From: Chara braunii
Lineage: Eukaryota; Plantae; Charophyceae
NCBI GenBank assembly: GCA_003427395.1
Contig: BFEA01000003.1
Coordinates: forward strand, 622,671 to 686,670
DNA: 64,000 bases
Direction of reading: 5' to 3'
The position numbers and the translations under genes are program-made. Of the stretch, positions 1-64,000 are shown one piece after another. Below the pieces are notes generated by a model that saw only the letters and a program-made list of their open reading frames with translations, was not told the DNA's origin and ran no database searches. Position 1 is the first letter of the stretch. Each line of letters opens with the position of its first letter.

Positions 1-106
1 TTTTTTTTTTCTCGTCTTTTTTGTTTTTGATTTTTGAAAAATCCTTTCGAAGGTAAAAAATAAAAAAATAAAATGGGGTTGTAGATCTTTTCAAGATCTA
101 CAACCC

Positions 107-133
107 CATATATATATATATATATATATATAT
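107..133. repeat. (TA)n microsatellite
   Basis: Run of atatat... read directly. Confidence 0.9.
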
Positions 134-249
134 TTTTGCCCCCAAATCACTGTCATACGGTCGTCGTCCGTGCGCCAGTACAGCCGTCTGTACGTCCGTA
201 CGCACGGGCCGTACTGAGACCCCCCGTACGACGTACGGGGGACGACACT

Positions 250-2469
250 GGTCATGAGATATCCGCGGAAGGGTTGAAGCCCGATGACGCGAAGGTGGCC
301 AACATTCGTGATTAGCCACGTCCTCAGTCTGTGACTGAGATGAGATCTTTCTTAGGAATGATAGATTACTATAGGACCTTCGTTAAGAACTATAGTATAG
401 TGGCCGCTCCTTTGACTGATCTGACGTGACTTGACACCCTATGGGAGTGGACAGATGAGTGCGAGGCTGCTTTCAAACATCTGAAGCATGCGTTGACGCA
501 CTACGAGGTCTTGAAACTTCCTGATCCTGATAAGCCGTTTATAGTCACCACGGATGCCAGCCAATATGGCATTGGTGCCGTGCTCGCGCGGCAGGAGGGG
601 CCAAAGTTGAGGCCTGTAGAGTATATGTCCAAGAAAATGCCGTCTCAGAAATTGGCTAAGTCCACCTATGAGAAGGAACTCTATGCAGTTTACAAGGTTC
701 TGACCCATTAGGCACTATCTCCTTGGGAGGTTCTTCATCCTTTGGACTGATCATCAGACCCTGCGATGAATGAGAACTCAGCCGGTGCTCTCTGACGCTC
801 TCAAGCGTTGGATCGAAGTCATTGAGCAATATGACTTTGACCCCCCGTATCTGAAAGGGGAGTACAACAAGGTTGTTGATGCCTTGTCGCGTAGACTTGA
901 TTTTTTAAGTGCGATGATTACTGAGTTCGATCTGACGGACAATGTTACTCAATCCTTGGTGGAAGCCTATCGTGAGGACCAGTTCATGTCTGAGATCATA
1001 CGCAGACTGCAGGCGAAGGACAAAAAGACCTCTGCCGAGTTTGAATTGGTCAATGGCTTGCTGTTCCTTGAGAAGGCAGGGAATAAACAATTGTGTGTCC
1101 CTAATAGCGAGTCTTTGCGTAGTTTATTTTTAGGTGAGTGTCATGATGCCACCGGCCATTTTGGATACAAGAAGACCGCAGCTAATCTGCTGCAGCGGTT
1201 CTGGTGGCCCACGATCATGCGAGATGCCCAACTGCACGTGGAGATTTGTCAAGTCTGTCAGCGGGACAGCCACGCACGCAGACTCCTCTTGGGCTACTGA
1301 AGCCCCTTCCGATTCCGGAACGGCCTGGTGAGAGCATGTCCATGGACTTCATGGATACTCTGGTCACCAGTAAGAGTGGGATGCGACACATCTTCGTCAT
1401 TGTGGATAGATTTAGTAAGTATGCTAGATTAGTAGCAATGCCGGAAACAGCAAGAACGGAGTATGTGATCCGAATGTTCAAAGAGAACAGGGTTAGAGAC
1501 TTTGGTTTACCGAAGTCTATTATTAGTGACAGGGATGTCCGATTTACCAGTGAACTGTGGAAGACCGTTGCTGCAGAGCAGGGAACCCAATTGCAAATGA
1601 CTTATGGGAACAACCCAGAGGCCAACAGCCAGGCCGAGCAACTGAACCGCGTTGTACAACATCTGTTGAGGCATTACATTAAGCCCAACCAGGTGGACTG
1701 GGATGAGAAGCTCGCTCTCATCGCCAGTTTGTACAACAATGCGGTACATAGCGCCAACGGGGTGAGCCCGAACAGTTTGCTATTGACTTTCAAACCTAGA
1801 CTACCCTTAGACTTTCGCCTCCCTAAGAATCAGTCAACTACTGCACCAGGTACAGTAACTCTGGAATTTGCTTACCAGTATGAACAGAAGATGCAGCACG
1901 TTGTAGAACAGATGCAAAAGGCACAGGCGGCTATGATAGAATCTGCGAACAAACACCGCCGCGAGTCTTCATTTCAGGTTGGAGATAGAGTATGGGTTAA
2001 GTCCTCCGAACTGGGACAGGAGCACGGGATCTCCCAGAAGCTCATGCCACAGTACTTTGGACCATGGGAAGTCTTAGATATTGTTGGGACTGATCCGGAT
2101 GGACCTTCTTACGTAATCCGGATCCCTGGTCATCTTCGCACTTACCCTGTCTTTCACGCCTCCAAGCTTGCACCTTTCAAGGAAACAAATCAGTTTCCAT
2201 CTCGTCGTTCCATGCTGCCCCCAACCATGGATGGAGAGGTCGACATTGGCGATATTGTTGATCACCGGGAGCTGCCAATGCCAAGGACAACAGGCAGAGG
2301 GCGTCCTCCAAAACCAAAGCTGCAGTACCGCGTTCGGTTTCGACATCATACTGATCCGAAGGAGGACCGCTGGTTTACCAGGGATGAACTCATGCAGACC
2401 ACTCCGCAAGTGGTGGCCCACTATGAGAAATCTCTGCAGAAAGGGAAGCGCCCGATGGTCGAAGACTGA
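250..2469 (+). pseudogene. pol: Ty3/gypsy pol remnant: RT C-terminus, RNase H, integrase (HHCC + core), chromodomain-like tail
   Basis: GHEISAEGLKPD..RSFLGM (RT end); PFIVTTDASQYGIGAVL..YEKEL (RNase H); CHDATGHFG..CQVCQ (Zn finger); SMDF, SDRDVRFTS, QAEQLN (core); YFGPW (GPY/F); DIVDHRE..YRVRF..DRW (chromo-like). Several in-frame stops and a frameshift near 1270. Confidence 0.95.
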
Positions 2470-2493
2470 GCTTCTCCGAGGACTATTGAAGCT

Positions 2494-2506
2494 AAGGAGG
2501 AGGGAA
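2494..2506 (+). promoter_or_regulatory. Polypurine tract of the gypsy element
   Basis: aaggaggagggaa just after the pol stop and directly before TG. Confidence 0.8.
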
Positions 2507-3242
2507 TGTGAGGTCACTGCCTCTATGATCCCCACTCAGCCCCTTTTTGGGAGCCTGTCGGCCGCCCTAAGTGAAGGCAGGCTCGACGAGGCCCCTCAGG
2601 GCCTTATTTCGGCCTCTGCGCAACTCAAGGAAATTCAGGCAGTTGCGTAGCGTCAGTTGGTTGAGAGAACCCAGGCCCTGGGCCACCTACGTGAATGATT
2701 GGAAAGCAGGCCCTGGGCTAGATACGGGTACTAGGCTGAACACAGGCCGAGGCAGCTGGGCGCATGCAACCAACTCAGGCGCAAGGCCTGTTCTTGCACA
2801 TGCTGGGCCTCAGGCTGCTGGGGCCTACTGGAAGCTTCGTGGGACTGAACGCAGGCAGGCCACTTCGATATAGCAAAGGGCCTGCCTCCTCATTCGATAT
2901 TCGGGTGCTGGCTGCATGTTGCGCAAGCGCTGCTGTGCTATTTGTTGGCAGGGACTCACGCTCTCACGGGCGAGCAGGAAGGGGTGGGCAGCCATAGCCA
3001 AGTTGCTCCGCTGTGAGCTGGGTGTGGCGCAGGGTGGTCCTTGGGTGCTAGTGGCATCTGTGTGTTGGGGAACGAGGTTGTGAGTGTGGCAAGAGACATA
3101 CCTGGTGCTGGAAGCGTGCGACATTGGTCGTTGTATGCTCGTACTTCGGGAAAGCTGTTGACGTCATCTTTCGGCATCGTAGTATAGGCTAGATAGGATC
3201 TGCCACAAGTAGTCTGGGCGCCGAGCGCCAGATAGGATATCA
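2507..3242 (+). mobile_element. 3' LTR of the gypsy element (end approximate)
   Basis: Starts TGTGA directly after the PPT; candidate end ..atatCA at 3242 where composition changes; no partner LTR in the window to confirm. Confidence 0.55.
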
Positions 3243-3530
3243 ACTCTGGTTCTTCGTTGATGATGATGGGACTATTTCACCATTGTCAATTATGAACTCT
3301 TGGTGTGTTCTTATTTGGTGAATCTCGTGATGCAATTCTGCTGTTGGTTTGAGGTCACGACTATCTGGACTCATATGTAGGATGCTGTTTGATTGCTGAA
3401 GTTCGCTATTGCTCATCTTCCTTGCAAATGGGGTGTCTTAGAAAAAAAATAAGATAAAATTTGGGGGTGGAGGTGGGCGGGGTGTTGGCGCAGGGCCCTG
3501 CGGGAAACAAGGCCCGACCGTTTTTTTTTN

Positions 3531-3573
<43 letters not shown>

Positions 3574-4109
3574 TAGTATGGCGCTGGCAGCCTGCCGCAG
3601 TGTCATGATGTCATCATAGTATCATCATAATTGTTTGTTTTAGGGCCCAGAACAGCCTGCGAATGCCCCACACGGCCGACGAAAGCCATGCCTAACACAA
3701 CCGAACTTGATTTTTAGTTTTTTTCCAATAAAATTAAAAATATAATTCTGATCGAAAAAAAAAATAAAAAAAATATGGGCAGGTGCCCGTTGCCATGGAG
3801 CACAAACGTGTGCAAATAAAACACCCCCCAATATGCCAAAAAAAAAAAAAAAACGGAGTTCCCGCTCTGTGTGAACTCCGTGAACTCCAACCAGTCACGA
3901 AAAACGTGACCAGTGACCGGCCCGCGTTCACCAGGGCCGTGAACGGTGAACGGGGGTACGACACTGCTTGCCGCACCGACCTGGTCAGTTGCAAAAAGCC
4001 TGATCTCACAACGTTCACCTGCATGCATGTTCTAGCGGATGTTAGGAGCATTCTGGTCCATCTGCAAAACTTTCCCCCAATACCCCTCCAAAGAAGACTG
4101 CAGAAAAAA

Positions 4110-4872
4110 ACTCCCATCTCACCTGGTCGTAGGCTTTCTTAAGGTCAATTGTTATAAAAGCCAATGACTGATTGCAGACTTCCGCGTGCTTCAGGACCTG
4201 CCTCGCAAAAATGATGTTAGACTCTATCTGCCGTCCTGGGACAAACCCCGCCTGAGATGGGTTGATAATACGCGGTAGCACCACATTCAGGCGGTTTGCA
4301 GGGACTTTAGCCAGCAGCTTGTAAGTGGCATTCAGGATCAAGATCGGCTGCCAGTTTTTGACATCCACTCTTTCACCTTTTTTGTATATTAACACCACAA
4401 ACGCATCTGCAAAGCCCACTGGAATTTGTTCCTTCTGCAATGCCTCGTTAAAAGCTCTGGTAAGGATTGGCACAAAGAAGGGGCGCGCAGCCTTGTACAT
4501 TTCGACCGGGATTCCGTCAACTCCTGGTGCCTTAAGTCTTGGCAGCTCATCGATCGCCTTCAGTATCTCTTCCAAAGTAATGTCCTCCTCAAGGGGCTCG
4601 GCTTGTTTCTGGGTCAATCCACCCGACACATGCTTCCAGATGTGCTCTCGGGGGTCCTTCGCCATTTGATCGGCCGACCAGTCCTCGTCCTCCGTAGAGA
4701 GGTTTGCGTAATAGTCCGTCACGCAATTCATGATACCTACTGTTGTCTCTTGTCTTGGCCTTTGCAGATCAAATGGGTGGTCCATGGCTGTAATCAGGGC
4801 AATCCCTTGCATTTTTCCCAACTTTTTAAAGAACCGCCTTGACATCTTCTCACCTACCATGGACCACCCCAC
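4110..4872 (-). pseudogene. LINE ORF2 reverse transcriptase (N-terminal part)
   Basis: KAPGVDGIP, LIYKKG..NWQPI.ILN.TYK, QAGFVPGR, IDLKKAYDQV.WEF; truncated before YADD. Confidence 0.92.
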
Positions 4873-5165
4873 CCTCGATCTGCCCCCCCATCGAGCCGCT
4901 TCGACTATCTCCCACTCCTTCCATTCCCTTACAGCCTCTAGCCTCTCACCCCACCATTCCTCATCCGACTGATTATCTCTTGGACCCCTGTTCAGTGCGT
5001 TAAGACGGTCTACATACTTCTGTCCTGTGGCAAGATGAGCACGATAACTACGCGCTAGTCGGTCATGCAGATACCTTCAGAGCAAAGCATTACCTTGGGT
5101 TAACCGTTCCAATTCGTTCATTTCCTGGGGGCGCATCTGTAACCAAGACTCCCAGTGTTGTTGGA

Positions 5166-6022
5166 TCAGCGACTTGTACTCAGGGTTCTGAGAACCCACG
5201 CAGGTATGGAGGGCTGCGGACGTCCTACCATAATATCACCGACTGGAAATGCCGCCACCATTTTCACATGGTCCGAAAGCGCAGTCGGACAGTAGGATAT
5301 CTCGTTGCCGTTCCTGTAAATTGAGTACGAGACCCATACCATATCAATTCTACTGCATCTGTCCACCGATCCGTACCACGTAAACTCCCGCCCCGCAGGT
5401 ACCTATAAGCATCCACACATCCCAGCTCAGTCATCAGCAATTGCAAAGCCTCCACATCCGTTGTGGGTGGGTGCTCCAGGATCGAATCCAGGCCTGGGTG
5501 AATGGTAGTATTAAAGTCCCCCACAAACACATATCCATCAACCTCGGGGATTTTAGTCCTAATATTCTCCCAGAACTCTCTACGCTCCCGAAGGTCCGAT
5601 GGCCCATCCACCGTCATCACACACCAGCGTAATCGCCCCCTTCGTAAAATGACCCATGCCCATCTTCCTTGCCAGTCCCAGTTCCAATCAAATAATTCCC
5701 CCTGGAATTTGGGAGAAATTAGTATGGCAACACCCCCCTGCGTGGCCCTATCTGTTCTGCCTTGAGTCGGAGCCCACACGTGAGGTCCTCTCCACCAAGG
5801 GACATCCTGCACGCACAGTCCTTCCCCCAACTTCGTTTCTTGAAGACAGACAACATCAGCCTGGTTCCTTCGCACTGTGCGCTGCAATTCCCACCTCTTC
5901 GGATTCAAGGAGCGCGATGATAGCCCCTTTACGTTCCAGGACAGTACCTTCAACTTCGTAGGCCGGGCACGTTGGTCCATTTCTCTTATCCCTAGTCTGT
6001 AAGATCCGCTGGCAGCGACCAC
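5166..6022 (-). pseudogene. LINE ORF2 apurinic-like endonuclease domain
   Basis: SWNVKGL, CLQETK, GGVAIL, VGDFN, SRID, SDH motifs; frameshifted near 5370. Confidence 0.92.
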
Positions 6023-6320
6023 AGATCATGAGGAAGACCTCCTCCCTCACGAGAAAGGAGAGACAGAACAACGAAAGTCGACAAAACAAAAAACACAATA
6101 CCAAAGGAAAAGCAAAAAATGAACACAGACCCTTCTAAAGAAGAAAAACAGCCTTATCGTCGGGAGGGAGTGCACCCATCCTGAGGCACTCCATAATTAA
6201 CACAGCTCCTATTTCCATAATCACTACTCCCTATCACTAAACGTCGCCCACCAATCCTTAGCATTATGGAAATTCGCAGAACCCACCCGCTGCTCCTCTG
6301 GAAGCATCGAGTTGACCTTA

Positions 6321-6401
6321 GAGTGCAAACTGTTCACACTTAGACGTGCATGGCTTAGTCTTTGAGTCAGGCATATGACTACTGGCAGGATCAACCAGGT
6401 A
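6321..6401 (-). rRNA. 18S: 18S rRNA 5' end fragment (~nt 1-81), diverged pseudogene
   Basis: Minus strand reads TACCTGGTTGATCCTGCCAGTAGTCATATGCCTGACTCAAAGACTAAGCCATGCACGTCTAAGT. Confidence 0.95.
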
Positions 6402-8029
6402 GCGGGTGTAACGAGCAGCCGCAAGGAGTGATGGCTGAGGCGCACGTAAGCACGTCACGCCGGCCAGCCTACCGAAAGAATGGTGAACAATCGTGGAACG
6501 TGCAATGAGCTGCCGAGACATCATGAAGTCCGGCTGTTTGAATTGCAGGTGAACTTCCCCTCTGTAGGCCAGCTCCAACGCCAAGGTACCACACAATCCA
6601 ACACAGCGCGCCGCACCCGCTCACAAGATTGGCTGCGAACAACATCCGCCCACACCACACCCTGAGATCGCAAGATAACCACACTCTCCGAACAACAGCG
6701 TGCGCGAAGGAACCACCGACCACTTCGGCCCACAGCCGGATGCCACCGCCCACCCAAAACGTCCTGACAGCGAAGTGCACCGCCTCATCTCTGCATCGAG
6801 AAATGCGAGCCAGGAGAGAAACGAATGTACCACGCATCCAACATGTTCGAACGGACGAAAAACCTCCACCTGTGCACGGGGACGCAAAAGGAACACCCCT
6901 TCCCCCCTGGATCCACGTGCGCCTGTTGCTGCGGGCACCACCAATAGAACTCGACGCAGACGAAACCAGGAGACAGAGAGCAGTACCCTTCACAGCCCAC
7001 AACCTAAACACAGCGGAACCGCAATGCAACACGATCCGTCACGGTGTGCAACCTACCGAGACCACAGCATGGGGGACACGACGGGCACAAGCGCGCATTG
7101 CAACAAGTCGGGCGGATGACAGGCCCAACCTCGCGATGCTGTCGGCGGATGCATCACGCATCCCACAAGTCTCCGCCCTCGCATATGGTAAGCAATGGGT
7201 GCAGGGCCGAGGCCACCTGCGCCACCGCTCAATGGCGCGCTCGGATGGCGAAGAGCGCAGAGCCTCCTCACCAAGTCTTGACTCCCCCTCAACACAAACG
7301 GAACGCTCCGTTGTGAGTGTGGACACGAAGACGACAACACAACAAAGCCCCAACCGCTCTCCCTGAAACCGACGGGATGAGGGTGTCGAAGCTGAGAGTC
7401 GGTGACAGGCACCTCCGCCTGCACCACCTGCAAACGACCACCAACTGGACCACCGGCGACGATCAGGCGTTAATCATCGCAAGAAGAGTGGAGAGCCTAC
7501 TCGCCAAGTCACAACACCCCCTCAACACAAACGCGACGCACCGTTGTGAGTGCGGACACAAAGACGACACCACAACAAGACCGCAACCGCTCTCCCCGAA
7601 GCCCACGAGATAAGGGTGCCAAAGCTGAGAGTCGATGGCGGGCACCTCCGCCTCCACCACCTGCAAACGACCAGCAATCGGACCGCCATCACTGATCAAG
7701 GGCCAATCATCGCAAGAGAATGAGCGAGGGTGAACGCAACAATCCACAACCCAGCACCACGGCATAGGAAAGCCCCGACAGCCGCGACCGACGCCAGCGA
7801 CGAGCGAGCTGTCGTGAACGCCCTCCGAGAGAGACGACCAGAGGCCCGCACGGCGCCGCAAAAATGTTCGCTCGACCACATGAGAACGACTCGCCCGTCC
7901 CTCGCAAACTGGAAACCACCCAAAGCGTCTGCAAAGAATCCCTCGAACCTCAAGTACAAGGTCCCAAAACCCACACCCGAAACCTCGCCATCGTCGACTA
8001 CAAGGGGCCTGCTAAGCATGCAGTCCCCT
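6402..8029 (-). other. rDNA 5' external transcribed spacer (inferred)
   Basis: GC-rich region directly upstream of the 18S start, containing subrepeats and bounded by a TIS-like motif. Confidence 0.65.
7255..7725. repeat. Two diverged tandem ~235-bp subrepeats in the ETS
   Basis: ccccctcaacacaaacg..ccgttgtgagtg.ggacac..gctgagagtcg..caccacctgcaaacgacca..aatcatcgcaag present twice. Confidence 0.88.
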
Positions 8030-8034
8030 ATAAG
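8025..8034 (-). promoter_or_regulatory. Candidate RNA Pol I transcription initiation site
   Basis: Minus strand CTTATAGGGG resembles the plant TIS TATATAGGGG and lies ~1.6 kb upstream of 18S in the correct orientation. Confidence 0.5.
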
Positions 8035-9502
8035 AGTGCAAACGGGACTCCAAACCGCGACTGTTTGGCACATCCGGAGGGTGCTCATTGAGCTATCCGC
8101 CAAGGGACCTGCACATGTCCCTTTTCAGCAAGATCACCAAACAGACCCCAATGGAGATGTCCCGGTCGGGACCTCATCCGTTTTTGCTCTCAATAAAACG
8201 TCTCTGGACCTTGGAACCTGGGAGACCCACTTTTCTCGGGGTCGTTCCTACGCCCAAGTGGCAGTGCGTGGTATCTGCTGCCCCCAGAAAATTCGACACC
8301 TCAAAAGTCCATCCCATCTCCGTCCCTTCCAACACAAAGGGATAAGGCGCAGGACCAGGAAAAAAAAAAAAAAAAAAAAAAAAAGACGAAACAAACAGAG
8401 AAAAGGCCAAGCAGCTTCTGTGCCTAACGACACAGATCACGCCATGGTGCGGGGGTGAAAAGTTTACGAAAGTCTACCAGAATCGTGCGTTCGTTGTGGG
8501 GTTATGTATTGGCAAACATGACCGGACACACACTCCAAAAAAAGAAGGGGGGAAAGAAAAGTCAAGGATGACTTGACAAATTCGTCATTTCAATTTGTGT
8601 CGGCCCCGAAGAAAACATTATCCGGCAGAACACGCGAGGCCGAAAACCCGACGGCCATAAATATTTCAGTGCATGTCCCGGAGAACACCATAGAGCCAAT
8701 CAGGTACTGCCTCCAGTGAACCAGCCCGCCATGATCATGCGCACTCGCGGGGAGGGCCGAATAGGGCAAGAAGTGGGTCGTTTGCCCCCGCCATGAACAT
8801 CATTGCACGCACACTGTCGCACTTTTTCCCAGTCGAGTCTCTACGGGCGACCAGAAAGCCAACAGGCTGTCACTCAGGTTTTTGGTGTCATTTGCAATAA
8901 ATAAAATTAATTAAATAGAGCAAATCCCTTCCTGTTGTGTGCGTCCGGCTTCGAGCGAGACCCTTCAATTGCGGTTTTCACAGGACCCCGGTCTTAGGAA
9001 TCTTTGATTATGATGCGGAACAACAATGTTAATGAAGATAATAAAAATTAAATTAAATACGCCATGTGTGTTTCAAGATGCCAATTTACTAACTTTGAGA
9101 ACTGTGACGGGAACATCAGAGAATGCAATCATCAGCAGAGCAATGCAAAGAAGCAAGACTGACAGACTCGAGCACATACAAAGTTAAGTGAGGGAAGAAT
9201 GAGAACTCATAATAGTCTCAGAAAGTACACATGTAGGGAGCATGGTCAGCACCAGTCTAGAGTCCCCATGCGTCCCTCAGAACCTCACACTCAATCTCTC
9301 ATCATGTTTGATAATTGCTGCTCCTTTGACCTTCTCTGGTTCACTAAACTGTCTCAGTAATGTGGTTATTTCGGTTGCTGCTCGTTTTCTAATAGTGTAC
9401 TGCATGTACAATTATGACCAGTTTCTAATCAGGTTCATCCTCCCCAGTCTGTCTTTGTTTGATACTTGCGCGTTTTCTCTTGAAGTCGGTGACTAAATCC
9501 TC

Positions 9503-10433
9503 TTACTGATCACTAGCGATAGTTTTCCTTGCTTCCTCAATAGACCCCACATATGAAAGGGTGTTGTGCAATTTTCCATTTGACCCATGAATGTAGCAGG
9601 TGTACTCAATAAGTGTTTGATCCTTCACTAACGTCAGAGCGCGTTCCATCATGAGTCTCGTTAGGTAGCGAAGATCATGCGCCACCCTTTCTTCCAAACC
9701 TTTTTTTTTGTCTTGGTGCAGCGTGCATGTCACACTGAAAGTGTCCCCCCTTCCCATCTCTCTGCACAGTCCCATAGCATTGAAGACGGCAAGGTAGTAC
9801 TTGTGTGCTGAATGGAGGTTGATCTGAGCGTCTGCAGAAAGAATACTGCTCGATTGATGGTAGTGAGAGTAAACTGAGAGATCATGAGACGATTGATTAA
9901 GGTCGCCATTCTCCGCTACTGGGGTAGGGTAGTTCACTTGAGGACCACTTGAGAGAGTTGGTTGGTTGTCTTTTTCGTCTGAATTGTACTCCTTGAAATC
10001 CTATATGATCATCACTCAAGACTCTGCACGGAATAATATTGGCATCTTCCTCTTCAACATTCCATCGGTGAGGGTTGATGTACTGGACAAAACATCAGAA
10101 GTGGCAATACCACTAAGACGAATCTCAGATCGTCGCTTCCTTTTGGAGACAAATCTACTTCAAGTAATACACAAGAGGTCAATAGTGGTGGAATCTACCA
10201 GAATAGTACATCCAGTACCATTGGTAAAGAATCTCATGAGGATAACTCTCCTTATAAAATCGTTTAGTACCCCTCACCCTCAAGTACAGCGACGAAATGT
10301 GATTGGCAGCAGATCACCCTCTGGTTTTCAGGAGCTTCGCAATGACACTTTGATAACGACCATAATAAGAAGTTGTACGGGCCTGGCCCCTGCTTTGGAG
10401 TCAGGACCTAGCCCAGGTCGGGTCTCACACTAA
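9503..10433 (-). pseudogene. Decayed ORF of unknown function inside the LTR-like element
   Basis: 144-aa ORF 9503-9937 extends upstream in the same frame through a few stops; no family recognised. Confidence 0.4.
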
Positions 10434-13400
10434 ATCTGCTTTAGCAGAGTCGGCTCGGCTGTCGCACATGACTTTTCATGATGCTCAATATGGTTACAAG
10501 TCCAACTTTTATGCCACACGAGATCATGGTCTTAGAGTGCGTAGACTCCGTACAGCATTTTCTGAACAAATTATGATCAACAACTTTTTTTTTTTTTGAA
10601 TAACCCAGTATTTTGAAATGCAACACTAGTCTCCATCAATCAGGTATTTTCCGAGCAGGTATGCAACCTTCCTAAGGTCCGCACGCCTTTTACCCATCTA
10701 ACATTTATAGCTAGGCGATAACTCAACAATGCCTTTGCTTTATAATCCACTCAACCTCAAAACTTTCCCCTTTTCTGGAGAGACAGATTAACTCGGATTA
10801 TTAGATTAGAGCTTCATTAATGAGCCCCTAAAGATCAGTGTTCATTGCAAAGCTCGCCCAAATCAGTTAAGTCTCACAGGTGAAACACATTTTCAAAAGA
10901 AGAGCAATTCAAACAAAAAGAGGGGAATTCGAGAGTCTGACAGGAGCACGCAAGAATATTTCACTTTTGTGCATGCTTCTTTCCAAGTCCTCGCCTGAAC
11001 CTCACTCACAGATCACCGGAGTATCTTTGACAATTCAGTTCAGAACTAGTCCTACCGGCGCTCGCTTGAGAGACCGATGAGTAATGCTCTCAGCCTATAA
11101 GTGTAATGCTTGACGGGAACGAATGTAAAGTGTCTTAAGCTGCAAGCATAAATGATCGCTTTCTCAAACAGATAGGAGTGATCGAAACCTTTTTTTACAA
11201 CAAAATGGCGACATCTCATGTGTAGTAAACCGCTCATACGGATGCGAGTCTTCAGCTAGCACTGTTTTCCTTTTTACGTTCTAAGACTGACCTGGTACTC
11301 ATGAGTCATCGAGTAAGTCCTAGTTACAAGGACGGCGACAAAGAGTTGCTTTTCCCTGTTAGCACGATCATATCAGCATAGTGACAGTTACAGCCGACCT
11401 TAATGACCGATACAGAGCCTTCCCAGTGGCCACTGGATAAGGCTCCTGACCAAGAAGCCTCGTACTGACCAACAAAAGCACTGCGAGTAATGCCAGGGGC
11501 AAACCTGAGTACTAAAACGTGAATGAATAGGCGACAACGGTCGCACGCCTTCTCCTGGTTCAAACATGCCTCAATCAGTTAGCGGCTCGTCATCAAGACC
11601 TCCCACGCCGTCACACGTGCTCAGACCCGTAGTTAGTGTGTAGCACTCCCTTGATACTTTGTGATTTTGTTTCCCTTAGACACTCCTGGAGGTAATGGTT
11701 GGTGAGAGTTCGCGCTTAACGGTGACTACCCTAGCCCCTGCCCGCTATCAAAACGCTCGGTTACCACTGGTATGTCCACACGTTTCTACTTTGCGAGCAT
11801 GAGATGGGTAAAAACAAAATTCACTGGTCACACGATGGGTCCATTCATGATCTCAGACAAGTCTTCTCAACGTAGTAACCAGGCAAAAGAGAGGAGAAGT
11901 AGTCAGGTGTCTTATCTCGTTAGTCGGTCCCTCTCCCTGCACAGGTTACCCATCTCCCTCGACTATCTAGCCCCTCGGCTCACTCAGGCGGCGTAGAGAC
12001 TCGTATTCACGCGAGCAAAACGACCATACAAAGTAATCACAAAGAGAGAGCGTTGGCTCGATCACTGGCAAGTGGACATTCCAACATTTTTTTAACAGGC
12101 TCAATGATAAGTTGCTCGATCTTCCTTTTTCGTGTGGCTCTGACTCTTTAACAGTTTTACCGTGCCAAATCCATGACTCCCCTTCTCATGGGTCATTATC
12201 TACTTCACTTTCTTTGCTACTTACTAGAGCACTGCCCAACAATACTCGTATTGGCTCATCTGCAAAGACTGCAAGTGATCTTTTGTCTCGAAAGGCAAAG
12301 GCAAGTATCGATCTCAGTCGGCAGTTAGTAGTTCCCCTGCGGTATTCAGGTCCTTAATCAACCTTCTCCCTTGCTCCCGTTAAGGGGATCATTCCACTAT
12401 TGCCTAACAACAGCAATCACCATACACTTCTTCACCCTCTCTTTTCCCCTTAGCCTAAGCACCAGTTTCAATCATTCAATAGAATCGTTATGGTATTGCG
12501 CAGCCAGTAACTAAGGAACAAGCGGGGTAGCAACAACGGAGCAGCTCGTACGATAGCAGAGACGAGACAACCAGTTTTCAGAGTAGCTGACGTCAAGGTT
12601 GGGAGTCGAAGCCAAATAATAAACAGAGTTCAAATACTACCCCAAGATCTCATATTGTCGACTTACTGTTCTTCCTTCTCACTCGACGAGCTTCTCGCAC
12701 GTTCCCCCAGTCTCCTCACAGGTAAAGTTAATGAGTAGAGACGGGGCATTAATTGAAAGTTGCGCTTGCTCCACTCGTTTGTGGAATATGCAGCCAGAGT
12801 AAGGCCACCTGTCCCTCCGGAAACGACGTCAGTCACCACCAGTTCCTCGCAACTGTGCTCGTCACAGCTGACCCCTTTCTCTCTCTCTTTCGAACGCGAC
12901 TCTCTCCACTCCGTCAGTAATAACGTCAATGATTGGGTCCAGCCGCAATAGTTGCTCAATAGCCACTTCCACTACGCTGACGTCATCTCACCCCCTTGCA
13001 TGCTCTTCGCACTCCCCTTAGTACGAGTATCTAGGCGCGCTTTCTCTCGCCCTCTCGAGCTCGATCAGAACCAATCGCACCTCTCTCTTAAGTTGGCCAC
13101 CCATTAGATGCCCACGTAGCCCCTCCTCTCTCTTTCTCACACACACCCCAGCTCCTGGTTCACCGCCACAACATCAAGACTCGTCGCGGCTCAGCAGGCA
13201 CAAAGTGCCACGTGAGAACGTGGGGGCAGCGGTTGGCATCAAATGCACCTAGCAAGCTCGTGTCCCACTCATTTCGCTAACCTTCTTTCCATTTCGCTCA
13301 TTCGCCGATTCCCCCTCTTTTTGCTGACCTTCTTTCACTCCCCTGGACTGTGCCACGTGTAGACTGCGTACCGCACATCATCCTTCGTACTCCTTTTTTA

Positions 13401-14687
13401 AGTCCCACACACTTCTTTCATGTCACTGCCTCTCCCGTCTCAGTCCCTTCGCTGGGCAGAACCAGTCTCGGGCCCGTCCTCTACCGATTCCGCTGGCGGG
13501 TGCTCTCTTCGCCACTGCTCCAGTGAGTCCAGTGCATGAAAAGACCTAGTCTGTGTATCGCTGGCCTCAGACGTTGCATCGGAGTCTCGGTCCAGCTCTT
13601 GCTGTTCTCTCTCAGTCGTGGTCGTGGAGGTCTCCTCTTCACGGTAAGTAACCGTTACCTTTAAACTCGCAGTCACTCCATCCCTTCTGAACCTGCGTTC
13701 GGCCCGGTTACAAGCCTCTGTACTCACACCCTGGATCTTGTTGTCCTCTCTCATCTCTTGCTCCTTCCCTTTGTAGACATTAATTTTTAGCTTGGACATC
13801 CTACCACTTTTACTATAGCTCAAGCAGGCATCCACTGTAGCCTCCTTTTCACGCATAGGCTCTTAACTCAAGTAGAACCTCAAATGCCCTGACCTGTAGC
13901 CAAAAAGGTCATTGGTACGTGCCATAACCGCCTGGTTGATGAGTTGAGATCGGTGCTCAGCACTAGCGCACGTAGACTGCCCACTTCACTCGAGGGCCGA
14001 GACCGAGCCGTCCCGGAATAGCCGCAGTCTAACACCCCAAGCACTAGCAGGCTGACTACCACACTCCCTTTGCCACTTACCTCTCACGCCTCAGCTTGCC
14101 AGTAGACAGCGAGGCAAAGTCGCCCATACACTCGCAGCCAAGAACTCGGCTCCCCCTTTCTTTTATAGGATCGCTTCCTACTGTGATCCCTGAGTTCTAA
14201 AACGCGGGTACTTTTCAAACCAAGTATTCTAACTCCCTATGAATCTTGAATTAGTGATTTATTATGATTTGAACAAGAAAGGAAAATGCGAAGCAGGATA
14301 TCAAAACAATCGCGTCCCCATTTTGAAATGACTGCGGACTTGACGTTATGGTCCCATAACGGGATCCCGACGGCGAACTCTTCCTTTTCAAAACATACCG
14401 TCGGCCCACCTCTATTGGGTAACCGTGTCCGATGGCAAGGAGGGGGCTTATGGCCTTTCCTTGGAGGGTGATAAGCCTCCTACCAATGCGGCCGCGGGTC
14501 GCCCCACTTTTGGGGTCCCACTGCGCGGCGCTCAACCGGACAGTTCATCCACAGACGATATACAAGGGGTCGGCCAGTTTAGGTCGTAAACCACAGTTTG
14601 AGCTCGGAATTCGAACCGTTTGCCTTCCCGCGAAATGACAGGCCGAAAGGAAAACCGAGTCTGACAATCGTGGGAAAAGAAAAATTA

Positions 14688-14729
<42 letters not shown>
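14688..14729. repeat. (AAT)n microsatellite
   Basis: Read directly. Confidence 0.9.
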
Positions 14730-14730
<1 letters not shown>

Positions 14731-15668
14731 TCGAGAGGAAAAGAGAGTTATGACATCATAATTACCCCGAACTAAGGCAGGGAGGGACTTAGACCATCGC
14801 ATAAATTCGGCGCTTAGGTTTTTTGTTTCTTTCCCCATATTTCCTTTTCCTTTGCTTCTCTTTTCTTGGTTCTCTTCATTTTGACAGCAATATCTGTCCC
14901 GTGCACCTAACCCATAACCTGGCAGAGGGGCACTCGGCGCGCAGTAGAAAAGACCGCGCCCGTCCCTCTACCTTCGCGTCCCAGGGCGAACCCGGCGGCT
15001 ACCACGGCCACAGGTCGGAAGTGCTCTACTGTATAGCAGGGCGTCGAGCCTGCGTGGACCAATGGAAAGCCCAATGGCGCACCCCCAAGCTTTTGCTAAG
15101 GTGCACGCCAACTGGACCGGTCTATAACAGGGCACAATCCGGGTGTACCAAGAGAATCACAGAGGTTCGGAAACAGCCCGACGAGCCACAGACTTTTGAG
15201 TAGGGCGCTTGTACCGAGCAGGAGCCTAGCACACAGAGGAGGGCCGGGACACCACACCCTCCGACAACACGTTGGGGGGGGGGGGTGCACAAAGGGCAAG
15301 AAGTGTTTTTTTTGTTCCCAAAGTTGGGGGGCGCTCGGCCCCACCAAGGTCATGACTACGCAGTCGCGTGGCAAGGGCCACGTAGGGCAAGTGGTGGGTA
15401 TTTTGCTCCCAAGCCATGATATTATGCACACACATGGGGAGGGCCAGATAGGGTGAGGATTGGCTTTCCAGTACCCAAACACCAAGGGCATGCTTCGCGC
15501 CCTCCCATCACAATTACGCTTGTATGCAGGGGGGGGAAGACACCCTCCATCTCTCCCCCTCTACAAAAAATCTTCTGTGAAATTGATTGAATACTTGTTT
15601 GAGCAAACTTTTATCTATAGAATGAGAAGATTCAGAATTTTGTTTTCATCATGAGAGAAAGATGAATC

Positions 15669-15704
<36 letters not shown>

Positions 15705-16059
15705 ATATACATAATATTACTGACGAATATACATAGTGCATGACAGGAAGACACGCGGACACGTATCCATGTTTTCAGATAGATGGCGCGCCGCACTGGC
15801 CAAAAGCTTACAATGTGGCACCCACCCCAACATGGGCTCGGGCACAGTTCTCCTTTGAGCCGAAAACCTCGTGCCACATTGGGCAAAAGGGGCTTCAGAC
15901 GAACGCAACAAAACTGAAAAACAAAAAAAAAGGAAGAAAAAAAAGAAGCAAGCAGCTCATCGACCCCTATACAAGGGCGACGACTCTCTTCAAACACGGA
16001 TGACCTCCGTTCCAACTGAATCCAACATTTGAGGAGGGGTGGGGAACCAGAAGGTGGGG

Positions 16060-16634
16060 GAAACCATTGGAACAAAGGGCCGAATCTGAACAGATCGTGA
16101 CGACAAGGCCACTCTACTGCTTACAACACCCCGTTCCCTCTCTAAGTCGTGTGCAAAGGGTTTAGATCCCTGAGCGAAAGAAATTGCGATGAAGAGACCC
16201 CAGGGCGTCGGTGCTCCGCCGCAGGAGGGACCCCTCCAAACTTATGCTTTCGGGGCTAGACGGGCTGGCCCTATCGACAGCCGTGTGTCATCCGAGGAGG
16301 CATACGCCGTCATTGCAAGCACAAATTCTGACTTAGAGGCGTTCAGTCATAATCCCACGCACAGTATCTTTGCACCCCTGGCTTTTCAGCCAGGCACAAT
16401 TGCCAATTGTGCGAACCAACGGTTCCTCTCGTACTGGGTTGGATTACCATTGCGACGGCGGTGCATCAGTAGGGTAAAACTAACCTGTCTCACAACGGTC
16501 TAAACCAAACTCACGTTCCCCGTTGGTGGGTGAACAATCCATCACTTTGTGAATTCTGCTTCACAATGATAGAAAGAGCCGACATCGAAGGATAAAAAAG
16601 CAACGCTACTATGAATGCTTGGCTGCCACAAGCT

Positions 16635-16667
<33 letters not shown>

Positions 16668-17167
16668 ACCTTCAAGTCCTGAAACGCTAAAGGATCGATT
16701 GGCCATGTTCTCACATTTTGTATTTGTACTGGTAATTAGAATCAAATGAGTTTTTGCCCTTTTTCTCCACATGAAATTTCTGTTCTCGTTGAGCTCATCC
16801 TAGGACACCTGCGTTATCTTCTAACAGATGTGTCGCCCCAGCCAAACTCTGCACCCGACAATGTCTTTTGCTTGGATTGGACAGGCCACGAGGGCCTGCA
16901 CCTTGGATCGAGAAGCAGGCGCAGAGACCTGGCTCCACCTCACGAAATAAGTAAAATAAGGTTAAAAGTAGTGATATTTCACTTGCGTCGTAAAACTCCC
17001 ACTTATTTTACACCTCTCAAGTCATTTCACAGAGTCGAAGTTTTCAAACTAGAGTCAAGCTCTACAGGGTCTTCTTTACCCGCCGATTCTTCCAAGCCCG
17101 TTCCCTTGGGTGTGGTTTCGCAGGATGGTAGATAGGGACTGTGGGAATCTCGTTAATCCATTCATGT

Positions 17168-17206
<39 letters not shown>

Positions 17207-17259
17207 CAGAGTCATAGTTACTCCCGCCGTTTACCCGAGCTTGGTTGAATCTCTTCACT

Positions 17260-17293
<34 letters not shown>

Positions 17294-18857
17294 CGTCAAC
17301 ATCCGTTGGGACCATCGCAATGCTTTGTTTTAATTAAACAGTCGGATTCCCCTTGTTCGCACCAGTTCTGAGTCGGCAGTTTGATGCTTAGGGAGAGTCC
17401 CACGGCCCCACCTGAAAGGTGGGGACATAAAACATTCTACGCCCGTCGACACACCGGCACGCGGGCTCCGCCCTCGCCGAGAGAGCATCTCGAGCAGACC
17501 ACCGACAGCCAACGACATCGAGGCGCAGACCCCTAGGCCCAACCCTCAGAGCCAATCCTTTTCCCAAGGTTACGGATCCATATTGCTGGTTTCCCTTACC
17601 TACATTCTTCCTTTCATCAAAGGCTGCTCACCTAGGAGACCTGATGCGGTTATGAGTACGGNCGGGCGTGAGAGGTACCCGCAACTCCAGATTTTCAAAG
17701 GTCGTCGGGGGCACGCTGGACACCACAGGATGCGTGGTGTTTTGCCGGGCGCTGCACCCTATCTCCGGTTCATCCAATTCCAGGGTGGGCGAACCGTCAA
17801 GAAGGAAAGAGAACCCTCCCCACGGCCCCCGCCTGCATCTCCGGAGCTGCTTACGTTACCATCCCCCTCCATAACCCGGTTCGGGAATATTAACCCGACC
17901 CCCTTTCGATGTGTGGCGCGCAGTGCGCCCTTGATACAAGGTTTCCACATCTCTTATGGTTGATTGACCCATGTCCAAGCGCAGTTCACATGGAACCCTT
18001 CTCCACTTCCGTCTTCAAAGTTCTCATTTGAATATTTGCTACTACCACCAAGATCTGTACCGGGACCCGCTTCACCTAGGCTCACGCTCCAGGCTTCGCA
18101 GCAGGCCCCATGCCCTCCTACTTGTCACGACGTCGAAATTGCCACAACGACCGAGCATAGGTTGCACGCTTCGGCGCCATCCATTTTCGGGGCTGATTGA
18201 TTCGGCAGGTAAGTTGTTACACACTCCTTAGCGGATTTCGACTTCCATGACCACTGCCCTGCTATCTGTATCAATCAACACCCTCTGTGGTGTCTGGGTT
18301 AGTGCGCAGTTTGGCACCGTAGCTCGACTTTCGGTTCATCCCGCATCGCCAGTTCTGCTTACCAAAAATGNCCCACTTGGAGCTTTCATTGATCCTCGGG
18401 GTTCGCTTAAGCAACCCCAAAATCTTACCTATTGAAAGTTTGAGAATACGTCGAGGGTGTTTCACCCCCCGTCGCCCCCAAGGCCTCTAATCATTCGCTT
18501 TAGCCGATAAAACTATTCAACAGCTCCAGCTATCATGAGGGAAACTTCGAAGGGAACCGGCTACTAGACGGTTTGATTAGTCGTTCGCCCCTTTACCCAA
18601 GTTTGACGAACGATTTGCACGTTAGTATTGCTGCGAGCCTCCACCAGAGTTTCCTCTGGCCTCGCCCTGCTCAGGAATAGTTCACCATCTTTCGGGTCCC
18701 AACGGGCATGCTCAGACTCAAACCTCTCACAGACGATCGTGGTTGGCGGACGGCGCACCTACAGAGGGTTCCTACCACACAGGTTTCTTCCGCCTCGTGG
18801 GCTAATCACCCACCGGCTCNCATGCACGTTGAACTCCTCAATCTGTATTTCAAAACG
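16060..18857 (-). rRNA. 26S: 26S/28S LSU rRNA pseudogene, 5'-truncated (from the CGTCTTGAAACACGG region to the 3' end)
   Basis: Many universal LSU motifs in antisense (gttatccctgtggtaacttttctgacacc, catttggctaccttaa, gagggaaacttcg, gccactctactgcttacaac); many substitutions and small indels. Confidence 0.96.
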
Positions 18858-19679
18858 CTGTCAGCACAAATACCCTTACAAGGGTACCCACCCTATTTTT
18901 TTGCAAGCGATTGAGAATAAGTTTCGTCTAAAGTTTAGGCATACTGCTCGAGGCGCGACTGTAGTCCCGATTTACGTTGACCGGGTGGTTGACTAGAGCA
19001 GAGAGTGTGTGGGCACGCACACTTAAGGCACGAATGATCTCTTTGGCCTCTGATGATTGTGGAGACTGGTGTTGGTCGCCGACCAGACTTTTTATTTTTT
19101 ATTAAATTATGATTAAAAAAATCATGCCTCTTGATTGGTACGCTTGCCTTTGATTTGTGCATACGTGCGGAGGACGACGTCGACGACAATGTGATTTTTG
19201 AAAACGTTGCGGTGGGTCTGTGCATCGTGTAGTATCTGTTTGTTTAGGTCTCAGTTAAAACCAGACACTGACTTGGGCATAGCACTATTGGTTACGGTAT
19301 CGGGCTTCCATTCGGGAGATTCACAGATCGAGATTGAGTGACGACGACACGAGATATCTAAGTAGCGTGAAGGGACCGAAGGGTTGAAGGTTCGGCGGGG
19401 CTATTCCCCTTGGTCTTGTCGTCGACAGAGTTGGGATGGTATTAGCGGGTCTTTTTTCTTTTCTTTTTGCCTGTCGTTTTCTAATGGTCAAAGTTTTCTA
19501 AAAAATTTATTATTTAACGTAGTATTAGTACTATTTTTATGCTCCAGTGTTCCTTGAGTCGGACGCAACGCTGGTCTTAGGGACCAGCACGGAGGTCGAG
19601 GACCTTGAGTACGCACCTCCTTTTATTGATCTATGGATTCCTTGCGTGTTCGGGATGCTGGTGAAGGTCCTTGGTCCCA

Positions 19680-19870
19680 CCGTCTTAAGACCTGGGCCGA
19701 ATAAGTCGACATGCATGCAAGTCGGTGGGGGATTAGCCCACGAGGCGGAAGAAACATGGGTCGCGCAGGCCTTTTTGTGGGTATACTGCCCACCAGCTGC
19801 GAGCCTGCTGTGAGAAGTTTATGTGTGAGCATGCCCTTTGGGACCCGGACTGGTGGTGAGCCTCACCGGG
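19680..19870 (+). pseudogene. Diverged inverted copy of an LSU rRNA segment (equivalent to ~18670-18857)
   Basis: catgcatgcaagtcggtggggattagcccacgaggcggaagaaac..tgtgagaagttt..gagcatgccctttgggacccg aligns with the minus strand of the 26S copy. Confidence 0.8.
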
Positions 19871-19931
19871 CGCAGTAGGACGGGTACGCCGGAAGGAGGC
19901 CGCGGGGTTGCAGGAGCCAGCCACACAAAAG

Positions 19932-20000
19932 CCTTCTCCGCCTCGATCGTCAAAGTTCTCATTTTAATATTTGCTACCACCACCAAGACCCGTGTCAGGC
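19932..20000 (-). pseudogene. Short LSU rRNA segment (equivalent to ~17997-18065)
   Basis: caaagttctcattttaatatttgctaccaccaccaaga. Confidence 0.75.
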
Positions 20001-23000
20001 CCGACACGTCTAAGCCCGTACTTTGGGCTCACACCCTCAGCTCCGTGGCCGTTGTTGGTATGTGGGTTGCCCATTGGGGACCCGAAAAGGGGTGAATGGC
20101 ACGGGGGTTGGGACAGTCGGGGCAATATAGCAAAGCCACACAGAACAAAGGCAAGACCAGCATGGCTGAGACTGCAAAGCTGCTTTTATGAGACGATTGT
20201 CTGCGGGACTCGGGTATAAAGCTAGAAAAAAAAAAAAAAACTTACCAGCCTGTTTCGTAGTTAGACTCCTTCAAAGTTCCCCAGAGCATTGAGCCGTGTG
20301 ACCAAGGGACCGCTCGCTACTATGAATAGGCAGCGGGGGAGAGCACGACGGACAACAGGGAGGGAAACTCAATTTGGGCGCAAAATCGTGTCGAATGCAT
20401 TCGGAGGACAAACAATGGAGGAACGCTGACATAGCGGGAGTAGAAAGCGTGTAACCCACCCGTTCCTTGATGGAAACGAGTGGGAAAGGAGGCTTATGCA
20501 AGCCTCTTTGACAAGGTGAATTTGTAAGAAGTGTTAGAACAGCGGGAGGATTAGTGAAGCGGGAGATGGTTGATAAAGGAGCTGCGCGAAAGATTGAGAG
20601 GAGCGGCTACGACAGAGGTCGGAGACGCATATCCCGCTCGGTTCATGGTGAAAACGAGCGGGGGAAAGTGGTAGGAGAAGGTTTTGGGCCGGGGGGAATT
20701 CGATGACGAAATCAGAATGGCGAGTGCGGGAGTGTAAAGGGAGTTAGGAAGAAATGGGGGTGCGCTGCAGTGCAGCGATGGCAGAAAGCGGAGGAGAGGG
20801 AGAGTAGAATTGAAATAATTTGGTCATTTCTTGACCAATTTTAGCGATTTTAGATGTTGTACTGAGGTTCTAAAGCGTTACAAATCGTTTGGCCGCGACG
20901 GATTTTCTGTTTGAGTAACAGTTTAGGTGGTATGTGTGAGAGGAGCCGTGCCTAGTGGTAAATGCGTTGTTCTAACGTAAAACGAGAATGTATCTCCCCA
21001 CGATTAGGGAAGAAATCATCCTCGTTTCGCATATTTTGATGAGTGATGCAGCGTGATCTTAGTCGAGCGCATCAGCATCAAGATCCAACTTGTGAAAACG
21101 GTGCCCATCGTTGCGATCCCGTCACTAAACCATCATGGTGGTGATTTCGTGTTGAAGTGCTCGTCATGTCCGCTATGGCCGAGATCATTGCCGCCTAGCT
21201 CGCGGTGATTGTTTTCTACCCCTGCTTAAGCTGCAGTTCTTATCAAGTTGTCATCGCTGCCCGTACTGCTCAATATTGAGCATGGTCGAGGTGTTTAGAG
21301 CGGTGTTCATGCTGTTCATTGTGGCTATAGTCGTTACCGGGGTGATCATTGTGGCGATGCGCTTCAACCAGGTGATGATTGTCCGCCTGGCAGAGGAGCC
21401 GAGGTGCTCACATTCATTTTCGACACCTAGGTGTTTATCTGCATGCTTGGCTATGAGGCGCTCTTAATTGTAGGAATAGGAAGATAACCGATACGAACAA
21501 CGCAGGCACGTGTGCACGACACACACACGCACACACAAAGAGAGAGATTGAAAAAGAAAGGAGGGAGAAAGGGTTGGATGAGTATGGATGAGGGGCCGAA
21601 GAATGTGTAAAGGCGGGAGCAGGTGATGCAAAGTATACTTACCTAGCAAGGGGATATGTATTATTCCACGTTTTAGTGGAAGATTTATTGTCATATTGGC
21701 TTACGAAAGGTATAGCACGAGCGGCGGACTCTTGCTGCATGTATCTTTCCACATTCCGACTTAAAATTCATTCTCATTTTAAAACGTCGGTGAGCAGGGC
21801 ATTATGAACATACTCTTGCACGTCTCAGGGTAAGCATTGTGCACTGTCAACTACGGTAGTTCGCAACTATTATGATGCGGCACAATGTAGGAGGCAACTG
21901 CTGCTTGCTAAGCACCACATTTCGTTGTGCCATGCTAGGATCTGCAGAAGGTCTTACTGCGTTGCCGTCATTGCTTCCATCGGTGCACTCACCTTTTTGG
22001 TTGCACCGAGTAGAAAGGAAAGAGAGGTGAGGATAAAAATTTATCTGTTGGTCAGCTGGACACCTTCCCCGACAACCGGAGCAATAAGGAGAACGAGTTG
22101 GAGACTCACCTATTGACGGAGATCGTTATGAATCCTACCATGTGGAGTAGAGAGGACCGAGAGATAGAGTTGAAAACTTACCTGAGGAGCGATTTTTACA
22201 AATATCCCATTGAACGAAAGAGCCAAAGAATGAGCCGTGAGAGTGATGACTTGGTGGGGTGTTTGTTCCCGAACGGGAGCAGCTGGAGACTGTCGAGCTG
22301 AGCAAAACCGTCTTGTCAATGACAGTAATGAATGGCAATCTGGGGCTTGAAGGCTTACCTGTTAATCTGTGCGCAATCCGGCCTGTCGAGTGGAATGATG
22401 TGAGCCCAGCCGTATGATTGTAGGCTTAACTGTTGGCCACCGCACGAACCATTGTGTGGATCAAAGCAGTTGCAAGCAGGAGGGGACGTGTCGGGTCACT
22501 CGTCGGTTGATACGTCGCCCATCCTACCGGGCCAAGGTGGTATGAGGCCAACCCGGGGTTGGATACTTACCGAGTTTTGGTAATGAAGGCATGACCGATA
22601 CTTGTGTATGCTCTGCACAATGCATGGTCATGGACTGCGTTGCTGTCACACTGTGGGGCGGTAGAAATAAGGCTCTGTTTTCTTTCTTTTGATCACAGCC
22701 CCTATCTTGAGCAGTGGTTTGTGCATTTTTTGTCACGAAGCGACAAAGTGGCTGAGCCTTTGAAGGGGGCAGGGTCCTTGTTGCAAGGTGGGAGAAGCCG
22801 CCGACAAGTCTGCAGTAGACAGTTTGACTTTGTTTTGACCAAGCTGTTGCATGTGTTTTGACCATCATTGCGGGGCCCTCAGGCGGTAGAAGATAACATA
22901 GCCCTCTCCTAGGAGTTGAGTCGGTCCCTCTCTTTTATCTTGAGCGTTTGAAACCCCTCCTTCTTCCCCTCTTACTCTCAGTCTAGTCCTGTTCTGAGAG

Positions 23001-24394
23001 GAAGGCGGCAGGCGGGATTGCAACCCGTAGGACCGCAGCAAGACTCTGTGGGGATTCCGCCCACCGATTGAGGGAACTCTGCCGGAACTCGGGAGGAGTT
23101 CAGGAGGCAGGGAATTGAGAGGCAACCTTCCATCCCCATCTATAAACCCAGTATAACCCCTATTTGTATCTCTTGCTATGTTTGACTGAATATACTGCTT
23201 GTACCCTTACTTTGACTTTAAGTTTGACTTTCATGACTTAAAACAGATTTAAATAAAGGAAGGTATGCGCAATGTCAGTTTCAGGTTTGTTGTCTGACCG
23301 AAAGCAGATTGTGGGTTTGCATCTGAGGGAAGGATGAAAGGAAGGCTATTTTGCTTGAGTCTGACCGAGTCTATCAAGGGTTGGGCTAGTCTCAATAAGT
23401 TTGGGGAGACACAGTGCTATGTTTATTTTTGAATTGTTTGGAGAACCAGACATTTTCCATAAGTTTGGGTGGTCTGATTGCTCTGACTTGCGAGGGTTGT
23501 TTGTGGCTGAGTTATTAGGGACCAAGCATTGTTCTATAAGTTTTTGTGGTTTAGTGGCCTTATTTATTTTGGGTTTGTTCAGTTTCTTTTTGTTCTGAAC
23601 GAGGGGGTCTGAGCATGTTCCATAAGTTTTGGTGGTTCAGCCTCTTCCTGTTTTATTTAAGGGAATGAATCAAGCAGAGGACCAGACATGTTGCGTAAGT
23701 TTGGGTGATCTTCGTCCAATGTCATGCACATGCTGAAATCAAAAGAGTATAACTTGGCTATATTTTATTACTATCCTACTTATGAACAGGCTACTCATGC
23801 ATGGTTCCATAAGTCTGGGTGGTCTGACTATAGCTTATCACAAACTGAAGAGAGTATTAATTAAAAATAAATTTGCGGTACGAAGGCGCAAACCAAATCT
23901 CGAGCTGAAGATGATCGGTTCAATTATATGCTACCGCAAAAACCTAAGTGCAGACAATTATATATAATCGGGCTATCCTAAACAGTTCAGGACGACTAGG
24001 ACATCCTAGTCATATGCCCAAAGAAGAGAAAAATTGTTGTGACCTGTGTTTGTGTATATTCAATGGTTAAGTTAAATATGTTTCATAAGTTTAGTTGGCC
24101 TAGCTTTATGCCCTATGTAAGCTGGGTATAAAGGGATAAATCATTGAAAGGCTATGAACTATTGTTTGATAAGTTTGATTTACGGATGGTGAAAGTATTT
24201 ACCTTTGTGGTGTGATCTTGCATGTGGCTGAGTGAGATTACTGTTTGGTCTGAGGTTCAGTTTAATAAGTACTTGCTTTAGATGTTCGCCACGTGCTAAA
24301 GCCATAAGAGTTAGTTTTAATTTCTGCATTTTTAAGCAAAGTTTATTTTACTTAGGTCGATTTTTGTATTTTTTGGGATCATTTATTGTACTTG

Positions 24395-24870
24395 GTCTTG
24401 TATAAATCTTAGTAAGATACTTTCTCTACCGGAAGTGCTGCTGAAATTTCTACAAAACCAAGAAGTTAGTCAGATTTTGTCTTTGCAAAGTTCAGTTTGT
24501 CTGACTTTTATATATCACTTGGTAAAAATCTGAAAAGTTTCATTTTCTAAAGAGATTGCTGCCCAAAATTTTGCTAGTTCACGAAGTTAGACAAAATTGG
24601 ACCTTGAGAAGTCAAAGTCACTTTTGATTATGAACTTAGGTTTGTATAAATCTTGGATAAGCATTTTTTTAAAGGAAATGTCGCTAAAATTTTTACAAAT
24701 TTAAGGAGTTAATTAAATTTTATCGTAGTTGAACTCAGGTTTTGCTCTGGGTTCATATCTGACTTAGTAAAAATATGAAAAGTGTTCTTTTCTAAAGGGA
24801 GTGCTGCCCATATTTTTACTAATTCAGGGAGTTAGACAAAATTTGACTTTCCAGAATTAGAGATTATTCT
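24395..24870. repeat. Diverged ~120-bp AT-rich tandem repeats
   Basis: Recurrent aaatc/at..ttttctaaag..tgctgc..aattt..gagttag.caaaatt, about four units. Confidence 0.65.
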
Positions 24871-25377
24871 NNNNNNNNNNNNNNNNNNNNNNNNNNNNNN
24901 NNNNNNNNNNNNNNNNNNNNNNNNNNNNNNNNNNNNNNNNNNNNNNNNNNNNNNNNNNNNNNNNNNNNNNNNNNNNNNNNNNNNNNNNNNNNNNNNNNNN
25001 NNNNNNNNNNNNNNNNNNNNNNNNNNNNNNNNNNNNNNNNNNNNNNNNNNNNNNNNNNNNNNNNNNNNNNNNNNNNNNNNNNNNNNNNNNNNNNNNNNNN
25101 NNNNNNNNNNNNNNNNNNNNAGAATAATCTCTAATTCTGGAAAGTCAAATTTTGTCTAACTCCCTGAATTAGTAAAAATATGGGCAGCACTCCCTTTAGA
25201 AAAGAACACTTTTCATATTTTTACTAAGTCAGATATGAACCCAGAGCAAAACCTGAGTTCAACTACGATAAAATTTAATTAACTCCTTAAATTTGTAAAA
25301 ATTTTAGCGATATTTCCTTTAAAAAAATGCTTATCCAAGATTTATACAAACCTAAGTTCATAATCAAAAGTGACTTT

Positions 25378-27090
25378 TAGGTCTACCTTACGTTAGGCAT
25401 TGGCTTAGAGGTTAGCTTAGGCTTAGCTTGTAGAAGGGTATTGGGCGAAGATGTGCTATGGAGCTGTATTTTCCATACACTAATGAATTTAACTTGGGAA
25501 TTGACCCGTCTTGTGTTACAAGTCCCCTTGATCGCTTGATTCCGGACTTGAGTTTAGATTCAACTTGATCCTACGAGGTCATCGTTTGTTATCACTGATA
25601 ACAGTCCGGTTGCCGGTTTGTCGGTTTACGACTCAACTCCACTCCACTCTCATTACTCGACCTAAAAAGGCTTTAGCCCTGGTAGGTTTTATTGTTTTAT
25701 TAAGATTTTCACCGAGACTTTTATTGAATGACCATTTAACATAGGTATTAAATATTTAATTATGGAAGGTTGGATAAAGGTTGGGGCTTGAATGACTAAA
25801 GCGAGGGGTATGAGTATAGAGAGTGGTTGAAGTTGACTCCGTGTACTGTGTTGACTTTTGGTTGACTCTTTGGTGTGATTGCAGATATGTTATGTGGTTC
25901 AGATCTTGGATTTGATTGTTTGCGATCACATACATATATATGGCGGTGAGGAGTCCCACTGTGATTGTAAGAAGTGATTGTCACATACTTATTCCTCTTT
26001 TTATATATGTACATGTACATACCTATGTTTGGGTGGTTCGCGTGGCCTAAGGGGGCCACGCTTAAGGGATAAATTGGGGTCAAGATTGAGAAAGGAAGGG
26101 GAATTCCCTCCCTTTACTGATTGCTTGGTTTTTAAAAGATTTCTTATCCGGACGTTGGTCCTGGGCCTGAATTCGAGGTCCTTGTCCAAAACATCCCAGG
26201 TTGTAAACTTTGCATACAAGGAATCACCCCCCGCGCAGAGTTTATTTGCCCTGCCCATTGGGGCACTCAGCCTAAAGGTCGGAGGTGCCACGAAGGCCGC
26301 ACGACTGTTTCTTTAGTCGTGCAATATCGTGAAGGGGTAAACCTTCACGATACTTCAAGATTGACACTTGAGCGTCACAAGCGGTAAACAATCCCGCTAG
26401 GGACCGCTTGATTATGGAGACTGCATAGTACTCCATCATCACGACTGCATGCATATTCATACATTGTTAGTCGATATGGGAAGGTTCTGTATCCGTGTGG
26501 TGTTACTCTAAGTCTCGCGTGTATCGCCTATCCAATTTCCGCATCGGAAAGTTATAGGATGGTTACCGAAGGGATTAAAATCGTGTGGGTTGTTTTGTTT
26601 GTATCGATGTGTGTGTGTATTTTATTTTTTATGTCTTTAGAGTAGTGTGCGCGTGGTGTGTGGGAAGCGTCTTAGTCGACCGACGACGGGTCCCGCTTGG
26701 GACCTAAGCCCCTCAAGACGTTAGTTCACGTGCGGATCCGATAGAGGTGTAAAACCGCACGTAACCTGTATGCTACATAAAATAAAAAATGCCCTCGGCT
26801 CGTCCACCTCTCCGATTGCAGCTGATTAGCTTTCGTACTGTGGACTGGTAGCTCAACGGGGATACACTCACCAAAAGGAGGTGACAACTCCCGTAAGGTG
26901 CAGGTAAGTCGTGCCTCGCGTAGGCCCTATCCCATTGTAGGGGCTCGCGAGAGGTATGGCTGACGCACTCGGCCGGAGCGGCTTGCGGAAACTCCATAAG
27001 TATCACAATGAGGAATAAATCAACTCCTTCGTGACGCATCCGGAAGGGTCCCATCCCATTTTGTGCGGTGCTGGAGAAATACGCACGGTA
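25378..27090 (+). mobile_element. 5' LTR remnant of a gypsy element (start unresolved)
   Basis: Non-coding region ending immediately before a PBS; gag follows once the DNA transposon is removed. Confidence 0.5.
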
Positions 27091-27092
27091 GG

Positions 27093-27109
27093 TGGCGTCG
27101 TTGCCGGGG
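27093..27109 (+). promoter_or_regulatory. Primer-binding site, tRNA-Asp type (Athila-like TGGCGCCGTTGCCGGGGA)
   Basis: tggcgtcgttgccggga. Confidence 0.75.
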
Positions 27110-27462
27110 ATAACAAAAGCTTACCGTTGTCCTTGGTGGAACGACATCCGGGTATGGGATTAAGGAGAAGATATGCATATAAGGAAAAATGAAGTATGCG
27201 ATGCTTGGTTTGACTATCTATGTTGGACGGATATTACTAATATAATAAGTTTTACTTTTGTTTTGATAGGCTGCCTGATCTAAGGGATCATTAGAGAAAT
27301 CCTGTAGAAGAAGAGGACCCTATTAAGATGGGTTCAAAGGAAAGAAACAGGTAGTAGTATTAGATCTGGTCCGCGAAGTAACTATGTAGGAATGCTGATA
27401 GGCACCATGGTACGTCAGAATGCTGAATGAAAGTTTTTATCTCTTCTTAACATGGAAGTGGA

Positions 27463-27496
27463 AACATATTATTCGTTAAAAAAGACATTATATTTT
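27463..27496 (+). repeat. Left terminal inverted repeat
   Basis: First 24 nt match the reverse complement of 56012-56035 at 22/24; similarity continues to ~35 nt. Confidence 0.88.
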
Positions 27497-27589
27497 AAAT
27501 TGGTACTTGCAAATGATTAATTTCATCTTAAAATCACCATATTTTGGACTTGAATGAAACTTAGGATACGAGTGGTGAACCCGAAGAAT

Positions 27590-28625
27590 GGAATTGACAG
27601 TCCATAAATTGAAACTGAACTGGCAATTCAAGGCAATCACGTACTGAACATGATGGATTAAGTGTGGATTTCATTGCATTTCCATAATTTTGTAACTTAA
27701 AAGTCGTTACGGTAATAACATGGAGTTGTCAGAAATTGAAACTCAAAAGAAGTTTCACTGTTACACTCAATGCAACGGGACACTGAACAACAAATTGAAT
27801 GTTGAATCTTGATTTCATCACACCTTGCTCAATTTTGTATGAGCATTGAATCGGACCTATTTTACATGACATTGTGACTCACATTCATTTATTGAAACTC
27901 AATCGAAGTATGACTTTAAGGTTGCAATCAAATGGTAAACGTGATGGTTTAAGTATGGATTCCGTCACACTTCGATAATATGTATACTAAGTTAAACTTA
28001 AAAGACGTAACTGGTGTGACTTGCATAAATTGAAACTCAATCTAAGAGTAAAGGCAATCATATGGTAAACGAGATGGTTTAAGTATGGATGTCAACGCAC
28101 TTAGGTAATTTATATACTACTAACTTAAAAGACGTAATTGGTGTGCCTTGCATAAATTGAAACTCAATCGAAGAGTAAAGATCATAACACGGTGAACGAG
28201 ATCGTTTAAGTATGAATTTCATCGCACTTCGATAATTTTGAACTTCATCGCACTTTGAGAATTTATGTTTAACTTACTTAAAAGACGTAACTGGCATGTC
28301 ATTATCATGCATTAAAATTCACTCGAACAATAAAGTTAACGTAATGAGACACAGAACGACAAGGTTGCGAATGACCTTTGAGTCTTCACCACACTTCGAT
28401 TAATTTCGTATATTACTAAGCATTGAGTCAAACGTACTTTACATGACATTGTATGAAGCAGAAACTGAAAGTCAATCGAAACGTCAATGCAATCACATGG
28501 TAAACAATATGGTTTAAGTATGGATTCCAACGCACATCGATAAATAATCATAAACTGGCATGACATTGTCATATTGAACTTAAATTCAAGTGAGTACTAT
28601 GGATTTCGTTTCACTTCAAGAAACA
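27590..28625. repeat. Left subterminal AT-rich tandem repeats (~125-155 bp)
   Basis: Recurrent aaattgaaactcaa..gcaatca..atggtttaagtatggat..aacttaaaagacgtaa, about seven units. Confidence 0.8.
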
Positions 28626-28816
28626 TCGTAATCATGAAAAATTAGAAGTTGACAATTGTATGCACACGTGCAAGAAATCGGAAATGCAAGACTGAACTAC
28701 GTCTAAATTAAATGCTACGAGTCAACCCAAGATCAAACTACATCTAAAATAAATGTTACGAGCGACCATAATCTAAACTTTCTGAAACGCTACCATTTAC
28801 AAATCTAAAGTTTTTG

Positions 28817-31800
28817 TCAGCGTATCAGCGTCACATGACAACCACACCCGTATAAGGCATTCAATGATGACCCGAAAGCCAGGGGTTGTGGCTGTCCCTT
28901 CGTCGCCACATTAGAGAATACCGAAATGTATTTCATCCTTACAAACCTACCGATACCTGCCAAGGATTTACCGATGACGTCACAAACACAACATGCCACT
29001 TGCTCTACCTCACGCCACTTATGAACCTCATCAATTTGACCAACAATCTCCAAATCGGACTGTCTGTTCTCGTAAAGAAGACGCAAATTCTCCATGTTGC
29101 GACCATAAATTCTAAGCTCGTTGCAAGAAACTAGCACTATAGCGTCTACCAAAGTCCGCTTTCAGTTTGAAGATGCCACACACAACACTCTACAAACGCC
29201 AGATCCAGCCAAAGACAACCGTCACAACAATATGACACATCATGCGGCCGCGTTCTGACACCACACAACGGATATCGTTCCAAAAACTGATTGTAGGACG
29301 CACAGTCCAACAACTCTTCTTTCAAGTTCGCAGACCACACGCGAGGTGACCTCGTGATGTTATCAAGGCAACAGTAAAACCGCTTATTCTCTTCCTGTCT
29401 GCATGTGGCGTGCGGGGACGGTAGTTGCCTGACGCCAATGGCATAATGAGGTACTTTGATCAGGCTCCCTCACTCCATCGCGGAAGCAAACTTGTACTCC
29501 TTATGCCATGGACATATCCTTGCCAACATCGCTCTATCCCATTCTGCCTCGGACCACGCATCGAGAGGCTTGTCCAAGAAGGGGACGATGCTCATCCACG
29601 TGTCGTTTTCGAACTCCGTTGTCATCGACTCGAGAATTTCGGTATTGCCTCCTGAACCACGCAATCCGGTTGCACAAGGGTGAATGAGATACGAATAACC
29701 ATGCCAATGGGCCATCACTCCTGTCGCACTCCCTGCACAAGACATGAAATGCAAACACAAATGAACATGAAATGTCGAAAAAGAGGAAAAATCGCCTTCA
29801 GGATTAACGTAATTTCAAAAATTGTTAAACCACCACCCAACCATCTTAAAAAATTCAACCCTAGACCATGGACAATGTTCGACACTTTGTCGTACTGCAA
29901 AATCATAGCAATTCACTAAGTGAAAAAAAAAAATGCTCCCATCCGAATTCCTGATCGTCCGAACAATTATTTTTAAAAATCGTACTCCCTCAATCTATTG
30001 GGCGGACGTGCAGTCGTCGCTCTTGTCCTCTGCATTTACACTCCCTTCACCAGATGGACTCAGATCTAAAAGTGCAGCTTCAACATTTAGTCGAACATTA
30101 GAAGGAATGACAAGTCCAGTCGTGAATGGTTTTGTACCTCGGGCCGGTCTCTCATAACGAAAAGAGATCGAATCAGCATGCTGCCATTGTGTCTGCTCAG
30201 TCATTTTCCATTGTTCTCCCATGCATTCCCATACAGTTGTTCGAGCGACTTTGCTCTCCTAGTTGGCACCCAGTATTCCACTGACACTTCATTATAATTC
30301 AACGAATCTTTTTCATCAACCACGTGAGAAATAGCCTTGCTCATCCAGATTGACACACCGCTGGACAGATCATCGTCGGAGGGGCGAAGGATAAAAAAGT
30401 GTCCACGTCAACATGCACGTGGGGGTCGAAACTAGTCTTCGAGCGATCTTTTCTTCGTCCAACAAATAGGGGTTCCCTGTCGTTGATGTTGACATTGCGA
30501 GGAGAAGGTTGTTGATCGCTTTCGGGCAGCCGTGATCTTGGCAAAAAACTTTCCAGAGGTTGTGAGGACAACCCGTTGTGCGATGATCTCATCGCCATGT
30601 TTGATAACCTCTTCCCAGTAACACAAAGTTCTTTCTCTCCTACTCACCTCATGATCATTGTAAGTGTACCACGTGAACGGTCTGCTCTCCAGCAACTCGT
30701 GAAATCGAATAACACCATTTTTGCCATTACAATAGTCATTTCAAGGAAGGGGTTGCACAGGAGGCGGGTCAAATGACCACGAAGGACCTGCATAGCTTTC
30801 ATCGGGGTTTTGATTAAACCAATAAACCGGACCTTCCTCGAGCAACCAGTTGTCGTCATCGCAAAACTCCTTGTACAACATGCCTGGATTATCTCCAACA
30901 ATCAAAAATTTAAGCAAGTGCGGTTTTGAATACCTGTAATGTCTGACGCAACCCATGGGTTTACTATACTTATCCAATCTGCCATCGTATCGAGGAAACA
31001 CACTTAGGAGACTTTTTGTGGGATTGCTCTATGAGCTCATAGAACTCGTCCATAATATAAGTGTCTATGTCTTTCAATTTCTTCGAGAAAACACTGAAAG
31101 TTGCGTCAACGTCTGTATGGGTATGTCCCACTCTCATGAAACCTATTTCTACCTCTTGAAAAACTTTGAACTTAACCAAGACTGCAACTAGCACACATAT
31201 GTACTTGTTCTTGTTTTCCCACCAACAATTATCTACTTGAATGCGCAAAAACGGTGGCAGTGGCGTCCCGCTCCCTTGAATTTCGACAAGGGTTCTCATA
31301 AGGCAAGTAGCAATTGTGTTCGAATCGTGTTTCAAATACGGAAACCACGTGTAAACATATATACTAGGGTATCTACCATGTGCAATGACGCCTATCAAAT
31401 TCGTCTTCATCATCATCTCGTGCCTAAGTGCTTTCGAGTAGTTCGCTTGACCAATATGGGGGATAGTTGTCTTCTTCTAATCCATGCCGTCAATGATGAG
31501 ACATAAACGCTCGTTCGGATGGACCATCGAATCAGTCTTCGCTCAACTATAGTCCAATCTGTGTTCAACTCGCCTCCTTTGGTGAGCTTTCGTATCCTCT
31601 CGAGCTCGTTCTTGATATCGAGGAAGAGGACCATACTGTATACGTTCCTTCAGTTCATGACAAATGACACACTTCGTGAACGTGTTAGAGTGCGCGAGGG
31701 AAACGTGAAAAAAGTATTTCCGCCACATTTTATAAAAGTTGGACTCAGACAAGACCGTGAGGTCAGCGGCCAGAAAGTCTGATTTGATGGACTCATAAAT

Positions 31801-33070
31801 TGATCTCTTCGTAAAAGCAGTTGGCAGTCAAAGTCTCGGCCTGGAAACCCTACCTTCGTCAGCCACCTCATTCGGCATGCTATTTGCATGACACTCGATA
31901 AACGTTTTCATGCTGGCAAGCATGGCGACCGTTTTATTGGTAGGCCGATATCTACCCGTCAGGTCATACTCGGAACGCACAAAGTCATTGTCGAAGCACT
32001 TTTTGGAGCTATAAAATGTATTACGCGAGACACCGAGTACATTGAAGTACGCCTTGACGCACATCGAACGTTCAAACTCCACAGGTCGGACACGTTTTTG
32101 TCCATCCTCATTTATCGTGAAATCTTTAATATTTTTCATCCACCACTCAACTCGCTCTACCGGACTCTTACGATACAGTCCTTGTCTAACCTTTCGGACT
32201 TCCTCAGGTGACATGTCGTAACAACAGTGAGTCTTGCAACATGCCATGTCGTGCACCATGAGAAGTCTTTTTTCGGACAACATGTTTCTCGTTCTTTTGT
32301 ATTGTTCTTTCCTCCTAGCGTCCCTATTAGCCATGCTATACGGTCGTCTTTTGCCTGGCAGAGGTGCGGGCAAAATTTGTAGTATTGTCGTTCTCTCTGC
32401 ATCACTCCTGCCAGACGCTTTCGACCCAGACTGACTCTGAACTGGAATCACATCATCACTTCGGATTTTGCGTTCGACTCGCCCGTGCTGTGGAAAGTTC
32501 CTCCGAAGAATATTCGGTGAAAACCAACTTCGTAGTACTGGAGCTAGCGTGAAGCAAATATGCACTTGACGAGGACTGTTGTCCAGACGAGTAATCAGTG
32601 GCCACTAGTTTCTCACTCTCATCATCAGAGGTTGTGAAAGAAGCAACCATTGACACACAACTCTTATGCGCCGAAGTTGTGGGGTGCACCTCATTAGGAA
32701 TGTGGAACTCGATTCGGGAGGCAGACGGTTCTTTGCCTGTGAACAGTGTCGCCAAATCCGTAGGCAATAGGATGCAACCCCCAAAACTCTCACGAAAAGC
32801 GAGACTTCGTTTTCAGGGGAAAACTGTAGTGGACTGTTGGAACGACGAACTGTGCGAAGAGCTCATCTGGGCCAACTCTAGGTGTTGTAGTTGGTAATGC
32901 AAGTCGATGGCCTGTTTGGTTTCCATAGCCTGGTTCATGCGGCCGTTCGTTGAACCGTTATTGGCGTCGTCATGTAACCGTCAGTGTAGCGGATGCGGTT
33001 CCCGTTAACGAAATCGATCGAACTCTCCAGTGTGGAGTGAACGGGTCATTCAAATTCGTTTCCACACCCT
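28817..33070 (-). pseudogene. Sola-like (DUF7869-type) DDE/D transposase, intron-containing, decayed
   Basis: CCKTHCC..MCVKAY..LGVS; F.KMW..F..V..FTKCVIC; CLIIDGMD*; QVDNCWWENKN; FMRVGHTHTDVD..FS. Stops are TGA/TAG from CGA/CAG. Outer exon limits approximate. Confidence 0.82.
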
Positions 33071-35059
33071 GCAAAATGGCGGAGCAAACTGTAAGCACGA
33101 ATACTAAAGAATTAAGGGATGACCCCACCAACCCCCCCCCCCTCCCCCCCCCTTCCCCAAAACCGATCCCCGACGTAGCATTTGAACACGGCGAGCTCGT
33201 CCGTTAGCGATGGGGGCCTCTGCAACCGATTTGCCGCATATTGAAGGCGCGGTTTGGCAGTCGGATGGCACAAATGATATGACAAACCACGACATGCGAA
33301 GTGTGCCGACATCCGAACTTCGCAGCGATCGGAATCCTTCGAATGCATTAATTGCATGTGCCGAAGGGCATCCAAATATTTCTTGCCTCGGCTCTGGCGA
33401 TAAGAATTGCGTCGATAGAAAAAAAAGATCCCCTTCCCCTTTTGCTTTTTACACTTTTTTCAGATGGACGTTGAAGTCCATAGCAACTATCAAAGTCAAA
33501 CCCCTTGACCTGTTTAAAGGCCTCCTATGATGGAACCCAGCTGTTACAAAGGGCCTTGGCCTGCCTACCCGTCATTCCCGCAGGTTGCTGAAGAGGGTAG
33601 GTCCTGCAACCGTCTTGGCGGTTGTGTAGCATCGAGAGGTAAGTCCCTCAAGGTGTGTGTTAGCGAACACTTAAGTGTCGAACGTGACCCTCAACGCCAC
33701 CGAGGGCCACGCGAGTATGGGCAGCACATAGCACGCCATCACTGCGACTGCTTGCGAACTCATGCATGGCCTGTCGTTATGAGAAAGCAGGTGTTCGCCC
33801 TACATTTATACAATGTATACCTGACGATGCCTGTAAGTGGTTTGCGACATTTGGTTATGGGTCGGACACCCAACGGGGCAGGCAGGAATCTTTGTTGTGA
33901 ATTTGTCAATCCAATTTTTTTGGCGTTGTGTGAGTTCTGCCAAGGAGGACGCGTTCTAGCATGTTTTAGACGGGTACAAGGAACGGTCCGATGCTCTTGG
34001 ATCACCGTGTGACAGAAGTCCGCCGGGATCCGAACTTGTCAGAAATCGAATCGACAACGAACCAGTTATTCATTAATTACCGTGAATTGAATGTCGATCA
34101 ATCGTCATCATAAATGCAAGGCTATAAGTGGTTGCAGATTAAAAATAACGTGGGTGAATGACCCTCAAGCCACCCCCATAAACCCCGATTAACTCCACCT
34201 CCAATTCGAGGATGTGTGCTGTCATTGCAAGCCTTTGCAGTCCGCGCGGCTTCGACACCGAAGCGTCTTCGCAGGCGAATAACAATAACCACCACAACAA
34301 CGTCGCAAACCGTCACATGCCGACGGGTTGTGGCAGAAGAAACAAACCAATTCGTCAGGTCACCAGCAATAGGACACGAGCTCTCGTTGTCGCTACACCA
34401 AATCGGGGTAAATCGGGGTCACAGAAGGGGCACACAGCCACACGCTCCCACGATGTGCTGGAAGTTTTTTTTTGCGCGGCAGCAGCGATTGGACTGTCGA
34501 CCCAGACCACAAACCCAAAAAATGGCTAAGCGGGGGCGCATCATCGACGGTTATGGAGAATAGAGCGTTAACCTCAAAGTCCGTCGAGACCTGAACGTGA
34601 ATGAACCAAATCACGGCAGACCGAAAAAGAACGTTGCCCCTGCCACCGTCAGCAACCCCCGTATACCTCGATCACGACAATACACAAGGTGAGATTGTTT
34701 GCGCCCCATAGTCCTATGGCAACGAAAACACATGCGACGGACCAGACCGTGGAAAAGGACGGTTAGCATAACCGAGAACTCGAAAGTTCATCGGGATCCA
34801 AACTTGGCGGTTGGGGAAGGCGCTAGGAACCTGTTTACGCTCGACTGCTCTCAACCGCCTGTCGGACGAGAACACGCTGAGAAGAAAGGCTATCCGTGGG
34901 TGTACCACCTGACAAAACGGTGCAGCACGGGCCCCAAGTGACTCCTGTAAACCCCGATTTTCTCCATCCACAAAGCTAGCTCGTGCGCTGTTCCAATCGT
35001 ACCCGTCATAATCTGTGCTGATTTTGACAAGTATCACAAAAATGGCGCGCGAAGCTTGA

Positions 35060-36490
35060 CACAAATGGTTAACGACCACCTGAAATTTCAGAATGAAAGA
35101 TTCTGAAGTGGTCTAAAACCGCTGAAATGGCCTGAAGGCACTTCATGTCATTTCAGAAGTTTTGGGTGGTCTGGAGGATAAGTTTTATGGTTTTTTTTTT
35201 TTTTCCCCTACCTGTTTTTTCACCTACTTCAGATCATTTCAGAAATTAAGGTGGGGACCTGAAACCTCTCAAGTGGTTGAAGCTTCTGAAAGAGGTTTCG
35301 GGTACCCCCATCCAACCATTTGGATGGGGGTACCTGAAACCCCTTTCAGAAGCTTGAGCCATTTCAGGTCCTTTTAGAAATTTCAGGTGGGCACCTGAAA
35401 CCGCTGAAATGGCTGAAGCTTCTGAAAGGGGTTTCGGGTACCCCCATTCAACCATTTGGATGGAGGTACCTGAAACCCCTTTCAGAAGCTTCAACCACTT
35501 CAGGTCATTTCAGGAATTTCAGGTGGGGACCTGAAACCGCTGAAGTGGCTGAAGCTTCTGAAAGGGGTTTCGGGTANNNNNNNNNNNNNNNNNNNNNNNN
35601 NNNNNNNNNNNNNNNNNNNNNNNNNNNNNNNNNNNNNNNNNNNNNNNNNNNNNNNNNNNNNNNNNNNNNNNNNNNNNNNNNNNNNNNNNNNNNNNNNNNN
35701 NNNNNNNNNNNNNNNNNNNNNNNNNNNNNNNNNNNNNNNNNNNNNNNNNNNNNNNNNNNNNNNNNNNNNNNNNNNNNNNNNNNNNNNNNNNNNNNNNNNN
35801 NNNNNNNNNNNNNNNNNNNNNNNNNNNNNNNNNNNNNNNNNNNNNNNNNNNNNNNNNNNNNNNNNNNNNNNNNNNNNNNNNNNNNNNNNNNNNNNNNNNN
35901 NNNNNNNNNNNNNNNNNNNNNNNNNNNNNNNNNNNNNNNNNNNNNNNNNNNNNNNNNNNNNNNNNNNNNNNNNNNNNNNNNNNNNNNNNNNNNNNNNNNN
36001 NNNNNNNNNNNNNNNNNNNNNNNNNNNNNNNNNNNNNNNNNNNNNNNNNNNNNNNNNNNNNNNNNNNNNNNNNNNNNNNNNNNNNNNNNNNNNNNNGAAA
36101 CCGCTGAAGTGGTTGAAGCTTCTGAAAGGGGTTTCGGGTACCCCCATCCAACCATTTGGATGGGGGTACCTGAAACCCCTTTCAGAAGCTTGAGCCATTT
36201 CAGGTTCTTTCAGAAATTTCAGGTGGGCACCTGAAATCGCTGAAATAGTTGAAGCTTCTGAAAGGGGTTTCGGGTACCCCCATCCAAGCATTTGGATGGA
36301 GGTACCTGAAACCCCTTTCAGAAGCTTCAGCCACTTCAGGTTATTTCAGGAATTTCAGGTGGGGTCCTGAAACCGCTGAAGTGGCTGAAGCTTCTGAAAG
36401 GGGTTTCGGGTACCCCCCTCCAACCATTTGGTGGGGACCTGAAGCAGTTGAAAGTGGCCTGTAAATAGTGTGTGTTGTTAACCATCTCTC
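35060..36490. mobile_element. Non-autonomous hAT-like element filled with 136-bp hairpin repeats (copy 1)
   Basis: Ends cacaaatggttaac / gttaaccatctctc; degenerate 8-bp TSD aagcttga/aaactcga; second copy at 61276. Confidence 0.7.
35250..36440. repeat. 136-bp tandem satellite, each unit a ~50-bp-stem palindrome (spans an N gap)
   Basis: Unit starts at 35250, 35386 and 35522; aagcttctgaaaggggtttcgggtacccccatccaa-ccat-ttggatgggggtacctgaaacccctttcagaagctt. Confidence 0.93.
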
Positions 36491-37092
36491 AAACTCGAAG
36501 ATCGTCATGGCGCGGAAAAAAGATATATGACCATGGCTGAAAGACCCCCTAGCAGCCCCAACAAAGCACGATTCGGCAAATCGACAAAGCGAGCTCCGAT
36601 TCGTGCACTAACAACGTCGACATATGACAGCGCGAACCGCAAAATACACCGAGACACGAGCATGTAAGCGACCGAATTCCATGCCAAAAATGGACCCGGC
36701 CGTTGGCACCGTCGACAACCCCCATAAAACCCCACAAAGGCAATTCACAAGGCGAGCATTGTTGCGCACCCCTAGGCCTCTAGCAATCAAAACTTCTGCG
36801 AAGCTCCAGACCGTTGAAAAGGATTGTCAGATTTACCCGGACCCTCCAAGTCTACCTGGATCCGAAGTCGACGGGTGCAGAAGTAGCGACGAACCGGTTT
36901 TTGTGCGGCCGCAGCTATTGGAATGGCGGGTTAGCGGGTGCACAGAAGAAAGGCTATGGGTGGGTGCACCGCATCATGAAACGGCTCATTGTGGACCCCA
37001 ACCGACCCCTATAAACAACGATCATCCCATCGAGAAAGCGCGCTCATGCGCCGTCACTGCGAATTTCCACGGCCTGAACGTTGTCGAAATTA

Positions 37093-37236
37093 CACAAGCG
37101 GTTATCGGGTAGCTGAAAATTCATGAATGAAAATTATGAAGTGAGAGTTTTGGGCAGTCTGAAAATCCTGAATGGTTCTGAAGTGGTGAAAGGTCTGAAG
37201 ACCCTGAAAACCACCTGTTTAGGCAGGCTGCATCCT
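37093..37236. mobile_element. 5' end of a third, more diverged member of the same small-element family
   Basis: cacaagcggttatc..ctgaaaattcatgaatgaaa resembles cac....ggttaac..ctgaaatttcagaatgaaa; runs into a gap. Confidence 0.5.
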
Positions 37237-37827
37237 NNNNNNNNNNNNNNNNNNNNNNNNNNNNNNNNNNNNNNNNNNNNNNNNNNNNNNNNNNNNNNNN
37301 NNNNNNNNNNNNNNNNNNNNNNNNNNNNNNNNNNNNNNNNNNNNNNNNNNNNNNNNNNNNNNNNNNNNNNNNNNNNNNNNNNNNNNNNNNNNNNNNNNNN
37401 NNNNNNNNNNNNNNNNNNNNNNNNNNNNNNNNNNNNNNNNNNNNNNNNNNNNNNNNNNNNNNNNNNNNNNNNNNNNNNNNNNNNNNNNNNNNNNNNNNNN
37501 NNNNNNNNNNNNNNNNNNNNNNNNNNNNNNNNNNNNNNNNNNNNNNNNNNNNNNNNNNNNNNNNNNNNNNNNNNNNNNNNNNNNNNNNNNNNNNNNNNNN
37601 NNNNNNNNNNNNNNNNNNNNNNNNNNNNNNNNNNNNNNNNNNNNNNNNNNNNNNNNNNNNNNNNNNNNNNNNNNNNNNNNNNNNNNNNNNNNNNNNNNNN
37701 NNNNNNNNNNNNNNNNNNNNNNNNNNNNNNNNNNNNNNNNNNNNNNNNNNNNNNNNNNNNNNNNNNNNNNNNNNNNNNNNNNNNNNNNNNNNNNNNNNNN
37801 NNNNNNNNNNNNNNNNNNNNNNNNNNN

Positions 37828-37865
<38 letters not shown>
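37828..37865. repeat. (TG)n microsatellite at gap edge
   Basis: Read directly. Confidence 0.9.
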
Positions 37866-37867
<2 letters not shown>

Positions 37868-38090
37868 GGGTCCTTTTTTTTTCTTTTCGGGGGGTGGGGG
37901 AATCCCCCTAACACGACTCAGACGGCCCATGCAGGCTATCTGAAGGGTCCTCGCAGCCATGTGGCGTGGAACCCCCCACCAAAATCAAGGCAGGCAGTGA
38001 ATATGAAGTGAGCACGAGCGGGCCGAATATATACTCAAGATTCGAATTCAGGTATGTGTTTCGGCAGTTATGGGTTCCTCACGTAGCTAG

Positions 38091-38492
38091 GCCCTGCCGT
38101 GATTCTCAGGGCTTGGCTGCACTACTCACCAAATGTGCAAAACTAGAATGAATCTTCTGCAGAACATGGAATAATACGTCGCCATATGTTCTGTCTTTTG
38201 TGCATGTGGTGAGTAGAGGCTCTTAGGGCCACTGCACGTATTCCTAAGAAAAGAAAAACGAGAGAAATGTCTCGTTTTTCTGTTTTCTTGTTTGTTTTTT
38301 TTTTTTTTCGTTTGTTTTTTTTTTCTCGTTTTTCTTTTTTTAGGAATACGTGCAGTGGCCCTAAGGGCCTCTACTCACCACATGCACAAAAGACAACATA
38401 TGGCGACGTATTATTCCATTGTTCTGCAGAAGATTCATTCTAGTTTTGCACGTTTGATGAGTACTACAGCCAAGCCCTGAGAACGGTAGGGC
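38091..38492. mobile_element. Foldback/MITE with ~175-bp inverted arms
   Basis: 38091-38265 is the reverse complement of ~38325-38492; T-rich spacer; flanked by CTAG (or TA) on both sides. Confidence 0.85.
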
Positions 38493-41400
38493 CTAGTGGG
38501 ACTCCGGTCGCTGACAAGTCCGGATCCTGGCGAACTTTGCGGTTTGCGTTTTGTTTGCCACATCAGAAGTTTCAGGGATCATGCAAATACGAGAAATGGA
38601 AGCACGTTAGTCGTTGTGACTGCAAAAGTTGGCAATGTCAGCGCTCGAACACGCCTGGTCGCTGCAGCGAATCGGGGTTTGGGAGGGTTGCAGAGGGGTC
38701 TTTCATCCATGTTGTTATTTGTTGAACCACAACACGACGATCTTCGAGTTTCACGCACTGTTTTAGTCAATCCTGTCATTCTACCGCAAATCCACGCTGA
38801 TTTTGACAACGTTCGGACAACTTGAAGTAGTTTTGCCAGCACACGAGCACACTTTCTCGATGTGGAGAATGGGGGTTTTACAAGGGTCGCTCGGGGGCCA
38901 TGCTCAGTCATGTTGCATTATGGTGCACCCACGCGTAGTCTTGCGCTGCCGGTAGTGCAACCAAAACCCATGATAGACCCAAACTGTAAACGGCCACAGG
39001 CACCGTCAGCAACCCCCCAAAACCCCGTTATGGAAACTCAGAAGGCGAGTTCTATTGCGCACACCTAGTCCTCTGGCAATGAAAACACACACAACGGTTC
39101 TAGCCCCTCGATAAGGACAGTTATACTTATTCGAACCCTCGAAATCCCCCGCGACCCGAACTTGGCGGTTGCAGGAGTCTCGAGGAACAATTTTTTTGCG
39201 CGGGTGTAACTTTTAGATTTTTGGTCGAGTGTGCGCAATGAAGGAAGCCCATGCGTGGACACACCTCATAACGAAATGGCCCAGTGTGGACCGCAAAGGA
39301 CCCCTACAAACCCCGACTCCCCCGTAGAGAAAACGAGCTCGTGCGCTGTCACTGCTAATTTCTGTGGGCCGAACGTTGTCAAAATAAGTGTGAGAACCCG
39401 GTCACTGACAAGTTCGGATCCTGACGCACTTTGCGGTTTGTATTGTGTTTTCCTCAAACATGGAGACTGTCGTCCCGAAACGCGTTTGTCGGTGCGACTG
39501 CCGAAGTTGGCAATACCAGCGCTCTCACACGCCTCGTCGTTGTGGCGAATTGGGGTTTGTGGGGGTTTGTGGGGGTTGTAGAGTGGTCTTTCATCCACGA
39601 TTTTATTTGTTAAACCATTGCACGATGATCTCCGATCTTCGCGAGCTGTTTTAGTCTATCATGTTATTCTATTGCAAACCCGTGCTGATTTTGACAATGT
39701 TCGCACCACTGAAATCAGTAGTGATAGTGAACGAGCTCGCTTTCACGATGTCAAAATCGGGGTTTACAGGGGTCCCATGGGGGCCATGCCGAGTTATTTC
39801 GTAATGTGGGGAGGCCAAGCATAGCCTTGCATTGTGAAGAGAGCTACTAAAAGTTAGGGCTGACCGTAAACCGAAGCGACCACTGGCACCTTCAGCAACC
39901 CCTCAAAACAAATGCGACGGTCAAAGCCATCGAAAAGGACGGTCAGATTGACCCGTACTCTCAAAGTCCGCCGGGATCCGTACTTGGCGGTTGCAGGAGC
40001 CGCGAGGAACCGTTTTTTGCGCGTCTGCAGCGGACGCACTATTGGACCGTTGTGTACACAGAAAAATGGCCACGCGTGGCTGCACCACCGCACGAAACGG
40101 CTCACGACGGTCCCCAAGCGACCCCTGTAAACCGAGACTCTCCCCAATGAGAAAGTGTGCTCGTTCTATTGCACAACAGTTGTCTGCAGGCTGACGCATA
40201 AGCTGATCATCGCCGATTTGTTGAAGAATGAAAGGGCTGACGTGGCTGAAAGACCCCTCTACCACCCCCATAAACCCCTGTTCGCCCAATCGACAAGGCG
40301 AGCTCGAGCGTGTTCGCATAACAGATTCCATGTTTGAGAAGAACACACCGCGAACCTCTAAGTTCGCTCAGATCCGAACTTGTCACCGATCGGACTCTAG
40401 CGATTGCGTTTGGAAGGGCAAACAAGGAGAAGTTCGGATCCCGACAAACTTCGAATTCGCACTGCGTCCTCCTCTAAGCTGGAATGCATCATGCAAATGC
40501 CTACATCAGTGACTGTCGGTTTGTTTCAGGCTGTGGTGCTTTGCGTGAAGTTCGTCGGGATCCGAACTTCACGAAAATGGGGCACCACTTACTCGACAAC
40601 TGCGTCCCATACAAGGTTCTAGTAAGCCGGTTGTCAACGGTTAATCGCAGGTTTGAGAATTGTCGGAGAGAAGTTTTTTTTGGGAGCGTGTTGGTGAAAG
40701 TCCCACGGGATCCGAAATTATCTAATTTCGTTTTCTGGGGAACCGGAGTGATATGCTTGTGCTGCCCGCATCTCAGTACAGTTATGAATTCAGCAAGTCC
40801 GTCAGGATCCGAACTTCGTAGCCACCACCTTGAAGAACTTACCTCAATATTCACGTTCCAGACGCCGATTCCACAATACTAGCTGGCAGATCGTTTGCGT
40901 GGCATTAGATGCGGTTGTCGAAGAGTATAACTATGAATGACACGTGTGGAACGAATACGATGAAAGTGGCGATCCTTGGGAGTGAATTTCGGACCGCAGC
41001 GAACGAACACAATCAACTCGCCGACACATATTCCGTAGGCATTATGAGCAACGCACACGTATAGGAAGTTGGCTAATGATGAGCACCGCCATCGTTGATT
41101 CGTGTTTCTAGTGATGAACGCCCTCCGCAAATGAATCTCCTCCCGACATCGACAACCACGACACAAATGGCAATGCATTTTCGTCAATGGCCCGGAATCT
41201 TCTACCGCGTCGACAGCGCCAGACAATGATCGCGCAAGAACGAACCTCGTGTGAGCCGCATGTGCGCTCGTGAGTGAAGGTTCATCATGTTACCCCTGCC
41301 AGGTCACAGCAGGAAGGCTGTTGCGATTAACACGTGGCAAACACAGAATCATGTCGCACCTTCGCTCACACGAGGAAAAACGACTTGCGGGCGTCGTCAT

Positions 41401-41499
41401 GACAGGGCGATGACCTCCATCACGTTCCCATGCCTTCGTTGTGCAACATCCACCAGGGGTCGAACGTTGAGGCATGCACCACGCCTCCCAAACGATGAC

Positions 41500-41745
41500 C
41501 ACGCGTCCACACACCTTAGAACCGTCGTCGATGGCGATGGTGATGCGCATTTGCGCAAGACGGAGTCGATGGCGCAGCGGCTCTGTCATCCACACACCTT
41601 CGAATTGTCGTCGATGGCGATGGCAATGCGGATTCATGCAGGACGGAGCCGCGGGCGATGGCGATCTGGATTTCACCATACCTTGGAACTGTCGTCGATG
41701 GCGATAGCGATGTGCAGTTGTGGAAGACGGAGCCGTTGTCGCAGC
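41500..41745. repeat. Three ~83-bp tandem repeats
   Basis: acacctt.gaa..gtcgtcgatggcgat..c.atg.g..gacggag.cg, three times. Confidence 0.8.
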
Positions 41746-44339
41746 GTGGCTGATGTCCTCGAAGAATGTTTGGGCGGAATGGCGTAGCAACTGTGCGGCG
41801 ACGTTGGCGCAGCGAAGCTATTCTCTGCATCCCGAAAATTGTCATGCAGCGCAACCTTCCACATGCCCTCGCGACTCTCAACCGTCCGATGCAAAAATCG
41901 AACGACCCTTCGAGCCCACACTCGTTCTTTTTTCCAGGACACAGCAGGCCAGCAACACGCATCGCGAAAACGGCCACAAGTGAGAAAACGGCCGCAGTTG
42001 GCATCACGGCGATCGACGAATCGGACGGCCCACAGGCCCGTTTTTTTCGCGAAGCGCTTGGCGGCCTGCTGCCGTCAAGGCCTTGCCTATTCGCGCGGAT
42101 GACATTTGGTCCGATTCCTGAACCGGTTCCCGAAGCACTGCCACGACACCACGGTCGTCAATTCAACAAGCTTGTGGTTGCGACGACGGCCTGGACATGA
42201 TCTCGAAAACAGCCCAAGTTCGGAGCGGAGGGCCCAGCTTCGGGGGCTCATAAAACAAAGCTGCCCCCCCATGCGCTCATTTCGCCCTTTCTCAGATGTT
42301 GTGGGACAGGCGTCCCGCACTTTCGTGGCCGTCAACGCCATCGCCTGTCTATCGCGGTGATTGTCGCCATCGCCAGCACTCGCCATCGCACGTCCTTTGT
42401 GGTAGTCACAGTAGCCTCGCGTGTCATCACTGCGCACGCCCACGCCTGCTTGCTGCCTCCAGAGTTTTCTGCGCCCCTGTCGTGAAATGCCCACGTCATT
42501 TCTCGTGCTACTTGTCCACTTCGCGGAGCTGGTAGCCTTGCATGCTTGAACGCTTTGCAGCGTCACCCTTCACGTAGCATTGTTACGCGTGGTGGTCTCT
42601 CCGCCCCGTACTTCCACCTAACCTCAGGACATTTGCACAGCGGTAGGTCTCAACCAAAATCGAATGTGAACAACGATCGCGACATTTGAAGTTGCAACGG
42701 GCTTTGCGGTGTGCATGAGTGTGTGTTTATGTTTGTGTTCGTGTTTGGTAGCGCCGGTGTGCGCATGTCCGGTTGTGTCTGTGTTTGTGTGTGTGTATGG
42801 TGGTTCATGTTTTATGCGAGCAACGCAGGCTTTTAGAGTGTGGACAAAGAAGAAAGAAAAATCAGAATGCGCGAATTCCTTATAGCCACTCACTTTGCGT
42901 CTAGTTTCAATTATAATTTGTTGGATTGATCGATGTTGAGGCTTTCTTTTACGTATGTATTCTACGCTCGGTCTTGAGAAGTTGTGCGAGAAGGCCTTTT
43001 CATGTTGGCAGCATGATTCGGGCGATCCAATCGACCGATCCATCAATCAACAACTGAATGTGATCGCTTGCGTTGTTGTTGGTCGATCGATCGAATAGAG
43101 CAATGAATGGTGTTGTCTGCCAATCAACAACTGAATGCGATCGTTTGCGTGTGTTGTCGTGTGCAATCACCTACTGGATGCGATTGCTTGCCAATCAAAT
43201 GAAAAGTCGGTGTTTGTGCGTCAATCAGCTCCGTGGATCGATCCTTCAATCAAACAGGACTATCGAGGTTGTGTGTGGGTGTGTGCGCGTGCCCTTCTGT
43301 CCACGTGTGACCTTCGAGTCTCTCATGCTCTTCTGTCGACATCGAGAAACCGAACGTGTGTTTCTCGAGGCAGTCAAGTCATTCAGTCCGTTCGCGATCT
43401 CTCCAGGCATAGATTGGTCGATTGACGCTCATGTCGTGTGGAGTGTGCGCGCACCCTTGGCCATGTTTGTGTGCACAATAGGTAAAGAGATGAATAGAAC
43501 GATTCTAATCTAGCGATTGATGAAACGTTCGTGTGCGTTTGGTGTTCGTGTGTGTGTGTTCTTTTTTTTTGGTCTCTTTCAGACCACATACCATTTTGAA
43601 GTGGCAAACAAGCGTTCATACAATCAAGGGGTTAGGCAAATAAACAAGCACTGGAATGAGCAGAGGAAAGGGCAGACATTAAGCGAGAGATATTTGTTGC
43701 TCTTGTCGAAGTTGTTGGCAATCAAACCTTGCATCAGTCATCAGATTGATGACTGATCCAACCCAATCATTCATCTACCCAACCATTCGCCACCGACCAA
43801 CAAATGTATCTCGTTTAACAAAGGTCGTTTGTGTTGTTTTTTTTGTGTGACAGCAAGCGGAGAACACCGGATCTTCATACAGCGATGACCAGCATTTCCC
43901 AGCGCTGTCACAGATCACATGCATCTCCCCATCTCTCTCTACATCTCTCGGGATCATCGGTGTGTTAGAGAGAGAGATACAGAGAGAAAAAATACGGATG
44001 TAGGCGAACTTCGACTTCGCCGGGTCTGTTGATAGACAAGGTTCGATGCGGCCCGACGGCCAATGTAGGCTGTCGGACTGGATCGTGACAGTATGAGGAC
44101 GAACATTGGCCATCGGGCCACATCGAACCTTGGTTGTCAACGAACCCGACGATGTTGAAGTTCGCCTAGATTTGTATTCCTTCTCTGTATATCTCACTCT
44201 CGCCCACACTCATTCCCTCATGCGAGCATGTGTCCACCAACGCGACTGTGAAGTTCGGGTTCCGTCGCGCTCTCCCCATTTCCATCTCTCTCTCTCTATC
44301 TCTTTCTTCATCTCTTTCTCCAACTCTTTGTTAAACTCT

Positions 44340-45191
44340 CAGTCCCACATTCTCTTGAAGTTCAGATCTCGGCGGACTTCGCATTTTCACATATTCTCTG
44401 ATGTGGTTGTGGTCTTTCTGCTGCCCTGCGGATGTGAACAACAACACAAGTTCGCCCGCATCCGAATTTCACGTATTGTCCAAACGGAGCATCGAAACAA
44501 GGTCATCCTAATCTGACCTTCTGACATTGGCCATGCCTACCGCCAAACTCCACATATCTTGAAAACATACGGCCGAAGAATTTCGGATTCTGGCGAACTT
44601 CGCATTTTCATCTATCCTCTGATGCGCCCGTGGATTTGGACAGCAACACAAGCATGAATCTTGTCTCTCTCTCTTTCTCGCACCCTTGTGAAGTTCGGAT
44701 CCCAGTGAACTTCACCTTTCCACCTATTATACGATATGTCTGTGACCTTCCTGGTGCCCCGTGGATTTAAACAACAACCAAGTCTGCCCGGATCCGAACT
44801 TCACGTTCTGCCGAAACGGGTTGACCGAACATGCTTGCCCGAATCAGACCTTCAAACGTTGGCTGCATCCAATGCCAAACTTTATATATCGCGAAACCGG
44901 ACAGTATGAAAAGTGTGGACGCTGCCGGACTTCGTATTTTCATCGGACCTCTATTGTGACTGTGGTCTTCCTGGTGCCTCGTGGATTTCACCAACCACGC
45001 AAGTACGGAACATGCTTGCCCGAATCAGACCTTCAAACATTGGCTGCATCCAATGCCAAACTTCACATATCGGGAAACCGGACAGCATGAAAAGTGCGGA
45101 TCCCAGCGGAGTGCGCATTTTCATCGGACCTTTGTTGTGACTGTACTCTTCCTGGTGCCTCATGGATTTCACCAACCACGCAAGTACGGAT

Positions 45192-45277
<86 letters not shown>

Positions 45278-46745
45278 CTTAAGTTCAGATCCCGACGAAC
45301 TTCGCGTTTTCACATGTCTTTTGTTCTGACTGTGGTCTTTATGGTGCCCCGTGGATTGCAACAAGAACCCAAGTTCGCCCGCATCCGAACTTCTCGTTTT
45401 TCCCTGGCGGGGTAAACGAAATGGTCCATCGAGTCCGACCTTCGAACGTTGGCTGCATCCGTTGCCAAACTTCACATATTGCGAAACCGGATAGCAGAAC
45501 AAGTTTGGATGTCAAAGGACTACGCATTTTCATTTGACCTCCGGCGTGACTGTGGGTTTCCTGCTGCGTCGTGGATTTGACCAAACACGCAAGTACAAAT
45601 CCTATCTCTCTCTCGCACCCTCCTGAAGTTCGGATCCCAGCGAACTTCGCGTTTCCACATGTCCTTTGATCTGACTGTGGTCTTCCTGGTGCCCCTTGGA
45701 TTGCAACAAGAACCCAAGTTTGCCCGGATCCGAACTTCTCGTTTTGCCCTGGGGGGGTAACCGAAATGGTTCATCGAGTCCGACCTTCGAACGTTGGTTG
45801 CATCCATTGCCAAACTTCACATATTGCGAAATCGGATAGCATATAAAGTTTGGATGCCGGCGTACTACGCATTTTCATCTGACCTCCGACGTGACTCTGG
45901 TTTTCCTGATGCATCTTGGGTTTTAATAACCACACAAGTGCGGATCCTGTCTCGTTCTCTGTCTCTCTCTCTCTCTCACAACCTCCTTAAGTTCGGATCC
46001 CGACAAACTTCGTATTTTCGCCAGTCCATTTAACTGACCGTGGTCTTCCAGATCCCCCGTGGATTGCAATAACAGCCCGAGCTCGCCCTCGTCAGGACTT
46101 CGCATTTTGCCGAAACGGGGTCACAAAACATGCTTACCGGGGTCTAACATTCAAACTTGGCTGCATCCGTTGTCGAACTTCACATATCGCCAAATCGAAC
46201 AGCAGAACAATTTCGGATGCCGGCGGAGTTGTCATTTTCAACTGACCTCTGATGTAAGTGTGTATCTCTCTCCGTCTCTCTCTCTCGCACCCTCCTTAAG
46301 TTCGGATCTCGGCGAACTTCGCTTTTTTGGCTGTTCTTTGGTCTATCTGTGGTCTTCCTTGTGCCCCATGGATCGCAAAAACGGCCCAAGTTCGACCGCG
46401 TCCGAACTTCTTATTTTGCCCAAATGCAGTGACCGAATGTGCTTGCACAAGTATGGCCATCGAACGCTGGCTGCATCGGCTATCAAGCTTCAACTATTGC
46501 GAAACTGGAAAGCATAAGAAATTCGGATGCTAGCGCACTACTTATTTTCATGTGGCCTCTGATGCGACTGTGGTCTTGCTGGTGCCCCATGGATTTCACC
46601 AACCACACAAGTACGGATCATGTCTCTCTCTCTCTGGCTCTCTCTCTCGTACCCTCTTCAGATCGCAGCGAACTTCACGTGCTCACCTGTCCGAAGTGGG
46701 ATGTCGGAGGGTCTTTGTGTATGATGTTCGCTAGGATCCGAACTT
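44340..46745. repeat. ~310-360-bp tandem repeat array (6-7 units) with (CT)n spacers, upstream of the cargo gene
   Basis: Unit starts aagttc(g/a)gatc at ~44358, 44691, 45281, 45626, 45989 and 46298; internal ~180-bp duplication 44828-45190; (CT)n(CA)n at 45196-45274. Confidence 0.88.
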
Positions 46746-49700
46746 AAAGTGTGGCTTTTGCAACGATGCAATGGTGCGGGCGTGTGCAGTTCAGGATTCT
46801 TCGACTGCGTTTGTGGCACTTCGCCAGGGCCTGCGTCGTGGTTTGACGGTGAACGGACTATTGCTGTTGTGGTTTGCCAGACGCTAACCTCGTGGTGGGT
46901 TGCTTCATTTGCGTTCTCGTTCGCAGACAGGATGTCTTCGTCGAGGGGCGAGGAGGAGCCAGTCGGGACCTCTGAGAAGGGATCATAAAAAGACTCCACA
47001 AGGCGGTCATCTACTGGCCTGGAATCGTGGTCGAACCACGCGAAGTCGAAATGGTTCGTCGACTGGTGATGTGGAGACGCTTCCAACCCCGTTGCGCAGC
47101 CATGTGGACCGGTAATCTTCGTCGATGACAATAAACGGCGTAGACTGCTTGGGGTCGTCTTGTGGTGGGAGGACACGAAGGGGGGACGGCGACAACTTGA
47201 ATTCTATATGCAAAATGTTTATGGCGCCAATGGTAACATCGTCGCCAATTCGAAGGGGGCGCTGTTGGATATGGAATTGTTCGAGCAGTTCAGAGTGGGT
47301 GTTGTGAACACCCCGTTCTACAGCGAACTCGTTCGCGTGGGCGATTTTGTTTTGGCACGTGAATTTTTTAACATGTTGGAGGAAAAAAACATCGTCCTCT
47401 ACGTCCCCTGCGACGTCGGCCCCACCCAAGAGCTCTCGTTGCCATTGCGACTGTGCAGCGGTTGCGAATCCAGCAGGGCAACGTCGGAGGGGGGAGATCT
47501 CCGTTCTGGTGCTGCTACTTAGCTGCATCGTGGCGAGAGTCGTAGTCCGTTCGATGACAGCGAGGATAAGGGGCCTCCACAGATGACGACTTCGTCGTTG
47601 AGGTGAGCAGACCGGTCTTTGTTGTCTATACCTGGGGTTCTGGATGACGCTCCGGGTTGAGAGGAGCTTGCAGCAGCTGTAGGAAATGTGGCAGTCTATT
47701 AAGAGGTCGACTTGGAGACTAGTGAGGGCCAGGGTACGGAGGAGGGAACCGCGGGCGGCTAGGGCACGCAAGGCACTCCACAAAAGAGGAGGGGAGATCG
47801 TCGTGAGGAGTTGGCCGGCTCTTCGAAGAAATTGAAGAGCAAGGCCCTAAGGACTGTGGGGGAGAAACGGAAGGGAACCGAGGGGGAGCGGGGCCGGCTA
47901 GGTACCAAACGTCCGACTTCGAAACAGAAGGCGCCTGCGTCAGGACCATCCTCTTCACCGACGCCACGGCCTCCCATTGACGTCGACGCCGGGTACTTCC
48001 TCGAGTACAAGGACGATGTTAGGACAAAGCGGGAGTTCGAGATTAGCCGTGCGCATGTCGTCGACCATCGGGACTGGGAGGATCTGTACAACCAGCAGTC
48101 CTTGGATCCCGTCCTCGTTGAAGGGATCAAAGAAGCGATGCGGTTGGTGTTCGAAAACAAAGAGCAGTCGTATGAGTTGCCAACCCTGAAGCTGGCACCG
48201 CTAGGGCTCTAGAAACCAACTCCCGAGAACAAGGCACAACGTTTTAAGCCAGAGGAATGGATGGATAAGCTGGCATGACAATACTACTACTACGTGGTGT
48301 ATGGGCAGCATAACGCGGCTGCAGCCAGGTCGTTGCTCGGCAACGAGGTGGCCAAGAAATACAATTTTGAGCGGTGGCCTGGACAAATGGTGTACTTTTC
48401 AGACGACGACTTCGAAGGGTATTTCCTTGTCAGTTCCCAGGACAACAAGAAGGACCTCAAGGCGCCACCGAGACATTTGAAGCTGTCAATGAAAGACATT
48501 CTGTGGCAGTGGAAGCACAACGGTTTCTCGAGAGTTGTTATGGGGAACCCCAGCGGAAAACAGGAACAGGTCCGGAAATGGCATGAATTCTGTACGGTGG
48601 CGCTTCATAAGACGCCGTACAACAACTTGTGGATTCTAGCGGACCAGAAGGGGGATGACGCCATCAAGAAGTGAAACGCTGCCCTGCGTTCCTATTCCCC
48701 GTAGGCGATGGTCGAAAAGAACGTTTGGAAACTGGCCGTTGATTATTTTGAGAGATAGGAGACAAGTAGATTGCTCGGCCACGACGGCGCAAAGTGGATC
48801 ATGAGGAAGAAGAAGGTAAGAAACGCCAAGCCCGGGGTTGCCAACATCGACAACGAAAAGCTAGGAAGGAAGGAGGTCCTGTACAACGCCCCTATGGACC
48901 CGGCAACGAGGAAAGGCAAAAAGGAGAAAGACGAGGGCGATTGTTTCGTGCAAGTGCCTGAGCCGGACACACATTGTTGGAAAGCGATGGAATCGCTAAC
49001 CGCCAACGAGAAATGTCGCGTTCTGAAGAAGGTGCTCGCTTGCGAGGTGGTCTGGGTCCAGGCCGGCTCCTCGGCGTTGGCGAAGCTGGGGAAGCTCGGC
49101 GTGCAGGAAATGGTGCATTTGGTGAAGTGCGATCACGTGCTCGTACGTTTTTGGAATTACTACCAGTTCAAGCACGAGAAGAGGCCGGATGCCGATTGGA
49201 TCCAGAGGTACCCGTTCCTGAAAACAAGGTCTGCAATTTTCAAGCAGTTCGAAAGTCGTGGATTGGATGCTGAGTTGTGGGACGGTAGCAGGAAATATGT
49301 TACTGACTCCTCGCTGTTCAAGGAATGCCCACCTTACATGGGTTGCAACGACGACCACTCGATTGAGGCGACGGAGAAGTTGGCCGGTCACAGGAAGTTG
49401 TCCATCGACTGGAGAAACAAGGTTCTCTCCGTGTTTACTGACAGTAGACTGAAGAGTCGCGAGACTGCTCTTGCTGAAGGCATTGTGCACATAAAATGGA
49501 AAGACACAGGCGACGTGACATCCATCGCACCGTTCGGCAACGAGCCCTTGGAGGCGAACATCACGAGTGCGGAGCTGAAGGAGGCGGTGGCTGCCACAAA
49601 GAGCCACACATTCTTCCTTGATCTCTGCAAACCGGTTGACCTGAAGCTGTGGAAACCGCAAGCGTTCGACACTCTGGATTCCCAACTTCAGACGTGGTGT

Positions 49701-52300
49701 CCGTCGCATTGGACGCTCGTCGTTTTCGTGCTCTGGCAGCAGAACCTCTCGTTTCTGGCCAGCATGAACCACCTTTCTTTCGTGAAGCTGCTGAAAGGGA
49801 CGTGGGTGAGGAGGACTTAGCAGAAGAAAAGCTTCCCCGTCGAGAACAATTTGTACACGGAAGACGACTGGATGTACATCCTCTTCAAGGGTGAAGATTT
49901 GCTCGCTAACACGTCCGTCGTTTACGAGGGAAGGATGCCGGCAGGTGCCGCTGCTGCAGTGCGGTTGCCACAGAAGGTTACCCAAACGGATGTGTCCGAG
50001 ATTCTGTTCACGCCTTGCGACTGGTTGCAGACCTCGCCTGCACGTCAGGGCATTGTGTACGGGAACATGGAACACAATCCGACCCAATTCGTTAATCTTC
50101 TTGAATTCGTCAGCAAGAAGGGAGAGGGTGTCGCCTTCCTTGGGAAGCCGCACGGGGGAACCGTGTGGGAACTACTGAAGGTAGGCCGACACGTTGTCGT
50201 GATGGAAGGGAACTCCGACCTGTTGCAATTCACAATGCAAGTCGTCAAAAGCGAGGTCAATTCGGGGGCCCACAATTGTGAGTTCGTGGTCGTGAAGGAG
50301 ACACGGGATCGCTTGTGGAACAACAAGACGGACATGTGGTTCAAGTGAGTGAGAGGAAGTCGAACAAGATATATGACTTCTTGTTCCTGCAAACGAGGCC
50401 GAGGAAGGACACTGACGCCGAGTACGTGCGCCGCAGGGACCATATATTCACGCTGCTCGACAACTAACACGACGCCTCCTGCATGAACGCGAAGACATTC
50501 CTCGAAAGGTTGCAGTCCCTGTACTTCGTGGAGTCAGAGGAGGAGTTGAAGTTCGACAGTTACTCTTCCTTGATCTCTACGGAAGACGAGGAAACCACAG
50601 GCGTCGAATTCGACGCGAACGCGAACGAGGAGGAGAGCGACACCGAGAGTCTCGACCTGCATTACGACCCACCTCCCGCACAACACGCCACAGGGTCGTC
50701 GTTGGCAGGTCTGTCAACAAGTCCGACATCCCTCGTGTCACCGATGGCAAAACCGACGCCTCGCACAACCCCAATGAAGTTGCTGGAGAGACTGAAAGCT
50801 CTGGCCCCCACCCATCGCACATTGCGTCCCGGGTCTGACATCCCGCTCGATCATCTGTCTTGGAAAGGATGACAACATTCACTTCCTTGCTGAGCCGCAA
50901 AGCCATTCGTCTGAGGTGGATTGGGGACATGACATGATTTGGCATCCAAGAGTCATCCAGCCAGCGATCCGAAAGGGCGAGTGGATCATGGTCGTCGCTG
51001 TCCCGGGCAGTGGATGGATGCCCCTCTCTCGCGAGTTGAAGACAAACTTCATGGACCTCGCCAGGATTTCGGTCCTTCAAAAAGTGAGGGCTGAAAATGA
51101 CTCGTTTGCACCTGACGACGTGTCCGTCATTTCCACATTCGGGCGACTTATCGACGAACTTCAGGACAAGTGCTGGTTGGAACTAACGGAGGACTAATAC
51201 AAACTCGATACAGCCCCCTCGAAGGGCATGGTGGACTGGAAAATTCCCCCTCCCAGTGGGGCACACGGGAGTTCTGGTGGCTGGCCACCAGACAGTGGGG
51301 GGGACGGAGGCGACAATGCGGGGGGTGGCAAAGGAGTCCCGCCTAGTGGGTAGGGCAGGTCTCATGGTGACACCGCGACAACGGAAGGCAGTGGTGAGGT
51401 GGCGGGGGAGGCCTTCGGTCGTCAGCAGTCTACTGGTCCCGGTCCGGAGGACTCGACACAGTCCGCCGGCTCGGTGAGGGAGATGATGGCAGCCTTGGTT
51501 GCTCTCCGTGGCGGCTCGGGCGGAACATTCAAGTCCGTCGGGATCCGAACTACAATGGTTGAGGTGCCGACATAACGGTCGGACACGGAGAGCTGGTCGG
51601 GAGTGGGGGTGCCGAGTCATGATCCCACAATTGACAGCGGTGAGGTGAGGGAAGGGAATGCGCCGCCTGAGGGGGAGGGACGACCCCTTCGGTTGGAGCG
51701 AGAGGGTACAAGTGGAGGGCTCGGTGACAGGTGGACGACGAAGTTCGCCAACATCCGAACTTCTTCAGGCAGGGGGGGGCGGCCAGGGATTCTGGTGCCA
51801 CCGGGAGGGGCAGCGTGCGTGGAGCCAGAAGGGCGGTCGTCGGGATTCGACAGGGGTTCGGGAGAAATGGCTGGATTGCATGCAAGGGAAGGAGGGGGGG
51901 TAATGGAGGAAGGGAAGGAAAGGGAGGAAGGAGAGGAAGGGGAGGAAGGGGAGGAAGAAGGGTATGAAGGGGAGGAAGAGGAGGAGGAAGGGGAGGAAGG
52001 AGAGAAAGGGGGAGAAACGGAGTTGAGTGAGTTGTTTGAAGGAAAGGAGGGTGCGAAAGGGGACATCGATATTGGAGACGACGAACGGACAGTGAGTGAC
52101 GATGATGCCTGATCTGGGGAATCGTCTGACGGATTCGGGTTGCTGTACGGAGAACATCGTGAGGATGATGATGACGACGATGCGACGGCAATGGAGATGG
52201 AGACACAGGTGGTCAGCAACCTTTCGGCATAACGTGATGACTATGAGGTTCAAGCACTGACGTATGCTGTCGATCTCCAACACCAGTTCAACGAGGCTCT
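46740..52300 (+). pseudogene. Large transposon cargo ORF: ParB/Srx-like domain, degenerate beta-class N4/N6 DNA-methyltransferase-like domain, acidic low-complexity tail
   Basis: YNQQSLDPVLVEGIKEAM..PTLKL..YYVVYGQHNAAAARSL (ParB/DGQHR-like); TW.R..EDDWMYILFKG..EHNPTQFVNLLEFVSKKGEGVAFLG..GTVWELLKVGRHVVVMEGN (MTase C-terminal pattern); ORFs 47811-51197 largely collinear through stops. Confidence 0.65.
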
Positions 52301-53321
52301 TGTTGCTGTGAGCCTATCTAAACCAAGTGGCCGTATAGACGTCGAAGAAGTTATAGATGGTATCCTAGGCAACCACCACGTGTCCGCGCAACCGTCCACA
52401 ACGCCTGATGTCGACGACCCTCGCAACGTTAAACCTTCCGCGACATCTGCCATCGCTTTCTCGCCGCCAAACTCTCTGATACTGTTGGCGACCTTCGCCA
52501 GTCGAGGGGAAGGCGGGTCGGGGGACGACAACATGTCACGTCCCCGAAAAAAATTAGGGTCGGCACTCAAGCTCTCGACGTGCTGGCCTTGCCCGCGCCA
52601 ACTTCACCGACAAAGGAGTGGAGGGACAAACCGGCAGGTAAGCTGTGAGAAACGCCACTCTGTCTGCGCGCCCAGGCTTCCAAGAGCGAGAGTGCGACTT
52701 CCTTCATAGTCCGGATGTCGATGGAATACCTTCAGTACCATACACACAAGGAGTGACCACAGTGTCTGTCGATGCGGGGAGTTCCTGATGCCGGCATACT
52801 ACAGCCACCACTCCTTCCAAGTACATGTGACCGACCTTCCTGTGAGTCGGCCAGGTCGTTGGTCGCGTGCAGGGCATACTACAACGAAAACATGTATTTT
52901 TTTGTTGAAGCGTTCCCTCACAAAATGGAATGACGGTTTTTCTTTCTCAGAAAGAGTGGTGGTTTTAGTCCGCCAGGATCTGCACTTCCAATGTCGATGC
53001 GTAATGCGGTTAGACTTTGTGTGCCTGGATTGGGAAAAAGTCTACTGGAATTCGGACTTCGGGGATGTTTCGCTTCCACTTATGTGGCTTGTTGTGGTTT
53101 TCTTTTCTAAAAGGCGGGGGTGTCGAGCTCGAATGCGCTAGTCGTTTTTTTTTCCAGTCGCGCTCACGCACCTTGGTGCTCATGGTCATGACAAAACGAG
53201 GTTCTGTAATTGGATAGGTCCTGCGTCTTTTAGATTACGTGGTTCTCAAATTGTCACTTTCGTCAGGTTCATGTTGGGAAACGTGTATTCATTTTCCATT
53301 TTGTTTTTCTTCTGTTGTACA

Positions 53322-54058
53322 GGGGTAGGGTCATCTCGAATACTGAGGTCCTCAAAATATCCAAAACACATATTGCAGGCAGTCCCGGGGTTGACGACAA
53401 AACACAAGGATAGGGTTTGATGTCGAGATCGGGAAGAAGGAGCGTGCCATTGCAATTGAGGAGTGTTTTTTCCGTCTGCCCCCAGAGAAAGAGATGTATC
53501 CACGATCTGTGACTAGAGGTCAGGCCATGTATGAGAAATACTTAGCTACTCGTCGTGCAATGAAGGAGAATCCTTAGAACAACGTTTCTCACTACCCCGC
53601 GTGTCCTTTGCTCGATATTGTGCAGTGCGGGCCACAACTCCTGGAACATGCCGGGAAGATTCGTTGCAGTGACTGCGCCTCGAAGCTTGCGGGTTTTGGA
53701 GGATATTAAACGAGGCTTTGTGCCACCTGACACTGTTCTCTCTACCCTCGGCGATGGTCAATTGCGAATTGCAGCAAAAGATTTTCTCACCCTCTCGTAT
53801 ATCGACGGCAGGGTGAATGATGAGGTGGTCAATTTTTACATGGCGCTATTGAGGTCGACCACATATGCAATATGTAACATCCCATCAGGCCTTCGAGTCT
53901 TCAACTTTAGTTCATTCTTCTTCAGTAAACTGCATCTTCAAGGACACGACGGGGTCGAAAGGTGGGCTAAAAACGTGGATCTGCTTCAATATGATATTAT
54001 CTTTGTTCCTGTCCATAAAGATAATGATCACTGAATCTTCCTTTCCGTTACCTTGAGA
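53322..54058 (+). pseudogene. Ulp1/SENP (peptidase C48) SUMO-protease domain exon
   Basis: TL..DGRVNDEVVNFYM..FNFSSFFFSKL....DGVERW..NVDLLQYDIIFVPVH..DH(W->stop); flanked by a tgtacAG acceptor and a GTAATG donor. Confidence 0.85.
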
Positions 54059-55029
54059 GGTAATGTTTTTGAAATTTTTTATTTTTTTCCTCTCTTGAAA
54101 TTTTTTATTCTTTTCCTCGCGTTATAGTTGATTTAAGTTTTTACCTTAGTGTTTTCGAGTTGATTGTATAGTATTTGGAACGTCGAACATTACATAGGCG
54201 GTCGGGTAGGGGTTGAAAGTCGGTAGCAACAAATATTGTGGTAGAGGGAGTTCCAAGACACGTGGATGGAGCTAGTTGCGGGGTGTTTATGTTGATGTTT
54301 GTGACATTGTTGCAACGTGGTGGTCAACCACCTTTCAAGTTCTCTTGTAAAAAAAATTCCACTTATTAAACGACAATTGGCATAATGTATCTTTGAATGT
54401 CGTTATCTTTGATGGATTTCATTGACTTAGAGACTTTCTTTTGAAAAAATTTCATTCATTAATGATTATATTGTTTTAAATCCTGACATTACTTAACTGT
54501 CGTTTTCACAACGACATTTCTTTCTTTTGTCATTGCGAGTTTGTGTTGTCTTTGCCATGCTCGTTGTTAGTCTGGAGTCACGTCTTGACTTTCGAATTTC
54601 TATCACGTTTCAATCGTCTATCATGCGGCGGAGCAAGTGCGCATTGTGTTCCTTGTTTCAAATTGTGTTCAGGTCAACCAAAATTGTACTTATGATTGAC
54701 ATCAAATACTATTAATAATTGTACTGTATGCAACGAAAATTGGTGTGTGGATGCAAGACAAGTCTCGGTGAGTGTTTGAGTGTACGATTCATTATGCAAA
54801 AACCACTAACATCACGTCTCTTGCGTGTGCATAAAATCACATGCCTTGGGACCGCCTGCATTACATGTAAACAATAACTTTGTGTTTGTACAAAAGTCTT
54901 TTGCGCAAGGTCAATTACAGTGCGGAGTCGATCAAAAATATGCAAGACTTAAAGTTCTTATGTGATATGACTGTTGTCGCAGAAAACGAACTTGTATGTC
55001 GAAATTAACTGCTTGTTATAAGACGAACG

Positions 55030-55935
55030 GTGAACATTTTGATTTGTACTTCGACTACTGTTATAACTGTTACATTACTTTCTTTGAAGTCTACAATGAC
55101 ACATTGTTCAAAGCGAAAATATTCAACAAGGATACAATCCTGCCTGACACGTTGCTCATCATAATTGTAAACAAGTATGAATCTCAACACACTTTCGCAC
55201 ATGAGGTGAGATCGTGGGCGTGTCGATCATCACACTAAGTATTCTAAAGAAGTAAGATCTCATCAACATCCAAACAACCGTTTCGGGCGAGATGATTGAC
55301 ATGCCTGCAGAGCTTAGGGTTTTGAGTTGTACTTCGACTACTGGTGTAACTGTTACATTACTTTCTTTGAAGTCTACAATGACACACTGTTCAAAGCGAA
55401 AATGTTGAACAAGGATACAATCCTAACACCTTGCTCATCATAATTGTAAACAAGTATGGATCTCAACACACTTCCGCATATAAGGCGAGAGATGGTGGGC
55501 GTGTTCATCATCACACTAAGTATTCTAAAAAAGTTCGGATCTCATCAACATCCAAACAACCATCTCGGGCGAGATGATTGGCATGCCTACAGAACTTAGG
55601 AATACCCCAAAGAAATGTGTTATCCAATAAGGATTCAATCATGACACCTAGCTCATCACATTTATGAACTTTGAGTTTAACAAGTATGGATCTCAACACA
55701 CTTCCGCACAGGGTTCCCGGATGGTCGTGCCTATCATTACACTAAGTCTTTTAAAAAAGTCCGGATCTCATAAAACATCCAAACAACCGTCTCAGGTGAG
55801 AGGATGGATATGATTTTATAATTTATGGATAAACTAAAAAATTATATTATCCAACAAGGATTCAATCATGACACCTTGGTCATCTTATTTATAAAGTTCA
55901 ACAAGTATGGATCTCATCACACTTCCGCATTTAGG
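55030..55935. repeat. Right subterminal repeats (~220-285 bp)
   Basis: aacaaggat.caatc.tg..aacaagtatggatctcaacacacttccgca four times; tgtacttcgactactg block duplicated. Confidence 0.82.
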
Positions 55936-56000
55936 GCGAGTGGATGGGCATGCTACGTTGCTTAGGCTGCATCCAAAAATGAATTCGTTAAAAAGAGGAC

Positions 56001-56035
56001 ATAATATCATGGTCTATTTTAACGAATAACATGTT
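56001..56035 (-). repeat. Right terminal inverted repeat
   Basis: Reverse complement aacatgttattcgttaaaatagaccatgatatt matches the left end. Confidence 0.88.
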
Positions 56036-56057
56036 TGGAATAAGAGATTCGGTCAAG

Positions 56058-58180
56058 ATGTCGGGAGGCATAACTGATGATGTCGGGAAGGTCCTGACAA
56101 TTGATGATTTGGTCGAGGCCCTGGACAGGCGAAAGAGGTTGCAGAGCAATGTCCCCAAAGTGAACACCGTCCATTGGATTGGCGAGCGAGTTTCAGAATG
56201 CCTGAAACTAGTTGAGCAGGCTCCGGTGGGGTTATTGGATGCGGTGAAGTTCCAACGTATTTTGAAGTACGTACTCCATGGGCACCACTAAGAGGTAGAT
56301 AAGGTGATAAACGCAGCTAACGGCAGTTGGGCGAGGTTCAAAGATGGAATGCAGAGGAAGTACAGGCTGAGAGATCACCTGTTGACCACTGCGGATTTGA
56401 AGGCGATGAACAGGGATGACTTTACCACAGTCGGGGCCTTTGTGCAAGAATTTAAGAAAAAGGCAAGGAACGTCCCCGAAATCTCAGAAGAAGCACAATG
56501 TGCTATCTTTCTGGGGTTGTTCACTGCCTCGGAAGCCTTGAGTTGATAAGTCACGGAGGAGGTAGCACAAAGCTTACATGGGCCACCATCGACAAGGGGG
56601 TAGAGGAAGGAAGTTTGGACCAGGTGGAGCAGTACGAAATGTGCCAGCAAAGGCGGAAAAGGAAGGAGCGAGATGCGACCTCTTCAGGGACCTCGGGGGT
56701 GAAAAGGATCGTAACAGATGTACTCGCGGAGTTGGGGTATGAGAAAGACGTCGTGGTACAAAAGAAAGTGTTGGCTACGATCCAAGGGAAGGGGAAGGAG
56801 CCAGTGGTAGAGGAGGTCGTCCAGAAGGAATAGGAAGAAGAAGACTCAGTGCCCCAACACCTCTCAAAGGCGTCGGGCAAACAACGCAATTCAATACAGG
56901 GAGGGCAAGGCTCCGGAAAGGGGCAGGCTCCCCAAGCAGTGGTAGTAGCCTCACCGAGTACGTCGACTCCGTCAAGTAGCGAGGGACCCTCGCAAGAGGC
57001 GGTACCACCATACAGGTAGTGACCATGACCTGTGTTTAACACCTTTGTGTCATGGGGAAGTCCAGCTCCATCTGGACAGATGGTACCATACGTTGGGCCT
57101 CAAGCAAGTATGCCGCCGCCGAGCTATCCTGCAGTGCAGGCTGAGCCCGTGGCGCCACCTCCATCCCCCACGCCAAGTTCACAGGGCAACGTGGCAAGGG
57201 GAGGAAATCAAGGTCACAACAACCAAGGGAATGGAGGAAGTGGCAGCGGAAGAGGGCGTGGGAGGAATGGTGCTAGCCAAGGTGGACATTGGGACAACCA
57301 AGGCTACCAAGGCCAAGGGAGTCAAGGGAATCAAGGAGGTCAAGGATATGGAAGACCTCGTTTTGATTGGAGAACTGCTATTTGTCAGCATTGCGATAAG
57401 CAAGGTCACACTATACGGTTCTGTAACATAAGGCAGAGAGATGAGAAGTCCGGGATGATCTATTCTAATATGGATGGTGACATATATGATCAGTACGGGG
57501 AGTATATGGACAGAAAGGTTCCAGGCGGGGTGCGGGCGGAGGCTAAGAGGAGGATAGTTGCGCGACAAGCGCCACCCGCCACGTTCAGGTTGTGGCAGGA
57601 AAGGAATGGCCCACCAATAAGAGTGGACGAGGTGGAAAATGATGGAGAGGTGACTCAAAGGCTACAAGCAAGAACTATAAAGGAAGAGCCCATAGTCGTT
57701 GGGTCAGACAGAGAGGGCGAAAATGAGAAGGTGAAGTCGGCGTCAGTCCTTCCAGGAAAGATGGAGGATGTGTGGGAGAAAATGGGAAGATACCAGGGAA
57801 AGTTGGTAGATATATGTGAAAAAGTGAGGAAATGGAGAGCAAAAATTCCCAAAGTTTTCCTCTACGATTCTGGCCCAGAGTCGGTACCAGGACGGCAGGG
57901 AGACCACGGTGTGGCCACCGTGGGGTCAGGCCCTCGGTCTGGAATGACCTTCAGGCCCCCTACCGCGCAAGGGAGAATGGCGTAAGCTGCACAAACTAGG
58001 GGACAGAATAAGGCAAGTGTCAGCCGAGAACCCCCTCAGAGGGAGCCAGAGCAGGAACGAAGGAAAGAGGTCGTGGAGGTGGAGGAGGAGGATGACGAAG
58101 AAGAACAAGATAATAGGCTGCGCCAAGAGGACGATCGAAGGGCGGAGCAAAGGGCCAAGAAGAGGGAGTCCAGGAGGAAG
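56058..58180 (+). pseudogene. gag: Ty3/gypsy gag remnant with CCHC zinc knuckle
   Basis: Gag-like W..FK..M.RKY..TVGAFVQEFKKKA; Gly/Gln-rich segment then CQHCDKQGHTIRFC (CX2CX4HX4C); multiple stops. Confidence 0.85.
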
Positions 58181-58182
58181 TC

Positions 58183-58781
58183 GTGTCGGTTCTGCACGAT
58201 GCGGCGCCCAAAAAAAAGAAGTATGCGGTCCGGTTGGAGGAAGGGTTTGACGTGGAAAAAGTGATTGATAGGTTGCTTGAAGGTCATAATGACCTTGTGA
58301 CCTTAAAGGAGATCCTGACATCTGCTCCTAAGCTCTGTAACGAGTTGAAGGGATGGTTTTTCCAACGTTTGGTGACAAATGTCCATCTAAGTGTGATTCT
58401 GCTAAAGGAGGCAGAATGGGCGGAAACAGGGACGAAGTTGGACCGGAAGTGTGTGGCCTGTGGAATGGTGGATTTGATGGTGAAGGGATCAAAGTGCGCA
58501 GCAATGGTGGATACAGGGGCAGAGTTGAACATCATCAAGGAAACTGATGCACTCAGGTTTGGGTTGGAGATAGAGCGCTCGGATTGCAGCATTCTGCAGG
58601 TGGCCTATTTTAAGATCGTATTTTGCGGAACAGCGTCAAACACACTTATCGAGATCGGGAGAGTAAAGGTAAGAACTTGCTTCTTCATCATGCCAGATGT
58701 GGATCATGCCATCCTCGTAGGGAGGTCATTCCTATGTAGGACAGAGACGTTGATGTTCAACAAACATGACGGAACTCTGAT
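58183..58781 (+). pseudogene. Retroviral-type aspartic protease of the gypsy polyprotein, truncated afterwards
   Basis: AMVDTGAELNII ... ILVGRSFL. Confidence 0.88.
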
Positions 58782-61700
58782 TGCGGGGACCGAGGTCCAG
58801 CAGGGCTTCTTACTACATCGCGTGACCCTCCAGCCCCTTAGATGCCCCTTCCAAGCCTGACCCCTATTTTCCGCAGGGGCCGGACCTTTGTCGGACATCG
58901 GACCACCGGCCCGGTGGTCCAGTCGGACGACCCGGACCGTTCCCGGGGTCCCGGACGTCCGAAGAGGTAACCTAGAATAATAGTAATAATGAAAGGAAAA
59001 TGATCGATAGCGAATCTTAAGAAGCATGCCAGCCTCTCCACTTTTACAAAACAGAATCACCGCCAGATTCACAAGGTCTTAATCCCCCTACTTGATCGGA
59101 GCAAGAAAGTCACATCTCAATGACATCTCCCAAATAAATCACTCTTGCGACCTCCAAAATTCCACCCATGGCCAAATACAAACATGGTCCTTCTAATCAG
59201 TCTTTATCATTCAAAATCAACCTTCCATGTCATTAAATTTATTAACCACCTTTCATATGAAGGAGGCCTCATTCAATAGGTCTTTCAATCATCCCTTCTC
59301 TTTCTAGGATAAACTTTCATGCGACCTTTCCATAAAACATTTTCCCTCTCTGAAGACGAGTCTCCAAATAAGCATAAGACTGCCTTCTCACTTGAAAGTG
59401 TCTCAACCATAAAACAACTCAAACTGAGATACCAACTTATGGGTCCTCACCACAACTCAACAATAAACATTCAGCATGGTAAGCATTCGAAGCGCATAGA
59501 CGCATAATTCCCTTAGGGTTCTCACGCCTTTCACAAAAACAATTTGTTCTTCCTCTCCTTATACCCGGCCCTATCATCTGCCCGTGGGCAGGCCGCACGA
59601 GTGTACTGAAGAGTAGACAGTTCACATCCATTCATTTTTTCAATACACGCAATACACGAGATGTTTCTCATACATCTTTCGCACAAAGCCACCATACATC
59701 AGGATAAAACCACATACGTGAGAGTGATTGTGATCGTCATATACAAAGGAATAGTCTCTGATAGATCTCAACTCATAGCACGCTCAGGGATGAAATATCT
59801 CATCCAAACACACAGATAATAGTCCAGATCTGCAACTTACTCGGAAAAAAAAAACCCTCCTAAATATGATACAGGACTGACCGTACTATCAAAAACATCC
59901 TGAAACAGAAATCGAATCCTTCTCTCAACGAGTCAAAGAAATAGTATCATCAACATATACATAGGATCTCACTAAATCCTAACCCTCATGTTACTAAGAA
60001 GAGCCTCAATAGCAACCATACGCAGTATTCCCTTATATATACAACTAACAGCGTAGGTACCCAAACTTTTAACAAGACAAAAACGAAAACAAAGATAAAA
60101 CTAAACCTGACCCAAAATGCATACTCCACTTAATCTTGCCATATCATAGTGACTAACAATACATAGGCGAATCAATCCCTACTCACTCATCTCCTTCTGG
60201 TTCTGCCTGTATAACTAAGGTCTACCCGCATCGTCAGTCCACTCGACCCTGCCTATTGTACATCCTTCCACCTTCCTCGACTTTTCCTGCTGCCTTATCA
60301 TTGAAAAACTTTGGACACTACAAGGCTCGGTGTTCCCCTCTCTTGCAGAAAAAACAGGCTGGGTCATATGACTTCCTGAGCCTCTTCTTCTTCCTCTGAG
60401 ACCCCGGTGACGAAGGTGTCTCGCTGACCTCTCTGGTCATCTCATAGCTCTGGGGCATGTTTATAGGCTCTTCCAGTCTCACTTCCAATCCCTGAGTAAT
60501 CGGCTCCGTCCACGTCCCAACTCCCTCGGGCCTATACTAAGGAATATCTAACCTCTGGGGTTTACCCTCGCATACACTTCCATCGCAACCAACACCTCCT
60601 CCTCATGAGGCTCCTCCACCCTCTGCTCAGGCATAAACAGAGTTGCTCCCTCCTGTATAGTGTCGACTGCCTCAAGGAGCACATCCATGGACCCCACGTC
60701 AGATCCAAGTGCAGGCTCTCTGACAACTGTCCGTGGTCTGTCTCCGGCTCGTGGTGTCGAGGACTCCGTCACCGACCCTGAAGAAGTTATAGGCTGGGCG
60801 GCAAGCTAAGTAGGGGCCCTAAACTCAAAGACTTTCTTCTCTGCCTCCCTTTTCGCCTTTGCTTTCTCTGGCTCCAGGATGGCCCTCCATAGATGGCTCC
60901 TGAGAGGGTCCCGCCATAGATGGTTGTCCAGATAGACCCTGCGCCGCTTCGCCCTTGATATCATAGCGACGACTCTCGGTCCAATCCACTTCTCAAGTGG
61001 GTGCCTCCTGGTCTCTCCTCGCTTGTTGTCCTGAAGCTGCTGCATTATCTCCTAAATTATGGCAGCCTGACTGACTGTCAATGCCCAGAGCTTTCGAACC
61101 TCAGCCTCAACAACCTCCAACCGTACCCGATGTTTTAGTTCCCTTGTCTTCTTACCGACCACATCATCTTCCAACATTAGATATCTATTGAAAGAACTCT
61201 TGGTCAGGAAGCGGATCTTGCGGTCTAGGTACGCATCTCATGACCTCAATGTCCCAAATTCTGCCCTCTCTTGAGCACTCGCGGTTAACGACCACCTGAA
61301 ATTTCAGAATGAAAGATTCTGAAGTGGTCTGAAACCGTTGAATTGGCCTGAAGACACTTCAGGTCATTTCAGAAGTTTCGGGTGGTTTGCAGGACAAGTC
61401 TTATGNNNNNNNNNNNNNNNNNNNNNNNNNNNNNNNNNNNNNNNNNNNNNNNNNNNNNNNNNNNNNNNNNNNNNNNNNNNNNNNNNNNNNNNNNNNNNNN
61501 NNNNNNNNNNNNNNNNNNNNNNNNNNNNNNNNNNNNNNNNNNNNNNNNNNNNNNNNNNNNNNNNNNNNNNNNNNNNNNNNNNNNNNNNNNNNNNNNNNNN
61601 NNNNNNNNNNNNNNNNNNNNNNNNNNNNNNNNNNNNNNNNNNNNNNNNNNNNNNNNNNNNNNNNNNNNNNNNNNNNNNNNNNNNNNNNNNNNNNNNNNNN

Positions 61701-62558
61701 NNAACCGTTAAAGTGGCTGAAGTTTCTGAAAGGGGTTTCAGGTACCCCCATCCAACCATTTGGATGGGGGTACCTGAAACCCCTTTCAGAAGCTTCAACC
61801 ACTTCAGGTCATTTCAAGAATTTCAGGTGGGAACCTGAAACCGCTGAAGTGGCTGAAGCTTCTGAAAGGGGTTTCAGATACCCCCATCCCACCATTCGCA
61901 ATGGATCAACCTGAAGTGGCTGAACTGCCTGAAGGTGGTTTCAAACAACCCCATGTATAGATCCACACACAATCCGAAAGTGTAGTAACCTAAAGTGGTT
62001 GAACTGCCTGAAAGGAGACCTGAAAATATATGCACCTGTTAACCATCTCTCCTCTGGAGCCGCCAACCCCTCGCCATACAGGCCCCAAAACTCATCCCAT
62101 ATCTCCTTGGGTTTAGGGGGCGCATCAGGTGGCTGATCTGGAAGTGCTCCTGCCGCGTCTAATCTCTGCCTTTCCTCCCAAATCTCCTTCACGTGCTTCC
62201 CCATCCTCGTTCGTCTCTCCTCTGTTATCTCTCCTGCTGGCACTCTCCATCTCGTGCGATGGTCCCCACTCTCTAAAATCTCAGCCAACGCCTCTCGCTT
62301 CGCCTGGTGTGGCTTCCGTGGTGGCTCCATAGGCCTCTCAATGTCAGGGTGTTCCTAGGCATGCGCAACGAGATACCTATCGATCGTAGAAAGGGCCTCT
62401 CTCCTCCAACCAGTCCTCTCTCGCTCCATCTCTATCCTCACCCCTGACGAAAGAGTCGTATCTGGGGTAGGTGGTGGAATCTCTCTCTACCGACATTCCT
62501 CCTCTGCCTCTTGAGCGACATTTGACACTATCTCAGGTCCGGTTTCTGGAGCTGGCGT
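58782..62558 (-). mobile_element. Probable retroelement fragment in opposite orientation (non-coding part plus decayed Glu/Arg-rich ORF)
   Basis: Abrupt break of pol at a TG; minus-strand ORF pieces 60548-61045 and 61941-62330, with the frame restored on removing the 61276-62051 insert. Confidence 0.45.
61276..62051. mobile_element. Non-autonomous hAT-like element with 136-bp hairpin repeats (copy 2)
   Basis: Ends cactcgcggttaac / gttaaccatctctc; 8-bp TSD ctcttgag/ctctggag; same palindromic unit as copy 1. Confidence 0.75.
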
Positions 62559-64000
62559 TGTCGCACTTTTTCTTGTCGGGCCACTTCAAGCGACCGGAAA
62601 ACCAACAGGCAGTTACGCAGGGTTTTGTAGATTATTTTTGCAATAAATAAAATAGATTAAATAATGCAAATCCCTTCCTATTGTGCGCATCCGGCTTCGA
62701 GCAAGACACTTCAATTGCGGTCGTCGTTGGTCCCCGGTCTTAGGAATCTTTTATTTTGATTCGGAAAAGCAAAGAATCATGCAAATAATAATCATAAAAT
62801 TTTGGTGTGTCGTGCATACATCAATTTTGCCAGTTTACTAATTTTGAGAACCGTGACAGAATCATCAGAGAAATGCAGTCATCAGCGACGACAATGCAAG
62901 AAGCAAGACTGACTGACTCGAGCAATGACAAGTTTAAGTGAGCGAAGAATGAGAACTCATTATAGTCTTAGAAAGTACACATAAAGAGCATGGCCAACAC
63001 TGGTCAAGAGTCCTCACTCAACCTTCTGGGTAGCACAGTTAATCTCTTATTTTACTGCATGTCTCTTATGCCTCCGCCCAAGTCTCCGTACTCCCTGAGC
63101 TTGTGGTCTCTGAATGTAGAGCCACCTCAACCCTGCAAGTTTCAAGCACTTCCGGCCAAGTCCCATGATACGAAAGTCGACCATAGCACAAAACTCCTCC
63201 CATAAAGTAGGGAGATATGGTTGAGAGAAGATCCCTCGTCTGAGATGCGGGAACTCTGATGGTTCTATGAATGCCTCGTAATCAATCACCGGATGAGAGA
63301 TATACCTCTTGGCTAGCTCTACCAAGTCGCCCCAACAAGAACCGTCTGTGAGAGTGAAGGGCACTGGAGGTCTGGGGCAGTCAGAGTAAAGTTTTAGACC
63401 AAAGTTGCGGATCAGCTTGATTTCACTCCCATCGAGCTCGTTCTCTCTCTCTTCAAGGTATCTGGCTGCTGAGATCCAAACCGGGTCAAAGTGTTAATGG
63501 GTTTTTGTACCCTTCCTTACATAAGGCCTCGTATGGTAGACGGTGCCACCTGCAAAACTGGTGAGGACGACATAAATTGATGATCCATCTAGTTCGAAAG
63601 CAATAACACTGACATATTGATATTGGATGGCATTCTTGGAAGAGACCTTGTTAAGACTGGTCAAAACTGATCCATCGATGGGAAACGATTGAACCGCATT
63701 AATGTGTTGAAGTAGATGTTGAAACTGATCTTGAGTCTTCTGACAGAGACCGTTTTGGTTGTTATTGTTCCCCATGTTTTCTGATAAAAATACAGTCCAA
63801 CTGATGCCTGATCTCTGCGTCAATTGGGGATGATTAAATGCATACTTCTTCTGACAAAAACTCTTGAGTAACACAAATGGCACAGTTGATAGTAGATTGA
63901 CTAGATACTGAGAAAAATTTTGACTGGAGTTCTCTGATAAATCGAACAACTGAATGTCGAGATGTTGAGAGGGTTGCTTATTGCATAATGGTGAAACGCC
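62559..64000 (-). mobile_element. Second member of the ORF-carrying LTR-like family (runs off the window)
   Basis: tgtcgcactttt..ccaacaggc..tgcaataaataaaa..aaatcccttcct..ccggcttcgagc..ccccggtcttaggaatcttt..gaatgagaactcat..gaaagtacacat homologous to 8815-9260; minus-strand ORFs 63047-63364 and 63494-63949. Confidence 0.8.

Follow-up and report, generated by a model that had tools for sequence, protein, structure and literature searches.

The cut-and-paste transposons of the Sola superfamily, comprising Sola1, Sola2 and Sola3 (Bao et al. 2009; summaries in PMC10741241, PMC3845634 and PMC3627910), are presented in these summaries as elements of usually 2-9 kb with short terminal inverted repeats (TIRs), a DDD-type transposase and 4-bp target-site duplications (TSDs), which occur in the green lineage too, namely in Physcomitrella. 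Their TIRs range from 11 to 1124 bp (PMC10741241), a preference for AWWT targets is called a hallmark of Sola1 (PMC3845634), and Sola2 targets are AT-rich (PMC3627910). Larger members are also on record, with Sola elements of more than 15 kb (PMC10741241) and the Sola2-Fanzor elements of dictyostelids, which reach 10-15 kb, have 4-bp TSDs and TIRs of 12-22 bp, carry a TnpB-like Fanzor nuclease as passenger, and have had their 3' halves swapped between families (PMC3627910). The Chara braunii family described here resembles Sola in its 4-bp duplications and short TIRs and, by motif order and spacing, in its DDD-type transposase, and comes close to Sola2-Fanzor in its size and in the presence of a large second protein, which in Sola2-Fanzor is of prokaryotic mobile-element origin. 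However, it measures 16-29 kb and differs from Sola in a conserved, divergently transcribed accessory module and in kilobases of internal arrays; besides, the place of the Fanzor nuclease is taken by a ParB/methyltransferase-like protein and an Ulp1 protease, and this module has diverged together with the transposase instead of being exchanged. The literature searched contained no mention of DUF7869, no Sola element in Chara and no transposon with a ParB/methyltransferase/Ulp1 gene set.

Transposons with two genes are well known in plants, as illustrated by CACTA/En-Spm (TnpA and TnpD), PIF/Harbinger (a Myb-like ORF1 and the transposase) and the Ulp1-bearing MULEs. Capture of Ulp1-like genes is recurrent among plant transposons, as in KI-MULE and CACTA cases, and some CACTA families reach 10-30 kb. 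Like these, the Chara family encodes a second protein besides its transposase and contains arrays that are candidate binding sites, and it adds another case to the Ulp1 proteases that recur as transposon-borne genes. Unlike these, it has no Transposase_21/tnp2, DDE_Tnp_4 or MULE domain, and its duplications are of 4 bp instead of 3 or 9-11 bp. It is set apart from CACTA/En-Spm in particular, since the latter combines CACTA termini, a 3-bp TSD and tnp2, whereas the Chara termini start with AACATG, are flanked by a 4-bp TSD and enclose a DUF7869 transposase. Starships, Teratorn and Mavericks/Polintons also span tens of kilobases and carry extra genes between defined ends with target duplications, as does the Chara family. 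They depend, however, on a tyrosine recombinase, a piggyBac-herpesvirus fusion or a protein-primed polymerase with an integrase, where the Chara family has a DDD transposase, and their variable cargo contrasts with its small fixed module and repeats. No Starship-type tyrosine-recombinase "captain" was found, Pfam scans of the element ORFs giving only DUF7869 and C48.

In the window, i.e., the whole 64,000-nucleotide stretch of C. braunii DNA analysed here, the element occupies positions 27463-56035 (28,573 bp); inverted termini bound it, and a TGGA duplication without mismatch flanks these. The left TSD copy (27459-27462) is followed by the left TIR (27463-27486, plus strand), whose first 19 bases, AACATGTTATTCGTTAAAA, form the family core, while the right TIR (56012-56035, minus strand) matches it in inverted orientation at 22 of 24 positions and is followed by the right TSD copy (56036-56039). 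These termini and their duplication, which an earlier note on this DNA had reported, are thus found at both ends. By our own arithmetic, chance alone would produce about 0.02 inverted pairs of this quality in 64 kb, a figure that falls to about 7e-5 when a matching 4-bp duplication is added. Further inward, at 55981-55993, lies an extra copy of the core that is able to pair with the right TIR.

The element is inserted in a Ty3/gypsy-type LTR retrotransposon, downstream of its leader and ahead of its gag start; an aspartyl protease and a gag protein containing a CCHC knuckle are encoded in the right flank of the element. The proposal that excision would rejoin the gypsy leader to gag is borne out by L012, an uninterrupted paralog of the host retrotransposon in which window positions 27010-27457 run directly into 56035-58781, with a single 4-mer, TTGA, at the target site. 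This paralog was reached via a gag paralog, after the flanks had been compared by BLAST with the first eleven loci and no uninterrupted gypsy copy had come up. Taken together, the TGGA duplication and this empty site indicate that both ends of the 28.6-kb copy belong to a single insertion. In addition, four DNA runs on positions 53000-58900 gave about 4,300-4,600 short contigs per run (threshold at least 80%), which shows that the repeat families of the element and of its host retrotransposon are both abundant; these short contigs held no usable loose end at 56035/56036.

Eight further copies were retrieved from the C. braunii genome, of which two are complete: L003, of 29,440 bp, is flanked by CTTT/CTTT, and L005, a deletion derivative of 16,039 bp, by CCAT/CCAT. 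Both carry the family termini, so that the termini seen in the window also pair around transposase plus cargo elsewhere, completely in L003 and with a deletion in L005, and a perfect 4-bp TSD flanks all three complete copies (TGGA, CTTT and CCAT). The right ends of L001, L004, L009 and L011 stop at the identical base. Across the family, inverted termini of 19-24 bp with a 19-bp core enclose a fixed order: left end, minus-strand DUF7869 transposase, tandem arrays, plus-strand accessory module, right end. This layout is kept even in L007, which represents a distant sister family with a transposase 45-70% and an accessory protein 37-43% identical. As for the description of the element as giant, the 28.6 kb are confirmed by measurement, but large Sola elements have precedent (PMC10741241, PMC3627910). 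We consider the window element, with a probability of roughly 85%, to be a decayed copy of a 16-29 kb Sola-type cut-and-paste family with an accessory module.

The transposase gene remnant (28502-32604, minus strand) is collinear with positions 1022-5676 of L003 at 84%. Its DUF7869 catalytic core lies at 30973-31476 (minus strand; Pfam E 5.6e-48) and its N-terminal part at 31546-32604 (minus strand); the corresponding 637-aa ORF of L003 matches DUF7869 with E 5.7e-58. The DGMD, ENKN and GHTH motifs noticed earlier on the minus strand are present and take the form DGMD, ADNCWRENKN and GHTHTDVD in the family. In the window copy, the reading frame is interrupted by an in-frame stop at 31828-31830, by stops after DYS and DGMD (31477-31545) and by a frameshift near 31000. 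Given these lesions and the stops in the accessory ORF, the window copy is dead, and none of the copies examined has a fully intact gene set. The term "intact" used in the earlier note therefore holds for the ends of the element and has to be restricted to them, as both genes bear stops and frameshifts.

The assignment to Sola is likely, on the basis of the 4-bp TSD and of motif spacing compared by eye, and the earlier label "Sola-like" was reasonable on the same grounds. By this by-eye comparison, the CxxC and the three acidic blocks follow one another in the same order as in the published Sola2 DFa-2 transposase, with a CxxC-D-D-D spacing of 60/86/40 against 60/87/41, although the motif sequences of Sola2 are unlike those of the Chara family. 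An unlikely but not negligible alternative is that the DUF7869 transposase comes from another superfamily, either new or nearer to the bacterial ISAzo13 type, and that the 4-bp duplication is coincidental. This would fit with the fact that Pfam yields only a DUF for the transposase, and that PF07592 (DDE_Tnp_ISAZ013) also occurs in 11% of the members of one Atlas cluster of DUF7869 proteins. Besides, the seven target 4-mers collected across copies (TGGA, CTTT, CCAT, TATC, GACA, ACAT and ACGT) have no evident consensus and show neither the AWWT preference of Sola1 (PMC3845634) nor the AT-richness of Sola2 targets (PMC3627910). Nevertheless, four motif blocks in Sola2-like order with nearly identical spacing speak against such a placement, as do the 4-bp TSD and the short TIRs, both of which belong to the definition of the superfamily and are present here (PMC10741241). 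Since Sola has been described as extending into bacteria, a link to ISAzo13 need not conflict with membership of Sola.

On the plus strand, the first accessory gene is preserved as a remnant at 47763-51194, with a long frame at 47763-50345. It includes a ParB/Srx-like domain (about 48020-48465), a beta-class DNA methyltransferase-like domain (about 49476-50345) and a conserved C-terminal domain (50796-51194), and it is connected to the protease by an acidic low-complexity stretch and linker (51576-52706) that is conserved in other copies. Seven in-frame stops interrupt the 861 codons up to 50345, and frameshifts follow beyond. The Ulp1/C48 protease module (53564-54366, plus strand) has at least two putative exons, the His region and the Cys motif of a putative His-Asp-Cys triad being separated: a C48 piece at 53564-54031 ends in the His region (28.8 bits for a cut-off of 20.7), and an exon at 54217-54366 carries the SCGVF Cys motif. 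A relative in L006 matches Peptidase_C48 with E 4.2e-12, and on a related metagenome contig C48 is a gene of its own, placed downstream of the large ORF. The multi-domain plus-strand cargo seen earlier is thus recognised in the long frame and the C48 piece; the gene set stands, but it is better termed a conserved accessory module.

The domain assignments of the accessory protein were made by fold comparison alone, full-length proteins showing no significant sequence-level family in Pfam and PHROGs, and the N-terminal profile no match among PDB sequences. For the methyltransferase-like domain (model residues 508-789), VIA gave Z 16.6 with M.BceJIV, 16.4 with CcrM and 15.7 with PvuII and RsrI, the matches at Z 15-16.6 extending over 220/250 residues with a permuted beta-class Rossmann-type topology, and Foldseek gave E 1.3e-5 with a TMt of 0.71. 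The ParB/Srx fold occupies the top eight VIA rows at a moderate Z of 4.9-7.6, with PadC (7.6), KorB (7.4), SerK (7.2) and pNOB8 ParB (6.7) together with SbnI, sulfiredoxins and Atu1540, and Foldseek ranks Noc, ParB and Srx highest, with E values of 4e-3 or weaker. A ParB/Srx domain placed before a methyltransferase recalls the bacterial and phage ParB-domain beta-class N6/N4 methyltransferases, to which the M.BceJIV, CcrM, RsrI and PvuII folds belong; the horizontally acquired N4CMT of bdelloid rotifers is also among the methyltransferase fold matches. However, the Chara protein has no Pfam or PHROGs sequence-level match to these enzymes, is about 500 residues longer and is linked to Ulp1. In about 35 members of the accessory family, the catalytic DPPY/(D/S/N)PP(Y/F/W) and SAM-binding FxGxG motifs are absent, the motif IV site reading LDLC(D/E/K)PVD and the motif I site FLGK.HA. 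Likewise, the nucleotide-binding or catalytic motif of ParB/Srx (GxxR/DGxHR type) is absent, its Asp and Arg being missing, and the arginine-rich motif of ParB is replaced by GQH(N/T) within the family motif YY.V.GQH(N/T).

Both gene sets are under purifying selection: for the first accessory gene, dN/dS amounts to 0.20-0.22 in the reading frame and to 1.2-1.7 in the other frames, and for the transposase to 0.39 between the window copy and L003. A value of about 0.21 between diverged copies implies that selection acted during the spread of the lineages. This weighs heavily on the idea that the ParB/methyltransferase-like and Ulp1 genes are passive passengers captured from host or virus, by transduplication of the Pack-MULE type, which could be invoked in view of the repeated capture of Ulp1-like genes by plant transposons and of the loss of the catalytic motifs in the methyltransferase fold. 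Such an origin appears improbable, as the module co-diverges with the transposase to about 40% identity, and as the degenerate motifs are themselves conserved family-wide. In addition, almost all of the roughly 100 representative clusters that make up the accessory family come from C. braunii, and its homologs are almost confined to C. braunii repeats, apart from a single metagenome contig on which the gene order is identical. Because it accompanies the transposase into a family of about 40% identity and is under purifying selection, the second gene set is regarded as an accessory module and not as a chance passenger.

The two gene arms are separated by a spacer of 12-13 kb in the window copy, the spacer arrays measuring 10-17 kb across the family. 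The earlier description of this spacer as repeat-rich is correct as far as repeats are concerned, but it consists mostly of the element's own tandem arrays, to which two nested repeats have been added. On the transposase side, array A (34596-40301) repeats a unit of about 290 bp, some copies lying in one orientation and some in the other; it is common to L001 and L003 and is broken in the window by the nested repeats and two N gaps. On the accessory-gene side, array B (44285-46650) has tandem units of about 181/345 bp and is common to L001, L003, L004 and L009. Subterminal arrays had also been pointed out, and they are present at 27924-28264 (a 127-bp unit in 2.4 copies and a 26-bp repeat) and at 55037-55930 (units of about 227-283 bp, conserved in L001, L003, L005 and L009). 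A Pfam scan of ten spacer ORFs gave no match, and the spacer is therefore regarded as non-coding. The first nested repeat is a 136-bp palindromic satellite (35066-36475) holding the N gap 35577-36096; it is missing from all other loci retrieved and present outside the element at 61703-61915, and is thus not part of the family. It is the only palindromic array of the window copy, in which no perfect palindrome of at least 12 bp recurs and only one 10-mer occurs twice. The second N gap (37237-37827) lies between an array A unit and the other nested repeat, of hairpin type (37828-38496), which is also found beside or inside other copies and, away from the transposon family, in L012 (3154-3598).

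A misjoin at the N gaps had been named as a danger; both gaps fall in the repeats of the non-coding spacer, outside genes, and continuity across them is supported indirectly by the matching TSD, by the empty site and by L003, a full copy with which the window element is collinear, the matching 4-bp duplication arguing against the joining of two different copies. It is accordingly very improbable that a transposase transposon and a separate ParB/methyltransferase/Ulp1 repeat became neighbours through nesting or scaffolding, for even though two N gaps separate the gene sets, foreign repeats are nested in the spacer, and a search of the 10-11 kb preceding the accessory gene in L004 and L008 found no transposase (in the latter, a distant paralog, no DUF7869 was found over 10 kb), order, orientation, termini and matching duplications recur in L003 and, deleted, in L005, order and orientation recur in the distant L007, both spacer arrays are specific to the family and keep their collinearity across copies, and the TGGA duplication and empty-site paralog bind both ends to one insertion.

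The history of the window copy, read as a decayed member of the Sola-type family, began with the insertion between retrotransposon leader and gag start, and continued with the later gain of the two nested repeats and of many stop and frameshift mutations. The transposase would bind the termini and cut with a 4-bp stagger, its accessory partner would bind DNA, probably without methylating it, and the Ulp1 protease would work on SUMO conjugates; the accessory protein, the protease or both would aid transposition or escape from host silencing. More tentatively, and with the odds against it, the ParB-like/pseudo-methyltransferase protein and Ulp1 might form a long-kept, element-encoded system of bacterial or viral ancestry, which either is needed to bridge ends up to 29 kb apart by binding the internal arrays or shields the chromatin of the element from silencing that depends on SUMO or methylation.

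Few cut-and-paste transposons come close to 30 kb and have a fixed arrangement of several genes. In this streptophyte alga, a near relative of land plants, such a layout is documented by the ends of the element, its duplications and an empty site. The accessory protein unites two folds that bacteria and phages typically use in DNA-handling enzymes and that have been kept under selection in spite of their lost catalytic motifs, which points to a structural or DNA-reading role. If the bridging or shielding role proved true, it would represent a previously undescribed transposon accessory function in the plant lineage. Finally, about 100 C. braunii protein clusters, among them that of the window's chimeric model CBR_g32134, are transposon genes annotated as host proteins; they inflate the gene set of this alga, and comparative studies of plant terrestrialisation should mask them.

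The element at 27463-56035 is a mobile unit with defined boundaries; it is flanked by 4-bp duplications and carries a DDD-type transposase, arrays specific to the element and an accessory module under selection. Its inverted termini, the left one at 27463-27486 and its partner at 56012-56035, match at 22 of 24 positions, and TGGA stands on both sides, as the earlier note had read these boundaries; within the length of 28,573 bp, two N gaps are counted at their estimated sizes. By our own arithmetic, such a pair is expected by chance about 0.02 times in 64 kb, a figure that falls to about 7e-5 once the matching 4-bp duplication is included. The terminal core common to the family copies is AACATGTTATTCGTTAAAA. 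At 55981-56035, the right end carries an additional inward-facing copy of this core and its last 55 bases can fold into an 11-13-bp hairpin, an arrangement kept in the related locus L001 and with no counterpart at the left end. The right flank starts with the gag ATG at 56058, followed by a CCHC knuckle and an aspartyl protease. Through the gag paralog P0114, an uninterrupted paralog of this Ty3/gypsy-type retrotransposon was reached (L012), in which 5529-5976 aligns to window 27010-27457 and 5978-8738, directly onward, to window 56035-58781. The junction in L012 reads ..AACAGGGAAATTTGAGTAAGAGG.. and those in the window ..AACATGGAAG[TGGA], element, [TGGA]ATAAGAGA.., so that the empty site that the earlier note predicted for a gypsy copy is present, with the flanks adjacent and the element missing, in a paralog 73-77% identical. 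The annotated gene CBR_g32134 (P0003, 48801-57985) is chimeric and crosses the right end of the element, joining pieces of the accessory ORF and an acidic region to gag from the adjacent LTR retrotransposon.

Paralogous loci were fetched and compared with the window, the identity between copies being 73-90%. In L003 the copy is complete and collinear, measures 29,440 bp and has identical termini with CTTT/CTTT as its duplication, and L005 holds a 16,039-bp derivative devoid of window 30881-49017, with these termini again and CCAT/CCAT; the termini therefore pair around transposase and second gene at other loci, as the initial proposal of a transposon family implied. The 4-bp duplication is found in all three complete copies, with no evident target consensus. 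At the right ends in L001, L004, L009 and L011, similarity to the window ends precisely at base 56035, the flanking 4-mers being TATC, GACA, ACAT and ACGT, respectively. The Ulp1 region, gag and the subterminal repeats of the right end are each covered by thousands of short-read contigs from four DNA runs, so both the transposon and the retrotransposon family are abundant. In L011 (1-21497), a DUF7869 gene of a different family (P0104, which shares 52% identity with the transposase of L003) adjoins a copy of the family described here in inverted orientation and is flanked by two Peptidase_C48-bearing genes, a setting that suggests related elements inserted in clusters or into one another.

The transposase lies on the minus strand, where the ORF piece at 30973-31476 matches Pfam DUF7869 (E 5.6e-48) and upstream pieces at 31546-31827 and 31831-32604 share its frame, with stops between them; a stop codon directly follows DGMD, and the next pieces lie in a different frame. 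L003 retains an uninterrupted 637-aa ORF (DUF7869 E 5.7e-58, plus a weak HTH). A 1041-aa metagenome protein (45%), a sea urchin protein (34%) and a coral protein (29%) are among the relatives, and the neighbouring clusters in the Atlas are of DUF7869 type, mostly of mollusc or arthropod origin. A comparison by eye with the Sola2 transposases printed in the supplement of PMC3627910 places the blocks of DFa-2 at 266 (CxxC), 326 (MDFKEN), 413 (SDGAKHFKS) and 454 (HGKSDVD), and those of L003 at 340 (CAVC), 400 (DGMD), 486 (ADNC) and 526 (TDVD), with spacings of 60/87/41 versus 60/86/40. Because of this near-equal spacing and the 4-bp duplication, the transposase likely belongs to Sola, in agreement with the label first given to it. 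The AWWT target preference is described as a hallmark of Sola1 (PMC3845634) and occurs in Sola2 as well (PMC3627910); the targets of the copies examined here do not show it. Sola elements mostly measure 2-9 kb, some exceeding 15 kb (PMC10741241), and Fanzor-bearing Sola2 elements reach 10-15 kb (PMC3627910). In the papers searched, no description of the present family, of DUF7869 or of a eukaryotic transposon carrying a ParB/MTase/Ulp1 module was found.

The spacers of L001, L003 and L004 are mutually collinear, and a sensitive comparison reveals an equal architecture in the window, with array A (34596-40301, units of about 290 bp) on the transposase side and array B (44285-46650) on the accessory side; the mid-spacer of about 4 kb (40.3-44.3 kb) has no match, and no Pfam domains were found in spacer ORFs. 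The spacer described as repeat-rich is made up largely of the element's own arrays, with two nested repeats in addition. One, at about 35066-36475, is a palindromic satellite with a 136-bp unit. Since none of the other fetched loci contains it and it recurs outside the element at 61703-61915, beside another N gap, it must have been inserted into the element. GTTAAC-type repeats flank the satellite, which resembles a small mobile unit, and its arrays break the assembly, both of them abutting N gaps. Family-specific palindromes in front of each gene are not supported in this copy, where no perfect palindrome of at least 12 bp recurs, one 10-mer alone occurs twice, and the satellite is the sole palindromic array. 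The other, a hairpin-forming repeat at 37828-38496 (arms 38192-38267 and 38320-38395, with 96% complementarity), is found again at sites unrelated to one another (L012 3154-3598, L001 27563-27667, L003 22187-22322), some of them beside other copies of the family, and is probably a MITE-like element. Both gaps of the element lie outside genes, the first (35577-36096) within the satellite and the second (37237-37827) between an array A unit and the hairpin repeat. L003 and L005 have gaps too. The matching duplication, the adjacency of the flanks in L012 and the equal order of parts in L003 argue against a misjoin of two copies at the gaps of the window, an outcome that the earlier note had named as refuting, with continuity across the gaps inferred. 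Beyond its ends, the element cannot be called intact, its transposase and accessory gene both being broken by stops and frame changes; L003 is broken too, less so. In the surroundings, nearly perfect inverted arms (24614-24870 and 25377-25121, 99.6%) around an N gap (24871-25120) in 24383-25377 may be a genuine large palindrome or else have arisen in assembly, 770-2466 (plus strand) encodes a mobile-element integrase (H2C2, rve, SH3), and 4045-6025 (minus strand) a non-LTR element with reverse transcriptase and EEP endonuclease.

The "multi-domain cargo" is indeed a second gene set, divergent to the transposase, but it is an accessory module rather than a chance passenger. Its ORF frame (47763-50345, plus strand) is broken by seven stops, which are of mixed type and in several cases fall at positions of CpG decay, and further conserved pieces follow beyond 50345 in other frames; the longest unbroken piece (48759-49817) is 100% identical to C. 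braunii protein CBR_g32134, encoded on scaffold BFEA01000003.1 of GCA_003427395.1. The C48 piece (53564-54031, plus strand) scores 28.8 bits, its Cys motif lying in a later exon. By the Nei-Gojobori method, with the window copy compared with four others, dN/dS is 0.20-0.22 in the accessory frame versus 1.2-1.6 in the other frames, 0.20 in the accessory C-terminal domain, 0.39-0.43 in the transposase and 0.37-0.74 in the short Ulp1 exon. In the distant sister family L007 the two gene sets are again arranged head to head, here around a 17-kb spacer, and identity to the window is 45-70% for the transposase pieces and 37-43% for the accessory ones, and a metagenome contig carries an uninterrupted 1419-aa accessory homolog followed by a C48 gene. 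On these grounds, the module was retained by selection during the divergence of the element lineages and is not a passenger captured by chance. The accessory protein has about 100 further representative clusters of homologs; the 19 others looked up are from C. braunii, except for one that comes from a JGI metagenome. L008 (5360-8300) contains very long overlapping ORFs on both strands (679, 967 and 550 aa), in which no Pfam domains were found; they lie upstream of a distant paralog of the accessory gene.

The intact 1095-aa ORF of L007 (37-43% identical) was modelled with 66 homologs in the alignment (mean pLDDT 82.7). Residues 508-789, corresponding to about 49476-50345 (plus strand) by tblastn, match beta-class N6/N4 DNA methyltransferases with Z 15-16.6 over about 220 residues, among them M.BceJIV, CcrM, PvuII, RsrI and rotifer N4CMT. 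Since motif IV is replaced in the family by LDLC(D/E/K)PVD and motif I by FLGK.HA, methyl transfer is unlikely; strand 2 is still followed by its acidic residue, and the protein may bind SAM. The N-terminal 284 residues, folded separately (pLDDT 80), have ParB/Srx-fold proteins as all top eight VIA matches (Z 4.9-7.6) and Noc, ParB and sulfiredoxin as top Foldseek rows; this domain, mapped by tblastn to about 48020-48465 (plus strand), bears the family motif YY.V.GQH(N/T). In a mechanism that, taken as a whole, we consider doubtful, the transposase would bind the termini and cut with a 4-bp stagger, the ParB-like/pseudo-methyltransferase protein would serve as a DNA-binding partner, Ulp1 would target SUMO conjugates, and the accessory proteins would either assemble the distant ends of the element or oppose its silencing.
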